In this document: positions 1 through 64,000 of the stretch, one piece after another | Layout: each line of letters opens with the position of its first letter | Position numbering within the stretch: the stretch's first letter is position 1 | Origin: Bacteroidota bacterium | GTDB lineage: Bacteria; Bacteroidota; Ignavibacteria; Kapaibacteriales; NICIL-2 | Assembly (NCBI GenBank): GCA_019695345.1 | Contig: JAIBAE010000004.1 | Location: 39,765-103,764, forward strand | Length of the DNA: 64,000 bases | Direction of reading: 5' to 3' | The notes under the pieces: generated by a model | The model's input: the letters and a program-made list of their open reading frames with translations, nothing else | Databases searched by the model: none | Told to the model about the DNA's origin: nothing | Program-made: the position numbers and the translations under genes

Positions 1-3000
1 GATGGTAGAATACAACCCCATATTGCTATTACTGTAGCCATTAACAACAGTTGAATATAATGTATCAGCTTTGTTGTCGTTGCCGGATAGTATTGCTGAA
101 TACATTCCGGATGCTATTTGATTTGCAACCGTTCTTGAGTGTTGCAAATCCACAGCGTTAAAACCTCGTTTATTACCACCAAAGATATTTCCGTTTGCTG
201 CATCAAGGGTAAAAGCACCAGCTCCCTTTGGCGAAAACACAGCATCAATATCTGTTGCTGTTCCGTTTGCTTTTAGAATTGAATTGAAACGTACAGAGTT
301 AGGTGCGGTGCTATCTTGCCACGCAAAAAAACCATCAATATTCGAAACAGAAAAACTTGAAGGATTCGACCAACTCATTACTCCTGCTGTTGAGCTGCTT
401 AAAACTTGTCCATTGGTAGTTGGTGCGGCTGTTGGTAATGTATACGTCACATCTGCCGACTGCACTCCGGCCTTAAATGCAGTATAGTTCGTTCCGGCAG
501 CAGGGAAGTCTCCATCTGCCGCTTGTGCTTCAAAAAATTTTAGTTCGCTTGCTGTGTTGTCCGTATTTCCAAGCCAGAGATCAACGTTACCAAAGTATGC
601 TGTTTTAGGTTCATTTATAAACACACTATCTGGACTGCTCGGATTCGTTCCTCCGTTAAAGCCAAATGAGCCATCAGCCAATGACCCGAATCTCAATCTA
701 TACCCCCCAGGAACCGATGAAAAATCGGCTGTAGAGTTATTCCAATAACCACCAACCGTGCTAACAAACCCACCGGAAACATTAGTCAATCCACCTGTGA
801 CAGTAGAACCAGAGCCACTTGCTGTGTTTAATGCACCACCAGGTATTACTGAGTTCGCACCACTTGCTGTGTTGATAGATCCTCCACCAACAGTTGAGTT
901 CTGACCTGATGCAGTGTTTACTTGACCTCCGGCTATTGTAGAATTTTGTCCAGATGCTACTTCTGACGAGCTACTTCGTAATAATTGCATGTCAACCGCC
1001 CATTGGCCTCTAGGGTTACCACCAGTTGCCGTTCCATCTGGTTTGTTAACAACAAGAGCACCGTTACCTTTGGGAACTAAAGCTAATGTAATGTTCGCAG
1101 TGCTACCGTTATCTGCTCGAATAGCTACTGTGTTTATAGGCGGTGCCTCTAAATCATCAATAACAATTGCGCTGCCCTGTACGGTATCGCCTGTTGCATT
1201 ATGATAACGGGTAAGTTGATTATCTGTAACTGTACCAAGTGTAACAACATCGCCGGTTGCATTGCTTGGAGTGCTCCACCCCAAGGTAACATTATTACCG
1301 CTAACGCCTGTTGCTGTTAAAACCTGATTTGTACTTGGCGTAGTACCGGGCAACGTCCACGTAATATCTGCTGTTTGAGTTCCAGCTTTTAGCGCGGTAT
1401 AGTTGGTGCCTGAAGCAGGGAAAGCGCCAGTTGTAGATTGTGACTCGTAAAAACGAATGGATGACGCAGAGTTTTTTGTGTTGCCTAACCAAAAATCTGT
1501 ATTACCAAAGTATGCGACACCTGCTTGAACAAGTGTAACAGTATCAGAAGCAGTAAATGGTCTGTGGTAAGCAAGGATACCTACGTTGTTGAGTTTCAGT
1601 AAACCTCCCCCTAACACAGTAGAACCAGGCATTGTAGTACTGCCATAAGCATCAATAATAATTCCACCAGTAGAAGTATTATTGCTTCCTCCTAAGATTA
1701 TTCCGCCTGAACTTACACCGTTTACAACATTGTCTGCTCCACCTAAAGTAACTCCATAAGGGTTATCAACGATATTATCGCTGCCACCTAGCGCTACAGC
1801 ATATAAAGATGAAGCTGTATTCCGATAACCGCCAACTAAGGCGGAATAATCACCGCTTGCAACTTGTGTTGCAGAAATTCTAGCAATCTGTAAATCAACT
1901 GCATTAATGCCGCGTGCATTTCCGCCTGTTGCTGCTCCGTCTGGTTTATCGGCTATCAAAGCTCCGTTGCCTTTGGGAGCAAGAACTAAGGAAATGTTTG
2001 CCGTACTACCATCATCAGCTTTAATTGTTACATTGTTTTGTGTTGATGTTGTATAGTCATCAATAACAATTGCACTTGATTGAATGGTATCACCACTTGT
2101 ATTATGGTACCGTGTTAATTGATTATCAGCAACTGTACCTAATGTAATTACATCACCACTTCCACCTGCATCAGTACTTGGCTCCCACTGTGATGTAGTG
2201 TTATTCCATTTCAATACCTGACCATTTGTTGGAGCCGTGGATGCAACAGTTCTATTCTGCAACTTTACTACATTCGGGTTTGGATACGTTCCGCTCAAGT
2301 CTCCACCGGCAGCTCCGGATGCTGTAATTGTTGAAGGTATCCAAGCAGTGCCACTCCATACTAATGTTTGTCCGGACGTTGGGGCAGCACCAGATACATC
2401 TCTATTTTGAATCCTAACCACACTCGGGTTTGGATACGTTCCACTTAAATCACCGCCGGCTGTTCCACTTGCACTCACTGTTGAAGGCGTCCACGATGTT
2501 CCATTCCATACTAAAGCTTGCCCTGTTGTAGCAGACATTTGATTCAGCTTCGCAGACGTCACCGAGCCATCGGCTAACTTAGTTGTCGTCACATTGCCGT
2601 CCAGAATCTTTGCTGTTGTAATAGCGTTTACCGCGACACTTGGGTTAGGATACGTCCCTGTTAAATCTCCACCTGCCGAACCACTTATAGATACTGCACT
2701 CGGAGCCCACGCTGTACCATTCCACACTAATGCTTGTCCGGTTGTTGGTGCAGTACTCGATATGTCTCTCGTTTGTAACTTTACTACATTCGGGTTAGGA
2801 TACGTTCCGCTTAAATCTCCACCTGCAGCCCCTGATGCTGTTATCGTTGAAGGTATCCAAGCAGCGCCACTCCATACTAATGTTTGTCCGGACGTTGGGG
2901 CAGCACCAGACACATCTCTATTTTGAATCCTAACTACATTTGGATTTGGATATGTACCGCTTAAATCTCCACCGGCTGTTCCACTTGTTGTAACTGTTGT

Positions 3001-6000
3001 CGGAGTCCATGCGGTTCCATTCCATACTAACGACTGCCCGCTTGTAGCTGACATCTGATGCAATTTTGAAGATGTTACTGAACCATCGGTAATCTTCGCA
3101 GTAGTAACAGCATTATTCGCTAGTTTTGCTGTCGTAATAGAACCATCCGTTACACCAATTGCACCGGCTGTTATATTAATCGCATCACCTGCTGTATATA
3201 CATCACCATTATCTGTCGATGGTGTCCATGCCGTTCCATTCCATTTTAACACCTGTCCGTTTGTAGCCGACATCTGGTTCAACTTCGCAGACGTTACAGA
3301 ACCATCCGCGAGTTTAGGAGTTGTTACATTAGCATCAGTAATCTTAACTGTCGTTACAGCATTGTTCGCTAGTTTTGCTGTCGTAATAGAACCATCTGTT
3401 ACTCCAATTGCACCGGCTGTAATGTTAATAGCATCACCTGCGGTATATACATCACCATTATCTGTCGATGGTGTCCATGCTGTGCCATTCCATTTTAACA
3501 CCTGTCCGTTTGTAGCAGACATCTGATTCAACTTCGCAGAGGTTACAGAACCATCAGCAAGTTTTGGTGTTGTTACATTAGCATCGGTAATCTTAGCTGT
3601 CGTAACAGCATTGGTAGCAAGTTTAGCTGTTGTGATTGAACCATCAGTTACGCCAATTGCTCCTGCTGTTATGTTAATAGCATCACCTGCTGTGTACACA
3701 TCACCATTATCTGTCGATGGTGTCCATGCCGTGCCATTCCACTTTAACACCTGTCCGCTTGTAGCCGACATCTGATTCAACTTCGCAGAGGTTACTGAAC
3801 CATCAGCAAGTTTTGGCGTTGTTACATTAGCATCGGTAATCTTCGCAGTAGTAACAGCATTAGTAGCAAGTTTAGCTGTTGTGATTGAACCATCAGTTAC
3901 ACCAATTGCTCCTGCTGTTATGTTAATAGCATCACCTGCTGTGTACACATCACCATTATCTGTCGATGGTGTCCATGCAGTTCCATTCCATTTTAACACC
4001 TGTCCGTTTGTAGCCGACATCTGATTCAACTTCGCAGAGGTTACTGAACCATCAGCAAGTTTAGGTGTTGTTACATTAGCATCGGTAATCTTCGCAGTAG
4101 TAACAGCATTAGTAGCAAGTTTAGCTGTTGTGATTGAACCATCAGTTACGCCAATTGCTCCTGCTGTTATGTTAATAGCATCACCTGCTGTGTACACATC
4201 ACCATTATCAGTCGATGGTGTCCATGCAGTTCCATTCCATTTTAACACCTGTCCGTTTGTAGCCGACATCTGATTCAACTTCGCAGATGTTACAGAACCA
4301 TCAGCAAGTTTAGATGTGGTTACATTAGCATCGGTAATCTTAGCAGTAGTAACAGCATTGGTAGCAAGTTTAGCTGTGGTTATGGAACCATCAGTTACAC
4401 CAATTGCACCGGCTGTAATATTGATAGCATCACCTGCTGTATACACATCACCATTATCTGTTGATGGTGTCCACGCTGTACCATTCCACTTCAACACTTG
4501 TCCGCTTGTTGGAGCTGTACTCGATACATCACGTGTTTGCAGTTTAACCACATTCGGGTTTGGATATGTGCCACTTAAATCCCCACCTGCTGTTCCACTT
4601 GTACTTACTGTTGTTGGTGCCCAAGCTGTTCCATTCCACACTAACGATTGCCCTGTTGTAGCAGACATCTGGTTCAACTTTGCAGAGGTTACTGAACCAT
4701 CGGCAAGTTTAGGTGTAGTTACATTAGCATCGGTAATCTTTGCTGTTGTCACAGCATTAGTAGCAAGTTTAGCTGTCGTTATTGAACCATCGGTTACTCC
4801 AATCGCTCCTGCTGTAATGTTAATAGCATCACCTGCTGTATATACATCTCCATTATCTGTTGATGGTGTCCATGCCGTGCCATTCCATTTTAATACCTGC
4901 CCGCTTGTAGCCGACATTTGATTCAACTTCGCAGAGGTAACAGAGCCATCTGCGAGTTTAGATGTAGTTACGTTAGCATCGGTAATCTTAACAGTCGTAA
5001 CAGCATTGGTAGCAAGCTTGGCTGTTGTGATTGAACCATCAGTTACACCAATTGCACCGGCTGAAATGTTAATAGCATCACCTGCAGTATATACATCACC
5101 ATTATCTGTCGATGGTGTCCATGCTGTACCATTCCACTTCAACACCTGCCCACTCGTTGCCGACATCTGGTTCAACTTCGCAGAGGTTACAGAACCATCG
5201 GCAAGTTTAGGTGTGGTTACATTAGCATCAGTAATTTTTGCTGTAGTAACAGCATTAGTAGCAAGTTTAGCTGTTGTGATTGAACCATCAGTTACACCAA
5301 TTGCACCAGCTGTTATATTGATAGCATCGCCCGCTGTATATACATCTCCATTATCTGTTGATGGAGTCCACGCCGTGCCATTCCACTTTAACACCTGTCC
5401 GCTTGTAGCCGACATTTGATTCAACTTCGCAGAGGTTACTGAACCATCAGCAAGTTTTGGCGTTGTTACATTAGCATCGGTAATCTTCGCAGTAGTAACA
5501 GCATTATTCGCAAGTTTAGCTGTTGTGATTGAACCATCAGTTACGCCAATTGCTCCTGCTGTTATGTTAATAGCATCACCTGCTGTGTACACATCACCAT
5601 TATCTGTTGATGGTGTCCATGCCGTTCCATTCCATTTCAACACCTGTCCGTTTGTAGCCGACATCTGATTCAACTTCGCAGATGTTACTGAACCATCAGC
5701 AAGTTTAGGTGTAGTTACGTTAGCATCGGTAATCTTAGCTGTTGTCACTGCATTGGTAGCCAGTTTAGCTGTGGTGATAGAACCATCGGTTACTCCAATC
5801 GCACCGGCTGTAATGTTAATAGCATCACCGGCTGTATACACATCGCCATTATCTGTCGATGGTGTCCATGCTGTTCCATTCCACTTCAACACTTGTCCAT
5901 TTGTTGCACCTTTTTGTGCGATAGTTGGTGCAGGATATGTTCCTGTTAAATCACCGGAAGCGGTTGTTGAGTTTGTTATATCATTACTTGCATCTGTATC

Positions 6001-7692
6001 TCCTGTGTTGGTTACAACTCCAGCCGTAATGTTAATTCCAGTTCCGGCTGTATATGTTTGTCCGTCATCATTTGCAGGTTGCCATGATGTGCCATTCCAC
6101 TTTAATACTTGGTTATTGGTTGCACCTTTTTGCGCCAATGTTGGGTTAGGGTATGTTCCCGTTAAATCTCCACCGGCAGAACCACTTGTTTGTGGCGTTA
6201 CGGGTATCCACGCACTTCCGTTCCATCCTAATACCTGACCATTGCTTGCACCTTTTTGTGCTATGGTTGGATTTGGGTACGTTCCGGCTAAATCTCCACC
6301 TGCAACACCGCTGCTTCCTGTGTTTATGGTAACCGGTTCCCATGAGTTTGTTGTAGCATTAAACTGTAACAACTGTCCGTTGGTTGGAGTGGTTGATGAT
6401 ACATTTACATTCTGAATCTTCTCAACTTTAAGATTGTTAAACACACCACTTACATCTCCACCTGCGGTTGATGTTATGGTAACATCGTTTGTTGAATCAG
6501 CATCACCGGTGTTAAGTATCAACGCACCGTTTATAGAAATACCTCTACCTGCGTTGTACACCTGACCGTTATCATTATCAGGTTGCCATGATGTACCGTT
6601 CCATTTTAGTACCTGACCATTTATTGCACCTTTTTGTGCCAAAGCTGGTGCAGGGTAGGTGCCGGATAAATCACCTCCGGCAGTGGTAGCGGTTGTAATG
6701 TCATTGTTAGGGTCGGTATCTCCCGTGTTGCTAATTGTGCTGCCGTTTATTGATATACCTCCACCGGCATTGTATATCTGTCCGTCATCATTAGCAGGTT
6801 GCCATGCAGTTCCTGTCCATTTTAATACTTGTCCATTGGCAGCACCTTTTGGTGCTAACGTAGGATTGGGATATGAACCTGTTAAATCACCGTCTGCCGA
6901 ACCGGATGGTGGTAGGGAAGTAGGAATCACTCCTGTTGCTAATTTGTTGGAGGTTATTGCGCCATTCTGAATTTTAGTTGTTCCTATCGAGCCATCTGCA
7001 ATTTCTACGTCCGCACCGGTGGATGTAAGCGTCACTTTAATCGAACCATCGGTACTTGTTATGGTTGTTATTCCGGTTGATGTAGATGAGATGCGTAATG
7101 TATTTCCAACTGTACTAACCGTTGTACCACCTTCGCCAAGAATACTAATTCTACCTTGCAGGTTGTTTAGACTTAGTACAACGTTTTTGGCATTGTCGGA
7201 AATCTCATTTGCTATGAGCGCAGTATCGCTTGTTCTTGAGTGCCCGGCTACAGAAGCAGAATCACTTAACAAAGCTTTTGTTGCATATGTAGCAGAGTCT
7301 GCATTGATTGCTTTTAATGCACTTAATGCAAATGGAACACTTACCAATGGTACACGAGGTGTCATTTCTTGCTGACCTTCAATTTGCACCGATAACCAAT
7401 ACGGCTTATCAAAAGCAAGGTTAAGAAGAGTTTTGTTTCCTAAAATTGCATCAAACACACCTTGGAATGTAACAACGGTTTGTTGTTCAGCCCACAACTC
7501 ATTTCCATTCGTTTCCGAATCGTACATTCTAAAGGTAACATTGTATTGTGCATCGGGCACGGGGTCGTTGTTTGGTAACGCAAGCGCACCCTGATAGTTT
7601 ATGGTCTTGGGTATCTGCGCTGTTGCATCCATAGTAAATGCACAGAATAAAACCATGAGTGTGAACAACAATGTATAAAATGTACTTTTCAT
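1..7692 (-). CDS. Giant repeat-rich secreted surface protein (tail-fibre/adhesin-like), paralog of the 28813..42132 gene. Partial: the C-terminus lies beyond the window start.
   Basis: The reverse complement of 7692 reads ATG AAA AGT ACA..., giving M-K-S-T-F-Y-T-L-L-F-T-L-M-V-L-F-C-A-F-T-M, a signal peptide. No in-frame minus-strand ORF with a stop is listed in the ORF track across 1..7692, consistent with a frame that stays open past the window edge. The plus-strand ORFs at 2594-6970 give the same peptides as the antisense ORFs inside gene B, so the coding strand here is minus. Tandem DNA repeats of 240 bp run from about 3060 to 5700. The N-terminal segment resembles gene B's N-terminus (NYQGxL..., ...PYWL..., ...SVPYAL...). 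Confidence 0.7.
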   Translation of the reverse strand, partial: MKSTFYTLLFTLMVLFCAFTMDATAQIPKTINYQGALALPNNDPVPDAQYNVTFRMYDSETNGNELWAEQQTVVTFQGVFDAILGNKTLLNLAFDKPYWLSVQIEGQQEMTPRVPLVSVPFALSALKAINADSATYATKALLSDSASVAGHSRTSDTALIANEISDNAKNVVLSLNNLQGRISILGEGGTTVSTVGNTLRISSTSTGITTITSTDGSIKVTLTSTGADVEIADGSIGTTKIQNGAITSNKLATGVIPTSLPPSGSADGDLTGSYPNPTLAPKGAANGQVLKWTGTAWQPANDDGQIYNAGGGISINGSTISNTGDTDPNNDITTATTAGGDLSGTYPAPALAQKGAINGQVLKWNGTSWQPDNDNGQVYNAGRGISINGALILNTGDADSTNDVTITSTAGGDVSGVFNNLKVEKIQNVNVSSTTPTNGQLLQFNATTNSWEPVTINTGSSGVAGGDLAGTYPNPTIAQKGASNGQVLGWNGSAWIPVTPQTSGSAGGDLTGTYPNPTLAQKGATNNQVLKWNGTSWQPANDDGQTYTAGTGINITAGVVTNTGDTDASNDITNSTTASGDLTGTYPAPTIAQKGATNGQVLKWNGTAWTPSTDNGDVYTAGDAINITAGAIGVTDGSITTAKLATNAVTTAKITDANVTTPKLADGSVTSAKLNQMSATNGQVLKWNGTAWTPSTDNGDVYTAGDAINITAGAIGVTDGSITTAKLANNAVTTAKITDANVTTPKLADGSVTSAKLNQMSATSGQVLKWNGTAWTPSTDNGDVYTAGDAINITAGAIGVTDGSITTAKLATNAVTTAKITDANVTTPKLADGSVTSAKLNQMSATSGQVLKWNGTAWTPSTDNGDVYTAGDAINISAGAIGVTDGSITTAKLATNAVTTVKITDANVTTSKLADGSVTSAKLNQMSATSGQVLKWNGTAWTPSTDNGDVYTAGDAINITAGAIGVTDGSITTAKLATNAVTTAKITDANVTTPKLADGSVTSAKLNQMSATTGQSLVWNGTAWAPTTVSTSGTAGGDLSGTYPNPNVVKLQTRDVSSTAPTSGQVLKWNGTAWTPSTDNGDVYTAGDAINITAGAIGVTDGSITTAKLATNAVTTAKITDANVTTSKLADGSVTSAKLNQMSATNGQVLKWNGTAWTPSTDNGDVYTAGDAINITAGAIGVTDGSITTAKLATNAVTTAKITDANVTTPKLADGSVTSAKLNQMSATNGQVLKWNGTAWTPSTDNGDVYTAGDAINITAGAIGVTDGSITTAKLATNAVTTAKITDANVTTPKLADGSVTSAKLNQMSATSGQVLKWNGTAWTPSTDNGDVYTAGDAINITAGAIGVTDGSITTAKLATNAVTTAKITDANVTTPKLADGSVTSAKLNQMSATNGQVLKWNGTAWTPSTDNGDVYTAGDAINITAGAIGVTDGSITTAKLANNAVTTVKITDANVTTPKLADGSVTSAKLNQMSATNGQVLKWNGTAWTPSTDNGDVYTAGDAINITAGAIGVTDGSITTAKLANNAVTTAKITDGSVTSSKLHQMSATSGQSLVWNGTAWTPTTVTTSGTAGGDLSGTYPNPNVVRIQNRDVSGAAPTSGQTLVWSGAAWIPSTITASGAAGGDLSGTYPNPNVVKLQTRDISSTAPTTGQALVWNGTAWAPSAVSISGSAGGDLTGTYPNPSVAVNAITTAKILDGNVTTTKLADGSVTSAKLNQMSATTGQALVWNGTSWTPSTVSASGTAGGDLSGTYPNPSVVRIQNRDVSGAAPTSGQTLVWSGTAWIPSTITASGAAGGDLSGTYPNPNVVKLQNRTVASTAPTNGQVLKWNNTTSQWEPSTDAGGSGDVITLGTVADNQLTRYHNTSGDTIQSSAIVIDDYTTSTQNNVTIKADDGSTANISLVLAPKGNGALIADKPDGAATGGNARGINAVDLQIARISATQVASGDYSALVGGYRNTASSLYAVALGGSDNIVDNPYGVTLGGADNVVNGVSSGGIILGGSNNTSTGGIIIDAYGSTTMPGSTVLGGGLLKLNNVGILAYHRPFTASDTVTLVQAGVAYFGNTDFWLGNTKNSASSIRFYESQSTTGAFPASGTNYTALKAGTQTADITWTLPGTTPSTNQVLTATGVSGNNVTLGWSTPSNATGDVVTLGTVTDNQLTRYHNATGDTVQGSAIVIDDLEAPPINTVAIRADNGSTANITLALVPKGNGALVVNKPDGTATGGNPRGQWAVDMQLLRSSSSEVASGQNSTIAGGQVNTASGQNSTVGGGSINTASGANSVIPGGALNTASGSGSTVTGGLTNVSGGFVSTVGGYWNNSTADFSSVPGGYRLRFGSLADGSFGFNGGTNPSSPDSVFINEPKTAYFGNVDLWLGNTDNTASELKFFEAQAADGDFPAAGTNYTAFKAGVQSADVTYTLPTAAPTTNGQVLSSSTAGVMSWSNPSSFSVSNIDGFFAWQDSTAPNSVRFNSILKANGTATDIDAVFSPKGAGAFTLDAANGNIFGGNKRGFNAVDLQHSRTVANQIASGMYSAILSGNDNKADTLYSTVVNGYSNSNMGLYSTI

Positions 7693-7955
7693 AAGTACTC
7701 CAAGTAAGTGAAATACAATTTTCTAATATCAATTCTGTTGGGCAATACCTTTTGCATCATAGCTATTACTATGAGTACAGAAAAGGAACACCCGCTCAGT
7801 TTAACGTGGTAAGAACGGTCTATCCAAGATTACAATTTACGTCCCTGACTAAACTACGGTAAGAGTAGAACTACGTAATTGAGTAGTTCTTTGTAAAAAT
7901 AGGGCTATTTCATTCCGTTGGCAAGACATTCTTTAGGTAATTTTTCTAAGTCTAA

Positions 7956-8188
7956 CAGATAGGTTTTTGCTAACGCAGGACGGCAGCGCCCCAATTCAAT
8001 CAAAAACACTCATTTTGCCGATAAGAACCTCAACTTTCCCGGCTACCTTTATCATGGAGAAATAACAGTAAAAATGCCGGCGTAAACGATAAACACATTT
8101 TGCTTGCAGGGGGAGCTGTCCCGCAATACGGTGGTAGGTAAAAGCAGGTCATCAGGTGCGGTCGGGCGAAAGCAAAAAAAAGGTGTGC
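7956..8188. repeat. Composite palindromic copy of the intergenic A/B element family: a degenerate forward half at 7964-7990 and a reverse half at 8116-8181.
   Basis: tttttgctaacgcaggacggcagcgcc ... ctgtcccgcaa ... ggtgcggtcgggcgaaagcaaaaaaaa. Confidence 0.5.
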
Positions 8189-8212
8189 TGAACTACAACA
8201 CACCTTTAACGT
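8176..8212 (-). terminator. Rho-independent terminator for proS.
   Basis: On the minus strand: aaaggtgtgttgtagttcagcacacctttttttttgc. A 7 bp GC-containing stem is followed by a T-run immediately 3' of the proS stop. Confidence 0.6.
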
Positions 8213-8224
8213 TGCAGGTAAAAA

Positions 8225-9694
8225 TTAATATGCTTTGGCGAACAAAACGCGCTGTGCCGATGGCTTGCCCGAGTACACGCATACGCCTTGCTCTTGTGGG
8301 TTATCCAACGGAATGCAACGGATGGTTGCTTTGGTTGCATCTTTTATTGCTTCTTCGGTTTCCGGAGTGCCATCCCAGTGTGCGCTTATAAAGCCACCTT
8401 TGGTTTCCAGAACATTTTTGAATTCATCGAATGTATCTACGTTGGTGATATGTTCATCGCGATATTGTTTTGCACGGTTGAATAAATTCTGCTGAATTTC
8501 TTCCAGAAGATTAACCACATATTCTACAACAGAATTCATGCTGATAACAGTTTTCTCTTTGGTATCTCTGCGGGCAACTTCTACGGTGTTATTTTCAATA
8601 TCACGTTTGCCAATAGCAATACGCACAGGAACGCCACGCATTTCGTACTCGGCAAATTTGAAACCGCTACGTTTGGTGTCGTCGGTATCGTACTTAGCAC
8701 GAATACCACGCGACTTCAGGTTATCAAGAATAGAATTGGCAACGCCATCTACAACATCGCCTGTTGTTGGTATTGGAACAATAACAACCTGTAATGGTGC
8801 AAGACGTGGTGGTAACACCAAACCATCGTCATCGGAGTGCGTCATAATCAAGCCACCAATTAAACGCGTACTAACTCCCCACGAGGTAGCCCAAACGTAC
8901 TCTTGTTGATTTTGCGAGTTGAGATATTTAACTTCGAATGCTTTTGCAAAGTTTTGACCCAAAAAGTGCGATGTACCTGCCTGCAATGCTTTACCATCTT
9001 GCATCAACGCTTCAATACAATACGTATCTTCTGCTCCGGCAAAACGTTCGCTTTCGGTTTTAACACCTTTAATAACAGGCATAGCCATAAAGTTTTCGGC
9101 AAAGTCTGCATATACATTTAGCATACGTACGGTTTCCTCACGTGCTTCTTCGCTTGTTGCATGCGCGGTGTGTCCTTCTTGCCAAAGGAATTCGGCAGTA
9201 CGTAAAAACGGACGGGTGCGCATTTCCCAACGGACAACGTTTGCCCATTGGTTTATAAGCAATGGCAAATCGCGGTAGCTCTGAATCCAATCTCGGTACG
9301 TGTTCCAGATAATTGCCTCGCTTGTTGGGCGAACTACTAATTCCTCTTCCAATTTAGCGGCGGGGTCAACAATAAGTTTGCCTTTGTGTTCAGTATCTGC
9401 CTTTAAACGGTAATGCGTTACCACGGCACATTCTTTTGCAAAGCCCTCTGCATTTTTTTCTTCTGCTTCAAATAAACTTTTTGGTACAAACAACGGGAAG
9501 TACGCATTAACGTGACCTGTGTCCTTAAACATCCGGTCGAGCGCATCGCGCATGTTTTCCCAAATGGCATAACCTGTAGGTTTAATAACCATACAACCGC
9601 GCACAGCAGAGTTATCCGCCAACTGTGCTTTTTTAACAATATCCAAATACCACGCAGAGTAATCTTCCGCTCTTGGTGTTATTTCCTTTGCCAT
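8225..9694 (-). CDS. proS: Prolyl-tRNA synthetase, archaeal/eukaryotic-type class II ProRS.
   Basis: Translation begins [27 protein letters not shown]... The likely start is the internal Met at 9694. Class II motifs and the C-terminal Zn/anticodon region are typical of the Bacteroidota-type ProRS. Confidence 0.9.
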
Positions 9695-9774
9695 AACAAA
9701 CTTTCTACTGCAAATAATGAAACGTACATAATCAACTACATACAAATGTACGAAGTTCGGCTGCAAGTACGGTA

Positions 9775-9820
9775 TTTGCTATCGCGGGACGGCACCAAAC
9801 GTTCTTGTACGGGCAGAATT
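9775..9820 (+). repeat. Degenerate A/B element, forward, just upstream of the proS start.
   Basis: tttgctatcgcgggacggcaccaaa ... gtacgggcagaa. Confidence 0.4.
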
Positions 9821-9941
9821 TCTGCCCCAACTGCCTTTATACTGCCGGAGAGAAAGTTGAGTTATAACAATATATTCAGTCTTCTGAAACATAAGAGTTG
9901 TGGCTTTGTCATATTATGAAAACTCAATCTATGGATATGTT

Positions 9942-10406
9942 ATGATTAAGCTACTTCCAATTGTTGTCACAATGCTGCTTTATTCTGAAACTCTGTTTGC
10001 CGATGGCAAGTCGTTCTTTCCCGATTTTAGCGTTAATGCAGGAGTCAAACTTGGGTATCAATGGAGTAAAAAAAGTAGTTTTATATGGGGTGTGGAAGTA
10101 AGTGCAGTATATAACAACAGAGTTAACTGTATTTATGGAATTGTACTTGATATGGATAAAGGTGACTTTGGTAGTAAAGTACATATTGGTGCGCAGGCAT
10201 CAATACTGTATGGCGGTGCAGAGATTGGACCAACCTTTTTTACATTTAGAGATGGTAAAAAAGAAACAGGTTGGGGAATATCTATTTTTAGTGGTTTGTT
10301 ATTATATCCCAACTATACATTCTCATTTACAAATACCGATGTCACCATCCACGAATTGGATTTGCTTATTAAATATCCTGCCTTTCAGTACTTTAAAACA
10401 TATTAG
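9942..10406 (+). CDS. Hypothetical small secreted or outer-membrane protein.
   Basis: The ORF is 9900..10406. The likely start is MIKLLPIVVTMLLYSETLFA, a signal peptide. Alternating hydrophobic residues are rich in Y, G and F and look beta-barrel-like. The gene is flanked by A/B elements at 9775 (forward) and 10570 (reverse). Confidence 0.45.
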   Translation: MIKLLPIVVTMLLYSETLFADGKSFFPDFSVNAGVKLGYQWSKKSSFIWGVEVSAVYNNRVNCIYGIVLDMDKGDFGSKVHIGAQASILYGGAEIGPTFFTFRDGKKETGWGISIFSGLLLYPNYTFSFTNTDVTIHELDLLIKYPAFQYFKTY

Positions 10407-10507
10407 AATAGTATTCTTCTAATTGTTACAATTACAGATTCAGTGTTGTTTTTTCATCAACACAGACCCGTTTTTGTTTTCAGAAACATACGTTCAGAAA
10501 AAAGCGG

Positions 10508-10570
10508 TATTTTCCCGCCGCCAGAGGGCGGGGTAATTGGTGCCTTTTGGTGCGGTCCGGCGATAGCAAA
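10508..10570 (-). repeat. Intergenic A/B element, reverse copy, 15 bp upstream of the 10585 start.
   Basis: ttttcccgccgcc ... ggtgcggtccggcgatagcaaa. Confidence 0.55.
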
Positions 10571-10584
10571 TAATACAGTGAACC

Positions 10585-12525
10585 ATGAATACTAATTCTG
10601 AACATCACGCCAGAGAATTGTTGCAAGAAGCAGAACAATGCTGGCAGAAAAATTTAACTCATGCCAAACGACTTCTTGAAGAAGCATTACAGGTTTCCTT
10701 ACAGTTACAGAATGAACTTTTAACAGCGGATGTATTACTGCTGCGTTCTGTTGTGTTTGCAGATGCACGCGAACACGAAAATGCCGAGCGTGATGCAAGG
10801 TCTGCCTTACTTACTTACAAAGCACAAGGGAGTGAATTACAAATTGCACAGGCGCTAAAAGCAATTGCTACAACATACTCATACCGAAGTATGTTTGCGG
10901 AGTCTGTTGAGTATTGCAAACAGGTTCTTGAAATAGCTGAACGTTTGAATAATACTCCGTTGGTGATTGATATGTATGCGCGTATTGGTTGGGATAACCA
11001 CAGCCAGAATATCTACGCCGAGGCACTTGAGTATTTTAATAAAGCACTTGCTTTAGCCAAAGAGATAAACGATGAAATGCGTATTGCCAGTTGTATGGCA
11101 GATATTGCAGCTGTCCTTACACGCACTGCTAAACTTGAAGACGCTATTGTGTATTTACAGAATGCCTTGGCAATCTATGAGAAGTTAGATGTTCAGCGAG
11201 GGAGAATGCGGTGTATAAGCGACCTTGCCTTAATTTATGCCCGGCTTCACGATTATGCAACCGCCCTGCAAATGAATTTCCAGGCGTTAGAAATTGCAGA
11301 GAAAATTCAGTTGACATATTCGCAAGCGGTAGCATTCACAAATATTGCTGTAGTGTATTACAACTTGTTCGATTTAGCGCAGTCGGTTGTGTACTTAAAG
11401 AAGGCTCTTGCAATACATGAACTAAACAACGACCCATTAGGCATAGCCACTAACCTAAGCAATATTGTTGTAATCTATACCGAGCTGAAAGATTACAATG
11501 ATGCAATTGAATTTGCCGAGCGCGGTTTGGAGATAAGCAAGAAGATTAACTCAAAAGATTTGATTGCGCTTAATTATGCAAATCTATCTACAGTGTATGT
11601 TGGAGTCCGTAATTACAATAAAGCGTTGGAATGTGCAGAAGAATCGTTAAGAGTTCATAGAGAACTTGGATATACTGTAGGTGTGATAAACAGTTTAATT
11701 AATAAAGGTGCTGTACTGCAAGTATTGAATAAGTATAGCGAAGCAGAATCGTGTTTTACAGAAGTGTTACCGTTGCTACAAGAAGCACAAAATATCGAGG
11801 CTCAAACAAAAGTATATCTTGGTTTAAGTACACTATTTGCAACCAAGGAATGGAATAAGTATAATCCGGAACAAAGCGAAGCATGGTTGTTGGATGCAGA
11901 AAAAATCAATACCAATACTGTTGATAGAAACGATGAACTATACTACAAACTATCGGAGTTTTATGAGCAGAAACAAGAATATAATAAAGCGTTAGAATAC
12001 ATTAAAAAAGCTAATGCTATTCACAACGAAGTATTCTCCGGCGAGACGGCAAAGCAAGTATTAACACTACGAGCTGAGCGTGAACTTGCCGCTAAAGAGA
12101 AACAACGCTTGATTATAGAAAACGAAAGGGAAGTAGCACGTAAGGATGCTGAAATCTACCGCTTAGAAAAAATAGAACTTGCCGCTCGTAATAAAACAAT
12201 TGAAGAACAAAACGAACAACTCCATATCAAACAACAGCAGCTGAATATTTCAAATAATAAACTGCGTCAGGCCATTGCCGATTTAGCTACTCTCACTGCA
12301 TCGCGCAAAGCACGTACATACTTTATGATGTTCATGATTCTGTTGTTTGTATTTTCCGAAGTGGTGGTTGAGCCAATAATACAGTTTATCACCAGCTCGG
12401 TTATCGTTGGTATGTTGCTTCGGTTTGGAATTGGTTTGCTATTCCGTCCCATAGAAGCTTTTGCCGAACACTTGACTACTAAAAAACAACGCGAAGAAAT
12501 TTTAGATACAGCTAAGTCTGCATAG
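10585..12525 (+). CDS. TPR-repeat protein with a C-terminal coiled coil and a transmembrane segment.
   Basis: There are many 34-aa TPR-like helices (A-x-x-Y, L-x-x-A-L patterns). A C-terminal heptad coiled coil (EKQRLIIENEREVARKDAEIYRLEKIELAARNKTIEEQNEQL) is followed by a hydrophobic stretch, FMMFMILLFVFSEVVV. No kinase domain is present. Confidence 0.7.
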   Translation: MNTNSEHHARELLQEAEQCWQKNLTHAKRLLEEALQVSLQLQNELLTADVLLLRSVVFADAREHENAERDARSALLTYKAQGSELQIAQALKAIATTYSYRSMFAESVEYCKQVLEIAERLNNTPLVIDMYARIGWDNHSQNIYAEALEYFNKALALAKEINDEMRIASCMADIAAVLTRTAKLEDAIVYLQNALAIYEKLDVQRGRMRCISDLALIYARLHDYATALQMNFQALEIAEKIQLTYSQAVAFTNIAVVYYNLFDLAQSVVYLKKALAIHELNNDPLGIATNLSNIVVIYTELKDYNDAIEFAERGLEISKKINSKDLIALNYANLSTVYVGVRNYNKALECAEESLRVHRELGYTVGVINSLINKGAVLQVLNKYSEAESCFTEVLPLLQEAQNIEAQTKVYLGLSTLFATKEWNKYNPEQSEAWLLDAEKINTNTVDRNDELYYKLSEFYEQKQEYNKALEYIKKANAIHNEVFSGETAKQVLTLRAERELAAKEKQRLIIENEREVARKDAEIYRLEKIELAARNKTIEEQNEQLHIKQQQLNISNNKLRQAIADLATLTASRKARTYFMMFMILLFVFSEVVVEPIIQFITSSVIVGMLLRFGIGLLFRPIEAFAEHLTTKKQREEILDTAKSA

Positions 12526-12590
12526 TATGCTATCGCAAACCGCACCAAGCCTTGCATACCAGACAACCGTAGTGGTGCGGGAGAGAAGGG
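12526..12590 (+). repeat. Intergenic A/B element, forward copy, starting one nucleotide after the TAG stop of the TPR gene.
   Basis: tatgctatcgcaaaccgcaccaag ... ggtgcgggagagaaggg. The stem is ccgcacca/tggtgcgg. Confidence 0.6.
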
Positions 12591-12653
12591 TAGTGTATAC
12601 AGAAAGATGATATTCAGACATCACTAATAATTCTTCAATAGACCTTATTCAGA

Positions 12654-13244
12654 TTATTGTATCCTCGTTTTAATAAACTCTTTGATTTGTTGTCGTTTCG
12701 ATTTAGTAAGTGTAGTATTAATTTCAAGTGTTTTCTGGAGATATAATTGTAATGTATTATCTAAACTGGGATATAGTTCTATTATACCCCAAGAGCAATT
12801 TTGTGCAAGTAGATAGTCTAGTAGCTCTTTATGTAACGAAGGCATTTTACTCTTTTCGTTAAGTTGATGCCGTATTTCAAGTACTGAATTAGCCCAATAC
12901 CCTTCAGGAACTAATACTTTTAAGCGACTCAAACTTTCAGAATTGATTTTAGGGTGAATCATTGCATAAATCCCAATTGCATTCTGAATAATATCAAAGT
13001 AGCTATGATTGTTATTATAGTGCAATGCCAGATTCTCAAATTCAGAGATACAATCCACTTCGGGTAACTCATTAAGAGAGTCACAATAGTTTGCCAACGC
13101 TTTGTAGTAAACAAAGTCTATTCTGGAATCTTCAAATTCAGTAAATAAATCGCGTAAATAAATCAACTCATCATTTTGTAATTCTGCTATCTTTTTGTCA
13201 AAGATTCTTTTTAGTGCATTTCGGTAAAACTCATGTTGTTCCAT
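12654..13244 (-). CDS. Hypothetical protein (AT-rich).
   Basis: A 196-aa ORF in a low-GC stretch with no recognisable motifs. It lies same-strand downstream of the alpha/beta hydrolase. Confidence 0.4.
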   Translation of the reverse strand: MEQHEFYRNALKRIFDKKIAELQNDELIYLRDLFTEFEDSRIDFVYYKALANYCDSLNELPEVDCISEFENLALHYNNNHSYFDIIQNAIGIYAMIHPKINSESLSRLKVLVPEGYWANSVLEIRHQLNEKSKMPSLHKELLDYLLAQNCSWGIIELYPSLDNTLQLYLQKTLEINTTLTKSKRQQIKEFIKTRIQ

Positions 13245-13560
13245 ATTCTTTGATGAAGTAATTACAAAGTTCTACCATATCATTCTTATAACATTCTTCT
13301 GCTGTTGAAATTTTATAGAGTTGCTTCTTCAACGACAGTTCGTGCCAAAGTTTGTATTGTTCCGGCGAAGGTAAACAATCAGTTTCAGATTCAATACACC
13401 TAATACTATCCCAAATTTCGTTGTTCTTGACGTTAAAGCATATATATGCAGAATAGAATATTCTTATACATGTAATAAAATCAACTTCACCACGAAGATA
13501 TTGTCCTGAAGTATTAACTAACTCCAAGGAAAGTGCTGATATATGTTCATTCTGATCCAT
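13231..13560 (-). CDS. Hypothetical small protein (AT-rich).
   Basis: The ORF is 13231..13701. The likely start is the internal Met (MDQNEHISALS), which avoids overlap with the upstream hydrolase. No known motif. Confidence 0.35.
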   Translation of the reverse strand: MDQNEHISALSLELVNTSGQYLRGEVDFITCIRIFYSAYICFNVKNNEIWDSIRCIESETDCLPSPEQYKLWHELSLKKQLYKISTAEECYKNDMVELCNYFIKEYGTT

Positions 13561-13648
13561 TTTATACTTATAGATTTTGGAGGACTCTCCGGCATAGGAA
13601 CTTGTTGGTGGTACTTGCCGCCCGGTGCCGTCACGCGCCAGCATATAA

Positions 13649-14962
13649 TTATTTCTTTGTGATAAACGTTGCAATATCATCGAGAAGGATATCCGCAACA
13701 TGACCTTCGGCTTGGTATTCCGTAGGTGTGGATTTGCCGGTGCCTTCCATAAACAAATGGTTGAGTGTTGGGTATAACTTTTTGGTGATGTTTTTACGGT
13801 TACCCCAGTAGGTATCCCATGCTTTGTAATCGGTTGTTGTTACCTGGTAGTCGCGCTCGCCTTGTGCTATAAAAAAGCGTACCGATTGCGGTACGTTTTG
13901 TCCGTGTTTGGGATTCAGCATCTCTCTTAACGAGAGCCAATAGTTGCCCGGTAAATTAAGCGGCAGTGTTTCCGGTGATGTGTTGGTTGTTAGTGTTGGC
14001 GACTTAGCCGCTTTAACTCGTTTTTCAATTACCTGAAGTTGTTTCTTGGATTCGGCATCAGTGCCTAACAAGTATTTCATTTGGTCTAAGATTACATCTT
14101 CTAACGGGCGTGGTGAACCGGCAAGTATAATTGCACCGGCAATGTTTGTTGCTTTAGCCGAGATATACGGTGCGCACATACCGCCAAGTGAGTGACCGCA
14201 CAAGTACACAGCATTGGTATCAACTCCTTGCATTGTTTTAGCAAATTGTAGTGCGGTAATGGCATCGTTAATGGTTTCATCGAAAACAGTTATGCCATTG
14301 GTGTCGGTTGAGGCATCGTTGGCGTACATAAAGGTGCGTTTATCGTAACGGATTACACCAACTCCGCGTTTTGCCAAACCAAGAGCAATATCGCGGAAAG
14401 GTTTGTTTGGACCTATTGTTTCGTTTTTATCGTTAGGACCCGAACCATGCACTAATACTACAACAGGGAAGTTCGTTTTACCAACGGGCTTTGTATAGAT
14501 TCCTGTTAGGGTAAAGTTGCCGTTTGTAATTGCAATAAGTTGTTCGTTCACGAATGCGTTGTTTACAAGAGCTTGTTCAATTTTTTCTTTGGGTCGGTCT
14601 AAAAAGAATCCGGCTACTTTACCATCAGTTTGGAGGGTTACTCTAAACGTAACACTCGCTTTTTCAAATTCTACCGGAACTGCGTATATGGTAAAGGTAT
14701 CGCGGGTGGAGCTGGTGATGTCATCGCTAATGGATTTTATAGCACCATTCATTTGTTCAATGCTTTGCATGCTTAATTTTATTTTTTCTTCCGTTACCAA
14801 TTTTGCAAAACCCGGAGAGAAAAATCCGAGACTCTCTTTGTACTTTTTATCTTTTAGATGTTCAATTAATGCTTTGGCTTGTTGTGGAGTGTTCTGGGCA
14901 AATAGCGATGTAGAGAAGAGTACACCGAATATTACGAGAGTAATTTTGGAAACGGACTTCAT
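13649..14962 (-). CDS. Secreted alpha/beta-hydrolase-fold serine hydrolase.
   Basis: Signal peptide MKSVSKITLVIFGVLFSTSLFAQ. A nucleophile elbow G-H-S-L-G-G sits in a dienelactone-hydrolase/peptidase S9-like context (VVVLVHGSGPNDKNE...). Confidence 0.75.
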   Translation of the reverse strand: MKSVSKITLVIFGVLFSTSLFAQNTPQQAKALIEHLKDKKYKESLGFFSPGFAKLVTEEKIKLSMQSIEQMNGAIKSISDDITSSTRDTFTIYAVPVEFEKASVTFRVTLQTDGKVAGFFLDRPKEKIEQALVNNAFVNEQLIAITNGNFTLTGIYTKPVGKTNFPVVVLVHGSGPNDKNETIGPNKPFRDIALGLAKRGVGVIRYDKRTFMYANDASTDTNGITVFDETINDAITALQFAKTMQGVDTNAVYLCGHSLGGMCAPYISAKATNIAGAIILAGSPRPLEDVILDQMKYLLGTDAESKKQLQVIEKRVKAAKSPTLTTNTSPETLPLNLPGNYWLSLREMLNPKHGQNVPQSVRFFIAQGERDYQVTTTDYKAWDTYWGNRKNITKKLYPTLNHLFMEGTGKSTPTEYQAEGHVADILLDDIATFITKK

Positions 14963-15179
14963 GTCTGGTACCTTGTTAGTTCTGAAATTATGTTGCAATA
15001 TATTGAATGATTAATCATACGCACAAGGATTTGTCCCGCAAGTGGATTGATTTATTGGTAACAAATGCCCGGTGCGGAACTGCGACAGCAAAAGAATATT
15101 TATTGATGACATATACAGAACAGAGATTCTATTGTGTATTTTCGCGTGTGAAAGAATTACTCACCGCAGAAAAACAGGA

Positions 15180-16124
15180 ATGGAATCCGTACTTAGCATC
15201 TCGTTTAATAAAAATCGCACGTATGTTGTGCAGGCACAATATGCACCAAAAGGATTGCACGTAACGCATATAGATGTTATCCGCGACCCTATTGATGTTA
15301 GCACCGATGCGGTGGTTGAGTGCGAAGGTGCATTTGCTTTATTGCAGACGTTAACCGAGTTGCCATCTAAGCCGCACCATGTGTATATTACGTTACCAAC
15401 CGATGTAATGATGATTCACACAATGCCTGCTGTGCCGTTTACTTCTGCCGATGAAGTGCGCGATATGGTTACGTTAGAAATTATTCAACACGCGCCCGAA
15501 AAAAATCTTGATGATTACGCAGCTGAGTTCTACACACTTACCCCGCGTCTGGATGGAAGTGAAATTATTGTTGCCGTATTAACCGAGCGCACTGCAATAG
15601 AGCGCGTACAAAAATTGTTAACGCCGGCCGGCTTACAGCTTACATCTACTATTGCACGTCAGTTTGCCGCCCATGCGTCGTTCCGGTATAATTATCCGGA
15701 ATGGAGTACAAAGGCAATTGCGGTGTTTGGCATTACCGATAACCATATTGAAACAAGTGTGTTGAACAGGGGAGAGTTATCGTATTATAATTCGGTTCCG
15801 TTTGCCCATAGCGGTAGCATCAGCGATATATGCGATTCTGAAATTGAAAAAATTCTTTCGGCGTATGCTCCGTTTCTCGACGGATGTTTTCTGTATGGCG
15901 ATGATGTTACCAAAGAAATTCTCACAGCTGTGCAGTTGCGTCTGGCAGGACTGTTACCAAGTATAGAACGCCTGAATGGTTTCCGCATGACTACTACATC
16001 GTTAGACTCACGCCATAAAGAGTATTGCACCCGCATGGCACATGTGTATGTACCCGGCACCGGTGCCGTAATTCCGCAATTCCATAAACCAACCTATATA
16101 TTAGATTCTGCTGTTGGTGTGTGA
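15180..16124 (+). CDS. Hypothetical protein, possibly PilM-like with an actin-like ATPase fold.
   Basis: The ORF is 15072..16124. The likely start is MESVLSISFNKNRTYVVQAQ. The N-terminal I-S-F-N...V-V-Q pattern and an internal LTPAGLQL segment are reminiscent of PilM/FtsA-like proteins. The similarity is weak. Confidence 0.4.
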   Translation: MESVLSISFNKNRTYVVQAQYAPKGLHVTHIDVIRDPIDVSTDAVVECEGAFALLQTLTELPSKPHHVYITLPTDVMMIHTMPAVPFTSADEVRDMVTLEIIQHAPEKNLDDYAAEFYTLTPRLDGSEIIVAVLTERTAIERVQKLLTPAGLQLTSTIARQFAAHASFRYNYPEWSTKAIAVFGITDNHIETSVLNRGELSYYNSVPFAHSGSISDICDSEIEKILSAYAPFLDGCFLYGDDVTKEILTAVQLRLAGLLPSIERLNGFRMTTTSLDSRHKEYCTRMAHVYVPGTGAVIPQFHKPTYILDSAVGV

Positions 16125-16170
16125 TATTTTTCTTGCCGGAAGCTCCAAACCACAAACAATAAAGGCGTGT

Positions 16171-16207
16171 TTATTCAACACGCCTTATCGTTGTTTTTGC
16201 ATGGGCA
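16171..16207 (+). terminator. Rho-independent terminator.
   Basis: aaaggcgtgtttattcaacacgccttatcgttgtttttgc. The aggcgtgtt/aacacgcct stem is followed by a T-run, 3' of the gene ending at 16124. Confidence 0.55.
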
Positions 16208-16238
16208 GAACCTTTTACAAGGAACTACCGCTTATCGT

Positions 16239-17288
16239 TTAGGCTAATCCGCTTTTTTGTAAAAGCTCTTTGCCTTGCTCGTTACCAGCCACAGATGCTT
16301 GCTCCCACGGTTGTAACGTTGGATACACCTCGCGGAATAATGAAATAGCTTCTTCTTCTTTACCGCGTTTAAGACGATAAACTGCCAATCTTACCGAACC
16401 AAACTTGTACAATGGATTAACAACCGGAATCTCTTCCATTAAAGAATCAGCGAGTTCAACATTGCCATCTTGTTCGTAGTATCCAGCTAACCTGATACGA
16501 GCACCAACATAACTATGCTTTGCTCCAATAGCACGGCTACACCAATGTTTTGCCGTTTCAATATCGCCAAGCTTTTCGTAAATGCCTGCTAACGTATACA
16601 TGGTTGTTTCATCGTCGGGAAACATTGCCAAACAACGTAAAGCGGCTTCGCGGGCTGCTTCGTGGTTACCCATTACCGTATGGTATCTCATCAACAAATT
16701 ATAATTAGAAGGCAGTTCGGGATGCACTTCTAACAGCTTATGAATTACAGGAAGTACATCTCGTTCTAAATCTTGATCCATACCCGTTTGTTTCAGATAC
16801 ATCAACATTCCGCAATAGCTTCCCCATTCTGGCTGTCCTTCGTTAGAGAAACGTTCAGGAAATGTTTTAAGAACCTGATATGCATCATTTGTTTTTCTAC
16901 GCCAAGAATACGCATTGGCGATTGCCGCTTGGGCATCAAAGGATTCATCCTGTTTTGCTTCTTCAAGCCATTGGTCAGCATCTTCGTCTGTTTTAGCAAC
17001 TGCCGCCATCCATGCGCGTGATACAGCTGATTTAGTTGCGGCATATCCATCCTCTAATGCTTTCTGTCCTTGTTCATCGGGTACCTCAGCCGAACGGAAA
17101 CAAACAAACGACCACGTTAAGTAGGGTTCGTAGCTTGCAGCCGGCTCAAGTTCAATAGCACGTTTTGCAAAGGTTAAAGCAAAGTTTAACCTGTTTAGCG
17201 TTTCCAAGGTATCTGCTACTTCCATAAGAACTTTTGCATTGTTCCAGTTAGCATATCCTTTTTCTATAAGAGATAAGATTGTAATCAT
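16239..17288 (-). CDS. TPR-repeat protein.
   Basis: A 349-aa all-helical protein with repeated A/Y/W/L TPR consensus positions. Confidence 0.65.
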   Translation of the reverse strand: MITILSLIEKGYANWNNAKVLMEVADTLETLNRLNFALTFAKRAIELEPAASYEPYLTWSFVCFRSAEVPDEQGQKALEDGYAATKSAVSRAWMAAVAKTDEDADQWLEEAKQDESFDAQAAIANAYSWRRKTNDAYQVLKTFPERFSNEGQPEWGSYCGMLMYLKQTGMDQDLERDVLPVIHKLLEVHPELPSNYNLLMRYHTVMGNHEAAREAALRCLAMFPDDETTMYTLAGIYEKLGDIETAKHWCSRAIGAKHSYVGARIRLAGYYEQDGNVELADSLMEEIPVVNPLYKFGSVRLAVYRLKRGKEEEAISLFREVYPTLQPWEQASVAGNEQGKELLQKSGLA

Positions 17289-17299
17289 ACATCATTATA

Positions 17300-19996
17300 T
17301 TAGTGTATTACAACTACTTTTTGAGTTGTAATTGTTTTACCCGATTGTAAGCGAACATAGTAAACACCGCTTTCTACATTCTGTGTATTCCAGTTAAGCG
17401 AATGATGTCCTGCATCAAATTGTTGTTGTGCCAACTGTTCTACAAGTTCACCGCTTGCATTAAATACATCAACAGTAACAATGGCGGAATTTGTTACAGT
17501 AAAACCAAGTGTTGTTGTAGTTGTACTTGGGTTAGGTGATATGGATGTATTGTTTGTGTTTACAGATTCTTCTTCAACCGGAGTTGGGTCTTGCGTCCAC
17601 TTAGCTAAGTTTACACTGGATTTCTCGCCGGCAGCACCAAACTGTCCGCCAAAGTACATACCGCCAAATGCAGGAGCCATAGCAAACACATTGTTTCCAT
17701 CAATTCCGCTGCCTAATGCATACCATTTCTTTCCCGGAATGTGGTAACGAGCAACATGTGGAGCGCGAATACCACCTATAGTATCAAACTGACCGGTAAC
17801 ATACAGGAACTCACCATGACGTAGAAAACGTGTGATTTGACCATTTGCATTCCCAACAGAACTCCATTGCTTGGTTGTTATGTTCCACACAGCAATATTA
17901 CGAATAGCCTGAGCACCAATAGCTGAAAAGCGACCTCCTATAAATACATTGTCATCTGCAACTGCAACTGCCTGTACAAACGGTCCGTTATTAAAACCAC
18001 CACCGCCGCCGCCACCTTGGCGTACAGAAAGTGTATCTGTTCCTAAGGTTTCCCACGCTGTGCCATTCCATTTTGCTACACACGAAGCGCGAGTATCGCC
18101 AGTATGGCTAAAACTACCACCTACATACAAATCCGATGTTTTTGAATCAACTCCAATAGCAAATGCAGAACCGAATATGGTAAAGTCATTACCTTGGAAA
18201 CGACCTTTTGTTAAAAGCCCATTACCTAAACCCTTCCAACTTGTGCCATCAAATTTTGCAATTGCTCCAATAGTAGTATCACCATTTACACTTCTGAAAT
18301 TTCCGGCAATGTAGAGGTCGGTACCTACTTTTACAATTGCTTGAGCTTGTGCGTTGTTGTTATTACCGCCAAACTGATACGCTTCCAATTTTGCAAGTAT
18401 ATTCATTTCCTTTGTAGATGGATTAAATCGAATTACACCGGCTCCATCTATTTCGCCATCTTTCTTAAATGCACTTGCCATCAAAAGGTTGTTTACATCC
18501 GGTTCAATAACAATGTTGTTAAATTGATTTGCAAAAGGTACACCTTCTACAGCACTCCATGTAGTACCATCAAACTTTGCCAGAAAGCGTGCTTCTGTGG
18601 TACCAATATGGTTGAATCCACCGGACATGTATAACGCGCCATCTTGTGTTTGTGCAAAGTCAAATACAGCTCCGTCAGTTCCATTTCCTTTTTTGTTTTC
18701 GTTAATAGTAGTCCATTCAGTGCCACTCCATACAGCAATGCCTTTTATCTCGGTAGTAGTGCCTGTTACCGCAAACTCACCACCAATTAATACATTGCCG
18801 TGTAATAGTCCAACTGTATTGGGGGCAATATCTAAATTATCACCACCCAAAGCCGACCACGTTGCTCCATCCCATTTTGCAATGTAATAGATTTCTTTAG
18901 TAGCATTGTTTACCATGTCAAACCCACCACACACATAGATGTTATTGCCATCTATATACAGCGATTTTACAGCTTCGTTTACACCTCCACCAACCGGTGC
19001 CCAGACAGATCCTGTCCAGCGTGCTAAGTTATTAACCGCTACCGTACCCGATTTAACAAAGCTTCCGCCAATCACCAAATCACCATTTGTCATAAATCCG
19101 GCTGTATAAACATTTGCCGATGACCCGCTTGGTGTTAAACCCGCTCCCATAATTTCCCACGCTTTAGCGGACTTATTCCACGCCACCATACTCAATGCTG
19201 TTTTATCATCAACCTTCTTAAAATTACCACCAACATAAAGGTACTTATCGTTAGATATAACCATCGAAACACTTCCATCGGTTATACCTTTACCAATAGG
19301 TTCCCAATCAGTACCGTTCCACTTTGCAATGTTTCTTGCCGTATCCGAAGCGGTAGGTATAGAAAACTGTCCACCAACATATAAAGCATCTGTTCTGTAA
19401 TCAACTGAAATCACCGAACCGGTAATACCGCTATCTAATGCAATGTATTGCTGTCCGTCCCAACGTACAATATTGTTTACGGTAACACCGCCAGCTGTTT
19501 CAAATGTACCGCCAATATATACATCACCATTTTGAGCAATCGAAATTGAGTTTACAACACCATCGCCACCACTGGCAGACACTAATCCGCTTCCTAACGA
19601 TCTCCACCGCGAACCATCCCACATCACAACCGAGCGTGAGTTCATACCTAAAAACGAAGGCCAACTACCGCCTATGTACACTTTGCCATCCTTAACAGCA
19701 ATTGTATTTACAGTAATGTTGTTTTCTACTTGTGTAGCTGCAAATCCATTATCCCAGAACACATCTTCATAAACACCTTGTATTGTAACAGGTGTTTTTG
19801 CAAAACGTGGCGCTTCGGTAGGATTTTTCACAACAAGGTTATAGCCACTGGTATTTACAGTAGTAGCGTTTTTTAAGGCAGATATATCTAACGTTCCATC
19901 CTTACGTAAAAAATGTTGAAGAGATGAAACTTGCGCCTGGCTCACCGTTAAACAAACAGCTATTGCAATCAGGCATACTATGTACAAACGGTGCAT
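17300..19996 (-). CDS. Large secreted beta-propeller-repeat protein with a T9SS C-terminal sorting domain.
   Basis: Signal peptide MHRLYIVCLIAIAVCLTVSQAQV. A unit of about 50 aa repeats many times (..(K/R)W(N/D)GTxWxx(L/I)GxG...). The C-terminal 80 aa (VFNASGELVEQL...GVYYVRLQSGKTITTQKVVVIH) match the T9SS CTD pattern. Confidence 0.75.
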   Translation of the reverse strand: MHRLYIVCLIAIAVCLTVSQAQVSSLQHFLRKDGTLDISALKNATTVNTSGYNLVVKNPTEAPRFAKTPVTIQGVYEDVFWDNGFAATQVENNITVNTIAVKDGKVYIGGSWPSFLGMNSRSVVMWDGSRWRSLGSGLVSASGGDGVVNSISIAQNGDVYIGGTFETAGGVTVNNIVRWDGQQYIALDSGITGSVISVDYRTDALYVGGQFSIPTASDTARNIAKWNGTDWEPIGKGITDGSVSMVISNDKYLYVGGNFKKVDDKTALSMVAWNKSAKAWEIMGAGLTPSGSSANVYTAGFMTNGDLVIGGSFVKSGTVAVNNLARWTGSVWAPVGGGVNEAVKSLYIDGNNIYVCGGFDMVNNATKEIYYIAKWDGATWSALGGDNLDIAPNTVGLLHGNVLIGGEFAVTGTTTEIKGIAVWSGTEWTTINENKKGNGTDGAVFDFAQTQDGALYMSGGFNHIGTTEARFLAKFDGTTWSAVEGVPFANQFNNIVIEPDVNNLLMASAFKKDGEIDGAGVIRFNPSTKEMNILAKLEAYQFGGNNNNAQAQAIVKVGTDLYIAGNFRSVNGDTTIGAIAKFDGTSWKGLGNGLLTKGRFQGNDFTIFGSAFAIGVDSKTSDLYVGGSFSHTGDTRASCVAKWNGTAWETLGTDTLSVRQGGGGGGGFNNGPFVQAVAVADDNVFIGGRFSAIGAQAIRNIAVWNITTKQWSSVGNANGQITRFLRHGEFLYVTGQFDTIGGIRAPHVARYHIPGKKWYALGSGIDGNNVFAMAPAFGGMYFGGQFGAAGEKSSVNLAKWTQDPTPVEEESVNTNNTSISPNPSTTTTTLGFTVTNSAIVTVDVFNASGELVEQLAQQQFDAGHHSLNWNTQNVESGVYYVRLQSGKTITTQKVVVIH

Positions 19997-20137
19997 AAAG
20001 CAACCTCCCAAATTGAGATGAAAAAATTAATGATTCCCTAAGAAGTGCGAAGTTGTACGTGGTAGATAATCCCAAGTTACAGAGATTCTGTGCAACATAC
20101 TGTTAATTTTTGTCAAAGGAAAAATGATAGTCAGGAA

Positions 20138-21145
20138 TTACAACGTTTCGATGTATTTCATACATAATTCAACCGTTGCTTCCAATCCTTTAACGTGTGT
20201 TCGTTCCATCCCGTGCGAAGCCGCCACACCCGGACCTATCAACGCAACGCGGTAATCTTTTCCGGCTCGTAATGCAGCTGTACCGTCCGAACTATAAAAC
20301 GGATATACATCAATGGCGTGCCGCACCGAATGTTGTTCCGCAAGGTGTACAAGTTGTTTACGGAAATTATAATCATATGGTCCGCCCGAATCCTTGGCAC
20401 AGATTGAACACGAATACTCATTCCCTTCGCAACTATCACCAAGAACGCCCATATCAATTACCAGCAAATCTTTTATCGTATCAGAGTAACCGCACGTTCC
20501 GCCATGACCAACTTCTTCGTACGTGGAAAAATACAATTCAACGGGAGCTGTTTTTCCTTGTTCGTGTAAACGGCGGGCAATCTCAAACTGAACAAAACAT
20601 CCGGCTTTATTATCCAAAAAGTGGCTCTTTACAAAACCGCTTGGCGTATGCTGAAACTTTACATCAAAACACACAATATCACCCGTTCTTATGCCAAGGG
20701 TTTTTACGTCGTCTTTGGTTTTAACTTCTTCATCAATGCGGATGTGCATGTTATCGGTAGAGCGTTCAGCTGTTGCTGCTTTTTTATTAGAGTGTGCAGA
20801 AGGATTGTTAAACAACACCGTACCCGTAAAAACAGCACCATCTAATGTGTAGATACGCACATAACTTCCCTCAAATGTTGGAAGTAGTGGCCCGCCCAAT
20901 AACGAAAACGCTAATGTTCCGTTGGAGTTTATTCCACTTATAATTGCGCCAAGTGTATCGGTATGTCCGGCAATGGCAAGTGTTGGAGTCTCTCCCAAAC
21001 TGCAACGCACAGCACCTTTTTGCGTGCGTTCGGGTTTCCATCCGTATCCTTCCAGAACGCCTACAATGTATTCTGCGGCGCGGTCGGTAAATCCTGTTGG
21101 CGAGTCAATTAACAATAATTCGCGAAGTGTAGTAATATCAAGCAT
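20138..21145 (-). CDS. M42 family metallo-aminopeptidase (glutamyl aminopeptidase/endoglucanase-like).
   Basis: Has IAGHTDTLG, the ...HxDxIG... metal-binding context, and the C-terminal GPGVAASHGMERTH motif typical of M42/FrvX. Confidence 0.8.
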   Translation of the reverse strand: MLDITTLRELLLIDSPTGFTDRAAEYIVGVLEGYGWKPERTQKGAVRCSLGETPTLAIAGHTDTLGAIISGINSNGTLAFSLLGGPLLPTFEGSYVRIYTLDGAVFTGTVLFNNPSAHSNKKAATAERSTDNMHIRIDEEVKTKDDVKTLGIRTGDIVCFDVKFQHTPSGFVKSHFLDNKAGCFVQFEIARRLHEQGKTAPVELYFSTYEEVGHGGTCGYSDTIKDLLVIDMGVLGDSCEGNEYSCSICAKDSGGPYDYNFRKQLVHLAEQHSVRHAIDVYPFYSSDGTAALRAGKDYRVALIGPGVAASHGMERTHVKGLEATVELCMKYIETL

Positions 21146-21200
21146 GATGTTTTAATAGGGTAATACAATAGTAAATACAAATATAGAAGTAACTACTGTA

Positions 21201-21268
21201 TTTTTGCTATCGCGTGACCGCACCGAACGTTAATGCTACATTTACCAACAGCTTGCGGGAGAGGAACT
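21201..21268 (+). repeat. Intergenic A/B element, forward copy.
   Basis: tttttgctatcgcgtgaccgcacc ... gcttgcgggagaggaac. Confidence 0.6.
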
Positions 21269-21387
21269 CAAGTTTCAAATTTGTACGAATCGTGATTGTA
21301 GATTAGTACATATATAAGCAAGAGTTTAGAATGCGCATTATTGAGGAATTCCATCATACATCAACATAGTACGCTGATAATAAAGTA

Positions 21388-23279
21388 ATGAGTAAACGTT
21401 TTAAATATCTACATATCAGTGTAATAATCTTCTTTACAAGCATTTGTACTACCTTATCTCAAGCACCTGTTGTATGGGATAATCTTAAAACAGATAGTAT
21501 AATGTTATTTGGTATGGAGGGTAGATTAAATACAGGTGACTTTTGGGGTGGTATAGGATACTACAGTGGGAAAGCACATCCTACTTTAGGAAATGGGGTC
21601 AGAGGTACAATATTTTTTGGCAATGATATTATTCCAAAAGTTAAATTGAAAGATATTAATGCCGCAAGAGGTAAGTATTTATTATTGCCAAATGGTAAAG
21701 TTTATTGTGGTACAGGTATGACACCTATATTATATGAGTTATCAAACGAAGGCAAGCAGTGGGATACTGTAGTTAACTTTTACAAAGACTATGGTTTGAA
21801 TAGTGATGTCCGAGTTTTAGAAGCAGATAAAATGGGAGTAATTTACCTTGGAACAAAAGACGGTAGCTTTTTACGATCAACAGATTTAGGAGATACGTGG
21901 CAGGATATTGTTTACCAAGGTAATGCACCGGAGAAGTTAATTTTTGATGAGAACAATACGATGTTTCATCAAACTGAATTTATAGGACAGCAACGATTAC
22001 ACAAGAGCACTGATTATGGTCAAACATGGCAACGTTTGGATTCATTATTATTATTGCCTTACAATAGATTATCGGCTGAATGGTTAATTACATATTATAT
22101 GTTTGGTAGATTATTAGTGTATTATAATAACACCAGTATTGATGATCAAGTTCGGGTTTTATTGACCGCAGATAAAAATGGAAATAGTGCTACTGAACTT
22201 GTTATGGGTAGAAGACTAGACTTTAATACGAATGTACCGCAGTTTATCATTGAAGATTCACACATACATTACATAGTCTATCCTATAGTACTGGTTCTTT
22301 GCAATATAGCATAGACTCTGGCAAAACCTGGCGGGAAACAGGGTATATTGATCCTCGTCCCGATGCACGCCCTATTGTTTATGATACAGTACAGCATATT
22401 CGATATGATTCTTTGGATATTGGTATGTATCCAACAGACCATTTAACTTTATTACCCACCGGTCATATCCATATAAGCCATTTTCATTATCGGTCACGGT
22501 TCAGTAATCCAACTCCACCACAACGCATATCAAGTATGGTTAGGTGCGGGTATGCAACTGAAACATTTGTCAGTGATACTTTAACAATGGTAGAGGTGGT
22601 GAAAGCTGGGAGTATGAATGTAATAGTACGATATGATACCATTGTACCCAAACGTTCTATACAGGTGCATATTTATAGTAAAGATACATCGCAGTATGCA
22701 CATTTTCTTGTTCGTGCAAAAAATTCGAAAGGATATGAGACCCAATGGAGTGAAGATATGTTTCCAAGGGTAAAACAAGAACTAACAATCCGTAGGGCTT
22801 CAAACATTAAACAAGTAGATACACTTGATGCAGGGTTTGCCGTAAACTATGTATGGTACAGAAACGGAATCAAAGTGACATATCCAAACAACCCTACGTT
22901 TTTATGGTTTTACCGAACAATGCCATTAGATTCGGTTGGCACCTACTGGTGTGAAATTTTCGATACAACAGGGTGTGTACAAACAACCGCACCGTACACC
23001 TACAACCCTGTAAGTGTACCGGAGGAAACTAACACTGAAATTCGGGTATTTCCAAACCCTGCAAACGAGAGTATAACTATTACAGGCATTGGCGATTTGG
23101 TAGGACAAATAGAAATCATTGATATGTTGGGGAATGTGCTGTTGGTATCCGACGCGAGGCATCGTGCCGCTACGGGTATGGGTGTAATTGATATTCGCGA
23201 GTTACCAAACGGTGTATACGGTGTTCGTATTCCAACATCACACGGTCTATATCAAACACGGTTTGTTGTTGCACGATAG
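21388..23279 (+). pseudogene. BNR/Asp-box repeat secreted protein with a T9SS CTD. The reading frame breaks near 22290-22315, so this is a frameshifted gene or a sequencing error.
   Basis: ORFs 21388..22314 and 22299..23279 overlap by 16 nt in different frames. The first has a signal peptide and SxDxGxTW Asp-boxes (STDLGDTWQ, STDYGQTWQ). The second starts inside another Asp-box (SIDSGKTW) and ends with a T9SS CTD (VFPNPANESITI...YQTRFVVAR). Confidence 0.55.
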
Positions 23280-24130
23280 GTATAATGAAGTACAAAGAAA
23301 CATATAGAACTTCTACTTCTCGTTTGGCATCGTGGGATTACTCTAATACAGGTGCATACTTTGTTACAATTTGTACTCGTGACAAAAAACAATACTTTGG
23401 AAGTATCAATGTACATGAAAACAATGAACTTGCTAATGTATCTGTTGTAACAACACAACTTGGACAAAGGGCAATTGAGGAATGGCATAAAACACCGGAG
23501 ATTCGGCCTGATATGAATATCGAGTTATTGGATTTTGTATTGATGCCAAATCACATACATGGAATAATATTCATCAAAGAGAATGAATACAATACTCGTA
23601 GAGACGCGATGCCTCGCGTTTTGAATGACACATCAATACAATCACGTAGAGACGCGATGCCTCGCGTCTTAACAGGTGAAACAGAACGGTGTAATCGTTT
23701 TTCAAGTCAATCAAAGAATCTTGCATCAATAATACGGGGATATAAATCTGCCGTTACAATGTATGCCCGGTTACACAACATAGAGTTTGCGTGGCAACCA
23801 AAGTATTACGAGCATGTAATCCGAAACGAACAGGATTTACAGCGTATTCAAGTTTATATCCAGAATAATCCTGCACAATGGAAGTTGGATGAGTTATATA
23901 ATAACGAGTAGAAAACACAAATGCGGATGATTTCCGACGCGAGGCATCGCGTCGCTACGATTTGTTGGTGTTACTCTCAAATTGTGCTGTTGCTATCCGA
24001 CGCGAGGTATCGCGCCGCTACTGGAATGAGTGTAATTGATATTCGCGAGGTACCAAACGGTGTGTACGGTATTCGTATGACAACACCTCACGGTTTATAT
24101 CAAACACGGTTTGTTGTTTCGCGATGATTC
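23140..24130. mobile_element. REP/RAYT-like unit. The transposase is flanked by, and internally carries, copies of the palindrome gacgcgaggcatcgcgtc, and a 135 bp piece of the upstream gene's 3' end is duplicated.
   Basis: Hairpin copies lie at about 23147-23170 (imperfect, inside the CTD-coding sequence), at 23601-23620 and 23649-23668 (reverse orientation, inside the transposase ORF), and at 23933-23957 and 24003-24026. The segments 23143-23279 and 23997-24127 are about 88% identical. ORF 23921..24127 encodes ...SDARYRAATGMSVIDIREVPNGVYGIRMTTPHGLYQTRFVVSR. Confidence 0.65.
23285..23911 (+). CDS. IS200/IS605-family (RAYT-like) HUH tyrosine transposase.
   Basis: N-terminal ...GAYFVTICTRDKKQYFG..., the HuH motif MPNHIHGIIFI, and the C-terminal YEHVIRNEQDLQRIQVYIQNNP catalytic-Tyr region. 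The ORF contains an in-frame 48 bp tandem duplication that carries the REP-like hairpin. Confidence 0.8.
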   Translation: MKYKETYRTSTSRLASWDYSNTGAYFVTICTRDKKQYFGSINVHENNELANVSVVTTQLGQRAIEEWHKTPEIRPDMNIELLDFVLMPNHIHGIIFIKENEYNTRRDAMPRVLNDTSIQSRRDAMPRVLTGETERCNRFSSQSKNLASIIRGYKSAVTMYARLHNIEFAWQPKYYEHVIRNEQDLQRIQVYIQNNPAQWKLDELYNNE

Positions 24131-24192
24131 TCTCCGGCAAGTGGATTGTTGTACTATGAACAATGGTTCGGTGCCGTCAGGCGATAGCAAAA
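24128..24192 (-). repeat. Intergenic A/B element, reverse copy.
   Basis: tctctccggcaa ... ggtgccgtcaggcgatagcaaaa. Confidence 0.55.
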
Positions 24193-24207
24193 AATAAATG
24201 ACATGTT

Positions 24208-24918
24208 ATGGCAAATACATTTTTTCAGTTTAAGAAATTTAGGGTAGAGCAGAGTGTAAACGCTATGAAGGTTTGCACCGATGCATGTTTGTTTGGTGCG
24301 TGGATTACTGTACATAATGCTACAACGGTTTTGGATATTGGTACCGGAACCGGTGTGCTTGCTTTGATGATAGCGCAACGAAGTTCCGCTTCGATTACTG
24401 CGGTTGAGCTAATGCCTGAATCTGCCGAGGAAGCCAAACGCAATGTGCAAGCAAGCAAATGGCATGAATCCATTCTGGTTGTGTGTGGGCGAATTCAGGA
24501 GTATGCGGAACACGTTGAAGAAAAGTTTGATGTAATTGTGTGTAATCCGCCATTTTATAAAAACTCATTGCGTTCACAACACACAACGCGTCGTGTTGCC
24601 CACCATGACGACGAACTTTCTTTTAGCGAGTTGTTAGATTGTGTTCAACAATTGCTAACGCGTTTAGGAACATTTGCGGTATTAATACCAACACTTGCAG
24701 TTACTGAATTCATAGATTTAGCAGAAGAGAGGGAACTACATCCCAAACGCATATTACATATTGCCGATGTGCCGGATAAACCACCAATTCGTTCCTGTAT
24801 TGAGTTTACGTTTTCTCAAGCCGAAGTTGATGTGCGTACTATTTCCATTAAGAATAACGATGGAAGTTATACCGAAGAATTTATCGAATTGCTGGAACCG
24901 TATTATTTGTATTTGTAG
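24208..24918 (+). CDS. tRNA1(Val) (adenine37-N6)-methyltransferase-like (TrmN6/YfiC family) SAM-dependent methyltransferase.
   Basis: MANTFFQFKKFRVEQ...MKVCTDACLFGAW... The SAM motif VLDIGTGTGVLAL and the N6-MTase motif NPPFYK are present. Confidence 0.7.
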   Translation: MANTFFQFKKFRVEQSVNAMKVCTDACLFGAWITVHNATTVLDIGTGTGVLALMIAQRSSASITAVELMPESAEEAKRNVQASKWHESILVVCGRIQEYAEHVEEKFDVIVCNPPFYKNSLRSQHTTRRVAHHDDELSFSELLDCVQQLLTRLGTFAVLIPTLAVTEFIDLAEERELHPKRILHIADVPDKPPIRSCIEFTFSQAEVDVRTISIKNNDGSYTEEFIELLEPYYLYL

Positions 24919-25545
24919 TTACATTTCTGCATCGAAGAAGACAAGTACTGCGCCGTTATGAACATGGATTTGAATGTGATTTCCTGTTGCACGGTTACGG
25001 GCACCTTCGCGTACACCAAGCTCTAATGTTTCATCTTTTAACTCCCATTGTAACCCTTTTGTTGTTACCTGCGCAACCGGCTGTGGAATTAACGAAATAA
25101 GCTCGTTGTGTTTTGTATCTAAGGTAAACGTATCAAGTACCGGAACGGCTATGCGTCCGGCATCGTACACATGGAGTTTGTGCGTCCACGCATAGCGGGT
25201 AAGTACACTCCAGTTGTTTAGGGTGTGTTCTAACTCTCCGCCGTGCATGCCGCACACAAGCAAAGAATGGATGCCACGCTCGTGCGTTACCAGCAGAATT
25301 TTTTCAAAGTCATTGCTTTCTTGGTCGGGCATCCAGATGTGTTCTGCGTGCTGAAATTCCCCTTGATGTGGCTGTTGAGAAAATGAGTCCATATCGCCAA
25401 CAATTACATTGGGAGTAATGCCTATAGAATGGAGTTTCCATGCTGCGCCATCGGCGGCGTAAATTGGTTTTTGGTGCTCGGCAAAAAAGTCTGCCGATGG
25501 AATATCTCCATTCAAACAGACAATACTATCGTAGTTGATTCTCAT
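24919..25545 (-). CDS. Thiamine pyrophosphokinase.
   Basis: IVGDMDSF and DQESNDFEKIL match the TPK GDxDS and DQdxTDfxKAL motifs. The length of about 208 aa is typical. Confidence 0.6.
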   Translation of the reverse strand: MRINYDSIVCLNGDIPSADFFAEHQKPIYAADGAAWKLHSIGITPNVIVGDMDSFSQQPHQGEFQHAEHIWMPDQESNDFEKILLVTHERGIHSLLVCGMHGGELEHTLNNWSVLTRYAWTHKLHVYDAGRIAVPVLDTFTLDTKHNELISLIPQPVAQVTTKGLQWELKDETLELGVREGARNRATGNHIQIHVHNGAVLVFFDAEM

Positions 25546-25885
25546 TTTGAGCTTTTCTTTTGTGTTGTGAATGCTGTATCGTTCATCTACCGATTGTCAT
25601 GCTCGTGAAAACGGGCAACCCATTTCTACGAATGGAGAGATTTCTGGATTCCCGATAAACGCTTCATCAGCGTTTTCGGGAATGACAATCTTTACCTTGC
25701 TGAACAGAAACTGACTCCAAATGAAGATTGATGGAATTCTTAATTTGTATCTCAAAGATAATGTTTCTTCCGTATTGTGACGGAATATCAGTAAAGCGTA
25801 GTTTTGCGTTGGAGGAACTCTCCCGCACCAAGACGGTTGTACTTGTAGTGTTATTTGGAGCGGTTGAACAAAAAAAAATATTCTT

Positions 25886-26839
25886 ATGAAACTACTAGAT
25901 ATTACAGAAGGAACGCTTTGGAAGCAAGCCGGTGAGAAGGTGTTTGAGCATGGCGTTTTGATAGAAAAAGAACAGCGGGTTAGAGAGTTTGAGGTAGTTG
26001 CAAGTGCAAGTACAATTCAGGCAGTTGTTGGTGGAAGCAGAGACGAAGATTACTGTGTGGATATTCGATATCAGGATGAAATTGAATACTCCTGTGAGTG
26101 TTCGTATAAGGTTGGAATGTGTAAGCATGTTGTTGCTGTGTTGTTGAAGTATCTTCATGAGTTGGCTCCGGCTAAAGAACCAGTTGCGTTAAGCACACCA
26201 ACACCCGAAGTAAAGAAGAAGGCGATTCCATTACGTAAACACTTAGAAAACTTAGAGCGCGAAGAGTTGATAGAGTTACTTGTGGAAGAATCGAAACGAA
26301 GTAAAGAGTTCAACACAATTTTGCAATTGCGTTTTCAGGATGTTACCACAAGTAGTGAGCTTTTGAAGGAAGAGTTACAGTTGTTGTTTCCGGCATCGCG
26401 CAAGGAGATGGGGAACTTTGATGAAAAGAAAACCGTAAAGCATATACATAAGTTGCTGAAGCCACTTGAACAACTTCCGCACGTTGAGCAAGTTGACGTT
26501 GTTTGGTTTACGGTGGATTTGTGTTTATCGGTGTTGCATGAGTATAATTATACGAACAAGACAATAGAGACATTCATCACAGAGAAACTTGATGAGATTG
26601 TTACTCAACTTAATCAGATTGATGTTGCAACAACCCGTGCAATGGTGTTGAATGGAATGTTGTATTATGTTGGAAAGATGTATCACCCAACTGTGGAAGA
26701 CCAGTTACTATCTGCTGTTGAGATTATTGCAAACACAACAGCCGAGTACGAAATTGTATTACATGCTCTACAACGGTTACCACGTAACACCTATAACGAT
26801 TCACTTATAACAAAGTACTCACAGAAGCTTAGTAAGTAG
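25886..26839 (+). CDS. SWIM zinc-finger domain protein.
   Basis: The sequence YSCECSYKVGMCKHVVAVLLKYL matches the CxCx(n)CxH SWIM signature near the N-terminal third. The rest of the protein is helical. Confidence 0.65.
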   Translation: MKLLDITEGTLWKQAGEKVFEHGVLIEKEQRVREFEVVASASTIQAVVGGSRDEDYCVDIRYQDEIEYSCECSYKVGMCKHVVAVLLKYLHELAPAKEPVALSTPTPEVKKKAIPLRKHLENLEREELIELLVEESKRSKEFNTILQLRFQDVTTSSELLKEELQLLFPASRKEMGNFDEKKTVKHIHKLLKPLEQLPHVEQVDVVWFTVDLCLSVLHEYNYTNKTIETFITEKLDEIVTQLNQIDVATTRAMVLNGMLYYVGKMYHPTVEDQLLSAVEIIANTTAEYEIVLHALQRLPRNTYNDSLITKYSQKLSK

Positions 26840-26843
26840 AAGG

Positions 26844-28310
26844 TTACTCAGGTTCTACAAACCATTCTAACAAGTCGTTATAATTTTCTACAATACCGGC
26901 ATACTTGGTTTTATCCAGTTGTGCTAAGTTTTCTTTGAAGTTTTTAAGCGAACGTTGAAAACCTTTTGTGGTATTATTGATGTTACTTGATGTTATGAAA
27001 GAAATGAGTACTTTCTCAAATTCACCAAGTTTTCCTTTCTTTGTTAAGTAACGTTTTAAGGATAGAGTGCGAGAATCAATTAAATCCTGTGAATGTAGTT
27101 TCCAATGTATTAGTATTTCGAGAATTTTAGCATACACAAAAACGTAGTTTCTGCCTTCTATGTTAGGTATATCAAAAAAGTATTGTAACCAACGCAGTGA
27201 ATCATCTATCCTATGAATTTTGGTGTATAGTAATGCAATATTAAAAGTGTAATCTCCTCGGCGTACTACATGCGTTTGTACAAGATTAGTTTTACTCGAC
27301 TCAATGTAATCTAACGCTTGTTCAAAAATTGAGTAGTCATGTGTTAAAGATATTTTACCAAACAGCATGGACATTTCAACTTCAAGTTTAGCAGTTTCTT
27401 CACCCGGAATGTTTTGCATGTAATTACGAACTACATCGCCAACGCCTGAATAATACGTGAAATCTCGTTTATGAAAAGCATAAGAAAGCATATTATTCAT
27501 TTGCCTAATAACTTCTTTTTTTCTATCCCGCTGAAACTCTTCAGGTGTCTGGAAGTATAGTTTAAGATATTCAAGCATTGCATTAACAGCCTCATCGTTC
27601 TCTTGCATTATGTGATAAGCCAATGCAACGGATGAGTGTTTTTTTACCATAGATAAAAATGACGCAGGTGAATGAGGTGTCTTGTTGATTTCTTCTTGCA
27701 ACGCTCTAACTTTTAACTTAACATCGTCTGGCAAACGCGTGCCGTATTGAATGTAATACTGATAGACAGCTCTGTTCTTACGGTTAAAAAACTGTTCTTC
27801 TTTAATATATTCTAACACCACATCAGTTTCATCTAAAATATTCGTTGTGTCCTTAACCTTAGTGTTATATATATCTTCTTCAACACCAAGTATTTCAAAC
27901 ACCAACGGAAATTGTCCGGCAGCGTACCCTAACGTTTTGTATTTCTCCACATATTTAGAGGCTGTATCTTGCAGGCCTTTTCGTAACAATAACCTTATTT
28001 TATTCAGGCCGTACTGTATTTCATTATAAACTAATACTGTTGTGTTGTTTTGTAGTAAAGATTCGTAAATCGCTTCTAATAACAGTGCTTTTGTTTTAGA
28101 ATAATATGTAATAGTAGAATCGCCTTTGAATTTTTTCTCAAGTTTGGATTTATCCCATACTTCCATTTGGGCAATCGCATCAAAAACCTTGATGTATTTT
28201 GTTACATCACTCTGGGCGTTCCGCTCAAAATATAATTTAAAAGCTCTTCGTTCGGCAGGATTTAGTGCGTGGATTAGCTCAAATAGCTCATCGTTTTCTT
28301 TTGCTGCCAT
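26844..28310 (-). CDS. Hypothetical all-alpha protein (AT-rich), convergent with the SWIM gene.
   Basis: 488 aa with no recognisable catalytic motif. It is low-GC relative to its neighbours. Confidence 0.45.
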   Translation of the reverse strand: MAAKENDELFELIHALNPAERRAFKLYFERNAQSDVTKYIKVFDAIAQMEVWDKSKLEKKFKGDSTITYYSKTKALLLEAIYESLLQNNTTVLVYNEIQYGLNKIRLLLRKGLQDTASKYVEKYKTLGYAAGQFPLVFEILGVEEDIYNTKVKDTTNILDETDVVLEYIKEEQFFNRKNRAVYQYYIQYGTRLPDDVKLKVRALQEEINKTPHSPASFLSMVKKHSSVALAYHIMQENDEAVNAMLEYLKLYFQTPEEFQRDRKKEVIRQMNNMLSYAFHKRDFTYYSGVGDVVRNYMQNIPGEETAKLEVEMSMLFGKISLTHDYSIFEQALDYIESSKTNLVQTHVVRRGDYTFNIALLYTKIHRIDDSLRWLQYFFDIPNIEGRNYVFVYAKILEILIHWKLHSQDLIDSRTLSLKRYLTKKGKLGEFEKVLISFITSSNINNTTKGFQRSLKNFKENLAQLDKTKYAGIVENYNDLLEWFVEPE

Positions 28311-28423
28311 GGTAAAGAATGTTTGGTGTAACTAGTTTTAATGTAAAGACTTGAATTGTATTTGGTGTACCTGAATGCGGTAAAAATAGGAAAAAAGTGT
28401 CTGAATTTTACCATGTACCATGT

Positions 28424-28525
28424 AACATATTTGTACCGTTGTGATTGGGAATGCCGTAGAAATACCGTAGTCCATTCGGTAGAAATGAAAACATATTTGT
28501 ACCGTTGTGATTGGGAATGCCGTTT
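28424..28525 (+). promoter_or_regulatory. Two perfect 34 bp direct repeats separated by 34 bp, about 290 bp upstream of the giant gene. Candidate regulator binding sites.
   Basis: aacatatttgtaccgttgtgattgggaatgccgt occurs at 28424-28457 and again at 28492-28525. Confidence 0.3.
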
Positions 28526-28812
28526 ACGGTACACAACAAAGGGGTTCGTAGGTATATTATTTTTTTCTGGATGAAGCCGCACCAAACCACGTTGTAAGCA
28601 AGTAACTTACTGTGCGGGATAGAACAATGTTGTAGAATAGGACGTTCATCGTTTAGGATTGAGAGATACAATTCGTAAACGATAAATACCAAGCAGTTGC
28701 CATGACGTATATGTCAATGCAATGCACCCTTTTGTTGTTAGTTGAGCATCGGAGCAGTCTACCAAAAACACAACTCCACTTAAATTCCTGTTGTTCTATA
28801 CGGAGCGTTGTG

Positions 28813-31800
28813 ATGAGTTTCTCACGATTTACTCTTTTCCTGTTTTTGTTGTGCAGTTCGGTCGTATTTGCACAAATACCACGTACGGTAAATTACCAAG
28901 GTGTATTGCTTGATGCACAAAACCAACCCGTTACCGATTCTACGTACCTTGTAAAGTTCTCGTTGTTTACATCAAGTGCTAACGGGACTGAATTATGGAG
29001 CGAAGATAAATTGGTAACTACCAGTGGTGGTGTTTTTGATGTTATACTTGGAACACGTGCACCATTATCGTTATCGTTTGATGCACCATATTGGCTTGAA
29101 ATACAGGTTGAAAATCGTGCACCATTTACTCCACGGATTGGATTAACATCTGTTCCGTATGCGCTACGTGCAGATACAACTACTGTAGCACTTGAGGTTT
29201 CGTCAAATGCCAAAGTAGTCCGTAGTATTAATGCAATATCAGGTAATGTGCGGCTGAAAGCAGGAAGCGGTGTGCAGATTACTGAACTTGGCGATACTAT
29301 TACAATTTCTACCACAGCTGTTGGTAGCGCAAATCCAATTATACGTAGTCCACAGGGAACATTAGTTGTATCGGGTAAAGATACGATTGACATTGATGTT
29401 GCCGATGGTGGGATATTAACAAAACATCTTGCCGATAAATCAATAACAACTGTAAAGATTGCACAGAACGGTGCTACGAACGGTCAGGTTTTAAAATGGA
29501 ATGGAACAACGTGGGTTGCTGCCGATGATAATGGCAGTAGTTATTCCGCAGGAAGTGGTATTACAATAAATGCCGGTGTAGTAACCAATACCGGTGATAC
29601 TGATCCAAACGATGATATAACAAACACATCAACCGCCGGTGGAGATTTGACTGGAACTTATCCAAATCCAACAGTTAAAGCTGGCGCTATTACAACTCCT
29701 AAAATTGCTGATGCAGCAGTTACAGGTGCTAAGTTAGAAGATATTATTACTTCAGGAACATTTGGTAATGCAAGCACGGTTCCACAGATTACAGTTGATA
29801 CTAAAGGAAGAATAACCGGCGTTCAGAATGTACCTATTAGTGCTACTAATCTTACCACTGCCGGAGGTGATTTAGATGGAACTTATCCAAATCCGACCTT
29901 AGCACAAAAAGGTGCAACAAATGGTCAGGTATTAAAATGGAATGGTACATCATGGCAACCTGATAATGATAACGGTCAGGTGTACAACGCAGGTAGAGGT
30001 ATTTCTATAAACGGTGCGTTGATATTAAACACCGGTGATGCTGATTCAACAAACGATGTTACCATAACATCAACAGCAGGTGGAGATGTAAGTGGTGTGT
30101 TTAACAATCTTAAAGTTGAGAAGATTCAGAATGTAAATGTATCATCAACCACTCCAACCAACGGACAGTTGTTACAGTTTAATGCCACAACAAACTCATG
30201 GGAACCGGTTACCATAAACACAGGAAGCAGCGGTGTTGCAGGTGGAGATTTAGCCGGAACGTACCCAAATCCAACCATAGCCCAAAAAGGTGCAAGCAAC
30301 GGTCAGGTATTAGGATGGAATGGAAGTGCGTGGATACCCGTAACGCCACAAACAAGTGGTAATGCCGGCGGAGATTTAACGGGAACATATCCTAACCCAA
30401 CATTGGCGCAAAAAGGTGCAACCAATAACCAAGTATTAAAGTGGAATGGCACATCATGGCAACCTGCAAATGATGACGGACAAACTTATACAGCCGGAAC
30501 TGGAATTAACATTACGGCTGGAGTTGTAACCAACACAGGAGATACAGATGCAAGTAATGATATAACAAACTCAACAACTGCTGCAGGTGATTTAACAGGA
30601 ACATATCCTGCTCCAACTATTGCGCAAAAAGGTGCAACCAGTGGACAAGTGTTGAAATGGAATGGAACGGCATGGACACCATCGACAGATAATGGTGATG
30701 TATATACCGCAGGAGATGCTATCAATATCACAGCCGGTGCGATTGGTGTAACTGATGGTTCTATCACTACAGCTAAACTTGCGAACAATGCTGTTACTAC
30801 TGCTAAGATTACTGATGCTAATGTTACTACACCAAAACTTGCTGATGGTTCTGTAACCTCTACGAAGTTGAATCAGATGTCTGCTACAAGCGGACAAGTG
30901 CTGAAATGGAACGGAACGAGTTGGCAACCTGCCAATGATGACGGACAAACATATACAGCCGGAACAGGAATTAATATTACTTCTGGAGTTGTAACCAACA
31001 CAGGTGATACTGATGCAAGTAATGATATAACAAACTCAACAACAGCCGCAGGTGATTTAACAGGAACATATCCTGCACCAACAATAGCACAAAAAGGTGC
31101 AACGAATGGTCAGGTATTAGGATGGAACGGAAGCGCGTGGATACCTGTAACACCACAAACAAGTGGTTCGGCAGGTGGCGATTTAACGGGGACATATCCT
31201 AACCCAACATTGGCGCAAAAAGGAGCAACCAACGGACAAGTGTTGAAATGGAATGGAACGGCATGGACACCATCGACAGATAATGGCGATGTGTACACAG
31301 CAGGAGATGCTATTAACATAACAGCCGGTGCGATTGGAGTAACCGATGGTTCGATTACCACGGCTAAACTTGCGAACAATGCTGTTACTACAGCTAAGAT
31401 TACTGATGCTAACGTTACAACACCTAAACTCGCTGATGGCTCTGTGACGAGTGCGAAGCTGAATCAAATGTCGGCTACAAGCGGGCAGTCGTTAGTGTGG
31501 AATGGAACCGCATGGACTCCGACAACAGTAAGTGCAAGTGGAACAGCCGGTGGAGATTTAAGTGGTACATATCCAAACCCAAATGTGGTGAAGTTACAAA
31601 CACGTGACGTATCAAGTACTGCACCAACGAGCGGACAAGTGTTAAAGTGGAATGGAACGGCATGGACACCATCAACAGATAATGGTGATGTGTACACAGC
31701 GGGTGATGCTATTAACATAACAGCAGGAGCAATTGGCGTAACTGATGGTTCAATCACAACAGCTAAACTTGCTACTAATGCTGTTACTACTGCGAAGATT

Positions 31801-34800
31801 ACCGATGCTAACGTTACAACACCTAAACTTGCCGATGGCTCTGTGACGAGTGCGAAGCTGAATCAAATGTCGGCTACAAGCGGGCAGTCGTTAGTGTGGA
31901 ATGGAACCGCATGGACTCCGACAACAGTTACAACAAGTGGAACAGCAGGTGGAGATTTAAGCGGCACATATCCAAACCCGAATGTGGTGAAGTTACAAAC
32001 ACGTGATGTATCGAGTACAGCACCAACCAGTGGACAAGTATTAAAGTGGAATGGAACGGCATGGACGCCATCAACAGATAATGGTGATGTGTATACAGCC
32101 GGTGATGCAATTAACATTACAGCAGGAGCAATTGGCGTAACTGATGGTTCAATCACCACAGCTAAACTTGCTACCAATGCTGTAACGACTGTTAAGATTA
32201 ATGATGCTAATGTTACTACACCAAAACTTGCTGATGGTTCAGTAACATCTGCGAAGTTGAATCAGATGTCGGCTACAAGCGGGCAGGTGTTGAAGTGGAA
32301 TGGCACGGCATGGACACCATCGACAGATAATGGCGATGTGTATACAGCGGGTGATGCTATTAACATTACAGCAGGTGCAATTGGAGTAACCGATGGTTCT
32401 ATAACGACAGCTAAACTTGCTACCAATGCTGTAACTACAGTTAAGATTACCGATGCTAATGTAACAACACCTAAACTCGCTGATGGTTCTGTAACCTCTG
32501 CGAAGCTAAATCAGATGTCGGCTACAAGTGGACAAGTGTTAAAATGGAATGGCACGGCATGGATACCATCGACAGATAATGGTGATGTATATACTGCAGG
32601 TGATGCTATTAACATTACAGCCGGTGCAATTGGTGTAACTGATGGTTCTATCACCACAGCGAAACTTGCAAACAATGCAGTGACAACTGCAAAGATTACT
32701 GATGCTAATATTACTACACCAAAACTTGCTGATGGCTCTGTTACTTCTACAAAGTTGAATCAGATGTCGGCTACAACAGGGCAATCGTTAGTGTGGAATG
32801 GTACAGCATGGACACCAACAACAGTAAGTGCAAGTGGAACAGCAGGCGGAGATTTAAGTGGAACGTATCCAAACCCGAATGTGGTGAAGTTACAAACACG
32901 TGATGTATCGAGTACAGCTCCAACGAGTGGGCAGGTGTTGAAGTGGAATGGCACAGCTTGGACACCATCGACAGATAATGGTGATGTGTACACAGCAGGA
33001 GATGCGATTAACATTACAGCCGGTGCAATTGGTGTAACAGACGGTTCCATCACCACAGCTAAACTTGCTACCAATGCTGTTACTACTGCTAAGATTACCG
33101 ATGCTAATGTAACCACACCAAAACTTGCGGATGGTTCTGTAACGTCTGCGAAACTGAATCAGATGAGTGCAACGAACGGGCAGACGTTAGTATGGAATGG
33201 TACGGCATGGACTCCGACAACAGTAAGTGCAAGTGGAACAGCAGGGGGTGATTTGAGTGGTACATATCCAAACCCAAATGTTGTGAAGTTGCAGAACAGA
33301 AATGTTGCTGCAACAGCACCAACAAACGGACAAGTTTTGAAATGGAATAACACCACAAGTGTTTGGGAGCCAGGTGCTGATAACAATACAACGTACACAG
33401 CCGGAGCAGGAATATCGATTGCAGGTAATGTTATTAGCAACTCAGGCGATACCGATGCGAGTAATGATATTACCAATACAACAACAGCAGGTGGAGATTT
33501 AAGCGGAACATATCCTAATCCAAATGTAGTGAAGTTACAAACGAGAGACGTATCGAGTACTGCACCAACCACCGGACAAGCATTAGTATGGAATGGTACA
33601 GCGTGGGCACCAAGTGCAGTATCTGTTAGTGGTTCGGCAGGTGGAGATTTAACAGGGACGTATCCTAACCCAAGTGTCGCGGTAAACGCTATAACAACAG
33701 CAAAGATTCTGGACGGCAATGTGACGACGAGTAAGTTATCCGATGGCTCGGTGACGTCTGCGAAGCTGAATCAAATGTCAGCTACGAGCGGGCAATCGTT
33801 AGTGTGGAATGGAACGGCATGGACGCCAACAACAGTTACAACAAGTGGCACAGCAGGAGGAGATTTAAGTGGTACCTATCCAAACCCGAATGTGGTTAAA
33901 CTGCAAACACGTGATGTATCGAGTACTGCACCCACGAGTGGGCAATCGTTAGTGTGGAATGGAACGGCATGGACTCCGACAACAGTAAGTGCAAGTGGAA
34001 CAGCAGGTGGAGATTTAAGCGGTACATATCCAAATCCAAATGTAGTGAAGTTACAGAACAGAAATGTTGCATCTACATCACCAACAAATGGACAGGTTTT
34101 GAAATGGAATAACACCACAAGTGTGTGGGAACCGAGTGCCGATAATAACAATACATACACAGCCGGAGCAGGTATAAGTATAGCTGGTAACGTTATAACA
34201 AATACCGGAGATACAGATGCAAGCAATGACATCACTAACACAACAACAGCTGGTGGAGATTTAAGTGGCACCTATCCAAACCCAAATGTGGTGAAACTGC
34301 AAACGCGTGATGTATCGAGTACGGCTCCAACAACAGGTCAGGTACTAAAATGGAATGGCACTGCTTGGACCCCATCTACAGATGCAGGTGGTTCGGGTGA
34401 TGTAACTACACTTGGCACTGTAATAGATAATCAACTAACACGATACCATAATACAAGTGGCGATACAATCCAATCAAGCGCTATTGTTATTGATGACTAC
34501 ACAACAACTACACAAAATAATGTAGCCATAAAAGCAGATGATGGTGCAACAGCTGATATCACACTTGTTCTTGCTCCTAAAGGTAATGGTGCTCTGTCGG
34601 CGGATAAGCCGAATGGTGTAGCTGCAGGAGGAAATGCTCGCGGAATAGCAGCTGTCGATTTTCAGATGGAGCGATCTGCTGCAACGCATGTTGCATCTGG
34701 TGACTACTCTACTATTGGCGGAGGCTATGCAAACACGGCAAGTGGCAACTATTCAACTGTTGCAGGCGGTTATCAGAATTCCGCGACCGCTTTCCGATCT

Positions 34801-37800
34801 TCGGTAACAGGTGGTTATCTAAACGTAGCCGGAAATACTAACTCGGTTGTGGCTGGTGGTCACACGAACAACAGTAGTGGGGCACAGTCTGCAATTCTCG
34901 GAGGTAGCGACAATGTCATTACGAGTACAGCCAACAACTCATCAATTGTCGGAGGTAGCACTAATACTCTCGAGGGAAGCTACAGCACAATACTGGGTGG
35001 AGTAGGTTTGCGTTTTACAGGTTCGTACAATTTCGGATTCAATGGTTTGACAACTACTGCAGACTCTGCATACATCAATTCATCTCGTGTTGGTTACTTC
35101 GGAAACGTAGATCTCTGGCTTGGAAATACGAATGGATCAGCAAGTTCGCTTAAGTTCTTCGAAGCTCAAGCGTCTGATGGAACCTTTCCTGCGGCTGGAA
35201 CTAACTACACAGCATTTAAAGCAGGAACTCAAACAACAGATGTTACATACACACTGCCAACTGCAGCTCCTGCAAGTAACGGACAAGTATTAAGTAGTAC
35301 AACGGCAGGAACAATGAGTTGGGTAACTCCAAGTACGGGTACTGGTGATGTAACAACACTTGGCACTGTAACTGATAATCAACTAACACGATACCATAAT
35401 ACAAGTGGTGATACAATCCAATCAAGTGCAATTGTAATAGATGATTATACAACAACAACACAAAACAATGTAGCTATAAAAGCTGATGATGGTGCAACAG
35501 CTGATATCTCACTTGTTCTTGCTCCTAAAGGTAATGGTGCACTAACAGCAGATAAACCGGACGGCACCACAGCAGGTGGGAATGCACGTGGCACCAATGC
35601 TGTTGACTTTCAGATGGTAAGAGTTGCAGGTAACCAAGTAGCAAGTGGAGATAACTCTTTCATTGGCGCGGGCTCAAGAAATAAAGCCACTGGTGGTAAT
35701 ACGGCGGTTGTGTCCGGTTATCAGAATACTGCGAATCAGGGTGCTATTCTAACTGGTCAAGATAACACTGTTTCTGGTGCTGCTTCGGCAATTGCAGGTG
35801 GATATGGTAATACAGTTGGTAGCTCAGGTTCATGGTCAGCTATACTTGCCGGTTATCAAAACACTGTAAATGCTGCTACTAGTTCGATAGTAGGAGGAAA
35901 TAAACTTACGTTAGGCGGAGTTGGCTCATTAGGATTTAATGGTAAAGATAGTGCTGTTGTTGGAGCACAGTACACTGCATACTTTGGAAATGTTGATGTA
36001 TGGCTTGGCAATACAGATACAGTTGCCCGTTCTTTGCGTTTTTACGAGGCTCAGACTTCAAGTGGAAACTTCCCTGCGGCAGGAACTAACTACACAGCAT
36101 TTAAAGCAGGAACACAAGCAACCGATGTAACCTACACATTACCAACTGCTGCACCAACAAGTAACGGACAAGTTTTAAGCAGTACCACAGGTGGAACAAT
36201 GAGTTGGGTTACACCAAGTACAGGCACTGGAGATGTAATTACACTTGGTACTGTAACAGATAATCAGCTAACACGTTACCATAATGCAACGGGTGATACC
36301 GTGCAAGGTAGTGCAATAGTTATAGATGATTATACAACAACAACACAAAACAATGTTGCTATAAAAGCAGATGATGGAAGTACTGCTAACATTTCGTTGG
36401 TAATGGCACCCAAAGGTACAGGAGCATTGATTGCAAGTAAACCAGACGGCACAGCTACTGGTGGTAATGCACGTGGTGCAAATGCAGTGGATTTACAAAC
36501 AGTTAGAGCGAATGCTGCCTATGTAGCAAGTGGAAATTATTCTGTGATTGCTGGGGGGGCTGAGAATAGAGCAACTGCCCTCTACTCAACAGTTGGTGGT
36601 GGCTACAATCACATTGCATCCGATACAGGTGCAACTATTGCAGGTGGTAATCAAAACTGGGCACAAGCTAACTATGCAACAGTAGGTGGAGGCTCTGGAA
36701 ATAGAGCCACAGCAGACTACGGAACGGTAGCAGGTGGAAATAGCAATGATGCCTCTGGACAATATTCTTTTGCTGGTGGTGGTAAATCAAATAATGCGTC
36801 AGGTCAATATGGAGTTGCTCTGGGCGGTTTGACCAATCAGGCAGATGGGGTATATTCTACAGTTATAAACGGTACAGATAACATCGCATCTGGTGATATA
36901 TCAACAATTCTTGGTGGAACTAAAAACATCACCGCAGGTAATTATACTATTGTTGGCGGGCATGGATTAAATTTTGGTAGTAACGCGGATAATAGTTTTG
37001 GGTATCATGGTTATAATGTATTGAGTGATTCGGTGTATATCAATACATCCAACATTGCTTACTTTGGTAATGTGGATATGTGGCTTGGTAATACAAGAAA
37101 CACAGCCAGCCAACTTAAGTTTTTTGAGCCACAATCAACCGACGGAACCTTCCCTGCAGCGGGTACTAACTATACAGCATTTAAAGCAGGAACGCAAACA
37201 ACTGATGTTACATACACATTGCCAACCGCAGCACCTGCAAGTAACGGACAAGTGTTAAGTAGTACAACAACAGGTACAATGAGTTGGGTAACACCAAGTA
37301 CAGGTACTGGTGATGTAGTTACACTTGGCACTGTAACAGATAACCAACTTACACGTTACCATAACACAAGTGGGGATACAATACAATCTAGTGCAATAGT
37401 GATTGATGACTACACAACAACTACTCAAAATAATGTAGCTATTAAGGCCGATAATGGTGCAGCTCTTGACATCTCCTTAGTTCTTGTGCCTAAAGGTAAC
37501 GGAGCATTAATTTCTAGTAAACCTGATGGAACCGCAACCGGGGGTAATGCTCGTGGAATGTATGCAGTTGATTTACAACTAAATCGTGCAGCAGCATCTC
37601 AAGTAGCAAACGGTGCCTACGCTACGGTTCTTGGCGGTAGGCGAAATACGGCTAATGGGCAGTATAGTATTGTGAGTGGCGGTGATGGTAATACAATTGG
37701 CGCAGGTGGCTTAGTTGCAACCGTTTCAGGCGGGTCATCAAATACTGCTACTAATACGTGGTCAACTATTGGTGGCGGAAATACAAACACAGCAACTGGA

Positions 37801-40800
37801 GTAGGAACTACTATTGGTGGTGGGCAAAATAATCAAGCAAGTAATAGTTATTCGGTTGTAGCGGGAGGTTTAACAGATACAGCGTCCGGTGATTACTCTG
37901 TTGTTAGTGGTGGAACTGCGAATGTTGCGAGTGGCACGAGTGCTGTAGTATCCGGTGGTGAATTAAACAAGGCAACAGGCAATCAAACTACAATTTTAGG
38001 TGGATTTGGTTTACGATTAGGAGGCACTGGTTCATTTGGTTTTAATGGTTTTAACACCGTTGCTGATTCTGCCTTTGTTTCGAATGATAGAACGGCATAT
38101 TTTGGCAACGTAGATTTGTGGTTGGGTAATACAGATAATACAACAAGTGAATTACGTTTCTTTGAAGCACAATCAACAGATGGAATCTTCCCTGCGGCCG
38201 GAACTAACTACACTGCATTTAAAGCAGGTACACAAACAGCAGATGTTACTTACACTCTTCCCACAGCGTATCCAACTGTTAGCGGGCAAGTTTTAAGCAG
38301 TACTACAGTTGGTGTTATGAGTTGGGTAACGGCAAGTAGTGGGTTAACGCATTTTACAGAATCAGTTAATACTTCAGCACCTAATGTAACAGTACCTGTA
38401 GTACGCTTGCTTGCAACAAATGCAGCTACCAATGTTGATGTGGCACTAAGCCCCAAAGGTAGCGGTGCACTAACAGGTAATGTAGCAGATAATACTCTAA
38501 GTGGTGGCAACAAACGTGGCACCTATGCTGTAGATTGGCAACTAAATCGATCTGCTGCTAACCAAGTAGCAAGTGGAAACTGGTCAGTTCTATCTGGTGG
38601 AGCTGGAAATGTTTCAAGTGGATTGTATTCAACTGTAGGTGGAGGATGGTTTAATCAGGCAACCAATCAACATGCAGTTGTAGGTGGTGGAGAAGGCAAC
38701 TCTGCAACTGCTGCCGCTTCTTCTGTTTTAGGTGGCTCTGGTAATATTGCAAGTGGGCAATATTCAGCTGCTGTTAGTGGATGGGTAAACACAGCAAGTG
38801 GAGGTTATTCCAATATTACTGGGGGTGATCATAATACAACCAGTGGAAGTTATTCCAATATTAATGGCGGCGGTTATAATACAGCAGGTGCTAACTATAC
38901 GGTAATTGGAGGTGGCTATCTAAATATAGTTGCGGCTGATTATACATCAATTGCTGGCGGTTATGCTCTTCGAATGGGAGGGGTCGGATCTTTTGGATTT
39001 AATGGATTCAATGCTCTAACTGACTCAGCTTACATAACTGCAAATAGAACGGCATATCTTGGTAATGTTGATTTATGGCTTGGAAATACTGACAACACTA
39101 CAAGTGAGCTTAGATTTTATGAAGCTCAGTCAACTGACGGAACTTTTCCAGCTGCTGGTACAAACTACACTGCATTCAAAGCAGGTACACAAACAGCAGA
39201 TGTTACTTACACTCTACCAACCGCAGCACCTGCAAGTAACGGTCAAGTGTTAAGTAGTACAACAACAGGAACAATGAGTTGGGTTACCGCCGGTGGCGGG
39301 GACGTGACCGGACCGGCATCCTCCGTTGATAACGCCTTAGCACGATATGATGGTACAACTGGTAAAATAATCCAGAACAGCGGTTTGATTCTTGACGATT
39401 ATTCTACAGCTACACAGGCAAACGTTACACTTCGCGCCGATAGCGGTTCGGTAGCAAACATTTCGATGGTATTATCACCGAAAGGAACTGGAGCTTTACT
39501 TGCTAACAAGCCAAATGGTGCTGTTACAGGCGGTAATGCAAGAGGCATCAATGCTGTTGACTTACAAACGAGTAGAACAGCATCTACTCAAGTAGCTTCT
39601 GGTGATTACACTGTTATATTAGGGGGTAGTGATAACACTGCCACTGGAACAGCATCCTCTATTCTAGGAGGGTATGATAACACGGCAAGTGGTAGCTTCT
39701 CTGTAATATCAGGTGGTTTTTCAAATTCAAATACAACTATTAGTTCTTATTCTGTTATCGGTGGCGGGCTTCATAATTCTGTGAGTGATGGTGGATCAAC
39801 GGTAGGTGGTGGGGTAGATAATTCGGCCTTAGCACAGGGGAGTGCTATAGCTGGTGGTGGAAGAAATTATACTAACCAAAATTATGGAAGTATTAGTGGC
39901 GGTTTTGAGGATACTATAAACACTTCTGCCACCTACGCTACAATTTCAGGTGGACAAAGAAATAAGATTACTGCATCTTTAGGATCAATTGGGGGTGGTA
40001 AGGCTAATACCGTTAGTGGTGATTATTCTACCATAGCAGGTGGTTATTCGTTACGCCAGACAGGCATTGGTTCATTTGGGTTTAATGGTTATAACACAAT
40101 TGCCGATTCTGCTTATGTATCAGCAAATAGAACTGCTTACTTTGGCAACGTAGATTTGTGGTTGGGTAACACAGATAATACAACAAGTGAACTACGTTTC
40201 TTTGAAGCACAATCAACCGACGGAACCTTCCCAGCCGCAGGTACAAACTACACTGGGTTTAAAGCTGGCACACAAACAGCAGATATAACATACACGTTGC
40301 CAGTCGCAGCACCTGCAAGTAACGGTCAGGTATTAAGTAGCACAACAGGTGGTGTTATGAGTTGGGTAACAGCTGGAAGTGGTGATGTAACCGGACCTTC
40401 CGCCTCTGTAAATAACGCTATTGCACGATTTGATGGTACAACAGGTAAAATTATCCAAAATAGTGGAATAGTTATAGATGACACAGTTACAGTAAGTGCT
40501 AAAAAAATAGTAACCCTTAGAGCTGAAGATAATACTACAGCAAATATTACTTTATCGTTGTTACCAAAAGGTACCGGTGCACTAACCGCCAGCAAACCAG
40601 ACGGTACAGCATTTGGCGGGAATATCAGAGGTGATTATGCAGTAGATTTACAGACATCAAGAGGTACCGGTACACAAGTAGCAAGTGGCAACTACTCTGT
40701 TATAAGTGGCGGAAAATTTAATACTGCATCTGGATTGAATTCTACCATTGCAGGTGGTTCGAGTTGTGTTGCAAGTGGCAACTATTCATTTGTAAGTAGT

Positions 40801-42132
40801 GGATTAAATAATGTTGCCAATGGGCTTTACTCAGCTATTGGTGGGGGTAGTGATAATTATGTTACACAACAAGGTAGTTCCATTTCCGGTGGCAGTAGGA
40901 ATTATGTTAATCAAGACTTTTCAACAATTGGTGGTGGTATTGATGATACCATCAATACTGCTGCAATATATTCCACTATTGCTGGCGGACAAGCCAACAA
41001 GATAACTGCAAATCGTTCTGCTATTGGTGGTGGTTATGGAAATTATATCAGTGGGGCGAGTGGTACAATTGCCGGGGGCTATCTGGACACAGTTTCCGGT
41101 ACTTTTGCAGTTGTTGCTGGTGGTTATAAAAATAATGTTAGTGGAAGCTATTCAACTATTAGCAGTGGTTATGTTAATTATGTCAGCAGTCAATACTCTG
41201 CAATTTTAGGAGGTGCTAATAATGATGTTACTGCAAACTATTCTTCAGTTCTTGGTGGGCAAGCAAATACAGCAAATGGCCAATACAATTTGGTATTTGG
41301 AAATGCAGTTGTACCAACGGTAACAGAAAACTACCGTGTATATTTCTTCGAACCTACAAGCTACGGGTTCTTGGGAATTAACCGTGAAGATTTAGACTAC
41401 CCTATTCATGTTGGGACGAGTGCTTCCAATGGTAATGGCGCGTATCTGACGACTGGTGGAGTGTGGACAAACGGTTCATCACGAACATTCAAAGACCGTT
41501 ATACAAGTTTGGATAGTGCCGAAGTACTTAAGAAAGTTCGCAATCTTGATGTTCGTGGGTGGTGGTACAAAGGAACACAAGAGTATCATGTCGGACCTTT
41601 TGCCGAGGATTTTCGTGATGCCTTTGGAACAGGTGTTCTGGACAACACTGATAGTAGAAAATACTTAGCCGCCACAGACATTGCAGGTGTTGCGTTGTAC
41701 TCATCGCAACAACTTATCAAACAAAACGAACAACTCTTTTCTGAAAACGAGCGCATGAAATCCGAAAACGAATCTATTAAACTTCGTTTGGAACGTTTGG
41801 AAAGTATTATTTCTAACAAACCCGTTTCTACCGAAACTGTTACACCTGTTCAGCAAACAAAAACAAATGCTCCGCGAATTGTTAGCATTGCGCCGGACCC
41901 GGCAGGAAACTACGCAGTAGTAAAATTCGAGTTGCCAAAAGCTGCTAATGTTGAACTGTTTGTTTCGGCAGGTAATGGAACTCGTACGCTTGATATTATG
42001 AGTGGCGTGTTTATGCAAGCAGGTACCTACGATGTAGAAGTAAATCTTAACGATGTAGCAAACGGTTGGTATGTATGCGAACTTCGTGCATCGGCTGAAT
42101 CTGCACAACGGTTGTTCAGAGTAGTTAAATAA
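28813..42132 (+). CDS. Giant (about 4440 aa) secreted tail-fibre-like adhesin. It has a signal peptide, an N-terminal domain, eight 80/126-aa repeats, seven repeats of about 330 aa, a C-terminal intramolecular-chaperone (peptidase S74-like) domain and a T9SS CTD.
   Basis: The ORF is 28702..42132. The likely start is Met at 28813 (MSFSRFTLFLFLLCSSVVFAQ). DNA repeats of 240 bp (period example 32281 to 32521) encode ...AINITAGAIGVTDGSITTAKLA... Repeats of about 1 kb begin at approximately 34380, 35340, 36230, 37310, 38340, 39300 and 40380 (GDVTTLGTVTDNQLTRYHNTSGDTIQ...YFGNVDLWLGNT...). The C-terminal GNGAYLTTGGVWTNGSSRTFKDRY...HVGPFAEDFRDAFG...DIAGVALYSSQQLIKQNEQL matches the phage tail-fibre chaperone domain. 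The final 85 aa (IVSIAPDPAGNYAVVKFELPK...LFRVVK) match the T9SS CTD. Confidence 0.85.
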   Translation: MSFSRFTLFLFLLCSSVVFAQIPRTVNYQGVLLDAQNQPVTDSTYLVKFSLFTSSANGTELWSEDKLVTTSGGVFDVILGTRAPLSLSFDAPYWLEIQVENRAPFTPRIGLTSVPYALRADTTTVALEVSSNAKVVRSINAISGNVRLKAGSGVQITELGDTITISTTAVGSANPIIRSPQGTLVVSGKDTIDIDVADGGILTKHLADKSITTVKIAQNGATNGQVLKWNGTTWVAADDNGSSYSAGSGITINAGVVTNTGDTDPNDDITNTSTAGGDLTGTYPNPTVKAGAITTPKIADAAVTGAKLEDIITSGTFGNASTVPQITVDTKGRITGVQNVPISATNLTTAGGDLDGTYPNPTLAQKGATNGQVLKWNGTSWQPDNDNGQVYNAGRGISINGALILNTGDADSTNDVTITSTAGGDVSGVFNNLKVEKIQNVNVSSTTPTNGQLLQFNATTNSWEPVTINTGSSGVAGGDLAGTYPNPTIAQKGASNGQVLGWNGSAWIPVTPQTSGNAGGDLTGTYPNPTLAQKGATNNQVLKWNGTSWQPANDDGQTYTAGTGINITAGVVTNTGDTDASNDITNSTTAAGDLTGTYPAPTIAQKGATSGQVLKWNGTAWTPSTDNGDVYTAGDAINITAGAIGVTDGSITTAKLANNAVTTAKITDANVTTPKLADGSVTSTKLNQMSATSGQVLKWNGTSWQPANDDGQTYTAGTGINITSGVVTNTGDTDASNDITNSTTAAGDLTGTYPAPTIAQKGATNGQVLGWNGSAWIPVTPQTSGSAGGDLTGTYPNPTLAQKGATNGQVLKWNGTAWTPSTDNGDVYTAGDAINITAGAIGVTDGSITTAKLANNAVTTAKITDANVTTPKLADGSVTSAKLNQMSATSGQSLVWNGTAWTPTTVSASGTAGGDLSGTYPNPNVVKLQTRDVSSTAPTSGQVLKWNGTAWTPSTDNGDVYTAGDAINITAGAIGVTDGSITTAKLATNAVTTAKITDANVTTPKLADGSVTSAKLNQMSATSGQSLVWNGTAWTPTTVTTSGTAGGDLSGTYPNPNVVKLQTRDVSSTAPTSGQVLKWNGTAWTPSTDNGDVYTAGDAINITAGAIGVTDGSITTAKLATNAVTTVKINDANVTTPKLADGSVTSAKLNQMSATSGQVLKWNGTAWTPSTDNGDVYTAGDAINITAGAIGVTDGSITTAKLATNAVTTVKITDANVTTPKLADGSVTSAKLNQMSATSGQVLKWNGTAWIPSTDNGDVYTAGDAINITAGAIGVTDGSITTAKLANNAVTTAKITDANITTPKLADGSVTSTKLNQMSATTGQSLVWNGTAWTPTTVSASGTAGGDLSGTYPNPNVVKLQTRDVSSTAPTSGQVLKWNGTAWTPSTDNGDVYTAGDAINITAGAIGVTDGSITTAKLATNAVTTAKITDANVTTPKLADGSVTSAKLNQMSATNGQTLVWNGTAWTPTTVSASGTAGGDLSGTYPNPNVVKLQNRNVAATAPTNGQVLKWNNTTSVWEPGADNNTTYTAGAGISIAGNVISNSGDTDASNDITNTTTAGGDLSGTYPNPNVVKLQTRDVSSTAPTTGQALVWNGTAWAPSAVSVSGSAGGDLTGTYPNPSVAVNAITTAKILDGNVTTSKLSDGSVTSAKLNQMSATSGQSLVWNGTAWTPTTVTTSGTAGGDLSGTYPNPNVVKLQTRDVSSTAPTSGQSLVWNGTAWTPTTVSASGTAGGDLSGTYPNPNVVKLQNRNVASTSPTNGQVLKWNNTTSVWEPSADNNNTYTAGAGISIAGNVITNTGDTDASNDITNTTTAGGDLSGTYPNPNVVKLQTRDVSSTAPTTGQVLKWNGTAWTPSTDAGGSGDVTTLGTVIDNQLTRYHNTSGDTIQSSAIVIDDYTTTTQNNVAIKADDGATADITLVLAPKGNGALSADKPNGVAAGGNARGIAAVDFQMERSAATHVASGDYSTIGGGYANTASGNYSTVAGGYQNSATAFRSSVTGGYLNVAGNTNSVVAGGHTNNSSGAQSAILGGSDNVITSTANNSSIVGGSTNTLEGSYSTILGGVGLRFTGSYNFGFNGLTTTADSAYINSSRVGYFGNVDLWLGNTNGSASSLKFFEAQASDGTFPAAGTNYTAFKAGTQTTDVTYTLPTAAPASNGQVLSSTTAGTMSWVTPSTGTGDVTTLGTVTDNQLTRYHNTSGDTIQSSAIVIDDYTTTTQNNVAIKADDGATADISLVLAPKGNGALTADKPDGTTAGGNARGTNAVDFQMVRVAGNQVASGDNSFIGAGSRNKATGGNTAVVSGYQNTANQGAILTGQDNTVSGAASAIAGGYGNTVGSSGSWSAILAGYQNTVNAATSSIVGGNKLTLGGVGSLGFNGKDSAVVGAQYTAYFGNVDVWLGNTDTVARSLRFYEAQTSSGNFPAAGTNYTAFKAGTQATDVTYTLPTAAPTSNGQVLSSTTGGTMSWVTPSTGTGDVITLGTVTDNQLTRYHNATGDTVQGSAIVIDDYTTTTQNNVAIKADDGSTANISLVMAPKGTGALIASKPDGTATGGNARGANAVDLQTVRANAAYVASGNYSVIAGGAENRATALYSTVGGGYNHIASDTGATIAGGNQNWAQANYATVGGGSGNRATADYGTVAGGNSNDASGQYSFAGGGKSNNASGQYGVALGGLTNQADGVYSTVINGTDNIASGDISTILGGTKNITAGNYTIVGGHGLNFGSNADNSFGYHGYNVLSDSVYINTSNIAYFGNVDMWLGNTRNTASQLKFFEPQSTDGTFPAAGTNYTAFKAGTQTTDVTYTLPTAAPASNGQVLSSTTTGTMSWVTPSTGTGDVVTLGTVTDNQLTRYHNTSGDTIQSSAIVIDDYTTTTQNNVAIKADNGAALDISLVLVPKGNGALISSKPDGTATGGNARGMYAVDLQLNRAAASQVANGAYATVLGGRRNTANGQYSIVSGGDGNTIGAGGLVATVSGGSSNTATNTWSTIGGGNTNTATGVGTTIGGGQNNQASNSYSVVAGGLTDTASGDYSVVSGGTANVASGTSAVVSGGELNKATGNQTTILGGFGLRLGGTGSFGFNGFNTVADSAFVSNDRTAYFGNVDLWLGNTDNTTSELRFFEAQSTDGIFPAAGTNYTAFKAGTQTADVTYTLPTAYPTVSGQVLSSTTVGVMSWVTASSGLTHFTESVNTSAPNVTVPVVRLLATNAATNVDVALSPKGSGALTGNVADNTLSGGNKRGTYAVDWQLNRSAANQVASGNWSVLSGGAGNVSSGLYSTVGGGWFNQATNQHAVVGGGEGNSATAAASSVLGGSGNIASGQYSAAVSGWVNTASGGYSNITGGDHNTTSGSYSNINGGGYNTAGANYTVIGGGYLNIVAADYTSIAGGYALRMGGVGSFGFNGFNALTDSAYITANRTAYLGNVDLWLGNTDNTTSELRFYEAQSTDGTFPAAGTNYTAFKAGTQTADVTYTLPTAAPASNGQVLSSTTTGTMSWVTAGGGDVTGPASSVDNALARYDGTTGKIIQNSGLILDDYSTATQANVTLRADSGSVANISMVLSPKGTGALLANKPNGAVTGGNARGINAVDLQTSRTASTQVASGDYTVILGGSDNTATGTASSILGGYDNTASGSFSVISGGFSNSNTTISSYSVIGGGLHNSVSDGGSTVGGGVDNSALAQGSAIAGGGRNYTNQNYGSISGGFEDTINTSATYATISGGQRNKITASLGSIGGGKANTVSGDYSTIAGGYSLRQTGIGSFGFNGYNTIADSAYVSANRTAYFGNVDLWLGNTDNTTSELRFFEAQSTDGTFPAAGTNYTGFKAGTQTADITYTLPVAAPASNGQVLSSTTGGVMSWVTAGSGDVTGPSASVNNAIARFDGTTGKIIQNSGIVIDDTVTVSAKKIVTLRAEDNTTANITLSLLPKGTGALTASKPDGTAFGGNIRGDYAVDLQTSRGTGTQVASGNYSVISGGKFNTASGLNSTIAGGSSCVASGNYSFVSSGLNNVANGLYSAIGGGSDNYVTQQGSSISGGSRNYVNQDFSTIGGGIDDTINTAAIYSTIAGGQANKITANRSAIGGGYGNYISGASGTIAGGYLDTVSGTFAVVAGGYKNNVSGSYSTISSGYVNYVSSQYSAILGGANNDVTANYSSVLGGQANTANGQYNLVFGNAVVPTVTENYRVYFFEPTSYGFLGINREDLDYPIHVGTSASNGNGAYLTTGGVWTNGSSRTFKDRYTSLDSAEVLKKVRNLDVRGWWYKGTQEYHVGPFAEDFRDAFGTGVLDNTDSRKYLAATDIAGVALYSSQQLIKQNEQLFSENERMKSENESIKLRLERLESIISNKPVSTETVTPVQQTKTNAPRIVSIAPDPAGNYAVVKFELPKAANVELFVSAGNGTRTLDIMSGVFMQAGTYDVEVNLNDVANGWYVCELRASAESAQRLFRVVK

Positions 42133-42195
42133 TATGCTATCGCAAACCGCACCGAGGCGTTGTGCATACTACAACATTTTTCTGCGGGAAAGAAC
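42133..42195 (+). repeat. Intergenic A/B element, forward copy, immediately after the giant gene's stop codon.
   Basis: tatgctatcgcaaaccgcaccgag ... ttctgcgggaaagaacg. The first 21 nt are identical to the copy at 12526. Confidence 0.6.
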
Positions 42196-42370
42196 GTTCA
42201 TCGTATCCTTACGTTTATCGTTTTGTACGGTGTTCGTAACAAACATAAAGCCGGATACTTGATAAACAGTAGTATAAGTAAACATCGCGAAGCTGAAGGA
42301 TGTGTCCCTACCGGGTTGCGGCGCAGGATGGGTTGCTTCGGCAGTTGAGAGAAACAACAAATAAAAAAGA

Positions 42371-43309
42371 ATGATAACGAATGTATCACATACAACTCAC
42401 GTACTGACCGCCATACTGTGCGCTATGCTTAGCTTCTTCCCAATTGCAACATTGGCGCAGTCCCCGGCATCGCAACGCGGTGTTGTAAGTAGCGGCGGTC
42501 AGAGAGTGAGTACAAACAACGGACGAGAGATTCTGAACGGAAGTGTTGGACAGTTTGCTATTGGTAGAATTAGAGAAGCGAATACCAAAAATAATGTTGG
42601 TTTTTGGTACGGTGCTGTTTCGTTGTTTGCTAAACCTAACAGCGAGAGCATTATAGAGCTGCCAAACGTTACTGCGGATATTGGCGTTATGATTGATGTT
42701 CCGTTGATTTTAGTGCAGTCGAAAAATTTACAACGGGTTAAGGCAAAATCGTTTGAGGCAGTTATACGATATAACATCCATGTGCTGGAAAGCAAGCAAT
42801 GGAGCGGTGTTAGAAGCGGTGACTCGATGCGGATAACAGTTAAGGGAACTTTGCAAAGTAATGATACATTACTTTCGATACCGTTTTTAACCAAGTTAGG
42901 CAATGCCGAATACACACCCTTGATTATAGAAAAGTTTACGTGGTTGGAATCGCCAACTACAAACAATATAGTTCGCAACGGAAGAGTTGATTTTACCGGT
43001 ATCTGCCACGAAGGTGATACTACACGATTAGTATTTTCGGCTGCAACAACAGCATTGCTATCGGTGTTTCCAAACCCAGCAAACGAAGAAGCTACAGTAC
43101 GTTTTCAGGTAGGGGAGAAAGGGCAAACGGATATTGCATTGGTTGATATGAATGGGCGTGTAGTAATGGGTGTGTACAGTGGTAAAGTTGAGAGATTAGG
43201 AGAATACACCGAAACGATAAATGTATCCACCATTGCAAGCGGATTATACTACGCTGTGTTGCGTTCCAGAACACGAACACAGGTTCACCAAGTAATAGTC
43301 AGGAAATAA
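42371..43309 (+). CDS. Secreted protein with a T9SS C-terminal sorting domain.
   Basis: Signal peptide ...AMLSFFPIATLAQS. The C-terminus LLSVFPNPANEEATVRFQV...LYYAVLRSRTRTQVHQVIVRK is CTD-like. Its stop overlaps the next gene's start (TAATG). Confidence 0.7.
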   Translation: MITNVSHTTHVLTAILCAMLSFFPIATLAQSPASQRGVVSSGGQRVSTNNGREILNGSVGQFAIGRIREANTKNNVGFWYGAVSLFAKPNSESIIELPNVTADIGVMIDVPLILVQSKNLQRVKAKSFEAVIRYNIHVLESKQWSGVRSGDSMRITVKGTLQSNDTLLSIPFLTKLGNAEYTPLIIEKFTWLESPTTNNIVRNGRVDFTGICHEGDTTRLVFSAATTALLSVFPNPANEEATVRFQVGEKGQTDIALVDMNGRVVMGVYSGKVERLGEYTETINVSTIASGLYYAVLRSRTRTQVHQVIVRK

Positions 43310-45306
43310 TGCGATATATCGTAACATCCATAGTGTTTATACTTTGTTATACACTTGCATTGGCGCAGGATACGATTCCACGGTTGCTGTATCACGTGTC
43401 GGGAGGTTTGCGATATGGTCTGACGTCGTATTCAACTACTCTTCATTCATTACCGGGAGTTCCTTCGTGTTGTCCGGGTTATGAGAGTGGTAGCGGCTCG
43501 GGGCTTTCCTATCAGGCACAGTATTTACAACCGGTAGCAATGGAAGACGATGTTTGTGTAGGAGTTGATGCCGGAGTTGAAAACATGAGCGGCACGTTAA
43601 CAACAACTGAAACTGAAACACTTGATGACGACGGAGTAACAAAACAAGGCGTGTTTGAGCATAGCATACAAACATCGTTACCAATGTTACGCATAAGTGG
43701 TATGGCACGAGCGCGCGTTTGGAACGATGTACTTATTAACGCAGGAATTGGAATGGGAATTCCGTTAGCACCGACATACCATCAGCAAGAGTTAATAACC
43801 GACCCACAAACATTACTTTTTAGCAATGGTACAAAAATCCGTAACGAACGTTCGGGCAGCTTACCCGAAGCAACCAGCGTGCATACTATACTTAATGTAG
43901 GTGTTGGGTATGCACTACCTGTATCGGCAAATAAACATTGGCAGTTGATTCCGGAGTTGCGGTACACCAAAAGCATGAATGATGTGATTGCAGGTACATA
44001 TTGGTCGGCACAGAGTTTTAGCCTTGGTATTGCATTGCAGTTTAGCATGTACTCAACACCACCGCCACCACCGCCGCCAGTTATTAAGCCAGATACTCCA
44101 AATGTAATAGCATTTGTACCGCCACCGCCGCCACCTATAAAACCTAAAACCGAGTTGATAAAACCATTTGAACTCAAACTAACAAAAGGTGATGGGAAGA
44201 CTATAGATACCATTGTGGTTACAAATATTGTTGCAACTACAATGTTTTCTCTGATGCACTATGTATTTTTTGACAGTCTCTCAACGGAAATACCAAAACG
44301 TTATGAACTCTTAACCCCAGAACAAGTTAATAGTTTCTCAATATCAATGCTGGAAGGAAAAGGAACGTTTGGTGTGTATTATAACATGCTAAACATGATT
44401 GGATATAGGATGAGAAATACTAAATCAAAGATTACGTTGATTGGCTGTAACTCCAATACAGACACCGAAAAAAATAATCTTGAACTTTCAAAAGGTAGGG
44501 CTGAATCAGTTAAAAAGTATCTGACTGATGTGTGGGGTATTGCACCTGAACGAATACAAATTTCTGCGCGTAACCTACCGGAAACACCATCAAATCCTGT
44601 TTCGCAATATGGTATTGAAGAAAACCGTAGGGTAGAGATTCAATTCGAAGAACTATCGCTGTTTACTCCAACTGCCTTTCAGGATACAACAAGAACATTG
44701 AATAATCTTAACTTTGGCTTTACAGCCGGTGTTGAATGTGAAGCAGGTGTTGATACATGGGAGTTCTCAATTCTGCAAGGAAAGAAATCCATTGTTAGTG
44801 TAAATGGCAAAGATTCAATGCCCACATTGTTACAACAACAGTGGGATGAAAGAAAAATTGTTATTCCCGAAGCTGGAATACCAATAAATGGTAGATTAGT
44901 TATTAACGACAAAAATGGTAACCAAACTGTGTTTGAAACTAAACCTTTAGTTGTACAATCTCAGATAGAACAAAAGTTTATTCTAAAAAAATTCTCACTC
45001 ATTGTATTTAAGTTTAAAGAAAGTGCAGTTTCACCATTAAACTTACTAATATTAGATATGATACGCTCTCAGATTGAAAGTAACTCGATTGTTAATGTAA
45101 TCGGACACACAGATATATACGGGAATCCTGCATATAATCAAAAACTTTCCGAGCAGCGTGCTTTACAAATATCCAAACTTTTAAAACTTCCTAATTCTGC
45201 GGCAAGTGGAGTAGGAGGTTCCGACCCAATTCACGATAATACGTTGCCGGAAGGACGCTTCTACTCACGAACAGTTCAGATAAATATCGAGACTCCTAAA
45301 AAGTAA
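43309..45306 (+). CDS. OmpA-family outer-membrane protein with two OmpA-like peptidoglycan-binding domains and a poly-proline linker.
   Basis: OmpA-like segments NSNTDTEKNNLELSKGRAESVKKYLTD...EENRRVEIQ and IGHTDIYGNPAYNQKLSEQRALQISKLL. Poly-proline runs PPPPPPPVIKP and PPPPPPIKP. N-terminal signal peptide. Translationally coupled to the upstream gene. Confidence 0.75.
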   Translation: MRYIVTSIVFILCYTLALAQDTIPRLLYHVSGGLRYGLTSYSTTLHSLPGVPSCCPGYESGSGSGLSYQAQYLQPVAMEDDVCVGVDAGVENMSGTLTTTETETLDDDGVTKQGVFEHSIQTSLPMLRISGMARARVWNDVLINAGIGMGIPLAPTYHQQELITDPQTLLFSNGTKIRNERSGSLPEATSVHTILNVGVGYALPVSANKHWQLIPELRYTKSMNDVIAGTYWSAQSFSLGIALQFSMYSTPPPPPPPVIKPDTPNVIAFVPPPPPPIKPKTELIKPFELKLTKGDGKTIDTIVVTNIVATTMFSLMHYVFFDSLSTEIPKRYELLTPEQVNSFSISMLEGKGTFGVYYNMLNMIGYRMRNTKSKITLIGCNSNTDTEKNNLELSKGRAESVKKYLTDVWGIAPERIQISARNLPETPSNPVSQYGIEENRRVEIQFEELSLFTPTAFQDTTRTLNNLNFGFTAGVECEAGVDTWEFSILQGKKSIVSVNGKDSMPTLLQQQWDERKIVIPEAGIPINGRLVINDKNGNQTVFETKPLVVQSQIEQKFILKKFSLIVFKFKESAVSPLNLLILDMIRSQIESNSIVNVIGHTDIYGNPAYNQKLSEQRALQISKLLKLPNSAASGVGGSDPIHDNTLPEGRFYSRTVQINIETPKK

Positions 45307-45445
45307 TTTTTGCTAACGCAAGCCGTACCACATCTTGTGCTTTTAAAGGCCATACCACGCGGGACAGAATCTTAGCAAAGGAAACTTCCCGCACAATGTC
45401 GTGCTTTGTTATAGTGTCATTTGATGCGGTCTGGCGATAGCAAAA
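45305..45445. repeat. Head-to-head pair of A/B elements forming an imperfect palindrome of about 140 bp (MITE-like) between convergent genes.
   Basis: tttgctaacgcaagccgtacc ... cgcgggacag ... cttcccgcac ... gatgcggtctggcgatagcaaaaaaaa. Confidence 0.6.
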
Positions 45446-45450
45446 AAAAA

Positions 45451-47364
45451 CTATTGATTACTACGAAGTTTATTAAGTGCTTCCTGCGCGCGGGTGTTTT
45501 TAGCATCAACGCGTAAGGCACGGTTAAATAGAGTATCAGCTTCTGCTTTTCTGTTGTTACTCATAAACCACATACCAAGAGTGGTTATCTCGCCCGAGCA
45601 AGTTTCTGCAATAGTTTTTTCTAAATGTGGGTCGGTATATTTTTTAGCAGTAGCAGCGAACATATCCACTTGAATTTTTTGTACATCGCTGAAAGTAGGC
45701 GTGGAGTCGTTTGAGATGGCAAGCATTAAACCGAACGGTGTTTTTGTTTGAGTAGCGGCAAAGCCATCCTCTCCCTGAAACACTTCAGGCGAAGCAATGA
45801 TAGGATGTGTAGCAATGTTGTTATTTACTATGGAGTTTAACATAGCGATAAAACGTTGTTGAATAACGGGGTACTCACTTTGCGGTAGTTCGTTGCGCTC
45901 AAATTGATTGAGGTATTCCATGTAGGCATCAATTTCTTTTTTGCATGGCTTGATTACTTCCGGATACCAACGTTCAAGTTGCGGTAAGTACCACGTGCGG
46001 CGCAATAGTTCCTTATCAATTATTACAATGTCCGGACGGTAACCCTCAATTTGTTGTTTATACCAAAACGCGGAAACGTAATAATCCCATTGTTGTGAAA
46101 ATACTATTGAATTTTTGGGTAGAGATTCTGTCATGAGTTTTGTGTATTCGGGTACAAGTACGTTCTCTTTTTCGTTATTCTCTTTGTAATTAATACCAAT
46201 GGTTACTAATGGAATAAGAAAGACAGGATACAACGTACCGGGAACCAGTTGTGTTAATTCATACACACCAATACTCATCATTACGATAAAGGCAATGAAT
46301 GATAGCAGGAAGTATGAATCAATATCGTGAATGTTGTAGTTAATGGAGTAACCAACACAAAACACAACCAGCAATGTAAAGAACACTCCAAGCTGCATAG
46401 AGCGTGCATACAGTTTTACCAATCCCCATACAGTAAATACTAAACCAATAAACCCAAGCTGATACGGAACAAGCGATAAAAACTTCTCGAATTGTTTGCC
46501 ACGTGTACCTTTAACAAACATCCACACCTGATATTGTTTGCCAAGTACATGGTAGGTAAACTCATCCCAACCACGGTGTACTGCACCCCAGTTAAATAAT
46601 GGTTCCGATGAACTGCGGATAAGCATCGCAACATATATAGCGGCACACGATACAATTACACCAAACAGTATACTAAATTCTACTAAACGTGGTTTACTTA
46701 GCGATAATGTTTCATCTGTCCGCCAGAAGAACATTAACAGTATAGCTGGTAATACAAGAATAGTGGTTAAGTGATTGCCAAAGCTCAACCCAAGCATTAA
46801 AGCCGATAATAATAGCCATCGGTTATGCTTTTCCAAAATGCCACGTAAAAACGTGTACAGCACAAGAGTAATCATAAGCAAGTGTAGCGAATACACTTCT
46901 ATGCTTGTAGCTTGCGCCCACACTGTGCGAGCACCCATGTAGGTTAAGGCACTAATAGAAGAGATAATGGAAACATTTAACGATGGTGCATCAGTTGTTA
47001 GTACGGGCATCTGTGGCACAGACTTTTGTTTACCTTGTTGCTTAACTAGTGGTTTCTGTGTTTTGTAAAATTGTAACACTACCGAGCTAATCAAATACAC
47101 CACACTTACCGATAGTGCCGTACAAAAGGCAGCAAACAAATTCATCTTATATATAACACTAAAAGGTAAGGGCAGTAAACTCCACAAGTGACCTACCATA
47201 ATAAACAGTGGATACCCTGTTGGATGCGCAACTCCGTACGATGAACATGCACCGGCAAGTTCACCTGCATCGGTAAAAGTGACATCGGGTGCAAGTGTTG
47301 TAACGTATAAAACAAATGCAACGCAAAACAGTACAACGGGTAATATCAATCCACGGTTTTTCAT
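45451..47364 (-). CDS. Polytopic membrane protein, DUF2723 or PMT/ArnT-like glycosyltransferase-fold, with a C-terminal TPR.
   Basis: The ORF extends to 47406. The likely start is MKNRGLILPVVLFCVAFVLYVTTLAPDVTFTDAGE. There are many transmembrane helices. The C-terminus EADTLFNRALRVDAKNTRAQEALNKL is TPR-like. Confidence 0.55.
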   Translation of the reverse strand: MKNRGLILPVVLFCVAFVLYVTTLAPDVTFTDAGELAGACSSYGVAHPTGYPLFIMVGHLWSLLPLPFSVIYKMNLFAAFCTALSVSVVYLISSVVLQFYKTQKPLVKQQGKQKSVPQMPVLTTDAPSLNVSIISSISALTYMGARTVWAQATSIEVYSLHLLMITLVLYTFLRGILEKHNRWLLLSALMLGLSFGNHLTTILVLPAILLMFFWRTDETLSLSKPRLVEFSILFGVIVSCAAIYVAMLIRSSSEPLFNWGAVHRGWDEFTYHVLGKQYQVWMFVKGTRGKQFEKFLSLVPYQLGFIGLVFTVWGLVKLYARSMQLGVFFTLLVVFCVGYSINYNIHDIDSYFLLSFIAFIVMMSIGVYELTQLVPGTLYPVFLIPLVTIGINYKENNEKENVLVPEYTKLMTESLPKNSIVFSQQWDYYVSAFWYKQQIEGYRPDIVIIDKELLRRTWYLPQLERWYPEVIKPCKKEIDAYMEYLNQFERNELPQSEYPVIQQRFIAMLNSIVNNNIATHPIIASPEVFQGEDGFAATQTKTPFGLMLAISNDSTPTFSDVQKIQVDMFAATAKKYTDPHLEKTIAETCSGEITTLGMWFMSNNRKAEADTLFNRALRVDAKNTRAQEALNKLRSNQ

Positions 47365-47435
47365 ATTATCACAAAGTAGTAGGGTAAAACAAAAAAGGGA
47401 TGACAAGTGCCATCCCTTATTCTACAGGAAGACTT

Positions 47436-47663
47436 TTAGTTGTTATCGCCGCCGAACATTCCACCTAGCATGTTCGATGCCTGACCCATAATATCTCCAC
47501 CACCTTCGCCACCCGCATTACCACCAATAACATTATCTACCATGCCTTGCATACCTTCCGGAAGTTTATCTTTAATAAAACTTAAAACCGCGTTAACAGC
47601 CGATTGTGCTTGTTCATGTGATAATCCTGTTTTTTCAACAACAAAGTTGATTAGCATATCCAT
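47436..47663 (-). CDS. Small hypothetical protein with a Gly-rich C-terminus.
   Basis: The likely start is MDMLINFVVEKTGLSHEQAQSAVNAVLSFIKDKLPEGM...GGNAGGEGGGDIMGQ. The upstream part of the listed ORF overlaps an A/B element. Confidence 0.45.
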   Translation of the reverse strand: MDMLINFVVEKTGLSHEQAQSAVNAVLSFIKDKLPEGMQGMVDNVIGGNAGGEGGGDIMGQASNMLGGMFGGDNN

Positions 47664-47739
47664 TTCGTTACTCCAATAAATGTAAGGTAAATTTGTGGCG
47701 CGAAAATACAGTATGCTATACTTTTTGCAATACGGTAGT

Positions 47740-47880
47740 TTTTTGCTGTCGCCTGACCGCACCAAATCACACTTCTACAAACGCCCTTATATTGCGGGAA
47801 AGGAACACAGACTTACTTCTCTCCCGCATAGTAAGGATTATTGACTGATAACGTTCGGTGCGGTCTGGCGATAGCAAAAG
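47740..47880. repeat. Head-to-head pair of A/B elements forming a palindrome of about 140 bp.
   Basis: ttttttgctgtcgcctgaccgcacc ... attgcgggaaaggaac ... ttctctcccgca ... ggtgcggtctggcgatagcaaaag. Confidence 0.65.
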
Positions 47881-47886
47881 TTATTA

Positions 47887-48231
47887 TTATAATTGCCCAA
47901 GATGTGTATGCTTAAAGTTATCGGTGTATTTAAGTCCATAGCCCAATAGTCTATCTAAAGCCGAATGTCCTACCATTATAACTCCAGCCAACAACAGCAC
48001 CTGATGTGATAGTACAAAACCTATTAACGCAATGCCAAAGGCAATACCTTTGTGGTGTGTAAGGTTGTACGTGAACGCACCAATGCGTGTGTTAACAAGG
48101 TAGCCAATCATTCCAACATCGGGCAACAGAATACACGCTGGATACACCCACCAAGCAAATGGTAAATAGGTAAAAAGAATTATAGAAGCTATAAACTGAA
48201 CGGCTTCTTCAAGTTTTAGTAAGAGGTTCAT
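47887..48231 (-). CDS. Small integral membrane protein (DUF4260-like).
   Basis: 114 aa with three or four hydrophobic helices. Confidence 0.45.
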   Translation of the reverse strand: MNLLLKLEEAVQFIASIILFTYLPFAWWVYPACILLPDVGMIGYLVNTRIGAFTYNLTHHKGIAFGIALIGFVLSHQVLLLAGVIMVGHSALDRLLGYGLKYTDNFKHTHLGQL

Positions 48232-48233
48232 GG

Positions 48234-49538
48234 TTAGTTGAGTTGAAGTTTGCCCGCAATTAAACGTAGTTGAAGTTCGGCAGACTTTGCGGTGTACTGC
48301 GCGTTGAGTAAACGTGTGGCAGACTCAATAGTTGCATATTGAATCTGGCGCAATTCTACCGAAGTGATGGTTTGTCGTTTAAAACGCTCCAACGCAATCT
48401 GTGCATTCTCTTTTGCAAGGAGTATGTTCTGTGCTTCCAACTGCATTAGCTTTAGTGCATTGTTGTAATCGTTTTCGGCATTGGTTAATGATTGTTGTAC
48501 TTTACGTTTAATGTTATCAATCTGTAGTTGTTTGCTTTGGAGTTGTATATCCGTTACATCCAATTGTGTTTGTGTTAGTAAACCATTAAATAACGGAATG
48601 CTAATACCAACTCCTACATTTAAACCATTGGTTTGGTTTAGTAACGAGAACCCGGCGCTGTTGCTGTTTCGGTTATAGTTATATCCACCATTTATAGAAA
48701 CCGATGGTAATCCCTGCGAGGCAATTTCTCTGCGGGTTTGCAAGGCAATGGCTACATCTTGTTTGGCAAGAAGCGTAGAGTAGTTTTGCTCGGTAGCTGT
48801 GGAAGTAATACTGTTCAAATCCAAGTTCAAATCTACCATAATACTATCCTCAACATCAAGTCGCTGTGTTGGAATTCTACCAATCAGTGTATTAAGCGAT
48901 ACTTCCAATTGTGCAATGGCATTTCCTACATTATACAACGCAGAGTGTTGTTCATTCAAATCCATTTGCGCTTGCAAAAGGTCGTTCTTTGCTGCAACGC
49001 CAACATTAAACCGTGTTTGTGCAATTCGTTTACGTTCTTCTAAAACTGTAATCAGTTCCTGTGTTGCTTTTAATTGCTGGTGCAGACGTACTAACCCATA
49101 GTAGGCAAGCGATATATCAAAAATTGTTTGGCTAATACGTTGTTGTAATGAGATGTTGCTTGAGCGTTCTAACTCTTCCAACTTGCTTTTTGTGGCAAAC
49201 ATTTTCATGCCATCAAACACCTTCCAGTTTATGGTGGCAAAAGCTTGCATGGAGCTTTGTGTAACGCCACTGGTTGATACTTCGTTTCCATTAGAAAACT
49301 TCTGCTCAATACTCACTGCCGAAGTATTTCCGGTAATTCCGGCAACTGCTGTTGGGTACGCGCCCGATGTAGCCCACGAATTATTTACTTTACTTATATC
49401 CGCGTCGTTACGGGCAATTTGAACATCGTAATTATTCTTCAACCCACGCCGTATAGCATCTTCCAACGTTAGTTTATCCTGAGCGTATATAGTTGCAGTG
49501 ATTACCAGTAACAGAAAAAAGTAAATAAGTGGTTTCAT
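48234..49538 (-). CDS. TolC-like outer-membrane efflux protein (OEP family).
   Basis: Signal peptide MKPLIYFFLLLVITATIYAQ. Begins LTLEDAIRRGLKNNYDVQIA... The characteristic duplicated coiled-coil/beta architecture of about 435 aa is present. Confidence 0.75.
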   Translation of the reverse strand: MKPLIYFFLLLVITATIYAQDKLTLEDAIRRGLKNNYDVQIARNDADISKVNNSWATSGAYPTAVAGITGNTSAVSIEQKFSNGNEVSTSGVTQSSMQAFATINWKVFDGMKMFATKSKLEELERSSNISLQQRISQTIFDISLAYYGLVRLHQQLKATQELITVLEERKRIAQTRFNVGVAAKNDLLQAQMDLNEQHSALYNVGNAIAQLEVSLNTLIGRIPTQRLDVEDSIMVDLNLDLNSITSTATEQNYSTLLAKQDVAIALQTRREIASQGLPSVSINGGYNYNRNSNSAGFSLLNQTNGLNVGVGISIPLFNGLLTQTQLDVTDIQLQSKQLQIDNIKRKVQQSLTNAENDYNNALKLMQLEAQNILLAKENAQIALERFKRQTITSVELRQIQYATIESATRLLNAQYTAKSAELQLRLIAGKLQLN

Positions 49539-49560
49539 TGAATATACATGTATATAAAGT

Positions 49561-49626
49561 TTATGCTTTCGCCTGACCGCGCCAAATATACGCATAAGGA
49601 ATAACCCTTATTGTGCGGGAAAGGTG
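49561..49626 (+). repeat. Intergenic A/B element, forward copy.
   Basis: tgctttcgcctgaccgcgcc ... ttgtgcgggaaagg. Confidence 0.6.
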
Positions 49627-49746
49627 ATTCGGTAAAGAAACTACTGTTCACCGTGTAGTTGTAGAGTAAAATCAATGCTGTGCATACAGAAAAAGTTGTA
49701 GTTTAGAATCAGATATTATTTTCTCAATACTCTGACACACAACATC

Positions 49747-50265
49747 ATGAAATATCCACGTACATTATCGTCCGGTGCTAATAATACGGTGATTGTTCTT
49801 AGTGATAGTGAGGTTGGAAAGTTGTTTACCGGCGATACTCGTTCCGAAATTGGAAGTGAGGCGGAGAAAATGCAGTTCGCTAATTCCATTAACTCGTTGG
49901 TTGTTGAATTTAAGCGTCTTGAGTTTAATGAAGACCTTAACGCTGAGATGTTAGTGATGGAACGAATATATCCTTTTGACTTCCGCTCGTATGAGGTAGA
50001 AATGCGTGAGTTATGGCTTTCGGTATTTGAAGATGAACTACGTGCATTACATGCGGCCGGATTTGTTCACAGAGATTTGAAACGCCCATCGAGTATTAGT
50101 GGTTTATCGTTTGATAATATACTGCTTACCAATTCAGGGTTACGATTGATAGACGTTGGCATATCAGCACTTCGCAGACAAATAGGGGATGTGATTTTTG
50201 AAAAATATGTTGAAGTTGAATTACAGGAAATTCAAGACTTTAGAGATTACTTTTTGAACAGGTAG
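49747..50265 (+). CDS. Small atypical protein-kinase-like-fold protein.
   Basis: The catalytic-loop-like sequence FVHRDLKRP...DNILL and the DFG-like LIDVGIS are present. The hinge-like LVMERIYP is present. 172 aa, low GC. Confidence 0.45.
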   Translation: MKYPRTLSSGANNTVIVLSDSEVGKLFTGDTRSEIGSEAEKMQFANSINSLVVEFKRLEFNEDLNAEMLVMERIYPFDFRSYEVEMRELWLSVFEDELRALHAAGFVHRDLKRPSSISGLSFDNILLTNSGLRLIDVGISALRRQIGDVIFEKYVEVELQEIQDFRDYFLNR

Positions 50266-50321
50266 TTGTAACTCTTTTTCAGTTCATGGTTCTGTGGTAC
50301 CGATTACTAATACAATAAACT

Positions 50322-51308
50322 ATGAAAAAGCTAACTAAAAGAAAACCAATAGGATTCTTACCATTTAGCATAACTGCTTATTGTATTGCAGTGCTCTTAC
50401 CGATACTTGCAGTATTACATGTATTAAACCAAGCTGATTTTGTTGACCCTGCTAAAACAATTAGAAAATCTAATACCTATGCAGTACAGGCTCAATATGA
50501 TAAAGAAGATTCACGTTTTATGTGGCCTTTAAAGAGAGAGTATGCATATCACATTTCCAATAGCTATCCAGATATTTCAATATGGGAATATAAAATTGAG
50601 AATGAAGCACAAGATTTAAGAATAAAAACGAATACTATTATATTAGGAAGTAACAGGTTCACCAAACTTATATATTCAGACCATCCAAAACATAGCCAGA
50701 GCAAACTACAAAGTCATGCAATGTTGATTACTGTTTATTACAACAATACTGGTATTCACGTTTGTACCATGGATACGTTGATGCAGACATATCTACCTTC
50801 CATGCAATCACAAATGTTATATGATGTTGCAAGGTTTGTTAAACAACACAGAGCATTGTATCCAGATATATTTAGTGAAATTGTTCTATTGTATAAAGTT
50901 GCACCGGAGGTATTGTTTGGTGATGCAATGAGTTTATATGATGGCTTGTTACCGTTAGGTAACATACAAGGAGTCAAAATTCTACATTCTAATTATCTTG
51001 GAGATGTAAATACTATTATTAGAAAGATAAAGTATTATAATACAATAAAAGTAGATTCGCACTTTGATCCATATCCTAAGCCCATAAATTGTGGTTTAAT
51101 TGGGTGTTGTTGTGTTAGATTACCTGAACCTTCAAATGCAATGCTGTTATCAATGAAGTTAACTGATACACTTACTATTTTTTTGTTATCCTATTTTCTA
51201 TTACTCGTGGTGGTGGTATATCTATCCGGAAGTTTGTATTTCTTTAGAGGTAAACGAAGAACAGTTCTTCTTCATCGCCTTTCTCTCCCGCAAATTGAGG
51301 TTGTATAG
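50322..51308 (+). CDS. Hypothetical bitopic membrane protein.
   Basis: An N-terminal signal-anchor (ITAYCIAVLLPILAVLHVL) and a C-terminal transmembrane segment (LTIFLLSYFLLLVVVVYL). The CGLIGCCCV Cys cluster is notable. The final residues are encoded by an A/B element. Confidence 0.45.
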   Translation: MKKLTKRKPIGFLPFSITAYCIAVLLPILAVLHVLNQADFVDPAKTIRKSNTYAVQAQYDKEDSRFMWPLKREYAYHISNSYPDISIWEYKIENEAQDLRIKTNTIILGSNRFTKLIYSDHPKHSQSKLQSHAMLITVYYNNTGIHVCTMDTLMQTYLPSMQSQMLYDVARFVKQHRALYPDIFSEIVLLYKVAPEVLFGDAMSLYDGLLPLGNIQGVKILHSNYLGDVNTIIRKIKYYNTIKVDSHFDPYPKPINCGLIGCCCVRLPEPSNAMLLSMKLTDTLTIFLLSYFLLLVVVVYLSGSLYFFRGKRRTVLLHRLSLPQIEVV

Positions 51309-51343
51309 TGGTTGCCATTGGGCGCGGTCGGGCGATAGCAAAT
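51279..51343 (-). repeat. A/B element, reverse copy, overlapping the 3' end of the upstream CDS.
   Basis: ttctctcccgcaaa ... ggcgcggtcgggcgatagcaaa. Confidence 0.55.
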
Positions 51344-51481
51344 ACCTATATAGTACCTAAAATCCTGCCTGTAGGTAAAATCTGCTTGCATTGTTGATGT
51401 AAACGTCCTAATTTACGGTAATTCCAAAAGGGGATAGTAGCTTACCAATATTACTTTTACTTATCACACAAGAGGTACCAT

Positions 51482-52948
51482 ATGAACCGTCGTGCTTTTT
51501 TTGAGCGCATCGTTCGTGGAGGAACCCCTGCACCATTACAGATTACCGCAGGGTTAGAGCCGTACAAACCAAATGAGAATTTATCTGCCGCAGATGCCAT
51601 GCACTTGTTACGCAGAGCTACATTTGGCTATACTATGGCTGATATTACCAAAGCCAAATCCATGACGACTTCCGCAGCGGTTGAAGCATTATTTTCGGGT
51701 GAGCAATCGCCCACACCTCCTGCATGGGTAAACCTTGATCCATTAAAAGAAGATTTTTCAGATCCTAATGCCCGGCAAGCAGCATATTACCAACGCTATT
51801 ACGAAATGCAACGTTGGTGGTTTTCGTTGATGAAGAATGGCTCGTTTTCCATTTTGGAGAAGCTAACGTTTTTTTGGCATAACCACTTTTGCTCGGATTA
51901 TCTGAAGGTATATTACCCACAATATCTGTTCGCACAAAACGATGCGTTTCGCAAAAATGCCTGGGGTGATATTAAACAACTTACATCCAAAATGGTAAAT
52001 GATAACGCCATGCTTATTTACCTGGATTTAAATGCTAGTATTAAGGGTAACCCAAATGAAAATTTTGCTCGAGAACTTTTGGAGTTGTTCACGTTAGGCG
52101 TTAATCATTACACCGAAAAAGATATTGTAGAAGCTGCAAAAGCATTAACGGGCTGGCGGGTTGCTTGGCCAACAGGGACATTTAATGCACAAACGTGGGA
52201 TCCAAACGATAAAACATTTATGGGGCAAACAGGTAAATGGAATGCAACAGACGTAATCAGAATAATTTTTGAACAAGATGCATGTGCGCGATACTTTGCA
52301 ACCAAGTTCTATAAGTACTTTGTGTACGATGTCCCCGATGAAACTATTGTTACTGAACTTGCCGGTATCTTAAAGCAAAACAACTTCCAGTTAAAGCCAA
52401 TGCTAAAAGCGTTACTTGGCAGTGCGCATTTCTTTGATATGAATGTTCGAGGTGCACAGGTAAAATCACCACTTGAATTTATAGCTGGTTTTGAGCGAAA
52501 TCTTAACTATTTAACCATACCCGATGATTACGCAATTGAGCGTTCAACCCGGTTGACATTAGAGCCATTAAATCCGCCATCAGTAGAAGGATGGAAGGGA
52601 CATCACCTGTGGATTAACACAAACTCGTATCCAATTCGCGAGCGCACAGCAGAAGCTGCATTAGAAGGAAGACGGTTAGATAATAATACGGCTATGACAA
52701 CTAAACCCGATGTTATTACCTGGGCAAAACAGTTTGCTAATGTTAACGATGCACACATGTTTGTAAATGATGCAGCAAATTTCTTGTTGCCTATTCCGCC
52801 CGGAGCTAAAACACAGCAGTTGTTATTAGAAGAACTATTGCAAGGTGCGCAGGATTACGAGTGGAAGATAGATATGGCAAATGTTGAGTTCCGCTTAAAG
52901 GCATTCTTAGCAGCTGTTACTACATTACCAGAATATCAACTTAACTAA
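51482..52948 (+). CDS. DUF1800 family protein.
   Basis: 488 aa, beginning MNRRAFFERIV..., typical of DUF1800. It is followed by a DUF1501 partner, the conserved pairing. Confidence 0.65.
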   Translation: MNRRAFFERIVRGGTPAPLQITAGLEPYKPNENLSAADAMHLLRRATFGYTMADITKAKSMTTSAAVEALFSGEQSPTPPAWVNLDPLKEDFSDPNARQAAYYQRYYEMQRWWFSLMKNGSFSILEKLTFFWHNHFCSDYLKVYYPQYLFAQNDAFRKNAWGDIKQLTSKMVNDNAMLIYLDLNASIKGNPNENFARELLELFTLGVNHYTEKDIVEAAKALTGWRVAWPTGTFNAQTWDPNDKTFMGQTGKWNATDVIRIIFEQDACARYFATKFYKYFVYDVPDETIVTELAGILKQNNFQLKPMLKALLGSAHFFDMNVRGAQVKSPLEFIAGFERNLNYLTIPDDYAIERSTRLTLEPLNPPSVEGWKGHHLWINTNSYPIRERTAEAALEGRRLDNNTAMTTKPDVITWAKQFANVNDAHMFVNDAANFLLPIPPGAKTQQLLLEELLQGAQDYEWKIDMANVEFRLKAFLAAVTTLPEYQLN

Positions 52949-52970
52949 CACGCACAAGGAGAGTATAACA

Positions 52971-54545
52971 ATGAAACGCAGAGAATTTATATCTACTTCA
53001 GGGAAAACACTTGCGCTTGCAACATTAGCTACCGGATTTGGTAGTGTGCGTGTTAATGCATTAGCTGCATCGCCAAGTTTACAACAACTTCAACAACTTA
53101 CTGCCGATAGCGACCGTGTGTTTGTATTAGTACAACTAACAGGTGGTAACGATGGATTAAACACAGTAATACCCATTGAAAACCCTGTGTATTACTCATC
53201 CAGACCAAACATAGCTATACCAAAGGCACAAGCACTTCAGCTACGAACAGGTCTTGGATTACATCCTAAAATGACGGGCTTTAAACAACTGTTTGATGAT
53301 GGAAAGTTAAGTGTAGTTCAAAACGTAACGTATCCTAATCCGGACCGTTCGCACTTTCGTGGGACTGATATCTGGATGACTGCCACCGATGTTGACGTAT
53401 TTAAAACAACCGGTTGGATGGGACGTTATTTGCAAACCCTTGCACCTAACTTTCCGGATGTAATGCCGCCAGACCCTCTTGCAGTGCAGATAGGTACTTC
53501 GCTTGCGCTTGGTTTCCGTGGCGATAGAGGTTCCATGGGAATTACCTTCCGCGACCCCGATGCGTTTTATTCATCGGTTGACCAAACAAACAACGCCGGA
53601 AGTTATGATGCATCGCCCGATACTTTAGGTGGCGATGAATTAGACTTTGTACGCAGTATCGAAAAAGCATCACAAGTTTATTCAACTGCTGTAAAACGTG
53701 CGGCTGATAACGTAAAACAAAATAAGGTAACCTATCCAAATAACAACCCACTTGCCCAGAGTTTAAAGATTGTTGCGCGGTTAGTTGCAGGTGGATTAAA
53801 AACTAAATTCTATTTGGTTAATATTACCAATACCTCATTTGATACACACATAGACCAAGGAGCAGTTGATGGCGCACATCCAACCTTACTTAACTATTTA
53901 AGCGAAGGCATTAAACTCTTTATGGATGATTGCGAACAACTTGGAATTGGGGATAGAGTTGCGGGTATGACGTTTTCGGAATTTGGACGACGAGTGCAAG
54001 AGAATGGAAGTCGTGGAACAGACCACGGAACCGCTGCGCCATTGTTTGTATTTGGTAAGAATGTGATTGGTGGCAAGGTACATGGTCACGACCCGGATTT
54101 AACAAATCTCGATAACCGTGGCGATTTACTCATGGAGTTTGATTACCGTCAGGTCTATGCGGCATCGTTGCTGCAATGGTTTGGAGTTCCGGCAAATGAT
54201 ACTCAATCAATTCTCTACCGTGAGTTTAGTGCATTGCCATTGTTTAAGGAAATTGCCGCGGGAGTTGATGACAACAATGAAATATTATCATCGAGTATGT
54301 ACAACGCACCTAATCCTTGCGATGAGCTTACAGTTATCAACTACCTTGTACCGCAAACAAGCGATGTTTCTGTTTCTCTGCACGATATTCGTGGCGAACA
54401 ACTACAAGTTATCTTTAGCGGAGCTCAGGAGATGGGAGTTCATTCCGTTACAGCGCGCACGGCACATTTGGCTGCCGGAACTTATTTCTATAAGGTACGT
54501 GTGGGGCGTTGGGAACAAATGAAAGCCCTGAGTGTAGTTCGGTAA
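52971..54545 (+). CDS. DUF1501 family protein (sulfatase-like fold) with a twin-arginine signal and a T9SS-type C-terminal domain.
   Basis: The N-terminus MKRREFISTSGKTLALATLATGFG matches the Tat motif RRxF. The DUF1501-like core includes FDTHIDQG... The C-terminal 80 aa (LTVINYLVPQTSDVSVSLHDIRGEQLQV...YFYKVRVGRWEQMKALSVVR) are CTD-like. Confidence 0.7.
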   Translation: MKRREFISTSGKTLALATLATGFGSVRVNALAASPSLQQLQQLTADSDRVFVLVQLTGGNDGLNTVIPIENPVYYSSRPNIAIPKAQALQLRTGLGLHPKMTGFKQLFDDGKLSVVQNVTYPNPDRSHFRGTDIWMTATDVDVFKTTGWMGRYLQTLAPNFPDVMPPDPLAVQIGTSLALGFRGDRGSMGITFRDPDAFYSSVDQTNNAGSYDASPDTLGGDELDFVRSIEKASQVYSTAVKRAADNVKQNKVTYPNNNPLAQSLKIVARLVAGGLKTKFYLVNITNTSFDTHIDQGAVDGAHPTLLNYLSEGIKLFMDDCEQLGIGDRVAGMTFSEFGRRVQENGSRGTDHGTAAPLFVFGKNVIGGKVHGHDPDLTNLDNRGDLLMEFDYRQVYAASLLQWFGVPANDTQSILYREFSALPLFKEIAAGVDDNNEILSSSMYNAPNPCDELTVINYLVPQTSDVSVSLHDIRGEQLQVIFSGAQEMGVHSVTARTAHLAAGTYFYKVRVGRWEQMKALSVVR

Positions 54546-54559
54546 TACAACGCACATCT

Positions 54560-54600
54560 AAATATAAAGCCGTGGTAATTATACTACGGCTTTTTTTATT
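54560..54600 (+). terminator. Rho-independent terminator.
   Basis: aaagccgtggtaattatactacggcttttttta. Confidence 0.65.
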
Positions 54601-54826
54601 GGTGAATCCCGCCTCTGCCGAAGCGAGCAATACTGCGCCGCAACTCGGTCGGGTAAAAACGTTGCAGCACCGCAGGGAATTCCCTCTGTCCTTCGGACAT
54701 CTCCCTTTACCAAAGGGAGAAAAGATATCTTTGTATAATTTAGAGTTAAACAATTGTCCCCTTTAGTAAAGGGGGCGGATTCTCGCGCAGTGAGAATCGG
54801 GGGAATCCACAGTAACAGCATGTATT

Positions 54827-55213
54827 ATGTCGAAATTTGTTGTAGGCAAATACCACTTACCGTATAATCCCAATCTGAAGGAGAAGGCAAGAGAACTACG
54901 AAATAACATGACAGAGACAGAACGTATAGTTTGGAAGCATTGTTTGCAAAAGTTTAGAATACCTGTTCTTCGCCAACGGCCAATTGATAATTACATTGTT
55001 GACTTTTACATTGCATCGCATAAACTTGTGATTGAGATTGATGGCGTACAACACTCTACCGAATCAGGTAAGGAATATGATGAAAACAGAACAAACATCC
55101 TTGCAGGATACGGACTTACAGTTCTACGATTTACGAATGCAGATGTGTTATCTAACTTACAATCAGTATGTTCTGTAATATCACATACAATTACCAACGA
55201 AATCATAACATAA
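54827..55213 (+). CDS. DUF559/Vsr-like endonuclease-domain protein.
   Basis: RELRNNMTETERIVWKHCLQKFRIPVLRQRPIDNYIVDFY...VIEIDGVQH...RTNILAGYGLTVLRF matches the DUF559 consensus. Confidence 0.7.
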   Translation: MSKFVVGKYHLPYNPNLKEKARELRNNMTETERIVWKHCLQKFRIPVLRQRPIDNYIVDFYIASHKLVIEIDGVQHSTESGKEYDENRTNILAGYGLTVLRFTNADVLSNLQSVCSVISHTITNEIIT

Positions 55214-55425
55214 GAACACTTTTTTACTATTGCGCAGCACTTCGCCGGGTTCGCGCCGGGTCTGCGCGCTGGAAGGGTTGTTGCGGCAGATAAGAGTACC
55301 CAAAAATCTTCTACCGATACAGGTTCTTTCTGTTGGGTAAAAAGCATTATCTTTGTATGCTTGTTTGTTAGGGGACGTAACTACAGGCATTCCCACGTAA
55401 GTTTAACTTTACTTATAGCAACATT

Positions 55426-56511
55426 ATGTTTCAAGACTTAGAAATGTACGGGCATGAGCAAGTTGTTTTTTGTTCAGACCCAAAAAGCGGATTAAAAGCG
55501 ATTATTGGAATCCACGACACCACGTTGGGTCCGGCACTTGGCGGTACACGTATGTGGAATTATGCCTCTGATGCCGAAGCTATCACCGATGTTTTACGTT
55601 TATCACGCGGTATGACCTATAAAGCGGCTGTTGCCGGGTTAAACTTAGGTGGCGGTAAAGCAGTAATTATTGGCGATGCAAAGACACAAAAATCAGAAGC
55701 GCTATGGCGTTCGTATGGAAGATTTGTTGAAACATTACGCGGACGTTACATAACAGCAGAAGATGTTAACACATCAGTTGCCGATATGGAGTATATCCGT
55801 ATGGAAACGCGATTTGTTACTGGTGTTGCGGGAAGTGGCGGAAGCGGTGACCCTTCGCCATATACAGCGCTTGGCGTGTATTGCGGAATGAAAGCTTCTG
55901 CAAAAGCGCAATACGGTAATGATTCTTTAGCAGGTAAACGCGTTGTTGTTCAGGGTGCAGGAAACGTTGCAAAACACCTGGTAGGACATTTGGTTCAGGA
56001 AGGTGCAACAGTTTTTGTTACTGATATTTTTGAAGACAAAGCTCGTGCGGTATGTGCTGAATACGGTGCAACATATATTACACCCGATGAAGTCTATGGT
56101 TTTGATTGTGATATCTTCTCGCCAAATGCGTTGGGCGCAATTATTAACGATGATACAATCTCCCAACTAAAATGTGCAGTAGTTGCCGGAGGTGCTAACA
56201 ACCAATTAAAAGATGAAAAAGTACACGGTGAAGCATTAAAAGCACGTAACATAATTTACGCACCCGATTATGTTATCAACGCCGGTGGTTTGATTAACGT
56301 TTGTTCCGAAATTGAAAACTGGGGACGCGAGCAAGTTAAACGCAAAGTTGAAGGTATCTACGATACACTTATCAAAATTTACGATACAGCTAAAACTCAC
56401 AACATTTTATCGGTGGAAGCATCCAACAAAATTGCAGAAGAACGCATTGCTGCAGTTCGCCATATACATGGTAGCTTTATGGGGGTTCCAAATATTCGCG
56501 GCGGAAACTAA
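55426..56511 (+). CDS. Glu/Leu/Phe/Val dehydrogenase family protein (leucine/valine dehydrogenase-like).
   Basis: GGGK catalytic-lysine context (LNLGGGKAVIIGD), Rossmann VVVQGAGNVAKHL, and a length of 361 aa. Confidence 0.85.
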   Translation: MFQDLEMYGHEQVVFCSDPKSGLKAIIGIHDTTLGPALGGTRMWNYASDAEAITDVLRLSRGMTYKAAVAGLNLGGGKAVIIGDAKTQKSEALWRSYGRFVETLRGRYITAEDVNTSVADMEYIRMETRFVTGVAGSGGSGDPSPYTALGVYCGMKASAKAQYGNDSLAGKRVVVQGAGNVAKHLVGHLVQEGATVFVTDIFEDKARAVCAEYGATYITPDEVYGFDCDIFSPNALGAIINDDTISQLKCAVVAGGANNQLKDEKVHGEALKARNIIYAPDYVINAGGLINVCSEIENWGREQVKRKVEGIYDTLIKIYDTAKTHNILSVEASNKIAEERIAAVRHIHGSFMGVPNIRGGN

Positions 56512-56567
56512 ACAGATTTTTTATGCCCTCTTGGCATATGCTAAGGGGGCTTTTTTTGTTTAAACCT

Positions 56568-56909
56568 ATGGCATACGATAAACACTTAGCCGGAAGAATC
56601 ACCGATTGCCTGTCGCACATCCAACTGCTGGAAGAAAAGAAGATGTTTGGTGGTGTTGGTTTTATGGTAAACGAAAAACTTTCCGTCGGTGTAATGAATG
56701 ATGAAATGATTGTTCGGTGCGGACCGGAAATTACCGATGACTTGCTTACACAACAGGGAGTGCGTCCGTTTGACTTTACCGGTAAGCCCATGAAAAATTG
56801 GGTAGTAGTGCATCCATCTATTCTTAAAACCGATGCGCAGTTGCAAGAGTGGATTAACATCGCATTAGACTACAACAAAAAAGCAAAGAAAAGTAAAAAG
56901 AAAAAGTAA
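56568..56909 (+). CDS. TfoX N-terminal domain protein.
   Basis: The likely start is MAYDKHLAGRITDCL...EKKMFGGVGFMVNEKLSVGV, matching TfoX_N. The C-terminus is Lys-rich. Confidence 0.55.
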   Translation: MAYDKHLAGRITDCLSHIQLLEEKKMFGGVGFMVNEKLSVGVMNDEMIVRCGPEITDDLLTQQGVRPFDFTGKPMKNWVVVHPSILKTDAQLQEWINIALDYNKKAKKSKKKK

Positions 56910-56975
56910 CTGCTATCGCCAGACCGCACCAAACCTTGCATTACAGTCCATCCACACTTTTGCGGGAAGAAACGT
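56910..56975 (+). repeat. Intergenic A/B element, forward copy, between convergent genes.
   Basis: ctgctatcgccagaccgcaccaaa ... ttttgcgggaagaaacg. Confidence 0.6.
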
Positions 56976-57899
56976 TTACAACTTCCAAACAACTTTCTCT
57001 ATGTAAATTAACCTGCCACAGAAAAGCCCGATACCATCGCCGTTTATATTCCAATTGATATTCGTGCCGCCGCTGGAGAAAGCTCCATTACTGCCACTAC
57101 CACTACGGCGAGTGGTGTAGTATTCGTAGAATGGAAAGTCATTTAAATTCACAATCATAAAAGTATTATCGGATTTTTTCATTGAGTCAATGTGAGAAGT
57201 TGAAGTAGCATAGAGTGTTCTACTACCATATAGTGGGTAGCTTTTACTACCATCGTTCTTAGAACTCATAAAATTCCGTACTGCAAATTGGATACTTGAA
57301 AACGTTGTTGTATCATTAACTACATCTTGTGTCGTTAACAAAATACTAGGCGTACTCTTGGTATAAGCAAACCCAAATACCTGATATGGAAGCTTAGCAG
57401 ATATGTTATAAGATGCTATGTAATAGAGTGTTGAGTCTTTATCATCAAAATATACATAGTTAGTCCAATACTCATATTCAGTCTCAAAGGATGGAAGTGT
57501 TGGGATGGTTGTGGTAGCAGTAATGTTATGTCCTTTCCAACTTGCTTTAAGATTGTAAGTAATACCTGGTTGCACATATAAGGTATCGCCGTTTGATTTT
57601 ATTGCTACATAAAATCCCATACGTACATGCCGCATGGTTGCAGTATCTCCGGCGTTGGTGATAATAGTTGCATCAACATTTGTGAGACGGAAAGCCGCAG
57701 TATCGTATGGTTGTTTACTTACTACATCGGTTAACGGCGGCATTGTTTTAGAAAATGTGATTTGTAATGGAAGTCCGGATGTTATCATTCCGTCCACAAC
57801 TATTTTCTCTATGTACGGAAGTGTACCAAAGTCAACTACTGTTTCCCTGCAAGAGAGCAAGAGTACACAGCATACAACTATTAGTAATACATTTCTCAT
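56976..57899 (-). CDS. DUF4249-like lipoprotein (TonB-dependent-receptor-associated).
   Basis: Lipobox LLSC. A paralog of the next gene with the same length of 307 aa. Begins GTLPYIEKIVVDGMITSG... Confidence 0.55.
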   Translation of the reverse strand: MRNVLLIVVCCVLLLSCRETVVDFGTLPYIEKIVVDGMITSGLPLQITFSKTMPPLTDVVSKQPYDTAAFRLTNVDATIITNAGDTATMRHVRMGFYVAIKSNGDTLYVQPGITYNLKASWKGHNITATTTIPTLPSFETEYEYWTNYVYFDDKDSTLYYIASYNISAKLPYQVFGFAYTKSTPSILLTTQDVVNDTTTFSSIQFAVRNFMSSKNDGSKSYPLYGSRTLYATSTSHIDSMKKSDNTFMIVNLNDFPFYEYYTTRRSGSGSNGAFSSGGTNINWNINGDGIGLFCGRLIYIEKVVWKL

Positions 57900-58819
57900 T
57901 TAAACACTATCGGAGTTTTGTGGTTTGTTTTTGCTAAAAATAATCCTAATCCATCACCTTTAATATTCCACGAAACATTTTGCCCGCTTGCGCCAAAGAA
58001 GTCGCCATCTCCGTTGTTGTTCCATTCTGTATTAAGGTAACTCAGGAATTGGTGATCGTAACTTTCGGTAAGGACATAAACTTCCTTGTATAGATCTAAT
58101 GCTTCGCTTGCTGTTGAAACATATTCTTCGTTGTACGTAAAAATTCTACCGGAAGTAGAGTCAGCTGAAACATACGTACGGAAAACCGGACGGTAACTGT
58201 TAAATCTATCAAACTCCGACAAGCTATCTATATCAGATGGAACTTCATGAAAGGCTTTCCAACTCTTTTCATTTTGTTTGTAGGTAATCCATAAGCTGTT
58301 TGTTATAAGATCGTTAGTGTTTAAGAGATATTTATACTTGACATCAATCTCTAATACAACCGGATAATTGTCGGAAACAGGTGTAAACTTTGCAGTATTA
58401 ACTTGCAATTGTTTTTCTTGTGGTGCTGTTGTTGTAGCGGAAATTATATGTCCGTTCCACTGTGCGTTAAGGATGTAGGTTTTTCCAATTTCACAATACA
58501 AGGTATCGCCATTTGGTTTGCGTGCAAAGTATTCGCCAACACGGATATGTTGCAATGTACATACTTGATTATCTACGGTGATAGTAGCTACTACGTTTGT
58601 TAAACGGATTGCAGCAGTATCAAATCCACGCCAGGAATCCAGACTTGTGGTTGGCGGCATTGTTTTGGAGAATGTAACTTTGATTGGCTCGCCTGAAGTT
58701 ATCATGCCATCCACTACTATTTTTTCCAGATACGGAACTTCACCAAGTTCTACGGTTTGTTCGCAGGAGCTTAGTGTAACAAGTAATGCAATTGCTAAAA
58801 GTATAATGCTATGTTTCAT
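57896..58819 (-). CDS. DUF4249-like lipoprotein, tandem paralog.
   Basis: Lipobox LSSC. Begins EVPYLEKIVVDGMITSGEPIKVTFSKTMPP. It overlaps the downstream paralog by 4 bp (ATGA). Confidence 0.55.
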   Translation of the reverse strand: MKHSIILLAIALLVTLSSCEQTVELGEVPYLEKIVVDGMITSGEPIKVTFSKTMPPTTSLDSWRGFDTAAIRLTNVVATITVDNQVCTLQHIRVGEYFARKPNGDTLYCEIGKTYILNAQWNGHIISATTTAPQEKQLQVNTAKFTPVSDNYPVVLEIDVKYKYLLNTNDLITNSLWITYKQNEKSWKAFHEVPSDIDSLSEFDRFNSYRPVFRTYVSADSTSGRIFTYNEEYVSTASEALDLYKEVYVLTESYDHQFLSYLNTEWNNNGDGDFFGASGQNVSWNIKGDGLGLFLAKTNHKTPIVFK

Positions 58820-58920
58820 AGTTAGATGTATGTCAATTCTATAATGCGATGCTGAACGATTGGCTCCGCCTGTGTGCCGGAGCAGTTCGGTTGCTGCGGC
58901 AGAAGCGGGTTACCCAATAT

Positions 58921-61263
58921 CTAAAACTTAACACTTAGCCCAAATGTTGGAATTAACGGGAACAACGTAATTTGTTTTACCACTTTTTTAGAAGACTGTG
59001 TTGTGTTGTCGTATTCGGTTGCGATGTACTGTGCAAATGGATTTTTGTGATTGTATGCGTTATAAATGTTGATGGAAACTTGCCACGGAAGTTTAAACCA
59101 ACTGAATGAGTGCATAAAGTTTAAATCCATTTTGTGGAATGCCGGCAAACGATAGCCATTGCGTTCGCTATAATCGTAACGGATGCGGTCGCCAAATAAT
59201 CCGTTGTTGGGATAGTTAGGAATAACGTACACGCCTGTAGGCATTGTGTATGCTTGCCCTGTGCCATATACCCATGTAGCACCTAACTCCCACGATTCCC
59301 CAATACGGTAGGTTAGTGCTATGGATATATCGTGACGTCTGTCGTATCGTGGGTAGAATGGTTTCCCGTTGTTTAGTTCATCAAAGTAACGTTTGGTCCA
59401 CGATAATGTATAGCCAATCCATCCGGTAAACGAACCTACTTGTTTGTTTAAGAATACTTCTGCTCCGTATGCCTCGCCAAGACCTACAGTAAACTGCGAT
59501 TCGAGTGGTAAACCAAGCGAGAAGTTAGCGGTATCGCGGTATTCGTACAAGTTGCGCATGTCTTTGTAATATGCCTCAACACTGAGTTTGTATTCGTTAT
59601 CGTTCAGTGTTGTTTCGTAACCAAGTGTTCCTTGAATTGAGCGCGAAGGTTTAACTGTTTCGGTTGATGGAAACCACAAATCGGTTGGTAAAGCTATATC
59701 GTTACGTACAATAAGATGTAAGAACTGATGCGCCATCGCAAACGAGGCATTGATTCTCGATTCCGGAGTTAATGAATATGCTGCGGATAATCGTGGTTCG
59801 AACTGGAAGTAATTTCCTTGGTTAAAATAATATAATCTGCCACCAAGGTTAGTTGTCAGGTTTTCTGTTGCATCCCATTCGTCTTGTACATACAACGCAC
59901 CTTCAAAAGCATTTTTGGTAGTGGCGCGGAAGATTAACTCGTTACTATTTGGTGCGAGTGAATCGCTTGCATTTGCGGTGAACTTATGCAAAATAGTTTC
60001 AAACCCGGCTTTTATGCGATGTTCGGCAGCGGGGAAGTATTGAAGTTCGCCGCGTGCCATGTAATCACGGATTTGCGATAACGTAGAGAATGTAAAGTCC
60101 GACGACGTGTTGGGATTATGTTCTCCAAACGAGGTGTTAAAACTGTAGTCGGTATAAATTGCCGAGAAGTTTGTAAACACTTCGTCGGAGTGGATGTGCA
60201 TCCAGCGAATGTTTGCTGTTGAGTTTCCCCAATCAATACCAAAAGTGCTTCCTTGGTCGCGCTCCCGTTTTGGTTCGGCCAATACATCTTTACCAAAGTA
60301 ACCACTTACAAACAGACGGTCGTTTTCGCCAAGTTTGTAGTTTACTTTTGCATTTAAATCGTAGAAGTAATAGGTGGGAGTTTCATCGCGCGAGGCAGGA
60401 CTTAACATAGCAAGCAGTACATCCAAATACATACGTCTGCCGGAAATCATAAAGGTTGATTCCTTGTTAATAGGTCCTTCCACCATAGCACGTGAAGCAA
60501 TAAGCGAAATACCTGCTGTACCACTTATTTTTTCTTTTGTCCCTTCGCGCATGGTTAAATCTAATACAGAAGAAAGTCTTCCGCCGTATTCGGCAGGGAA
60601 GCCGCCTTTAATAAGTTTAATATCTTTAAGTGCGTCGCTGTTAAACGTAGAAAGAAATCCACCAAGATGCGAAGGATTATACACAATAACGCCATCTAAT
60701 AATGTAAGGTTTTGGTCTGGCGAGCCACCGCGAACGTATAATCCACTTGAAATCTCACTTGCACTTTTTACACCCGGTAACAACTGCAACACGCGGAACA
60801 CATCAACCTCGCCACCCAGCGATGGCATTTGTTGTATAAACTGTGGTGTTACCGTTACCGTACTAATTGTGCTTGTGGGAGTTTCCTTATCGGCTGTAAC
60901 GGTAACTTGTTGTGCTAGCCTTGCCTGCGAAACAATACTTACATCTATACGCTTTGTTTTGCCGCTTACCACAATTGGCACGCGTTGTTTTTTGTAACCA
61001 ATTAACGATACATTCAGAATGTACGTGCCATCGGCAATATTGGGAATAGAAAAGAATCCAAACTTATTTGTGATTGCTCCGCGAAGTGGCTTAGATACGG
61101 AATCCTTGGTAATATACACAGCCGCACCAACAACGGTTTCACCCGATGTGGAATCAGTTACTACTCCGGAAACTGTATATCCCGGTGTAGGCTGTTGCTT
61201 TCGTGCAAAAGCATTACCGCACAACCCCAATACTACTACACAAATACTAAAAATATATCTCAT
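58921..61263 (-). CDS. TonB-dependent receptor with an N-terminal carboxypeptidase-regulatory-like domain.
   Basis: The likely start is MRYIFSICVVVLGLCGNAFA. The N-terminal domain is GVVTDSTSGETVVGAAVYI. The plug region is EISSGLYVRGGSPDQNLTLLDGVIVYNPSHLGGF. The C-terminal beta-barrel ends in F. Confidence 0.8.
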   Translation of the reverse strand: MRYIFSICVVVLGLCGNAFARKQQPTPGYTVSGVVTDSTSGETVVGAAVYITKDSVSKPLRGAITNKFGFFSIPNIADGTYILNVSLIGYKKQRVPIVVSGKTKRIDVSIVSQARLAQQVTVTADKETPTSTISTVTVTPQFIQQMPSLGGEVDVFRVLQLLPGVKSASEISSGLYVRGGSPDQNLTLLDGVIVYNPSHLGGFLSTFNSDALKDIKLIKGGFPAEYGGRLSSVLDLTMREGTKEKISGTAGISLIASRAMVEGPINKESTFMISGRRMYLDVLLAMLSPASRDETPTYYFYDLNAKVNYKLGENDRLFVSGYFGKDVLAEPKRERDQGSTFGIDWGNSTANIRWMHIHSDEVFTNFSAIYTDYSFNTSFGEHNPNTSSDFTFSTLSQIRDYMARGELQYFPAAEHRIKAGFETILHKFTANASDSLAPNSNELIFRATTKNAFEGALYVQDEWDATENLTTNLGGRLYYFNQGNYFQFEPRLSAAYSLTPESRINASFAMAHQFLHLIVRNDIALPTDLWFPSTETVKPSRSIQGTLGYETTLNDNEYKLSVEAYYKDMRNLYEYRDTANFSLGLPLESQFTVGLGEAYGAEVFLNKQVGSFTGWIGYTLSWTKRYFDELNNGKPFYPRYDRRHDISIALTYRIGESWELGATWVYGTGQAYTMPTGVYVIPNYPNNGLFGDRIRYDYSERNGYRLPAFHKMDLNFMHSFSWFKLPWQVSINIYNAYNHKNPFAQYIATEYDNTTQSSKKVVKQITLFPLIPTFGLSVKF

Positions 61264-61329
61264 ACTTAACCTTACATTTTTACTACCGACAATATACGGT
61301 ATTACCATTCAATCATTTGTTAAAGGTTT

Positions 61330-61395
61330 ATTCTGCTATCGCCTGACCGCGCCTAACGCCATATAAGCCACAACCTTTGTGTGCGGGATAGAAGC
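61330..61395 (+). repeat. Intergenic A/B element, forward copy.
   Basis: ttctgctatcgcctgaccgcgcc ... gtgtgcgggatagaagc. Confidence 0.6.
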
Positions 61396-61535
61396 GTACC
61401 AAACATAAAACCATTGAACGTGCTATAATAACATGTGAGATGGAACGACAGCAGAATAGAGTATTTGTTTCAATAAATACTTCTGTATTGTTAAGAAAGA
61501 TAGGACAATGTACTTAAGTGTAATTATTGGTAACT

Positions 61536-62699
61536 TTAGTTCATAAGTTTGTAGGCAGAAGGTATGTTTCTACTAATAATATTAGATGGAGCACTAAGTC
61601 CATGAATAAAAACCTGACCATTCAATTTATTTACAAATTGTTGTGGTTTACCATTGTACCAATAAGCATATGCAGCTACATATACTTTTTTACCAGCATT
61701 TTGAATATGCCATCGTGAGACAACACGCTGGTCACCTGGTTCATACGTACTAAAACCATAGGATTTGTAAAATTCTCTTTTGGGATTGTAAACAGGTCCA
61801 ATAAATTGGTAGAATTCGTGATTATTAATTGATACATTTTCCGATGTACTATAAACCATCAATATACCTACTTGTTTCCCATATGCTTCTGGTGTTACTT
61901 TACCCGATATAGATAAGTATGTAATTGTATCCAAACTTCCATTTTGGTGATGGTAAATCACACACGTATCCTGAGTATAGCTTCCGTCCCAAAAGTTTAT
62001 GCCACTGGAAACTACATTTAGGTTTGGTTTTTGAGTTAAAATTATCGTAGTATAGCCATTAAGTGTTAATGTAAATGTTGATTGTAAAGTTGTAGAATCT
62101 GGTAGATATACATTTTCAACCTCCAAATCATCAAAACCTGAACATTGAAACAAAAGTGAATGGCTGCCCTTAGGAAAAGTTTTAAAGTTATAAGTGCCAT
62201 CCGAATTACTAGTTGTGAAAAATGAAGTTCCTTTTATACTAACACGTACACCACTTTTATCTTGGATATCATTACCATCCATATCAATCAATCGGATACT
62301 ACCTGTTAACCATTTATTCTTTGCAATTTCTTGAGTATCAGATTTTCTCATTTGCCGAAGTATTACATTTTGCATTGTATAAGTTCCATTTCCTACAAAC
62401 TGAAAATTTTCTACTGTATAATTAACAAAGCCCTCCTTTGAAAATACAACTGTATAAATTCCGGCATCAAGCTTTTCAATTAAATACTTACCTGATGAAT
62501 CTGTTGTAGAACTAATAGTACTATTTCCCTGAAAAGTAATGTTAACATCAGAATGGCTATTTAAAAGTACTCCAAGTGAATCTTTTAAATTGACAAGACC
62601 TTGAACTCTACCGTGTGGTATTGTCACTACTGTATCATTACATCCTGAATTCAAGGAAATGAATAATACTGCAAGCAAAAAAAAGGAAGTAACCTTCAT
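61536..62699 (-). CDS. Hypothetical lipoprotein with Ig-like or carboxypeptidase-regulatory-like beta domains.
   Basis: Lipobox LNSGC. Begins GKYLIEKLDAGIYTVVFSKEGF, with ...DGTYNFKTFPKGSHSLLF repeats. Confidence 0.5.
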   Translation of the reverse strand: MKVTSFFLLAVLFISLNSGCNDTVVTIPHGRVQGLVNLKDSLGVLLNSHSDVNITFQGNSTISSTTDSSGKYLIEKLDAGIYTVVFSKEGFVNYTVENFQFVGNGTYTMQNVILRQMRKSDTQEIAKNKWLTGSIRLIDMDGNDIQDKSGVRVSIKGTSFFTTSNSDGTYNFKTFPKGSHSLLFQCSGFDDLEVENVYLPDSTTLQSTFTLTLNGYTTIILTQKPNLNVVSSGINFWDGSYTQDTCVIYHHQNGSLDTITYLSISGKVTPEAYGKQVGILMVYSTSENVSINNHEFYQFIGPVYNPKREFYKSYGFSTYEPGDQRVVSRWHIQNAGKKVYVAAYAYWYNGKPQQFVNKLNGQVFIHGLSAPSNIISRNIPSAYKLMN

Positions 62700-62909
62700 A
62701 ACTTTGTTTAGTATAAATGAAACTTATCAGGTCTAAATTTAATTATGGAGTCATAACTCCAAGCAATGCTTCTTATGTTTACATTCTATAATTACATGAA
62801 TAACAACAAATAAACATTTGCTTTGTTTCATGCTTTCTTTTTGTTATCAGCTTCAAGTAACGTTGTAAGCTATTTTACCAAGTAGTTATGTAGAACATTA
62901 ATTTAAAAA

Positions 62910-63407
62910 CTATTGCAAATTTCTTGATACTACAGTGACAATACGCTTTGGTGAAAACTTCAACACTAAGTATTCAAGCTGATATAAAGGTATAGCCGGA
63001 GAGCATAAAATGTTGTTTTGAGATGATAATTTCAAAATTGATTTCAAATCATTTGGAGTATCGTAATAAAACCATGAATCCAAGGTGTCGTTATGAAGTT
63101 TTGAGTTAAAAACGTTTGTATATTTTGGGTAATAAGGATATGAACCCTTTATATGAATTTTTACTATATCTAGCAGATTCGAATCTAATATTACGGAATA
63201 TGGTAAGGTGTCAGAATTAGCACTATAACTCTGATAGGAGAATCTTAGTGATAATTGTTTGTTTGGAATAATTGGTACAAATACTGAAACAGAATCATTT
63301 TTTGTTAAAATCTGAATTGGCTTTGTATTTCCACAAGTATTATCTATGTCGCACCCAATTAAGGCAGTCATAGTTAGTGTGAGTAAAACAAGCAAGGTAT
63401 TCTTCAT
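62910..63407 (-). CDS. Hypothetical lipoprotein (AT-rich).
   Basis: Lipobox ALIGC. 165 aa with no motif. Confidence 0.4.
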   Translation of the reverse strand: MKNTLLVLLTLTMTALIGCDIDNTCGNTKPIQILTKNDSVSVFVPIIPNKQLSLRFSYQSYSANSDTLPYSVILDSNLLDIVKIHIKGSYPYYPKYTNVFNSKLHNDTLDSWFYYDTPNDLKSILKLSSQNNILCSPAIPLYQLEYLVLKFSPKRIVTVVSRNLQ

Positions 63408-63480
63408 ATAGGTTAGGTGCTAATAGTTTGTAATATGTTGCCCTTGTGACAAATGTACCAAGAGTTTGTTTCATAAAAAA

Positions 63481-63543
63481 AGTCCGATGGGTAGTCGGAC
63501 TTTTAAATTAGTCCAGTCAGGTGTTACACCTGACTTTTAGTAG
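63481..63543. repeat. Two perfect hairpins immediately 3' of the partial RAYT gene. They may be REP-like, a terminator, or both.
   Basis: aaaagtccgatgggtagtcggactttt and agtcaggtgttacacctgact. Confidence 0.5.
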
Positions 63544-63544
63544 T

Positions 63545-64000
63545 TTACCAGATTAATTCAGATACATGACGTACTTTTACAATGTCTTTAGATACTGCAG
63601 ATTCATAAAAGCCCGCACTAGAGAATTGATAATCATTTCTACTGACACACAGTTTACATTTTACAGGATTGTTATGTATATAATTGATTTTGGTGAGTAG
63701 TATCTCACGTGTCCAAAGTGGTACAGCGTCGTATCTGCTCATCCAGATTCTAAATTCTTGAGTCCTGTTTTGATATCTCAAAGCCTGCTCTACTAGTAGT
63801 CTATTGTCTTCTTGAAGTTTTCTACGTAAAACACTGGAGGCAAATTTCTTAAAGTCCCGCATGAAGTCTGATAGTTTTGATTCCACATTGAAATAAACTA
63901 CAAAGTGTATGTGGCTAGGCATCCACACATATCCAATTATGTCTGCTGAATATTTTTCACAACAGTAATTGATTGAATTGCTTAATACAAGATAATATGA
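63545..64000 (-). CDS. Second IS200/RAYT-like tyrosine transposase. Partial: the N-terminus lies beyond the window end.
   Basis: HuH motif WMPSHIHFVV. YIHNNPVKCKL is the catalytic-Tyr region. The frame stays open to position 64000. Confidence 0.7.
   Translation of the reverse strand, partial: SYYLVLSNSINYCCEKYSADIIGYVWMPSHIHFVVYFNVESKLSDFMRDFKKFASSVLRRKLQEDNRLLVEQALRYQNRTQEFRIWMSRYDAVPLWTREILLTKINYIHNNPVKCKLCVSRNDYQFSSAGFYESAVSKDIVKVRHVSELIW

Follow-up and report, generated by a model that had tools for sequence, protein, structure and literature searches.

Giant inverted surface-fibre genes of an uncultured Kapaibacterium: gene conversion, a partly homogenised shared segment and a candidate inversion junction

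Two paralogous giant surface-fibre genes (A and B), divergently transcribed from opposite strands in the uncultured wastewater bacterium Candidatus Kapaibacterium sp. (Kapabacteria, Bacteroidota), share inverted homology of two classes, tandem 249-bp arrays and a 1066-bp segment just upstream of the arrays, and apparently recombine. The organism is named by its ProRS, M42 and OmpA proteins. The genes were analysed in a window of 64,000 nucleotides (the whole stretch of contig JAIBAE010000004.1 under study), and three near-clonal assemblies were compared: the window, a 3.28-Mb contig (GCA_046329015.1) and the 41.9-kb contig JBGARQ010000036.1 (GCA_044230155.1). Intragenic conversion is documented between strains and inversion of about 24 kb is suggested by one contig junction; this reading as a whole is given slightly better than even credence.

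The fibre locus and its predicted proteins

Genes A and B are giant, paralogous and inverted, as the sequence-only reading of this DNA had recognized: all 45 of the blastn HSPs between positions 1-7800 and 28601-42200 lie on the minus strand (A 2194-6688, B 29853-34119, about 4.5 kb of inverted homology in total), the aligned N-termini are 47% identical across about 335 amino acids, and the genes have an 83-aa unit in common. The layout of the locus is as follows.

1..7692, minus strand: gene A (partial), first 2564 aa, with its ATG at 7692; the frame exits the window start
6689..7692, minus strand: gene-A-specific 5' part, signal peptide and N-terminal domain (47% aa identity to gene B)
1..2118, minus strand: head modules of gene A within the window, two in full (GGNxRG ... 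FGNxDxWLGNT) and the beginning of another (motif map)
7693..28812, no strand: interval of 21.1 kb between the two start codons, ordinary genes (Pfam)
28813..42132, plus strand: gene B, complete, 4439 aa (ORF 28702-42132; a 4439-aa gene is also called in GCA_046329015.1)
34435..41263, plus strand: seven head modules of gene B, YadA/UspA1-type beta-roll repeats (PDB 3pr7, motif map)
41473..41874, plus strand: S74-like intramolecular chaperone region (GSSRxFK motif), then a long helix (PF13884, motif, AF2)
41875..42129, plus strand: C-terminal 85-aa beta-sandwich resembling a T9SS sorting domain (Por_Secre_tail, Foldseek)

Full-length gene A encodes 3574 aa according to the gene call in the near-clonal strain GCA_046329015.1, and its translation begins with a signal-peptide-like sequence (MKSTFYTLLF). 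The likelier start of gene B is the ATG at 28813 (MSFSRF...), which has GGAG ahead of it and coincides with the gene start annotated in another assembly; the GGAG-ATG arrangement is present in both genes. The regions upstream of A and of B are unrelated in sequence, so that an inversion would exchange promoters. The interval between the start codons encodes ProRS, TPR proteins, a hydrolase, T9SS-tailed proteins, an M42 peptidase, a methyltransferase and thiamine pyrophosphokinase, along with an IS200-like ORF that has a weak Pfam match to Y1 transposase (22.6 bits, cut-off 23). Pfam searches of the 7.7-28.8 kb region and just downstream yielded no invertase, integrase, or serine or tyrosine recombinase. 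The GC-skew profile tracks the coding strand and is uninformative on any past inversion.

Each fibre is predicted to comprise a signal peptide, a conserved N-terminal domain, a GQxLxWNG-type stalk with the 83-aa units (which match a phage orf16 motif), and several UspA1/YadA-like heads. The head modules match the UspA1 head (PDB 3pr7, E = 1.4e-17; 3ntn was matched too), and the YadA-type C-terminal beta-barrel anchor is absent from Pfam scans of the full-length protein and of the C-terminus. The C-terminus of gene A falls beyond the window, and the S74 and T9SS tail is read in gene B, where the AF2 model (monomer prediction, overall pLDDT 84) predicts a helix and an Ig-like sandwich, with pLDDT 91-97 over most of the S74-like region and helix. 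The S74-like assignment comes from a sub-cut-off match to PF13884 (19.8 bits, cut-off 22), a domain carried by many homologues; S126, S127 and K131 are nearly invariant among 54 homologues (S-x4-K motif) and SSRxFK is found family-wide. A homologue search with the C-terminus did not retrieve the giant proteins as such. The last 85 aa of gene B match Por_Secre_tail (PF18962 / TIGR04183) at 14.3 bits against a cut-off of 27, covering model positions 3-69 of 75, and neighbouring genes have clear PF18962 matches. Foldseek with the C-terminal model retrieved the C-terminal domains (CTDs) of RgpB (7pq4, E = 0.015) and mirolase (8qb1, E about 0.02) among matches dominated by generic Ig-like sandwiches, and so weakly favours a T9SS CTD. 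In gene A, residues 16-88 match the NCBIfam profile NF053851, Bdello_MAT_N (31.2 bits, E = 1.7e-7, cut-off 60), which has no match in gene B. The MAT_N, S74 and T9SS-CTD assignments thus all score under curated cut-offs.

The fibres resemble the mosaic adhesive trimer (MAT) fibres of Bdellovibrio (PMC10769870) in their putative N-terminal domain (the weak NF053851 match), long repetitive fibre, mosaic of modules and several paralogues per genome, and the S74 subfamily of MAT fibres (PMC10769870) in a C-terminal S74 autoproteolytic chaperone, putative here from a sub-cut-off match. Unlike the MAT fibres, they belong to another phylum, have no known link to predation, are about 4 times longer, and have several UspA1-like heads along the fibre and a T9SS-like domain after the S74 region. 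They share UspA1 head beta-roll repeats with the YadA/UspA1 trimeric autotransporter adhesins, but gene B ends in S74-like and T9SS-CTD-like parts, with no YadA-type membrane anchor by Pfam.

Repeat arrays and the shared segment

The two classes of homology occupy the following positions.

3016..5904, minus strand: array of 11 units in gene A, A1-A5, a 150-bp module, then A6-A11, A11 being divergent (TRF, anchors, identity matrix)
30637..33171, plus strand: seven 249-bp units of gene B, with 150-bp modules and one partial shared-segment copy between them (TRF, anchors, identity matrix)
5623..6688, minus strand: shared segment, A copy, 1066 bp, 93.5% identical and ungapped versus B 29853-30918
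29853..30918, plus strand: shared segment, B copy, identical in the two strains

The repeat unit (...AINITAGAIGVTDGSITTAKLA...) is found in both genes, 11 times in A and 7 times in B, with a period of 249 bp (83 aa) by TRF and anchor spacing, in place of the 240 bp first proposed; an extra 150-bp (50-aa) module between some units gives a 399-bp composite. The units had been judged by eye nearer 95-100% identical within each gene and about 90% identical between genes, but their mean DNA identity is 86.9% for pairs in A, 86.8% for pairs in B and 86.5% for A-B pairs, and only A2, A7, A8 and A9 attain 94-98%; the near-identity is at the protein level, 94-100% and equal within and between genes. 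Third codon positions hold 82% of all differences between units (dS 0.58-0.71, about 0.6; dN/dS 0.017-0.034, about 0.02). The swapping of repeat cassettes between the A and B arrays, first raised as a possibility, was not seen: the best DNA match of any A unit to a B unit is 92%, and none is a recent copy. Cluster representatives matched by the 83-aa unit alone number 11,487. The units of a second Kapaibacterium species are 95.5% identical in amino acids and 90% in nucleotides within the gene, and 81% and 71% identical, respectively, to those of the window; in a related species, unit spacing varies from 63 to 83 aa.

Nor did copy number prove to be unstable, as the sequence-only reading had expected. 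Gene A has 11 units at the same amino acid coordinates in the window and GCA_046329015.1, and the alignment of gene B is ungapped over 8.4 kb in a third assembly. The proposed phase variation is contradicted by the lengths of the repeated elements (249, 150 and 399 bp), all multiples of three, so that a change in copy number would alter the length of the fibre only and could not switch it on or off. With near-frozen protein, synonymously diverged DNA and exact runs no longer than about 100 bp, the arrays are probably poor substrates for recombination. Such protein-identical, synonymously diverged repeats, in two Kapaibacterium species, are a useful counter-example to any simple inference of DNA instability from repeats identical as protein.

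Concerted evolution of tandem-repeat surface proteins is exemplified by the repeat adhesins of staphylococci and streptococci. These resemble the fibres in having in-frame units nearly identical in protein and closer within a lineage than across species, and in undergoing conversion events; they differ in that their units are nearly identical in DNA as well, whereas the fibre units are about 13% diverged, almost entirely by synonymous changes, and stable in copy number among the compared strains.

The longest and best match between A and B is not the tandem repeat but the 1066-bp segment just upstream of the arrays, which includes exact blocks of 81-110 bp; the expectation that the inverted homology is long enough to recombine was thus borne out. 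Exact inverted matches of at least 25 bp between the genes number 123, and exact identity extends over at most 110 bp between A and the reverse complement of B, 98 bp inside A and 95 bp inside B. Judged by this homology, the shared segment is the preferred recombination substrate of the locus. Fixed differences between its A and B copies number 7 in the first 630 bp (1.1%) and 40 in the next 430 bp (9%). Set against 9% in the adjoining stretch and about 13% in the arrays, divergence as low as 1.1% over 630 bp requires exchange between A and B at some time, and this distribution of fixed sites shows the shared segment to have been partly homogenised by recombination. Patchy conversion was also considered for the sites that differ between the A genes of the window and a second strain (34 of 39 with one of the two equal to B), but was rejected because lineage-specific mutation in an A gene descended from an ancestor equal to B would give the same pattern.

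Conversion in gene A and a candidate inversion junction

The positions at which the assemblies differ are the following.

3235..4200, minus strand: stretch overwritten in GCA_046329015.1 by 965 bp copied without mismatch from the block corresponding to 4879-5844 (intragenic gene conversion)
6055..6241, minus strand: crossover zone, A side (informative-site walk, GCA_044230155.1)
30300..30486, plus strand: crossover zone, B side (informative-site walk)

The window and GCA_046329015.1 are otherwise identical across tens of kb. The donor block lies 1644 bp upstream of the replaced stretch in gene A, and its copying left the number of units unchanged: units A8-A10 of GCA_046329015.1 equal A2-A4 with 0 mismatches, and the longest perfect repeat in gene A is 965 bp in that strain versus at most 98 bp in the window. 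This conversion between near-clonal strains demonstrates, at the level of assembled genomes, that homologous recombination acts at the fibre locus.

The 3.28-Mb contig has the same uninverted arrangement as the window. JBGARQ010000036.1, in contrast, consists of window positions about 22971..6100 reverse-complemented, followed by about 30400..55300 forward, and fuses the ProRS flank and the A N-terminus in frame with the body of B and the genes downstream of B. Its B side matches the 3.28-Mb strain at 100% identity, and its ProRS side shows 4 mismatches over 13.5 kb. A walk along informative sites found it A-like to site 447 of the shared segment and B-like from 534/633, with a single clean switch located inside an exact repeat of 86-98 bp. 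The chimeric ORF is intact at 4427 aa (4439 minus 12), matching the prediction for an inversion.

Such a contig could have arisen by a reciprocal crossover, presumably of the RecA type, inside one of the exact blocks of the shared segment. The crossover would invert about 24 kb (window about 6.1-30.4 kb) and swap the promoter, signal peptide and first 480-510 aa between two fibre bodies, to give two in-frame chimeras, one of 4427 aa and the other predicted at 3586 aa; JBGARQ010000036.1 would show the first (4427-aa) of these two predicted junctions. Exact-protein look-ups of the B-start neighbours, which gave short Logan contigs or nothing, did not find the reciprocal junction (B N-terminus and A body). 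Two exact-pattern scans of JGI metagenome contigs, with the shared block and the A-specific N-terminus, returned zero matches, the species being absent there, and a scan of genome contigs by N-terminal alignment gave a best match of 38%, the species being unrepresented or masked there. Inversion of the intervening segment, as originally suggested, has gained a predicted junction in GCA_044230155.1, but in one contig that is possibly a chimera, the other two assemblies being uninverted. The junction could be either a real 24-kb inversion or an assembly chimera.

The weightiest alternative, plausible though the less probable reading, is that the paralogues are static: an old inverted duplication with its similarity held by purifying selection, a chimeric 41.9-kb contig, no natural inversion and only occasional intragenic conversion. 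The order shared by the window and the 3.28-Mb contig agrees with it, as does array DNA that is equally diverged within and between genes and lacks any mark of recent exchange between arrays, and so does dN/dS of about 0.02, which implies strong purifying selection. Short-read Logan contigs all end inside the shared segment at about 6568, so that the assembly graph is ambiguous there, and the switch in the chimeric contig falls within an exact block, precisely the kind of place at which short-read and hybrid assemblers can make false joins. Mismatch repair, moreover, would penalise recombination at 93.5% identity, and the inverted junction occurs in one contig, with two assemblies agreeing on the uninverted order. 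Nevertheless, static paralogues do not account for the 1.1% fixed divergence in the first 630 bp of the shared segment, which needs past exchange between A and B; the contig has one clean switch and a perfect reading frame, not the mosaic of a popped bubble; and contigs of the same WGS series are titled 'opera_contig', which suggests a hybrid long-read assembly needing spanning long reads.

Frequent copy-number change in the 249-bp arrays, with length or phase variation and cassette exchange between the genes, appears improbable. Although the units are in frame, A2, A7, A8 and A9 show some recent copying within the array, unit spacing varies in a related species, and the 965-bp conversion in GCA_046329015.1 makes a strong substrate for a 1644-bp deletion or duplication, the constant positions of the 11 A units, the ungapped alignment of B, the short exact runs of units only about 87% identical in DNA, the lack of any A unit recently copied from B, and periods that preclude on/off switching all argue against it. 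Still less credible is programmed inversion at short defined sites (of the shufflon, Gin/Hin/Cin or tyrosine-recombinase type): inverted fibre genes and a candidate junction would suit it, but the Pfam search in and beside the interval yielded only the weak IS200-like Y1 ORF and no serine or tyrosine recombinase, and the switch point lies in kilobase-scale coding homology, not in short inverted repeats. Recombination between inverted paralogues, the preferred reading, admits a bolder extension that we regard as unlikely: the 24-kb inversion may be a functional, recurrent RecA-driven switch of promoters and anchoring N-terminal modules between the two fibre bodies, in which stalk repeats, synonymously recoded, would keep the same protein yet resist deletion and ectopic exchange, and the high-identity cassette of 0.6-1 kb just upstream would channel crossovers into a single safe, in-frame position.

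Fibre genes among recombining surface-protein loci

Giant repetitive fibre genes are common in uncultured Bacteroidota and their relatives, and are among the worst-assembled parts of metagenome genomes; at this locus, the structural disagreement between near-clonal public assemblies falls precisely on such genes. Either inversion re-pairs fibre N-termini and promoters with other bodies, or a deposited MAG holds a 42-kb chimera, and each outcome concerns anyone working with these genomes.

Homologous recombination between inverted surface-protein paralogues is already known, and the fibre locus would add a further case. The sap inversion of Campylobacter fetus, in work attributed to Dworkin and Blaser and to Tu et al., is reportedly RecA-dependent and involves a single promoter. 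The sap genes are likewise inverted surface-protein paralogues, with a conserved stretch of roughly 0.6-1 kb in common near their 5' ends, and their recombination re-pairs the 5' part and promoter with another gene body without a dedicated invertase; for the fibre genes such re-pairing is a candidate outcome. Recombination is frequent in the C. fetus sap region (PMC3887049). Unlike the sap system, A and B each have their own unrelated upstream region, so that inversion would swap two predicted promoters together with N-terminal domains instead of relocating a single promoter through which one paralogue is expressed at a time; the shared segment begins about 1 kb inside the genes; and the genes encode fibres, at 10-13 kb, rather than S-layer proteins, with 21 kb of housekeeping genes carried on the segment that would be inverted.

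Two giant fibre genes and their inverted homology

The window carries two paralogous giant fibre genes, A and B, on opposite strands and separated by ordinary genes.

7692 to beyond the left end of the window, minus strand: gene A, read from an ATG at 7692, 2564 aa visible
7693-28812: interval of ordinary genes for ProRS, two TPR proteins, an alpha/beta hydrolase, an M42 peptidase, T9SS-tailed beta-propeller proteins, a methyltransferase, thiamine pyrophosphokinase and a SWIM protein
23285-23911: IS200/Y1-transposase-like ORF in this interval (Pfam Y1_Tnp, 22.6 bits against a cut-off of 23; RAYT-like by eye)
28702-42132, plus strand: gene B, as the ORF is called

The product of gene A begins with a signal-peptide-like sequence (MKSTFYTLLF...), and gene B likely starts at ATG 28813 (MSFSRFTLFLF..., giving a product of 4439 aa), since GGAG precedes this codon and the same start is called in another assembly. 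The two N-termini are 47% identical across the first ~335 aa, and are followed in both proteins, according to a motif map, by a stalk of GQxLxWNG-type modules and then by ~300-aa 'head' modules. The regions upstream of the two genes are unrelated to each other. An exact 25-bp direct repeat (28433-28457 and 28499-28523, 66 bp apart; none expected by chance) lies ~300 bp 5' of the gene B start and could be a REP-like or regulatory element.

The inverted homology proposed in the sequence-only reading was borne out by blastn (1-7800 versus 28601-42200), in which all 45 of 45 HSPs were inverted, covering A 2194-6688 and B 29853-34119. The best HSP, ungapped over 1066 bp (A 5623-6688 versus B 30918-29853, 93.5% identity), is not the tandem repeat; this shared segment sits directly upstream of both arrays and contains exact blocks of 81-110 bp. 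Inverted exact matches of at least 25 bp number 123, the longest being 110 bp between A and the reverse complement of B (longest within A, 98 bp; within B, 95 bp). Tandem Repeats Finder gave repeat periods of 249, 399 and 150 bp, in place of the 240 bp given in the sequence-only reading. Copies of the anchor motif DNGDVYTAGDAINI[TS]AGAIGVTDGSITTAKLA (11 in A, 7 in B) are spaced 83 aa apart, lengthening to 133 aa wherever a 50-aa module intervenes.

Divergence and conversion of the repeat units

The description of the repeats as near-identical holds for the protein (83-aa units 94-100% identical) and fails for the DNA (~87%): mean unit identity is 86.9% within A, 86.8% within B and 86.5% between them, not 95-100% within and 90% between. 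Only A2, A7, A8 and A9 (numbered units of gene A) are 94-98% alike. Third codon positions hold 82% of all unit differences. Nei-Gojobori estimates of dS are 0.58 (A), 0.71 (B) and 0.67 (A versus B), with dN of 0.010-0.024 and dN/dS of 0.017-0.034; the four-gamete test is failed by 66% of the informative site pairs. Low DNA identity and short exact runs make the arrays far worse substrates for unequal exchange or slippage than would be guessed from the protein identity.

A Candidatus Kapaibacterium MAG of a second species (GCA_016788605.1, locus L119) encodes a partial gene-A-like protein, P0131, with the same divergence pattern. Identity among its units is 95.5% (aa) and 90% (nt), but only 81% (aa) and 71% (nt) with those of the window, and the same lineage-specific substitutions are common to every one of them. 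Thus, units are homogenised or amplified within a lineage, the protein then remaining near-invariant while synonymous sites drift. The units of the L119 gene (JAEUSO010000016.1, 10001-12843) are spaced 63, 73 and 83 aa apart according to differing numbers of an 11-aa ANVTTAKLAD-type sub-repeat, and length therefore varies at the sub-repeat level between units.

Exact-protein look-up retrieved the locus in two NCBI MAGs and in numerous short Logan contigs. The contig of strain 2 (GCA_046329015.1, JAXLVM010000001.1) is collinear with window 1-55305, with zero mismatches over most of that stretch and differences only in patches; the strains are therefore near-clonal. A cluster of 86 mismatches falls at window 3000-4500. 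Units A8, A9 and A10 of strain 2 are exact copies of A2, A3 and A4, its A7 differs from A1 by 7 bases, and 965 bp of its gene A are repeated perfectly in direct orientation, 1644 bp apart (window equivalents 3235-4200 and 4879-5844; strain-2 records L002 and L029), versus no exact repeat >98 bp in gene A of the window. This is an intragenic gene conversion of ~1 kb that left copy number unchanged. Such conversion resets part of the array to perfect identity, transiently making a strong substrate.

Between A and B, the first 630 bp of the shared segment hold 7 fixed differences (1.1%) and the next 430 bp hold 40 (9%), and the arrays differ by ~13%; independently of any rearranged contig, the two genes have exchanged sequence at some time.

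A chimeric contig and a candidate inversion

One contig joins the two genes.

JBGARQ010000036.1 (GCA_044230155.1), 41.9 kb: from about window 22971 downward, a T9SS gene, TPR genes, ProRS and the start of A; then in frame into the body of B; then the genes downstream of B (Por_Secre_tail protein, OmpA, TMEM260-like protein, OEP, DUF1800/1501)

Over 22 kb on its B side it shows no difference from strain 2 (100.000% identity), and its ProRS side has 4 mismatches in 13.5 kb. The single switch from A-type to B-type sequence lies inside an exact block, between informative sites 447 and 534/633 of the shared segment (window A 6241-6055, B 30300-30486). The chimeric ORF is called at 4427 aa, 12 fewer than the 4439 of gene B, which matches the 36-nt difference in the position of the shared segment between the two genes. 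The junction is the right-hand one predicted for an inversion of ~6.1 to ~30.4 kb; it was seen in this contig only, and the reciprocal junction was not among the loci recovered by exact-protein look-up. The species was not found in the JGI contig collection. A patch of 7.5 kb (6151-13500) with ~3% divergence between the two otherwise near-identical strains has its left edge inside the shared segment, adjoining the crossover zone, and may be an inter-strain recombination import ending in the conserved block.

A RecA-type reciprocal crossover in the shared segment would invert ~24 kb and swap the promoter, signal peptide and N-terminal 480-510 aa between the two fibre bodies. Since this segment encodes almost the same protein sequence in both genes, a crossover anywhere within it would yield a functional in-frame chimera, and regulation and anchoring modules would be re-paired with other stalk/head sets; on/off switching would not follow, because both genes keep a promoter.

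The chances that this is a real inversion polymorphism are roughly even. A static locus, with the 41.9-kb contig as an assembly chimera, is a somewhat doubtful but serious possibility: the junction sits in an exact repeat, where assemblers can mis-join, and Logan contigs from many runs all end inside the shared segment at ~6568, but the switch is clean rather than mosaic and the reading frame is intact. These same two features favour the inversion, as does the name 'opera_contig' borne by other contigs of the accession series, which suggests hybrid assembly guided by long reads and may apply to GCA_044230155.1. Array copy-number instability, considered likely in the sequence-only reading, is improbable as the main dynamic: no variation was seen, with 11 units at the same residue positions in gene A of strain 2 and ungapped alignment of gene B across assemblies in the parts compared, and poor array substrates fit a stable copy number, although the 965-bp repeat of strain 2 is a fresh substrate for in-frame deletion or duplication of 548 aa. 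A site-specific switch is very improbable; no invertase or integrase was found by Pfam in the interval 7693-28812.

In the sap locus of Campylobacter fetus, paralogues in opposite orientation share conserved 5' parts, and inversion between these joins a promoter to a different gene body. This locus, in which recombination has been noted (PMC3887049), is the closest working analogue of the candidate inversion. Unlike it, the A/B locus has two promoters instead of one, much larger genes, and housekeeping cargo.

Protein type and neighbouring genes

The ProRS, M42 peptidase and OmpA-family proteins encoded in the window are identical to deposited proteins of Candidatus Kapaibacterium sp. / Bacteroidota bacterium, and the MBX-series accession numbers agree with its gene order. 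In the fibre proteins, a match to the UspA1 head (trimeric adhesin; PDB 3pr7, E = 1.4e-17) was obtained for the head modules, and one to PDB chain 9eg4_H ('orf16', E = 7e-6) for the ITTAKLA-type part of the 83-aa unit. The N-terminus of gene A scored 31.2 bits against NCBIfam Bdello_MAT_N (cut-off 60) and the C-terminus of gene B 19.8 bits against Peptidase_S74, just under the cut-off of 22; no YadA-type anchor was found in the fibre proteins. Both proteins seem to function as mosaic trimeric fibres, of a kind with MAT fibres (PMC10769870), tail fibres and TAA heads. They resemble MAT fibres and TAA heads but fall short of the family tests; formal membership of the named families is putative, and for TAA it was refuted. 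At E <= 1e-3 the 83-aa unit family comprises 11,487 cluster representatives, many being proteins of several thousand residues, and the N-terminal domain is present in Bacteroidota, Ignavibacteriota, Omnitrophota, Zixibacteria and other phyla.

The C-terminus of gene B has a GSSRxFK motif conserved family-wide, and the final 85 aa bear a weak resemblance to a T9SS sorting domain. An AlphaFold model built from 54 homologues (pLDDT 84) has a beta-roll, a compact helical/strand region, a long helix and a terminal beta-sandwich; Foldseek matches to it include the C-terminal domains of RgpB and mirolase. Within 41473-42129, GSSRTFK, predicted to be the motif for S74 autocleavage, comes before the T9SS-like C-terminal sorting domain; if self-cleavage preceded export, the fibre would lose its secretion signal.

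Clear T9SS sorting domains occur in neighbours at 17300-20011 and 42371-43309 (PF18962, E = 5e-11 and 2e-12), and gene B is followed by two genes with overlapping stop/start codons, which encode a Por_Secre_tail protein and an OmpA-family protein; such neighbours may be partners of the fibre. Two overlapping ORFs at 21388-23279, of 308 and 326 aa and with BNR/sortilin-like and Por_Secre_tail parts, match a single 650-aa gene in strain 2 (L029 7863-9815), and their split is a frameshift, pseudogene or sequencing error in the window. Strain 2 has no gene called at the place of the IS200/Y1-like ORF. The window and strain 2 are only 90% identical over 21850-25546, around which many short-read contigs end. 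The locus lies at 1.654-1.699 Mb of the 3.28-Mb contig of strain 2, within about 1-2% of its midpoint; the cumulative GC skew minimum in the window falls between the two divergent giant genes, and the skew mostly follows the coding strand.

Follow-up and report, generated by a model that had tools for sequence, protein, structure and literature searches.

The 64-kb stretch of DNA analysed here (the window) carries a genuine family of intergenic repeats of ~72 nt. The window was searched with an HMM and then with a covariance model derived from the copies, which detected 20 of them, each with E < 1e-4. About 0 would be expected in 64 kb. All 20 were intergenic although coding sequence takes up 91.7% of the window, and they accounted for 27% of its intergenic DNA. 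The A box, GCTATCGCCNGACCGCACC, matched 12 times when up to 3 mismatches were allowed; shuffled sequence predicts 0.01 matches. An abundant intergenic family in both orientations had been proposed by an earlier sequence-only reading, and no copy was found inside a gene. It had not been recognised there as a described motif, and Rfam gave no match at either the gathering or a relaxed threshold. The family also occurs in sister strains, on 25 metagenome contigs, and on one predicted viral contig. We tentatively consider it a lineage-specific, non-coding, REP-like family of atypical structure, folding as a single strand (probability about 0.45); of the categories suggested earlier, "REP/BIME-like" was the best one. 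The copies in the window are listed below with strand and covariance model score.

7963–8033, +, degenerate copy (GCTAACGCAGGACGGCA...TGCCGATAAG), G:C stem variant, convergent partner of 8108–8179; 38.1 bits
8108–8179, −, copy immediately behind the intrinsic terminator of proS (8207–8179) and its T-run; 59.6 bits
9772–9857, +, copy with a 46-nt loop containing an extra hairpin (GGGCAGAA/TTCTGCCC), A side towards the proS start; 43.4 bits
10502–10573, −, copy with its A side 17 nt from the start codon (10585) of a TPR gene; 59.9 bits
12523–12593, +, copy 3 nt past the TPR gene stop, 18-nt A-box variant GCTATCGCAAACCGCACC; 51.0 bits
13577–13648, −, copy 6 nt past the stop of a hydrolase gene (13649–14962), G:C stem variant; 48.4 bits
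15023–15095, −, copy between divergent genes; 49.9 bits
21200–21271, +, copy between divergent M42 peptidase and BNR-like genes, kept at the orthologous site of the sister species (86% nt identity, alignment with L062); 69.5 bits
24122–24194, −, copy with its A side 19 nt from a methyltransferase start and its B side towards the REPs of RAYT1, G:C stem variant; 68.2 bits
25810–25875, −, degenerate copy, foot GCTATCGC lost; 27.8 bits
28577–28630, +, partial copy reduced to stem, loop, and B box (model positions 19–72), upstream of a 4476-aa gene; 25.0 bits
42130–42200, +, copy 3 nt past the stop of the 4476-aa gene; 47.3 bits
45306–45375, +, degenerate copy 5 nt past the stop of an OmpA-family gene, convergent partner of 45376–45447; 32.8 bits
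45376–45447, −, copy 9 nt past the stop of a TMEM260-like gene, with ~500 nt that contain a 140-aa ORF in its place in strain L091; 58.2 bits
47739–47810, +, copy, convergent partner of 47811–47881; 69.2 bits
47811–47881, −, copy 11 nt past the stop of a DUF4260 gene; 68.0 bits
49559–49631, +, copy beside the start of an outer-membrane efflux (OEP) gene (gene call from L001), G.U stem variant; 56.5 bits
51275–51345, −, copy antisense between two + strand genes, B box overlapping the end of ORF 50322–51308; 67.7 bits
56906–56978, +, copy forming the entire spacer between convergent TfoX and DUF4249 genes, stops 2 nt from the A side and 5 nt from the B side; 61.2 bits
61329–61399, +, copy antisense between two − strand genes, A side 26 nt from the start of a TonB-dependent receptor gene; 63.4 bits

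Two of these copies, 13577–13648 (−) and 15023–15095 (−), were absent from the earlier list, all entries of which were recovered by the model except for the "degenerate" one at ~55221.

The unit consisted of a T-run, the foot GCTATCGCC-N-GA, CCGCA, a loop of ~29 nt, TGCGG, and the tail GARAG. According to the positional profile, the invariant part of the foot was GCT-A-T-CGC. The B box, TGC(G/C)GGA(R)AG, was as previously described. Both boxes were conserved, whereas the loops, which were variable and G-poor (13% G vs. 28% C), had diverged nearly to saturation. Of 47 copies, 44 had 28–31 nt between A and B, and the other three had 24, 46, and 49 nt; this spacing is tighter than the 25–40 nt given before. 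Pairing between the end of A and the start of B was also correctly recognised for the 5-bp core CCGCA/TGCGG but not for the outer CC/GG pairs, which formed in only 7 and 2 of 39 aligned copies.

Across 60 non-orthologous copies, 98% of the stem cells were paired. Stem pair 2 was C:G in 45 copies, G:C in 15, and broken in none; pair 5 was A:U in 48 copies and G:U in 6. None of 500 shuffles reached the observed values. The pattern used to scan metagenomes imposed no complementarity, both S positions being free, and returned complementary combinations only. No other alignment column was linked to the G:C state of pair 2. These data show that the stem, for which a covariation check had been suggested, is preserved through compensatory change. 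The G-poor, C-rich loop together with the tolerated G.U pairs fits a single-stranded form.

Folding z-scores of 14 copies ranged from +1.55 to −2.78 and were centred near 0, which means that shuffled sequence folds just as stably. On neither strand was the stem followed by a U-tract or T-run. The element therefore does not qualify as an intrinsic terminator, and a role as a terminator or attenuator, possibly bidirectional, as previously proposed, seems very improbable. Copies do follow stop codons and separate convergent genes, and one of them even fills the whole spacer (56906–56978). However, the stem has only 5 bp and closes a ~29-nt loop, and antisense copies made up half of those in co-directional spacers. 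Canonical strong terminators were present elsewhere in the window. At proS, a canonical terminator precedes the copy; at tyrS (L003), one comes behind the copy of that locus.

The position of the copies relative to genes was polar. The median distance to the gene was 18 nt for the A side and 117 nt, into the spacer, for the B side, and the A side was the nearer one in 29 of 35 copies (p = 1.2e-4). A stop codon was located within 20 nt of the A side in 19 of 41 copies. About 45% of copies started 2–11 nt after a stop codon, and about a quarter lay immediately upstream of start codons, antisense to the genes concerned; the measured distances agree with the placement noted earlier. In co-directional spacers, nine copies were sense and nine antisense relative to transcription. 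Adjacent copies were always convergent, with their B sides face to face. Since + and − copies were interleaved, there was no single orientation of the replication-strand-bias kind in the window.

Occurrence of the repeat family was confined to a single uncultured Kapabacteria lineage and one predicted phage contig, where its density was similar. In metagenomes, the carriers were only 25 contigs from three sample sets. Strains at 95–99.8% identity retained orthologous copies, as did a sister species at 86%, and no copies were detected in 68.7 kb from four relatives (75–81% amino-acid identity in one marker protein, the only one compared). Copy 9772 and a copy at an unrelated locus in L081 had a common 17-nt hairpin inserted in the loop, and the loop AAACAACAACAACCAAACACC... 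was common to four copies on the viral contig. Such derived features, common to copies at different loci, indicate that the family spread by copying. In three copies of the viral contig, CCGCA-CCG-TGCGG right behind the foot formed a short REP-style hairpin. In the window lineage, no near-identical pair was present among non-orthologous loops; neither a clean empty site nor a target duplication was seen, the single polymorphic site being a segment replacement.

Two RAYT genes are located within the window, and copy 24122–24194 sits 211 nt downstream of RAYT1; mobilisation by the RAYT transposases had been suggested. It is very doubtful that the repeat is the cognate REP of either of them, and this idea is already largely refuted, because each has a different REP. 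RAYT1 is flanked and interrupted by classical GTAG hairpin REPs with GTAGCGACGCGATGCCTCGCGTCGGA hairpins, and the rest of the window contains none of these. On both sides of RAYT2 there are GTCAGGTGTTACACCTGAC-type hairpins; both RAYT2 and its 57%-identical homologue from another genome (L094) are flanked by GTCAGGTGYTACACCTGAC hairpins, and the 20.5-kb L094 locus contained no copy of the bipartite element. A RAYT encoded elsewhere in the genome is a possible mobiliser. A profile search of the 3.28-Mb contig gave no RAYT paralogue among the 120 matches listed, and the viral collection yielded no RAYT relative either.

If the repeat is a REP-like element, it would be read as a folded single strand, more likely of DNA than of RNA. 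The reader would be a protein, and the likeliest candidate is a RAYT-type HUH/Y1 transposase encoded elsewhere in the genome, which may recognise the foot together with the stem and place new copies immediately 3′ of T-rich runs. Such runs probably follow stop codons and, read on the other strand, precede start codons, so that insertion next to them would explain the polarity of the element. At present, the copies are probably inherited mostly vertically. Several observations count against the REP-like reading: no RAYT or other transposase flanked by the element was found, the fold is weak compared with the stable hairpins of classical REPs, there was no clean empty site or target duplication, and + and − copies were interleaved without a single orientation. 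Moreover, ongoing transposition accounts for the lack of near-identical loops no better than does selection acting on the individual copies where they stand.

A rival reading is an RNA element serving the host. Its foot, stem, and tail, when transcribed in sense as in the ~45% of copies close behind a stop codon, would either be bound by a host protein or be covered by the ribosome during termination, thereby tuning mRNA 3′-end stability or translation termination, an effect reported for REPs near stop codons in E. coli. Conserved boxes, saturated loops, and no recent duplicates in the window lineage suggest per-copy purifying selection; the tolerated G.U pairs, G-poor loop, proximity to stop codons (19 of 41), lack of a canonical terminator at most genes that have a copy behind them, and similar density on the phage contig, as expected of a host-read signal, also agree with this reading. 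We nevertheless regard it as unlikely, given the equal numbers of sense and antisense copies, the quarter of copies antisense to start codons with no conserved upstream promoter to transcribe them, and the unstable fold. The absence of copies from 68.7 kb of relatives argues against an old conserved RNA, and Rfam gave no match. Binding of a nucleoid-associated or boundary protein to double-stranded DNA, with boxes A and B contacted about four helical turns apart and gene borders marked, is quite unlikely. It would account for the fixed box spacing, the orientation independent of transcription, and the location at gene borders on host and phage-like DNA alike, but the strict coupling of pair 2 (no mixed states) is predicted by pairing and not by independent half-sites, and the strand-asymmetric loop composition and one-sided G.U changes indicate a single strand.

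A portable promoter or small-RNA gene of the Bacteroidota type is very unlikely. The consensus of such promoters is TTTG/TAnnTTTG, and the positional profile of the copies contains a similar arrangement, TTTG-N18/19-AAnnTTG, with TTTG at the margin of the A box as the putative −33 box and RAACSTTG at the loop start, ~19 nt later, as the −7-like element. However, the best-conserved bases, GACCGCACC, would then fall in the promoter spacer, and the "−7" positions are conserved at only 54–72%. According to the ORF map and copy coordinates, 9 of the 20 window copies face either another copy or a convergent gene from its 3′ side, not a gene that they might drive, and the B box and covarying stem would be left unexplained.

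Among known systems compared with the repeat, atypical REPs flanking genes of Bacteroidetes RAYT subclass 2.6 (Bertels group 5; Quentin et al., 2018, PMC6006769) likewise have no GTAG foot, begin with GCT-N-N-CGC, are described there as having "weaker secondary structure," and are dispersed through genomes of the same phylum-level group. They start with GCTAGCGC (Aequorivita, Zobellia), GCTGTCGC or GCTATCGC (Flexibacter litoralis), GCTGGCGC (Spirosoma), or GCTGCCGC (PMC6006769, Table S1). The 5′ foot GCTATCGC of the repeat matches their GCTNNCGC foot, a match of only six fixed bases. They differ in being 24–35 nt long, with 8–10-bp stems starting within the foot and 3–4-nt loops, whereas the repeat has a 5-bp stem separated from the foot by C-N-GA, a ~29-nt loop, a conserved 3′ tail GARAG, and no RAYT found flanked by it. 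REPs, BIMEs, and REPINs of Proteobacteria (E. coli, Pseudomonas) resemble the repeat in high copy number, extragenic location in both orientations, inverted dimers, compensatory and G.T stem changes, and species- or genus-specific occurrence with vertical inheritance. Their foot end abuts or overlaps stop codons; that REP termini may abut or supply stop codons has been published (PMC3733652). In contrast, the repeat has no GT[AG]G foot and no stable palindrome, and its pairs have unrelated loops, so that a long REPIN hairpin cannot form.

Bacterial MITEs (Correia/NEMIS, ERIC, RUP, BOX) are also small, non-coding, repeated, intergenic, and at times co-transcribed, but the repeat is without transposon-type terminal inverted repeats, visible target-site duplication, a matching transposase, or a conserved interior. 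Rho-independent terminators resemble the repeat in following stop codons and separating convergent genes, but have a tight GC-rich hairpin, a U-tract, and thermodynamic stability, all of which the repeat lacks. Integron attC sites occur in arrays beside an integrase, unlike the repeat, whose copies are scattered among housekeeping genes in both orientations. Nevertheless, attC sites also have short conserved boxes at both ends of a variable centre, keep structure rather than sequence, are placed directly after stop codons, and are read as a folded single strand, as the repeat may be.

The repeat proposed by the sequence-only reading proved to be a real and abundant family. Its A box, GCTATCGCCNGACCGCACC, matched the window 12 times with up to three mismatches, against 0.01 matches expected. 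An HMM built from the A-box copies recovered about 20 element copies, and the covariance model of the element, R1, run with filters off, gave 20 copies at E < 1e-4, with the next match at E = 0.41. All copies listed by that reading were recovered, with the exception of the "degenerate" copy near 55221, which the model did not detect; two overlooked copies, 13577-13648(-) and 15023-15095(-), were added. The sequence at ~55221 is not a family member and sits at the right edge of an indel. Here, a 563-nt segment (54666-55229) with GC-rich palindromic flanks carries a DUF559 (Vsr-like endonuclease) gene at 54827-55213, and the related strain L091 has 18 nt instead.

All 20 copies were intergenic and made up 27% of the intergenic DNA of the window, whose coding fraction was 91.7% according to our own ORF map. 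Two copy midpoints fell inside ORF calls that extend too far; in one case, the gene called in L001 begins beyond the element. Several ORFs in the window have starts or ends mis-set across copies, which makes the element a practical marker in the assembly, binning, and annotation of these genomes. Two facing copies enclose 640 nt (9858-10501) holding only a 154-aa ORF (9942-10406) with no Pfam or NCBIfam match.

The anatomy of the unit was derived from anchored tables and position profiles over 47 copies. The 5' flank is A/T-rich and ends with TTT, the last T being 100% conserved. The T-run is followed by an A box of the order GCT-A-T-CGC-C-N-GA and then by CCGCA-CC; the foot is GCTATCGC, and A-box positions 1-3 and 6-8 (G, C, T, C, G, C) are invariant. 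The loop starts with RAACSTT, carries AACC ~8 nt ahead of its 3' end, and is strongly strand-asymmetric in composition (A 34%, C 28%, T 26%, G 13%). The B box reads TGC(G/C)GG-A-R-A-G-AA and lies 28-31 nt from the A box in 44 of the 47 copies; the outliers have 24, 46, and 49 nt. No conserved motif was found further upstream than ~8 nt of the element.

RNAalifold predicted only a 5-bp helix, CCGCA/TGCGG, and a trivial GC..GC pair. The helix was formed in all 39 hand-picked copies (pair 2: C:G 28, G:C 11, broken 0; pair 5: A:U 32, G:U 5). When 60 non-orthologous copies were aligned to the model, 98% of the stem cells were paired (pair 2: C:G 45, G:C 15, broken 0; pair 5: A:U 48, G:U 6). The observed covariation was reached by none of 500 shuffles, and slid registers fell to 4-48% paired for the same 60 copies. 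The pattern used for the metagenome scan left both S positions free, so the recovery of complementary combinations only was not built in. Since the G:C state was associated with no other column of the alignment (best p = 0.017, uncorrected), the G:C copies are not an obvious clonal subfamily. The pairing of the two boxes noticed earlier thus holds for the covarying 5-bp core, but its extension to CCGCACC/GGTGCGG occurs in few copies only.

A second helix, CUAUC/GARAG, had a central mismatch in 34 of the 39 copies and no consistent covariation. A kink-turn was considered because GA flanks the stem on both strands; no register with a 3-nt bulge gave a paired C-stem, and the reading fails because of the same mismatch. 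The fold is not a stable one: for 14 copies compared with dinucleotide shuffles, z-scores ranged from +1.55 to -2.78 and centred near 0.

REP-like, one of the categories suggested by the sequence-only reading, describes the family best, and we file it as a variant form of REP. The element is a short extragenic repeat of high copy number (20 copies per 64 kb), and its stem is kept by compensatory or G.T changes, as in REPs. It departs from them in its 5' foot, which is not GT[AG]G (by eye, only 7 of ~48 copies have GTAG in their 5' flank), and in having a 5-bp stem with a ~29-nt loop in place of a stable hairpin from a 20-40-nt imperfect palindrome. The ends of the element (T-run + GCTATCGC vs. 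GARAG-AA) are not the terminal inverted repeats of a MITE, and no direct repeat that could be a target-site duplication flanks the copies.

The closest published likeness is in the 'atypical' REPs of RAYT subclass 2.6 in Bacteroidetes (PMC6006769, supplementary Table S1). REPs of nine subclass 2.6 RAYT loci from seven species start with GCT-N-N-CGC (PMC6006769), which is the invariant foot of the element, and one such start, in Flexibacter litoralis, is GCTATCGC (PMC6006769), an exact match. The subclass 2.6 REP of Flavobacterium johnsoniae, CTTTGCGGGCACGGATTTCAAATCCGCGCTATCG (PMC6006769, Table S1), contains the B-box core TTGCGGG and the foot GCTATCG in the order opposite to that of the element; this likeness may be a coincidence or a distant relationship.

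The two RAYT genes of the window carry REPs of their own. RAYT1 (ORF 23285-23911) has NHIH and YIQNNP motifs and is flanked by a classical GTAG hairpin, GTAGCGACGCGATGCCTCGCGTCGGA, which was found in the window only in the RAYT1 region and also occurs in frame inside the gene, where it encodes the repeated peptide RRDAMPRVL.

GTAGCGACGCGATGCCTCGCGTCGGA hairpins at RAYT1
23148-23173, upstream of the gene
23603-23620, inside the gene
23646-23671, inside the gene
23933-23958, downstream of the gene
23996-24021, downstream of the gene

REPs inserted in the gene are a signature of RAYT subclass 2.4 (PMC6006769), to which RAYT1 appears to belong. RAYT2 extends from 63545 to the window end, which cuts it; it is complete in L003 (181 aa). 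The RAYT2 region with its hairpins covers 63516-64000 of the window and 8962-10418 of L003. It matches NCBIfam REP_Tyr_transpos (81.9 vs. a cut-off of 80) and has a YIHNNP motif, in agreement with the YIH[QN]NP marker of subclass 2.6, but its flanks are hairpins of a different type, GTCAGGTGTTACACCTGAC. A RAYT2 homologue in another genome (57% identical) is surrounded by the same hairpin type, and its 20.5-kb locus (L094) contains no bipartite element. Because both RAYT genes are flanked by other REPs and not by copies of the element, neither is its partner, and the earlier idea that they mobilise it is not supported. A RAYT paralogue encoded elsewhere in the genome may be the partner.

No third RAYT was found in the lineage DNA examined by tblastn and motif scan, beside the element in a word-based homologue search, or as a RAYT relative in the viral collection, and none of the best 120 of 6216 profile matches lay on the 3.28-Mb contig JAXLVM010000001.1 of GCA_046329015.1. 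In the related strain L004 (8635-8804), RAYT2 is absent along with a 169-aa paralogue of the 165-aa gene beside it. The two borders share a duplicated stretch of ~40 nt, gtttgtttcataaaaaaagtccgatgggtagtcggacttt, which suggests deletion by recombination.

The element has a definite polarity with respect to genes. The A side is closer than the B side to the gene end in 29 of 35 copies (p = 1.2e-4), with medians of 18 and 117 nt. In 19 of 41 copies it has the stop codon of a gene in the same orientation no more than 20 nt away (typically 2-11 nt), and in six the start of a divergently oriented gene no more than 30 nt away; by the same criteria, the B side gave 4/40 for stops and 2/40 for starts. 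This A-side rule matches published REP termini, which often abut or supply stop codons (PMC3733652). It follows from the polarity that copies next to each other always converge, with their B sides facing; outward-facing copies enclose, for example, proS, the TPR gene, and the DUF4260-OEP pair. The convergent pairs 7963/8108, 45306/45376, and 47739/47811 have unrelated loops, which leaves the boxes as the only complementary parts within a pair, and these pairs do not make the one long hairpin of two inverted REPs that replicates as a unit in REPINs.

The role of terminator considered in the sequence-only reading is a weaker explanation. Genes directly followed by a copy mostly have no canonical terminator, the exception being proS, where the copy comes after the T-run of the terminator. 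The terminator scan and the folds revealed no GC-rich short-loop hairpin with a U-tract in the element; at the copies, the scan detected only the proS terminator, which lies upstream of copy 8108, and a GCGG/CCGC with a T-run at 10519-10503 that is due to chance. Strong canonical terminators are present at other gene ends.

Strong canonical terminators in the window
8207-8179
16162-16186
47418-47395
54566-54593
56525-56550

The hairpin at 56525-56550 (11 bp and a T-run) directly follows the stop codon of a dehydrogenase gene (region 56511-56568) and lies inside the longest TfoX ORF, so the true TfoX start is probably downstream; the L001 gene call for TfoX is 113 aa long.

A promoter of the Bacteroidota sigma-A type (-33 TTTG and -7 TAnnTTTG), or a small-RNA gene of the element's own, would agree with the presence of TTTG; the '-7' position has only AAnnTTG, 54-72% conserved. 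This reading also seems weak: no box further upstream is conserved that could serve as -33, and the copies do not consistently face genes, 9 of the 20 window copies having no gene ahead according to our tally from the ORF map and coordinates. Orientation relative to transcription was neutral, with 9 sense and 9 antisense copies in co-directional spacers. A site in duplex DNA is likewise a weaker explanation.

The distribution of the element is narrow. The window species is the same as that of 'Candidatus Kapaibacterium sp.' GCA_046329015.1 (99.5% nt identity).

Occurrence of the element in relatives and sequence collections
Strains (95-99.8% nt identity): every orthologous copy kept except one
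Sister species, with an M42 peptidase gene of 86% nt identity: the copy upstream of this gene is kept
Four relatives, with M42 peptidases of 75-81% amino-acid identity: none in the 68.7 kb compared
Metagenome collection, searched with the bipartite pattern: 25 contigs, all short, which come from three sample sets
Viral collection, searched likewise: a single contig predicted to be viral (51.6 kb, 38-40% GC), with 11 copies in 24.8 kb, of which 9 are full and 2 truncated

Among the matches listed for the A box alone in the genome collection, there were single chance matches in GC-rich genomes. The viral contig, IMGVR_UViG_3300033075_001822 (sequences L095 and L096), has nothing in common with the window besides the element. 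The A-side rule is also valid there, and several copies lie ~25 nt upstream of ATG codons preceded by AGGAG, the ribosome-binding site at gene starts on this contig. In three copies, CCGCA-CCG-TGCGG directly 3' of the foot forms a short, tight REP-like hairpin, with the distal B box retained. The ORFs are small and mostly of unknown function, with PHROG matches for an HNH endonuclease and an ATPase; the contig may belong to a phage or to a genomic island. The match on a second viral contig (L097) was a chance A-box match in DNA of 65% GC.

Non-orthologous loops in the window lineage had a maximum identity of 0.72, within the range of maxima of column-shuffled controls (0.55-0.72), and the A and B boxes were nearly invariant, which indicates that the copies are old and the boxes under constraint. 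There is evidence in the sequences that the element has spread by copying. A 17-nt hairpin inserted in the loop is common to copy 9772-9857 and to a copy at an unrelated locus (L081), the two differing in stem pair 2 (G:C vs. C:G) and in A-box length, and the loop AAACAACAACAACCAAACACC... is common to four copies of the viral contig. No clean empty site was found among the strains; the only polymorphic site, 45376-45447, is a segment replacement. In L091, ~500 nt with a 140-aa ORF without Pfam match take its place (L091 12775-13323 vs. window 45369-45467), with breakpoints extending into the neighbouring copy; this is no clean excision. In L091, both the loop and the stem of that neighbouring copy are largely different, and the orthologue of 45376-45447 in L092 has 7 loop changes in 29 nt vs. 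~3% in the flanks. The region looks like a local hotspot.

Taking the element as a REP variant, we suggest that it is read as a folded single strand, probably of DNA rather than RNA, and that it is recognised by its foot and 5-bp stem. A Y1/HUH enzyme would have spread it by insertion 3' of T-runs, and it would now be mostly inherited vertically. The main rival is an RNA or protein-binding signal that serves the host at gene borders. It would account for conservation confined to the boxes, for a host lineage without recent duplicates, and for the presence of the element on a phage-like contig as well, but the copies are oriented at random with respect to transcription and their taxonomic range is narrow, both of which speak against it. 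In a further reading, a host protein acting at gene borders would recognise the foot, the 5-bp stem, and the tail of a folded single strand and leave the loop free, serving either in DNA transactions or in the formation or processing of RNA 3' ends; such a non-selfish site, kept by selection at each locus and also used by a phage of the same host, seems to us improbable, but if real it would add a new class to the gene-boundary signals of the Bacteroidota/FCB group.

The REP-type repeats of Proteobacteria have been studied extensively. To our knowledge, those of Bacteroidota are known only from a brief note on 'atypical secondary structures' beside one RAYT subclass. The present family, for which no prior description was found in Rfam or in the literature searched, shows the form that such an element can take when abundant: its foot is conserved, its covarying stem is minimal, its loop is long and free, and its polarity towards gene ends is strict. 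About a quarter of the intergenic DNA in this uncultured Kapabacteria lineage consists of it, and a predicted phage contig carries it too. The RAYTs of Bacteroidota are poorly characterised, and the element provides a concrete substrate on which they can be tested.

Rfam 15 gave no matches at the gathering threshold and none at any element at E up to 5. Spurious weak snoZ30a matches came from the tandem repeats of two giant genes, 1-7692(-), which runs off the left window end and has a repeat period of ~249 nt, and 28702-42132(+), encoding 4476 aa. The 5' part of the orthologue of the latter gene (L093) has 70-89% nt identity to the repeats of both.

Follow-up and report, generated by a model that had tools for sequence, protein, structure and literature searches.

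A REPtron-like locus in which a predicted RAYT gene is flanked by a duplicated T9SS cargo-gene 3' end

RAYT genes, which encode REP-associated tyrosine transposases, are considered domesticated genes, immobile and present in single copy; by what means they spread, and their REPs with them, is an open question. The locus analysed here, part of a 64-kb window (the whole stretch of DNA under study, 64,000 nucleotides) from a bacterium related to Candidatus Kapabacteria, offers a clean pair of alleles, one of the form unit - RAYT - REP - unit and the other a single unit, with the allele boundaries beside REP hairpins and within a gene whose function depends on its last residues. Most of the locus is an element of an already known type; the sole unusual detail is the duplicated gene tail. 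We consider it likely that the locus is a REPtron-like one, with a RAYT of subclass 2.4 placed directly 3' of a T9SS cargo gene, and that its unit - RAYT - REP - unit arrangement arose by recombination at a REP-bearing unit. Subclass 2.4 is the same as RAYT Group 4 of Bertels, Gallie and Rainey (2017).

All parts lie on the + strand, in the order REP+tail unit (U1), RAYT gene with internal REPs, perfect REP (h4) with a spacer, and second REP+tail unit (U2). U1 (23135..23279), delimited as direct repeat D1 and by alignment, comprises a 16-nt 5' flank, a weakened REP (h1, 23151-23168 followed by GCTACG) and the last ~35 codons of the C-terminal sorting domain (CTD) of the cargo gene, with its stop codon. 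The RAYT ORF (23285..23911, 208 aa, apparently intact) starts 5 nt past that stop codon, and palindrome scan and repeat search placed two intragenic REPs in it (23597..23670), i1 at 23598-23620 and i2 at 23646-23668, each made of CGTAGA and a hairpin. Then come the h4 unit (23922..23982; repeat family D2, inverted pair I4, ssDNA fold), with a 14-nt U-like 5' flank, the perfect REP (23936-23953 followed by GCTACG) and a 23-nt spacer; U2 (23983..24127; direct repeat and alignment), whose REP, h5, lies at 23999-24016; and a conserved cargo-gene 3' flank, called post-U (24128..24195), defined by its homology to the related loci L002 and L086/L087. The RAYT gene has REPs on both sides: h1 ends 117 nt before its start codon and h4 begins 25 nt past its stop codon.

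The cargo gene (21388..23279) encodes a BNR/sortilin-like body and a CTD. A 1-nt deletion near 22259 breaks it, in the window, into the ORFs 21388-22314 and 22299-23279, as judged against the near-identical contig L001, where the cargo is a single 589-aa ORF. The first ORF gives a weak match to Sortilin-Vps10. The second ends in a full-length Por_Secre_tail (residues 250-324, profile positions 1-75 of 75, E 6e-10, score over the cutoff), as is characteristic of a T9SS type A C-terminal sorting domain (Por_Secre_tail / TIGR04183, C-terminal, full length). Candidatus Kapa(i)bacteria have cargo orthologues of 41-47% identity, and a protein search with the CTD found one relative. Orthologues, including some without an adjoining RAYT, and a paralogue (L089, with a compensatory stem change) carry a REP at the same CTD codons; the CTD REP is probably an old in-frame REP of this cargo-gene family. 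Presence of the palindrome in other cargo CTDs is confined to these relatives among the sequences compared: the other T9SS cargo gene of the window (17300-20011, - strand) has none, and nothing CTD-like was found among the longest open frames over matches to the 18-mer in other genomes. CTD exchange between cargo paralogues is also under way, L087 and L089 being 85-100% identical in the CTD and 75-87% in the body. Scans for promoters and terminators gave counts not above the shuffled expectation; the sigma-70 rules used fit Bacteroidota poorly.

The nature of the transposase is indicated by its motifs and its modelled fold. Its HUH motif, PNHIHG (residues 88-93, with H90/H92), is invariant across 27 aligned relatives, and is followed by W170-Q171 and Y191-I-Q-N-N-P196, which align to WQPRFWEH...DYIYINP of E. 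coli TnpAREP (PDB 4ER8). The signature of subclass 2.4 is NH[IFV]H / WQ / YIxNNP (PMC6006769). The 4ER8 entry was the sole match in a sequence search of the PDB and, when an AlphaFold2 model (pTM 0.71) was submitted to Foldseek, the best PDB match (E 2e-7, prob 1.00), followed by the TnpA proteins of IS608, ISDra2 and IS200; the model has the HUH/Y1 fold. The original prediction, which had called the gene a RAYT and not an ordinary IS200 transposase, is borne out by this combination of PNHIH, W170-Q171 and Y191-IQNNP with TnpAREP as best structural relative, and on these sequence motifs we assign the protein to the REP-associated tyrosine transposases, subclass 2.4 (Group 4). By analogy with E. 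coli TnpAREP, it would bind the folded hairpin and its GTAG on single-stranded DNA, cutting nearby with its single tyrosine. The match to profile models was less clear-cut: 52.9 bits (E 3.5e-14) with NCBIfam REP_Tyr_transpos (NF047646), under the curated cutoff of 80, and 22.6 bits with Pfam Y1_Tnp (PF01797), for which the cutoff is 23. Both models are split by a REP-encoded insert, and precomputed Pfam matches are absent for most relatives.

This insert corresponds to the two intragenic REPs, which encode the peptide RRDAMPRVL twice, in a loop after the HUH motif. In the AlphaFold2 model, residues 107-139 have a pLDDT below 50 and lie between a strand (90-97) and a helix (143-163), so the REP-encoded stretch, placed between the HUH and Tyr motifs, is predicted to form a disordered loop at the surface. 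In-frame REPs at this place have been described as the hallmark of subclass 2.4 (Quentin et al. 2018, PMC6006769), which rules out that the intragenic hairpins are a novelty or a peculiarity of the locus. Indeed, a GC-rich hairpin is present inside the ORF of 70 of the 80 RAYT relatives examined, at a median of 63 nt past the PNHxH codons; 57 of these 70 hairpins are GT[AG]G-tagged, and 30 relatives have the same core also outside the ORF, within 1.5 kb. A scan of metagenome contigs gave, among the matches listed, RAYT relatives of at most 43% identity, which served the family statistics and added no filled sites. A 48-bp in-frame tandem duplication holding a hairpin had been proposed for the window gene. 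Compared with its two closest relatives (L002 and L003), the ORF does have exactly 48 extra in-frame bases, which hold the second REP; as a tandem repeat the feature fares less well, the two 48-nt units being only ~83% alike and Tandem Repeats Finder calling no array. The in-ORF REPs are subclass-typical in-frame insertions, the second of which the window lineage has probably gained as a 48-nt in-frame addition.

The palindrome itself, GACGCGAGGCATCGCGTC, was found (at most 3 mismatches) at 23151, 23603, 23651, 23936 and 23999, with no other site in the 64 kb and none in shuffled sequences, which agrees with the five copies in ~900 bp first noticed (one in the CTD, two in the transposase ORF, two downstream). 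The copies at 23651 (- strand) and 23936 (+ strand) are exact; the remaining three have 1-2 mismatches. All five carry a GTAG foot typical of REPs, in the form CGTAG(A/C)-GACGCGATGCCTCGCGTC in one or the other orientation, and three of them are within coding sequence. The three copies outside the transposase ORF (h1, h4 and h5) have the same orientation, hairpin followed by (G/T)CTACG on the + strand. The two in the ORF read CGTAGA followed by the hairpin on the + strand and are therefore inverted relative to the outside copies; h4 and i2 form an inverted pair of 24 nt with 96% complementarity. The flanking REPs h1, h4 and h5 are not inverted to each other, their only inverted partners being the intragenic copies. 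In the classical REPtron (Ton-Hoang 2012; Nunvar 2010), the flanking REPs are inverted to each other. Across 15 REP copies, 91% of the stem cells are paired, with 2 compensatory changes. In ssDNA folding the perfect palindromes fold well (z about -3; for h4, -10.6 kcal/mol and z -2.9), while the CTD hairpins of U1 and U2 are weakened, with z-scores near 0. The h4 unit, which is kept in L002, contains a third, partial copy of U (38 nt, 23922-23959). We take the 18-nt palindrome, together with the GTAG at its foot, to be the probable cognate REP of the RAYT.

In other genomes the palindrome behaves as a true dispersed REP: exact copies of the 18-mer number at least 164, in at least 118 genome stretches from Bacteroidota and Ca. 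Parabeggiatoa. Together with the GTAG foot, this dispersal and the nCTAC found on the same side of 72% of the exact copies uphold the view that the hairpins are REP-like. Clustering around RAYT genes is not the rule, since a RAYT is present in 2 of the 118 stretches and the copies are mostly far from any RAYT. Within the 64-kb window there is no copy outside the locus, and the ~22 kb that surround the orthologous locus in a relative, L087 (represented by L086 in a second assembly), have none beyond the one in the CTD, so that the 'array' is a local cluster only; judged on these two regions, the genome does not look REP-rich. The idea of a REPtron-style array with a REP as part of the CTD coding sequence holds as far as the CTD REP and the hairpins flanking the RAYT are concerned; it fails as to the extent of the array and the orientation of the flanking REPs, which are direct and not inverted.

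We now turn to the duplicated tail. A repeat of ~135 bp at ~88% identity had been announced past the transposase; on realignment the direct repeat extends over 143 nt (23135-23277 and 23983-24125, 89% identity, spacing 848), or 145 nt and 88% when counted to the stop codons, with 17 differences between U1 and U2. U1 completes the cargo ORF, and the secreted protein therefore keeps a complete sorting domain. The frame of U2 is open within the mechanical ORF 23921-24127; this ORF has no N-terminal CTD half, and U2 alone gives no Pfam match. Codon-level comparison of U1 with other functional copies gave dN/dS values of 0.16-0.26, as against 0.39-0.67 in comparisons involving a U2 copy. In the strain variants L004 and L005, which come from other samples, the U2 hairpin is destroyed, U2 has a 1-nt deletion, and the RAYT is damaged as well. 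U2 is probably a relic. Identity between the units is 88, 76 and 77% within the three filled loci and 63-77% between loci, and U2 may be viewed as a displaced, slowly decaying copy, partly homogenised with U1 by gene conversion. That the repeat is not a target-site duplication, as already supposed, is confirmed: its 145-nt length, its 12% divergence and its end at the stop codon rule this out, such a repeat being far outside any transposase's product.

The filled structure recurs. It is present in three further assemblies of the same species (L001, 99.94% identical to the window, L004 and L005), and in diverged form in L002 (RAYT ~84% identical in nt) and L003 (RAYT ~60% identical in aa), in the order tail, stop codon, gap of 5-12 nt, RAYT holding a single internal REP, one or more REPs, tail. 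One ancestral event may account for all three filled loci. The cargo gene of L002 is that of the window, and the surroundings of L003 can be seen only in part. Cargo orthologues in Candidatus Kapa(i)bacteria, L087 (on a 3.28-Mb contig), L086 and L088, are clean empty sites: they have the CTD with its REP, the stop codon and the same post-U flank, and neither RAYT nor duplication. The single unit of L087 can be aligned with U1 as well as with U2; on its left the sequence continues from U1, and on its right from U2. The unit of L088 aligns to both at least partly. The existence of such orthologous sites means that the 848-bp RAYT segment, made up of a REP+tail unit, the RAYT, a perfect REP and the spacer, varies in presence. 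In the empty-site genomes post-U directly follows the single U. It is 74-79% identical between the window and L002 and L086/L087, forms a small conserved stem with one compensatory change, and marks the end of homology. Against the empty-site unit, U1 shows 81% identity and U2 77%, values that do not tell which copy is native.

How filled and empty alleles are related is constrained by the comparison of L002 with L087. These are 95-100% identical in the cargo body and 60-80% from the CTD start onward, and their downstream genes differ. A simple indel fails to relate them, since the whole CTD differs, and the picture of 848 bp inserted or deleted therefore does not link these two genomes directly. 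The empty alleles are explained by gain of the segment as well as by its loss through recombination between the direct repeats.

The reading that we favour is that the filled allele arose by a recombination event at the REP-bearing unit, for which two routes can be proposed. A circular REP-tail-RAYT segment could have integrated, or been excised, across the unit in a Campbell-like manner, through host recombination or through strand transfer by the RAYT at the REP. Alternatively, an unequal exchange could have taken place between the CTD-coding ends of paralogous cargo genes. The empty junction is cargo - single unit - post-U, and the circle junction is predicted to be ...CTCTCAAAT|TGTGCTGTTGG..., with TGTGCTG to the right of the bar. 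In the sequences at hand neither a circular form, nor a donor site, nor a second genomic RAYT copy was seen. Should the filled allele have arisen by action of the RAYT at a REP, it would show how a RAYT gene relocates; if by ordinary recombination, it would be a tidy case of REPs and a RAYT tolerated in and beside coding sequence.

Another possibility, which we hold to be rather unlikely, is an autonomous cassette of the IS200/IS605 type: the RAYT would excise, on one strand, the segment that carries it between REPs of the same orientation (h1 and tail, RAYT, h4 and spacer), which would then be pasted beside the CTD REP, the target gene staying intact because the cassette carries a replacement tail. 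The direct orientation of h1, h4 and h5 recalls the LE and RE hairpins of IS608, and the 848-bp difference from the empty sites is exact, starting about 16-19 nt from the hairpin foot. The start codon stands at a fixed 5-12 nt past the tail stop in all three filled loci, which suggests joint movement of tail and RAYT. The upstream tail of L003 is attached to a degenerate remnant of a CTD and not to an intact gene, and presence differs between close relatives (L002 filled, L087 empty). On the other hand, one copy is seen per genome, on a single contig for each close relative, the U1 and U2 hairpins are weakened (z near 0), and L002 and L087 differ over the whole CTD, that is beyond the cassette. 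The literature reports no evidence of tnpAREP mobility (PMC8266576). As to spread, there is no sign of it in the GTDB representative genomes, where scans with tail peptide patterns gave nothing; tblastn of the tail peptides against the window and 85 loci found them only beside the close RAYT clade. Occurrences of the tail come from MAG assemblies and from four contigs of metagenome or read-archive origin. A widely mobile tail unit is ruled out by these searches and by the single relative found with the CTD. It appears, if anything, slightly more doubtful that in this small clade the RAYT gene forms, or until recently formed, a mobile REP-bounded cassette homing to the REP in T9SS sorting-domain coding sequences and bringing its own last ~35 codons so that the target survives. 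If true, the filled and empty sites would give the first footprint of a RAYT gene that moves, and would be a case of a single-strand HUH element restoring the 3' end of its target gene, as integrase-based islands do.

Even less probable is a relic of two adjacent paralogous cargo genes, in which the RAYT and REPs lay between tandem CTD-REP genes and an inter-REP deletion left the tail of the second as U2. Paralogues with a REP at the same CTD codons do exist in one genome (L086/L087 and L089), their CTDs exchange sequence (L087 versus L089), and REP arrays of 2-4 units are found 3' of the RAYT. Yet the empty-site flanks match U1 on the left and U2 on the right, which an indel within one gene fits better than a fusion, and no trace of a second gene body is seen in any of the three filled loci. 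As for a false duplication made by assembly or chimera formation, 145-nt repeats with hairpins can confuse short-read assemblers, and contigs of the relative GCA_016788765.1 break inside the CTD region, but the chance of it is negligible and it is ruled out by six independent contigs with the structure (the window, L001, L004 and L005, and the diverged L002 and L003), the two copies, with their 17 differences, being moreover too unlike for a collapsed or duplicated pile of reads.

The locus can be compared with known systems. With other members of subclass 2.4 / Group 4 (Quentin et al. 2018, BMC Genomics 19:475) it shares NHIH, WQ and YIQNNP, the variable beta3-alphaC insert of in-frame REPs, GTAG-footed long REPs near the gene, a low REP copy number, an apparent single gene copy, and occurrence in phyla of the Bacteroidota/Chlorobi type. 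It differs from them in having its gene between direct copies of a protein-coding 3' end, one flanking REP in the frame of the neighbour gene, and flanking REPs that are direct, not inverted. The E. coli REPtron (tnpA_REP/yafM with REP/BIME on its flanks; Ton-Hoang 2012; Messing 2012, PDB 4ER8) likewise has a single-domain HUH/Y1 enzyme, the best sequence and fold match, and REPs made of a GTAG tetranucleotide and a hairpin immediately adjoining the gene. However, its enzyme, ~17% identical to the window protein in the fold alignment, is of subclass 2.2 (DHLH, WE, YIHYNP), and its REPs are bulged, in hundreds of copies, none of them intragenic.

Elements of the IS200/IS605 type (IS608, ISDra2) have in common with the locus the fold, the catalytic motifs, direct subterminal hairpins on one strand and the lack of a short target-site duplication. 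In contrast to them, the locus lacks a multi-copy element, TnpB, and defined LE/RE ends with their guide and cleavage tetranucleotides, and its protein is of the RAYT and not of the TnpA_IS200 class; where multiple near-identical copies with defined ends, inserted 3' of a short target, characterize such elements, the window has one copy and close relatives are each on a single contig. REP-decorated proteins, at least in the examples discussed by Di Nocera et al. (2013, BMC Genomics 14:522), show that in-frame REPs are tolerated in coding regions, sometimes at the same site in orthologues, two features found here too. The genes discussed there are mostly concerned with DNA repair or RNA metabolism, with no T9SS sorting domain among them, and the window REP does not lengthen its domain, the 75-residue CTD corresponding to all 75 profile positions. 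Finally, integrative elements whose insertion duplicates the target's 3' end, such as prophages and islands that use tRNA genes, also leave the gene intact and the insert flanked by direct repeats of that end; the locus differs in having no tyrosine- or serine-recombinase integrase and an insert of only ~0.85 kb, and the resemblance would be in outcome only.

The locus also carries two warnings for annotation. REP-encoded peptides (RRDAMPRVL, SDARHRAAT) and small ORFs such as 23921-24127 are by-products of the repeats, and subclass 2.4 RAYTs slip under curated HMM cutoffs because of their REP-filled loop.

The RAYT gene (REP-associated tyrosine transposase; ORF 23285-23911, 208 aa) lies between two copies of the REP-containing 3' end of a T9SS cargo gene (21388-23279), which is an uncommon local feature. 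Realignment upheld the duplicated tail, originally predicted at about 135 bp and 88% identity: the upstream copy, U1 (23135-23279), and the downstream copy, U2 (23983-24127), form a direct repeat of 143 nt with 89% identity (145 nt and 88% if measured to the stop codons) and a period of 848. A partial third copy, of 38 nt, is found around the REP h4. The cargo ORF is seen directly to be preserved by U1. The dN/dS ratio was 0.16-0.26 among gene-finishing tails and 0.39-0.67 where a downstream tail takes part, and in the strain variants L004 and L005 (other assemblies of the same species) U2 is without its hairpin and without one base; on both counts U2 looks like a relic. Within one locus the two tails are 88, 76 and 77% identical, against 63-77% for tails between loci, which points to gene conversion or repeated formation.

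The palindrome GACGCGAGGCATCGCGTC was located, with up to 3 mismatches, at all five predicted sites (23151, 23603, 23651, 23936 and 23999) and at no other in the 64-kb window; shuffled sequence gave 0. The repeated unit extends beyond the palindrome: in every copy CGTAG(A/C) is followed by the hairpin on one strand, so that all bear the GTAG foot that defines REPs. As can be read directly from the parts of the locus, the copy in the C-terminal sorting domain (CTD; h1, 23151), h4 (23936) and the U2 copy (h5, 23999) share one orientation, and the two inside the transposase ORF (i1 and i2) have the opposite one. Copies i2 and h4 make a 24-nt inverted pair (23645-23668 / 23936-23959, 96% complementary) spanning the 3' half of the RAYT ORF, catalytic Tyr codon included; their long-range pairing on ssDNA or mRNA could rival the local hairpins.

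The RAYT ORF matches Pfam Y1_Tnp and, with E 3.5e-14, the NCBIfam model 'REP-associated tyrosine transposase'; neither score reaches its curated cutoff, because a long insert interrupts the two models. The sole PDB sequence relative of the protein is E. coli TnpAREP (4ER8), in an alignment that takes in the HUH region and the WQPxxxEHxIRN...YIxxNP region; 4ER8 is also the top fold match of an AlphaFold2 model (pTM 0.71), ahead of the transposases of IS608 and ISDra2. Its motifs, PNHIH, WQ and YIQNNP, are the signature of TnpA_REP subclass 2.4 (Quentin et al. 2018), i.e. Bertels Group 4 (PMC6006769). In-frame REP insertions inside the tnpAREP gene, between HuH and Y, are a remarkable and unique trait of this subclass (PMC6006769). 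The hairpins within the ORF, the most striking point of the original prediction, are therefore present but not new, and the locus is a subclass 2.4 RAYT with REPs, the known intragenic ones included.

A GC-rich hairpin lies within the ORF in 70 of 80 RAYT relatives taken from metagenomes (median position 63 nt past the PNHxH codons), and 57 of the 70 have a GT[AG]G foot; at 30 loci of the survey a matching hairpin core occurs outside the gene too. The hairpin sequence varies from locus to locus and thus changes along with the gene. Residues 107-139, which the REPs encode, are modelled with low confidence as a loop that has a strand before it and a helix after it. The ORF has exactly 48 in-frame bases more than its two nearest relatives and the second REP lies within them, in keeping with the predicted 48-bp in-frame duplication; however, the two 48-nt units are only ~83% alike and TRF did not report the repeat. 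In L004 and L005 a nonsense codon interrupts RAYT (K144 to stop), which argues that the gene is dispensable.

The product of the cargo gene is BNR/sortilin-like, and its T9SS type A sorting domain is complete. A 1-nt deletion near 22259 splits it into overlapping ORFs (21388-22314 and 22299-23279); L001, a same-species assembly 99.94% identical, is without the deletion, which reflects either recent pseudogenisation or a sequencing error. The detectable cargo relatives are only four proteins (41-47% identity), three annotated as Candidatus Kapabacteria or Kapaibacterium and one that comes from a read archive. The REP adds no length to the CTD, whose 75 residues cover all 75 profile positions. 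Its presence in the CTDs of other T9SS cargo genes was borne out for orthologues and a paralogue of the same family, and not for the window's other cargo gene (17300-20011, minus strand), which is large and has an ordinary sorting domain where no REP was found. In the paralogue (L089) the REP occupies the same codons with a compensatory stem change, and U1 of the diverged locus L002 has a different one. The REP-in-CTD feature is confined to one cargo-gene family.

RAYT-free (empty) alleles exist beside the filled ones. At L086 and L087 (one locus in two assemblies, the latter on a 3.28-Mb contig; L089 is from the genome of the former) and at L088, the orthologous CTD has a REP or decayed REP at the same codons, then the stop codon and the same ~70-nt flank as after U2; neither RAYT nor a second tail is present at these gene ends. 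The single L087 unit aligns with U1 as well as with U2, and the sequence around it follows on from U1 on the left and from U2 on the right; one 848-bp segment thus sets the window apart from the empty allele. The L087 orthologue has a 1-nt insertion immediately ahead of the REP. Among filled loci, L002 shares the cargo gene and its RAYT is 84% identical in nt, and the RAYT of L003 (~60% aa identity) lies downstream of a degenerate CTD remnant; the order in both is tail, stop, 5-12 nt, RAYT (one internal REP), 1-4 REP units, tail. Clean empty alleles in relatives thus accompany the RAYT-between-tails arrangement, and the locus matters more if the filled/empty pair is a footprint of RAYT-gene mobility. 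The window, L002, L087 and L088 all conserve the ~70 nt past the U2 stop (24128-24195), with downstream genes that differ in each. This stretch includes a small CGGCA/TGCCG stem, in which one change is compensatory, and may serve the cargo gene as a 3' UTR element or as a terminator.

Between filled L002 and empty L087 the cargo body is 95-100% identical; identity drops to 60-80% exactly where the CTD starts, and the downstream genes differ. The fall comes right after a near-invariant block of ~48 nt (~22966-23018; GGGTGTGTACAAACAACCGCACCGTACACCTACAACCCTGTAAGTGTA, encoding ...GCVQTTAPYTYNPVSV), shared by cargo orthologues and paralogues otherwise 65-75% identical, and on this comparison the block behaves as a recombination junction ahead of the CTD. 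L087 and its paralogue have CTDs more alike than their gene bodies. Both observations argue that CTD-coding ends are exchanged among paralogues, so that these data cannot tell a gain of the RAYT segment from its loss. Over 22980-24090 the divergence of L004 and L005 from the window rises from ~0.2% to ~4% just past i2, then to >20% in U2; recombination tracts thus seem to end at REPs.

As to the origin of the filled allele, the RAYT enzyme would recognise GTAG plus hairpin on ssDNA like TnpAREP, whose cut sites are CT or CA next to REPs (PMC8266576). The duplication would stem from recombination across the REP-bearing unit, either by Campbell-type integration or excision of a circle with one unit and RAYT, or by unequal exchange between the ends of paralogous genes. 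On a more adventurous reading, the segment bounded by REPs would be a cassette like IS608, homing to the REP in the CTD and bringing a replacement tail. The shared direction of h1, h4 and h5, the constant distance between tail and RAYT and the exact segment boundaries speak for it, but nothing points to a second copy in any genome, or to spread. A target-site duplication made by the transposase is ruled out, as predicted, by a repeat that is 145 nt long and diverged. An assembly artefact is ruled out because L001, L004 and L005 show the U1/U2 structure too. Another subclass 2.4 RAYT, from a metagenome (L038, 1-1497), is bracketed by REP-containing direct repeats (~290 nt, 90-94% identity, period ~1202 nt); long direct-repeat flanks may be commoner in this subclass than reported.

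Among GTDB representative genomes the exact 18-mer has at least 164 copies, spread over at least 118 stretches; the hosts among the matches listed include many Bacteroidota and Candidatus Parabeggiatoa. In these listed matches nCTAC is on the same side as in the window for 72% of exact copies, and just 2 of 118 stretches have a RAYT homologue. Such copies, numerous, dispersed and seldom beside a RAYT, argue for a genuine dispersed, GTAG-tagged REP family; recurrence in other genomes was thus confirmed, and clustering near RAYT genes was not. Around a relative's orthologous locus no REP beyond the CTD copy was found in 21.9 kb and 10.2 kb (two assemblies). The REP looks sparse in the window's lineage, which agrees with the low repeat counts of Group 4 (Bertels et al.). 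Two Candidatus Parabeggiatoa MAGs (Gammaproteobacteria) are rich in the identical 18-mer: they account for 29 of the first 80 stretches in the list, with arrays of 3-6 copies in some; its occurrence there and in many Bacteroidota implies one REP/RAYT lineage shared across phyla.

Follow-up and report, generated by a model that had tools for sequence, protein, structure and literature searches.

Relatives among trimeric fibers and T9SS cargo

Judged by analogy of architecture, the closest relatives of the protein described here are the mosaic adhesive trimer (MAT) fibers of Bdellovibrio bacteriovorus, in particular the S74 subgroup to which Bd3182 belongs. For MAT fibers, self-cleavage by the S74 domain and location on the cell surface have been shown experimentally (Caulton et al. 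2024, PMC10769870). Their N-terminal domain, which has no homolog in the PDB, has been proposed to hold the fiber on the surface of the producer, and the same study left open how S74-terminated fibers cross the outer membrane and what the N-terminal domain binds (PMC10769870). In the eukaryotic protein MyRF, the related ICA domain cleaves only in the trimer and thereby detaches the N-terminal trimer from a membrane tether at the C-terminus; a coil behind the domain drives trimerization (PMC8326128).

The window (the whole 64,000-nucleotide stretch analyzed, from a Kapabacteria bacterium) encodes, at positions 28813–42132 of the forward strand, a giant repeat protein in which an S74-like intramolecular chaperone domain (ICD) is followed by a type IX secretion system (T9SS) C-terminal sorting domain (CTD). 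This core observation of the original prediction holds. Like MAT fibers, the protein is cellular and has a signal peptide, a β-rich N-terminal domain (~130–150 aa), a long, presumably trimeric fiber, and a C-terminal S74 domain with a Ser-x4-Lys pair; the likeness of the N-terminal domains is one of position, size, and β-content. In MAT fibers the S74 domain is the last module; here a linker and a T9SS CTD follow it. The protein is also four to five times longer, has YadA-head-like β-rolls in its body rather than the β-helix and tips of MAT fibers, and lies in a conserved cassette with genes for a CTD protein and an OmpA protein. The earlier sequence-only reading did not contain the Bdellovibrio MAT parallel.

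Phage ICDs (K1F endoNF and T5 pb1; PF13884, MEROPS S74) share the +5 Ser–Lys spacing, the helix behind a small β-domain, and the position after a trimeric β-structure, but they form the extreme C-terminus and act in the cytoplasm, whereas here a secretion domain follows and the action would be periplasmic or extracellular. The present ICD subfamily is very divergent in sequence, and S74-annotated viral proteins are matched by fold. Eukaryotic MYRF/MrfA, in which ICD and coil are followed by a transmembrane helix, is the closest mechanistic analog for an ICD upstream of another module; it differs in its transcription-factor cargo, its tether by a helix in the ER membrane, its kingdom, and its weak sequence similarity. 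With type A cargo of the T9SS, the protein shares a signal peptide, a C-terminal β-sandwich CTD, and the character of a very large, repetitive surface protein; giant adhesins among T9SS cargo include RemA (type A CTD) and SprB (type B CTD with its cognate SprF). In the collection of papers searched, none pairs “type IX secretion” with “S74” or “Peptidase_S74,” and no trimerization chaperone was found reported in T9SS cargo.

The gene and the N-terminal domain

The open reading frame at 28813–42132 (+) encodes 4,439 residues, close to the approximately 4440 first stated, and NCBI annotates an identical 4,439-residue gene as “hypothetical protein.” An extended frame, 28702–42132, is the longest ORF; the start at 28813 was preferred because the signal-peptide-like sequence MSFSRFTLFLFLLCSSVVFAQ begins there. 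An artefactual ORF was ruled out by a 94%-identical orthologue of 4,427 residues and many further homologs. Promoter and terminator scans around the fiber gene and its cassette gave nothing informative. The protein consists, in order, of a signal peptide, an N-terminal β-domain, approximately 1,700 residues of short repeats, seven units of approximately 330 residues, the ICD, a long helix, a linker, and the CTD.

The Sec-type signal peptide (aa 1–21; 28813–28875, +) was recognized by inspection, and a similar hydrophobic leader is found in more than 60 homologs, in which the conserved N-terminal domain begins at residues 20–30, directly behind it. In our protein, this β-rich domain covers aa 22–172 (28876–29328, +), with a confident core at about aa 22–116, as delineated by jackhmmer and AlphaFold. 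The AlphaFold model is all-β, with pLDDT ~95 across the first 95 residues. A jackhmmer search of the local set found the domain in 69 proteins, of which 66 remain once the window protein, a database duplicate of it, and a partial copy are set aside; in every case it follows the signal peptide without a gap. The layout of signal peptide, N-terminal domain, fiber, and ICD is common to more than 60 relatives. The domain has neither a Pfam family nor a significant PDB match, and in a word-indexed database it matched nothing but short fragments, with no named family among them. This conserved domain was absent from the earlier reading.

Repeats of the fiber body

The first part of the fiber (aa ~173–1860; 29329–34392, +) was mapped by motifs, TRF, and PHROG, and carries 23 “GQVLKWNG” motifs. 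Its repeat periods are 133, 83, and 50 aa (399, 249, and 150 nt in TRF) rather than the 80 and 126 aa given before, and the region matches PHROG tail-fiber families with E-values down to 2e-17. There is no sign of the Ig fold that had been assigned to these short repeats. The second part (34392 being the last nucleotide of the first) comprises seven large units of 295–362 aa each (34393–41331, +; motif map and phmmer), in good agreement with the head-like units of approximately 330 aa first described. Every unit contains a GGNARG motif and a Gly/Asn/Ala/Ser β-roll resembling the YadA/UspA1 head, and six of the seven are closed by a YFGNVD...MSWVT connector.

In phmmer, the fiber body matches the UspA1 head (3pr7) with an E-value of 1.4e-17. 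Head-type left-handed β-roll repeats, the trimeric logic, and a coiled coil are thus held in common with YadA/UspA1, and the UspA1-head and tail-fiber matches together suggest that the body is trimeric. A trimeric autotransporter (type Vc) was considered and rejected: no YadA_anchor match was obtained on the whole protein or on its C-terminus, and since the chain ends in an ICD and a CTD, without a YadA-type β-barrel anchor, it does not belong to this class.

The chaperone domain and its predicted catalytic dyad

The S74-type domain (ICD/ICA; aa 4195–4308, 41395–41736, +) is supported by PF13884, homologs, AlphaFold, and fold matches. On the isolated segment, the PF13884 match is marginal, at 21.8–22.1 bits against a gathering score of 22 (E ~2e-4), but the same model matches 17 of 18 ICDs of the family, the best at 4e-13, and a precomputed PF13884 match exists for 14 of 24 homologs. 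Pfam and NCBIfam scans of the whole 4,439-residue protein detected neither the S74 domain nor the CTD. We do not read these scans as absence because the isolated segments and the homologs do match; bias correction on a low-complexity chain of 4.4 kaa probably masks the domains. In the AlphaFold monomer model of the C-terminal region, the ICD has pLDDT ~95, and its best fold matches in BFVD are annotated S74/ICA proteins. The S74-like assignment of the original prediction is thereby borne out.

Links to solved ICDs are weaker. The domain weakly matches the MyRF ICA structure 7dc3 (E 0.014–0.27), and a PDB sequence-profile search with an ICD-only alignment yielded weak MyRF (E 0.27) and chance matches, with no endoNF, T5, or Bd3182, so that sequence alone leaves the subfamily unlinked to solved ICDs. 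A related-locus search with the single protein retrieved one distant ICD from Clostridia. The subfamily comprises approximately 23,000 clusters at 50% identity, the majority of them annotated as hypothetical.

The predicted catalytic dyad, Ser4222 and Lys4227 (S-S-R-T-F-K; 41476–41493, +), emerged from alignment invariance, and the Ser–Lys pair anticipated from characterized tail-fiber chaperones is therefore in place. Ser4222 corresponds to position 1 of the PF13884 profile, and the predicted scissile bond is Gly4221|Ser4222. The +5 spacing is that of endoNF (S911/K916) and MyRF (S587/K592) (PMC8326128). Both residues are unchanged in 25 of 25 aligned sequences and in all 17 members that carry a CTD; together with Asp4289, they are invariant across the ICD family, and the Ser, Lys, and Asp are near-invariant in 172 other ICD copies. 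Conservation of the dyad in 17/17 CTD-bearing proteins indicates that cleavage chemistry is under selection exactly where a CTD would be removed.

Behind the ICD lies a long helix (aa 4287–4335; 41671–41817, +), presumably a trimeric coiled coil equivalent to that of MyRF. It occupies residues 114–162 of the model with pLDDT >90, and the PDB matches of this segment are coiled coils. A flexible Thr/Pro/Gln-rich linker follows (aa 4336–4354; 41818–41874, +), recognized from the model (pLDDT <60, and <50 at model residues 166–176) and from the alignment, in which its sequence is not conserved.

These features also bear on an alternative in which the ICD does not cut. It would serve trimerization only, and PorU would remove the CTD and link fiber, ICD, and coil to anionic LPS. 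A possible PorU-type site in the linker, …KTN|AP…, fits the T/E/D/N|G/A/S rule (PMC10202324), and the low score of the subfamily against the Pfam S74 model points the same way. The putative site is not kept in homologs, however, and the invariance of Ser, Lys, and Asp in the 17 CTD-bearing proteins and their near-invariance in the other copies are not predicted under relaxed selection. We consider a noncutting ICD quite unlikely.

The sorting domain

The last 85 residues (aa 4355–4439; 41875–42129, +) form a T9SS type A CTD of a divergent “APDP...GWY...RLFRVVK” subtype, assigned from hhalign, relatives, and the model. Taken alone, the domain scores 13–14 bits against PF18962 (threshold 27; E 0.06–0.11), which is below the curated threshold, and gives no match to TIGR04183. 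Of the profile searches proposed with the original prediction, the one for S74 thus gave a match at threshold, whereas those for the CTD gave a subthreshold score with PF18962 and none with TIGR04183. The proposed structure prediction returned a confident ICD, helix, and β-sandwich CTD. The latter has seven strands (model residues 182–264, pLDDT ~94) and matches the mirolase CTD (8qb1) and BFVD proteins annotated “Secretion system C-terminal sorting domain.”

The subthreshold score could mean that the terminal β-sandwich is not a secretion tag but an Ig-like or FlgD-like structural or binding domain, in a protein that takes another route or stays in the periplasm. A Foldseek search of the two-domain model against the PDB, which listed mostly generic Ig-like folds, would fit this, as would the 83% of family members that lack any CTD and must use another route. 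Against it, the alignment of the family tails matches three confident CTDs of the same genome with 95.8% probability in hhalign (E 6.9e-9, 80 columns), homologous tails match PF18962 in five of six and in seven of nine cases, and relatives of the same subtype pass its threshold (P0045 at 28.3 bits; P0002 by a precomputed match). The domain, moreover, is the extreme C-terminus in 17/17 members and carries the conserved P-x-P, G-x-Y, and terminal basic-residue motifs, and the BFVD matches are annotated as sorting domains. Taken together, these data make a nonsecretory role improbable and support the CTD that had been placed after the chaperone. The genome clearly appears to use type A CTDs, three other confident CTD proteins of this type being encoded within the same 64 kb window.

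Recurrence of the module pair and a conserved cassette

Of the 170 ICD-family proteins closest to this one, 17 share the pairing of ICD and CTD, with at least three CTD sequence subtypes among them; the layout is thus found again in related bacteria, and the earlier statement that the two modules are not normally found together was overstated. The order ICD, coil, linker, CTD is identical in all 17, and the tail measures 125–175 aa.

Immediately downstream of the fiber gene, positions 42371–43309 (+) encode a 312-residue protein that has a signal peptide and ends in a confident type A CTD of the T9SS (PF18962, 47.7 bits; TIGR04183, 41.4 bits); its N-terminal 200 residues have no relative in the PDB. 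The next gene (43309–45306, +), the start of which overlaps the stop of its predecessor, encodes a 665-residue OmpA-family protein. Two stretches match PF00691, and PDB matches to OmpA/Pal/YfiB at aa 358–447 and 553–663 identify two peptidoglycan-binding OmpA-like domains behind a poly-Pro linker. Orthologues of the small CTD protein adjoin the fiber gene on its 3′ side at loci L010, L012, L013, and L014 (31–56% identity), and those of the OmpA protein occupy the same position at L010, L013, and L014 (33–60% identity). The cassette of fiber, small CTD protein, and OmpA protein of ~670 aa is kept in four assemblies at 30–60% identity; it is not present beside one CTD-less relative. Type B cargo of the T9SS cluster with PorP/SprF, and one needs the peptidoglycan-binding PorE (PMC10202324); the fiber gene clusters comparably with dedicated outer-membrane partner genes.

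At the other end of the window, a second giant paralogue is cut by the window edge (1–7692, −; open frame of 2,574 codons) and is 3,574 aa long in the NCBI record. The part within the window is 40–54% identical to the main protein in blastp, and the paralogue has the same signal peptide, N-terminal domain, short repeats, and large units. Neither the conserved pair of downstream genes nor this paralogue featured in the earlier sequence-only reading.

The neighbors comprise genes for ProRS, TPR proteins, a peptidase M42, a methyltransferase, thiamine pyrophosphokinase, CTD proteins, OmpA, and a glycosyltransferase. This setting has to be weighed against the idea that the gene encodes the tail fiber of a phage, tailocin, or eCIS carried on the chromosome and not a cellular surface protein. 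PHROG tail-fiber matches, BFVD matches, and the fact that S74 is classically a phage domain all suggest such an origin. A signal peptide and a T9SS CTD speak against it, as do the housekeeping and cell-envelope neighbors, the lack of capsid, sheath, tube, and baseplate genes in the window, the synteny with CTD and OmpA genes held in four assemblies, and a length of 4,439 aa, which far exceeds that of phage fibers. We give this origin hardly any credence.

A proposed route of export, assembly, and release

The order of the modules creates the logical conflict already noted in the original prediction: the CTD lies on the fragment that the chaperone would excise, and the protein should therefore cut off its own export signal. 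We propose, with a probability of roughly 55%, that the protein is a giant, MAT-like trimeric surface fiber, exported by the T9SS, whose ICD sheds the CTD. The Sec system would export the chain and the 21-residue leader would be removed, after which the β-sandwich CTD would direct the chain to the T9SS translocon. Three ICDs and the coiled coil may then align three chains and nucleate β-roll folding from the C-terminal end. Once the trimer has formed, Ser4222–Lys4227 would cut Gly4221|Ser4222 and shed a 24-kDa fragment made up of ICD, coil, linker, and CTD, leaving a mature fiber of 4,200 aa and 421 kDa per chain.

The secretion tag would be part of the shed fragment and so must serve before that fragment departs; we favor a timing in which the chains trimerize and are cut while crossing the outer membrane or thereafter. 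The ICD could thus provide a built-in release step in which the fiber is freed from the T9SS or PorV without the help of PorU. The mature fiber, a putative adhesin, would be retained on the cell through its N-terminal domain. Two co-encoded proteins are candidates for its docking: the small T9SS cargo protein and the OmpA-family protein of the outer membrane and peptidoglycan.

In the current model of the T9SS, cargo folds in the periplasm before the CTD is recognized (PMC10202324). Applied to the fiber protein, this would mean cleavage before export, which counts against the timing that we favor and lends support to a different order of events. The chains would trimerize and cleave themselves in the periplasm, and the trimer of ICD, coil, and CTD would stay noncovalently at the fiber tip as a detachable secretion adaptor, to be lost or processed by PorU only once export has taken place. 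ICD subunits intertwine with the neighboring chain, like a “cable through a donut,” which could hold the fragment after cleavage (PMC8326128). The same domain evidence serves both orders of events, and sequence does not discriminate between them. In endoNF, Bd3182, and MyRF, however, the cleaved chaperone leaves the mature trimer (PMC10769870, PMC8326128), and a folded trimer of 1.26 MDa carrying three CTDs would have no precedent as a T9SS substrate. We therefore regard cleavage before export as unlikely.

Export before cleavage can be extended, tentatively and with clear doubt about the scheme as a whole, to a distinct T9SS-dependent pathway of fiber assembly. The chain, which may not be foldable as a monomer, would be threaded C-terminus first, led by the independently folded CTD. 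Outside the cell, the ICDs would meet and zip up the fiber from the C- to the N-terminus, and this folding could help pull the chain out. Autoproteolysis by the ICD would replace PorU in freeing the cargo from CTD, PorV, and translocon, while the small CTD protein and the OmpA protein might capture the N-terminal domain by forming a dedicated platform tied to outer membrane and peptidoglycan.

Implications for T9SS cargo and bacterial surface fibers

T9SS cargo is currently understood to be processed by PorU, which removes the CTD, whereas this protein has a protease module of its own upstream of the CTD. The conservation of that protease immediately before the CTD suggests a second, sortase-independent route of processing, one that would leave a mature C-terminus incapable of linkage to LPS. 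Whether the T9SS transports folded oligomers or unassembled chains is an open question in the field. ICD cleavage requires a correctly assembled trimer, which would make the protein a built-in probe of this question and, if the proposed pathway is true, ICD cleavage would be a natural reporter of where T9SS cargo oligomerize.

The fiber with ICD and CTD is best read as a variant of a known fiber build, that of MAT fibers and phage tail fibers, adapted to T9SS export. To the questions left open by the MAT study, the subfamily brings an export signal that is explicit and, as possible partners, two proteins that are conserved. The wider ICD subfamily, with approximately 23,000 clusters annotated mostly as hypothetical, points to a class of bacterial surface fibers that is widespread and has hardly been studied, and the T9SS assembly pathway, if true, would explain how MAT-like fibers are mounted on cells in T9SS-bearing phyla.

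The giant gene and its terminal domains

The gene of the giant fibre protein occupies a very long plus-strand ORF in the window (28702–42132). The stretch following the first three in-frame ATGs is non-hydrophobic, and the fourth ATG (28813) starts a typical leader, MSFSRFTLFLFLLCSSVVFAQ, which gives a protein of 4,439 aa. NCBI has the identical gene call in GCA_046329015.1 (contig JAXLVM010000001.1, Candidatus Kapaibacterium sp.) under the bare label “hypothetical protein.” Since a second assembly holds an orthologue of 4,427 aa with 94% identity, the ORF is a real gene.

Whole-protein scans with Pfam and NCBIfam detected neither an S74 domain nor a type IX secretion system (T9SS) C-terminal sorting domain (CTD). 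On isolated C-terminal segments, PF13884 (Peptidase_S74) scored 21.8 to 22.1 bits (E ~2e-4; gathering score, 22), with a match that spans profile positions 1 to 55 of 58 and has Ser4222 as its exact first residue. Searching for homologues of the last 266 aa yielded 24 proteins, 14 of which carry a precomputed PF13884 match, and 17 of 18 aligned segments scanned singly matched the profile (best, 4e-13). Ser4222, Lys4227, and Asp4289 do not vary in the family alignments, and the Ser-x4-Lys spacing is that of endoNF (S911/K916) and MyRF (S587/K592), in which the cut falls just before the Ser and a trimer is needed (PMC8326128). An AlphaFold model of residues 4174–4439, built from the family alignment, shows this domain at a pLDDT of ~95, followed by a 49-residue helix. 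Its best fold matches among predicted viral structures are annotated as Peptidase S74 or intramolecular chaperone auto-processing domain, and the corresponding ICA domain of MyRF is a weak match in the PDB. We conclude that the domain containing Ser4222 is of the S74 type, as the original prediction had proposed: a genuine though divergent intramolecular chaperone domain (ICD) with an intact dyad. The alternative that it does not cleave is unlikely, as the invariance of the dyad speaks against it.

The last 90 aa scored just 13 to 14 bits against PF18962 (threshold, 27 bits) and did not match TIGR04183, so that the predicted T9SS CTD is sub-threshold in the protein itself; the assignment is supported by four other lines of evidence. 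First, PF18962 is matched by five of six aligned homologous tails and seven of nine further ones, including that of the related protein P0045 (28.3 bits), which has the same “VPDPASS...GWYV...AQRLFRV” subtype. Second, hhalign aligned the profile of homologous tails with that of the window's three confident type A CTDs (probability, 95.8%; E 6.9e-9). Third, the region is modeled as a seven-stranded β-sandwich (pLDDT ~94), and its fold matches include viral proteins that bear the label “Secretion system C-terminal sorting domain” (E 8e-6) as well as the CTD of Tannerella mirolase. Fourth, the domain is always at the extreme C terminus of the proteins that bear it. That this β-sandwich is non-secretory is unlikely, the profile–profile result speaking against it.

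The three confident CTDs, each passing both PF18962 and TIGR04183, belong to a 903-aa cargo with a Rax2/Kelch-type β-propeller (17303–20011, minus strand), a 326-aa cargo (22299–23276, plus strand), and a 312-aa protein (42371–43306, plus strand). Judged by these sequences, the genome clearly appears to use T9SS type A signals. The first two genes lie within 12 kb upstream of the giant gene, which makes this a region rich in T9SS substrates. Between them and a housekeeping block lies a 208-aa ORF (23285–23908, plus strand) with a sub-threshold match to IS200-like Y1 transposases (22.6 bits versus 23). In the BFVD, some uncultured phage proteins bear domains annotated as T9SS sorting domains.

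Recurrence of the ICD–CTD pair

When a profile of just the ICD was searched exhaustively, 23,201 representative clusters matched (E ≤ 1e-3); the subfamily is therefore abundant. In a set made up of the query and the 169 proteins closest to it, 141 chains stop after the coil, 10 to 60 aa past the ICD, and 17 continue for 125 to 175 aa with a ~40-aa coil, a linker, and a CTD; this fraction (10%) is biased, the list being ordered by resemblance to a profile in which CTD-bearing members were included. The 17 comprise at least three CTD sequence subtypes, and all retain the Ser, Lys, and Asp of the ICD. Among them, P0094 (2,113 aa) provides an independent case that is full length, with signal peptide, N-terminal domain, ICD, and CTD. 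On these grounds the architecture is recurrent and under selection rather than a chance fusion. The core observation of an ICD followed by a CTD at the end of a giant protein is confirmed; its interpretation was largely right as to both modules and their order, but the pairing, which had been taken as unusual, recurs. A literature search found no paper tying S74 or ICA domains to the T9SS.

Several relatives contain two or three ICD copies (P0025, 1,701 aa; P0026, 4,164 aa; P0027, 4,928 aa; P0028, 3,409 aa; also P0030, P0036, P0071, P0080, and others), with S-x4-K in every copy checked and further fibre sequence after each. Each is either a “polyfibre” precursor that cleaves itself or a product of fused gene calls; on either reading, an ICD with sequence after it is not limited to the CTD case.

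N-domain and fibre body

Directly after the leader lies a ~150-aa domain (residues 22–172), modeled as compact and all-β, which recurs at this position in over 60 further proteins of the ICD family and has no Pfam family and no significant PDB match. It is followed by ~1,700 aa of short repeats, with 23 copies of a “GQVLKWNG” motif and TRF periods of 399, 249, and 150 nt (133, 83, and 50 aa). We found no support for the earlier description of these repeats as Ig-like; they match phage tail-fibre PHROGs (E ~1e-17). Seven large units of 295 to 362 aa come next. Every one contains the motif GGNARG along with a β-roll rich in Gly, Asn, Ala, and Ser, and the units hit the trimeric UspA1 head of Moraxella (E 1.4e-17). 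The protein lacks a YadA-type anchor and is therefore not an autotransporter.

Among the best BFVD matches are giant-virus proteins (Pithovirus LCPAC403/404/406, Solivirus) whose annotations list S74 along with YadA-like head or collagen repeats; the combination of head-repeat fibre and ICD therefore also occurs in eukaryotic giant viruses. A second giant paralogue, transcribed divergently ~21 kb upstream, crosses the window edge (1–7692, minus strand; L009:12005–21470; 3,574 aa in the NCBI record). Its signal peptide, N-domain, short repeats, and large units are as in the main protein (40 to 54% identity), the sequence covered extending to ~420 aa before its C terminus. The giant gene of GCA_044230155.1 (P0171, locus L008), which adjoins ProRS, encodes a protein 94% identical overall to the main protein, with an N-terminal 1,765 aa resembling this paralogue (76% identity). 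This pattern suggests that the two paralogues have recombined or that the assembly is chimeric across the repeats.

A conserved three-gene cassette

The giant gene has housekeeping and cell-envelope genes as its neighbors in the window, and none nearby encodes a structural component of a phage or an eCIS. Immediately 3′ lie the gene of the 312-aa CTD protein, whose N-terminal part has no recognized fold, and, with its start overlapping the stop of that gene, one for a 665-aa OmpA-family protein (43309–45306, plus strand) in which a poly-proline linker precedes two peptidoglycan-binding OmpA-like domains. The order fibre, CTD protein (~300–350 aa), OmpA protein (~665–685 aa) is found in four assemblies; beyond the window, the cassette adjoins P0094, P0047, and P0147 in three other assemblies, and the end of a fifth contig cuts the small gene (window 28813–45306; L010:8001–17430; L013:4068–9831; L014:1–5722; L012:1–4672). 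Identities between loci are 31 to 56% for the small protein, 33 to 63% for the OmpA protein, and 44 to 57% for the fibre C termini; by sequence comparison, the cassette is a case of conserved synteny across substantial divergence. The gene pair is missing beside the CTD-less relative P0012 (L015) and beside P0103 (L011), whose CTD is of another subtype.

The N-terminal ~250 aa of the OmpA-family partner show an alternating pattern and an aromatic end (...LQFSMY), as in an outer-membrane β-barrel, and its linker reads PPPPPPP...PPPPPP. In NCBIfam the protein is weakly similar to PorE, a T9SS component, and to TpgA, a trimeric-autotransporter partner; both similarities fall in the generic OmpA-like region.

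Proposed mechanism and relation to known systems

From the observed domain order, invariant dyad, recurrence, and cassette, we infer the steps that lie beyond domain assignment. The ICD is predicted to cut between Gly4221 and Ser4222, which computes to a fibre chain of 4,200 aa (421 kDa) and a 24-kDa fragment with the CTD. For the two modules to persist side by side, the CTD must act before this fragment is lost. We favor an order in which CTD-guided export would come first, and the chains would trimerize and be cleaved at the outer membrane or beyond it. This order is at odds with the standard account, in which T9SS cargo is already folded in the periplasm (PMC10202324), and from which the main rival follows: trimerization and cleavage would take place in the periplasm, and the ICD–CTD trimer would stay bound as a detachable adaptor. 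In the favored order of export before cleavage, the ICD would be a release step independent of the sortase PorU, and the N-domain would retain the fibre on the cell, perhaps on the CTD and OmpA proteins encoded alongside it. MyRF, in which the ICD also lies upstream of a tether, offers a mechanistic precedent, as its trimerization-dependent cleavage releases an N-terminal trimer from a membrane anchor (PMC8326128).

The overall build resembles that of the 21 Bdellovibrio “MAT” fibres (Caulton et al. 2024, PMC10769870), each with a signal peptide, an invariant β-rich ~130-aa N-domain, and a trimeric fibre, and 13 of 21 with an S74 end; self-cleavage was demonstrated with an S782A mutant. The N-domains are likened by description: that of MAT fibres is without a PDB homologue, and the authors propose that it binds an unidentified surface element. 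Their study left the route across the outer membrane unaddressed (PMC10769870). The giant fibre differs in its extra CTD, its far longer body of a different kind, and its cassette. S74-terminated cellular fibres of the MAT type are already known, and the pairing described here belongs with them as a recurrent subfamily; the novelty lies in a T9SS CTD placed downstream of a self-cleaving chaperone and in the conserved cassette of three genes.
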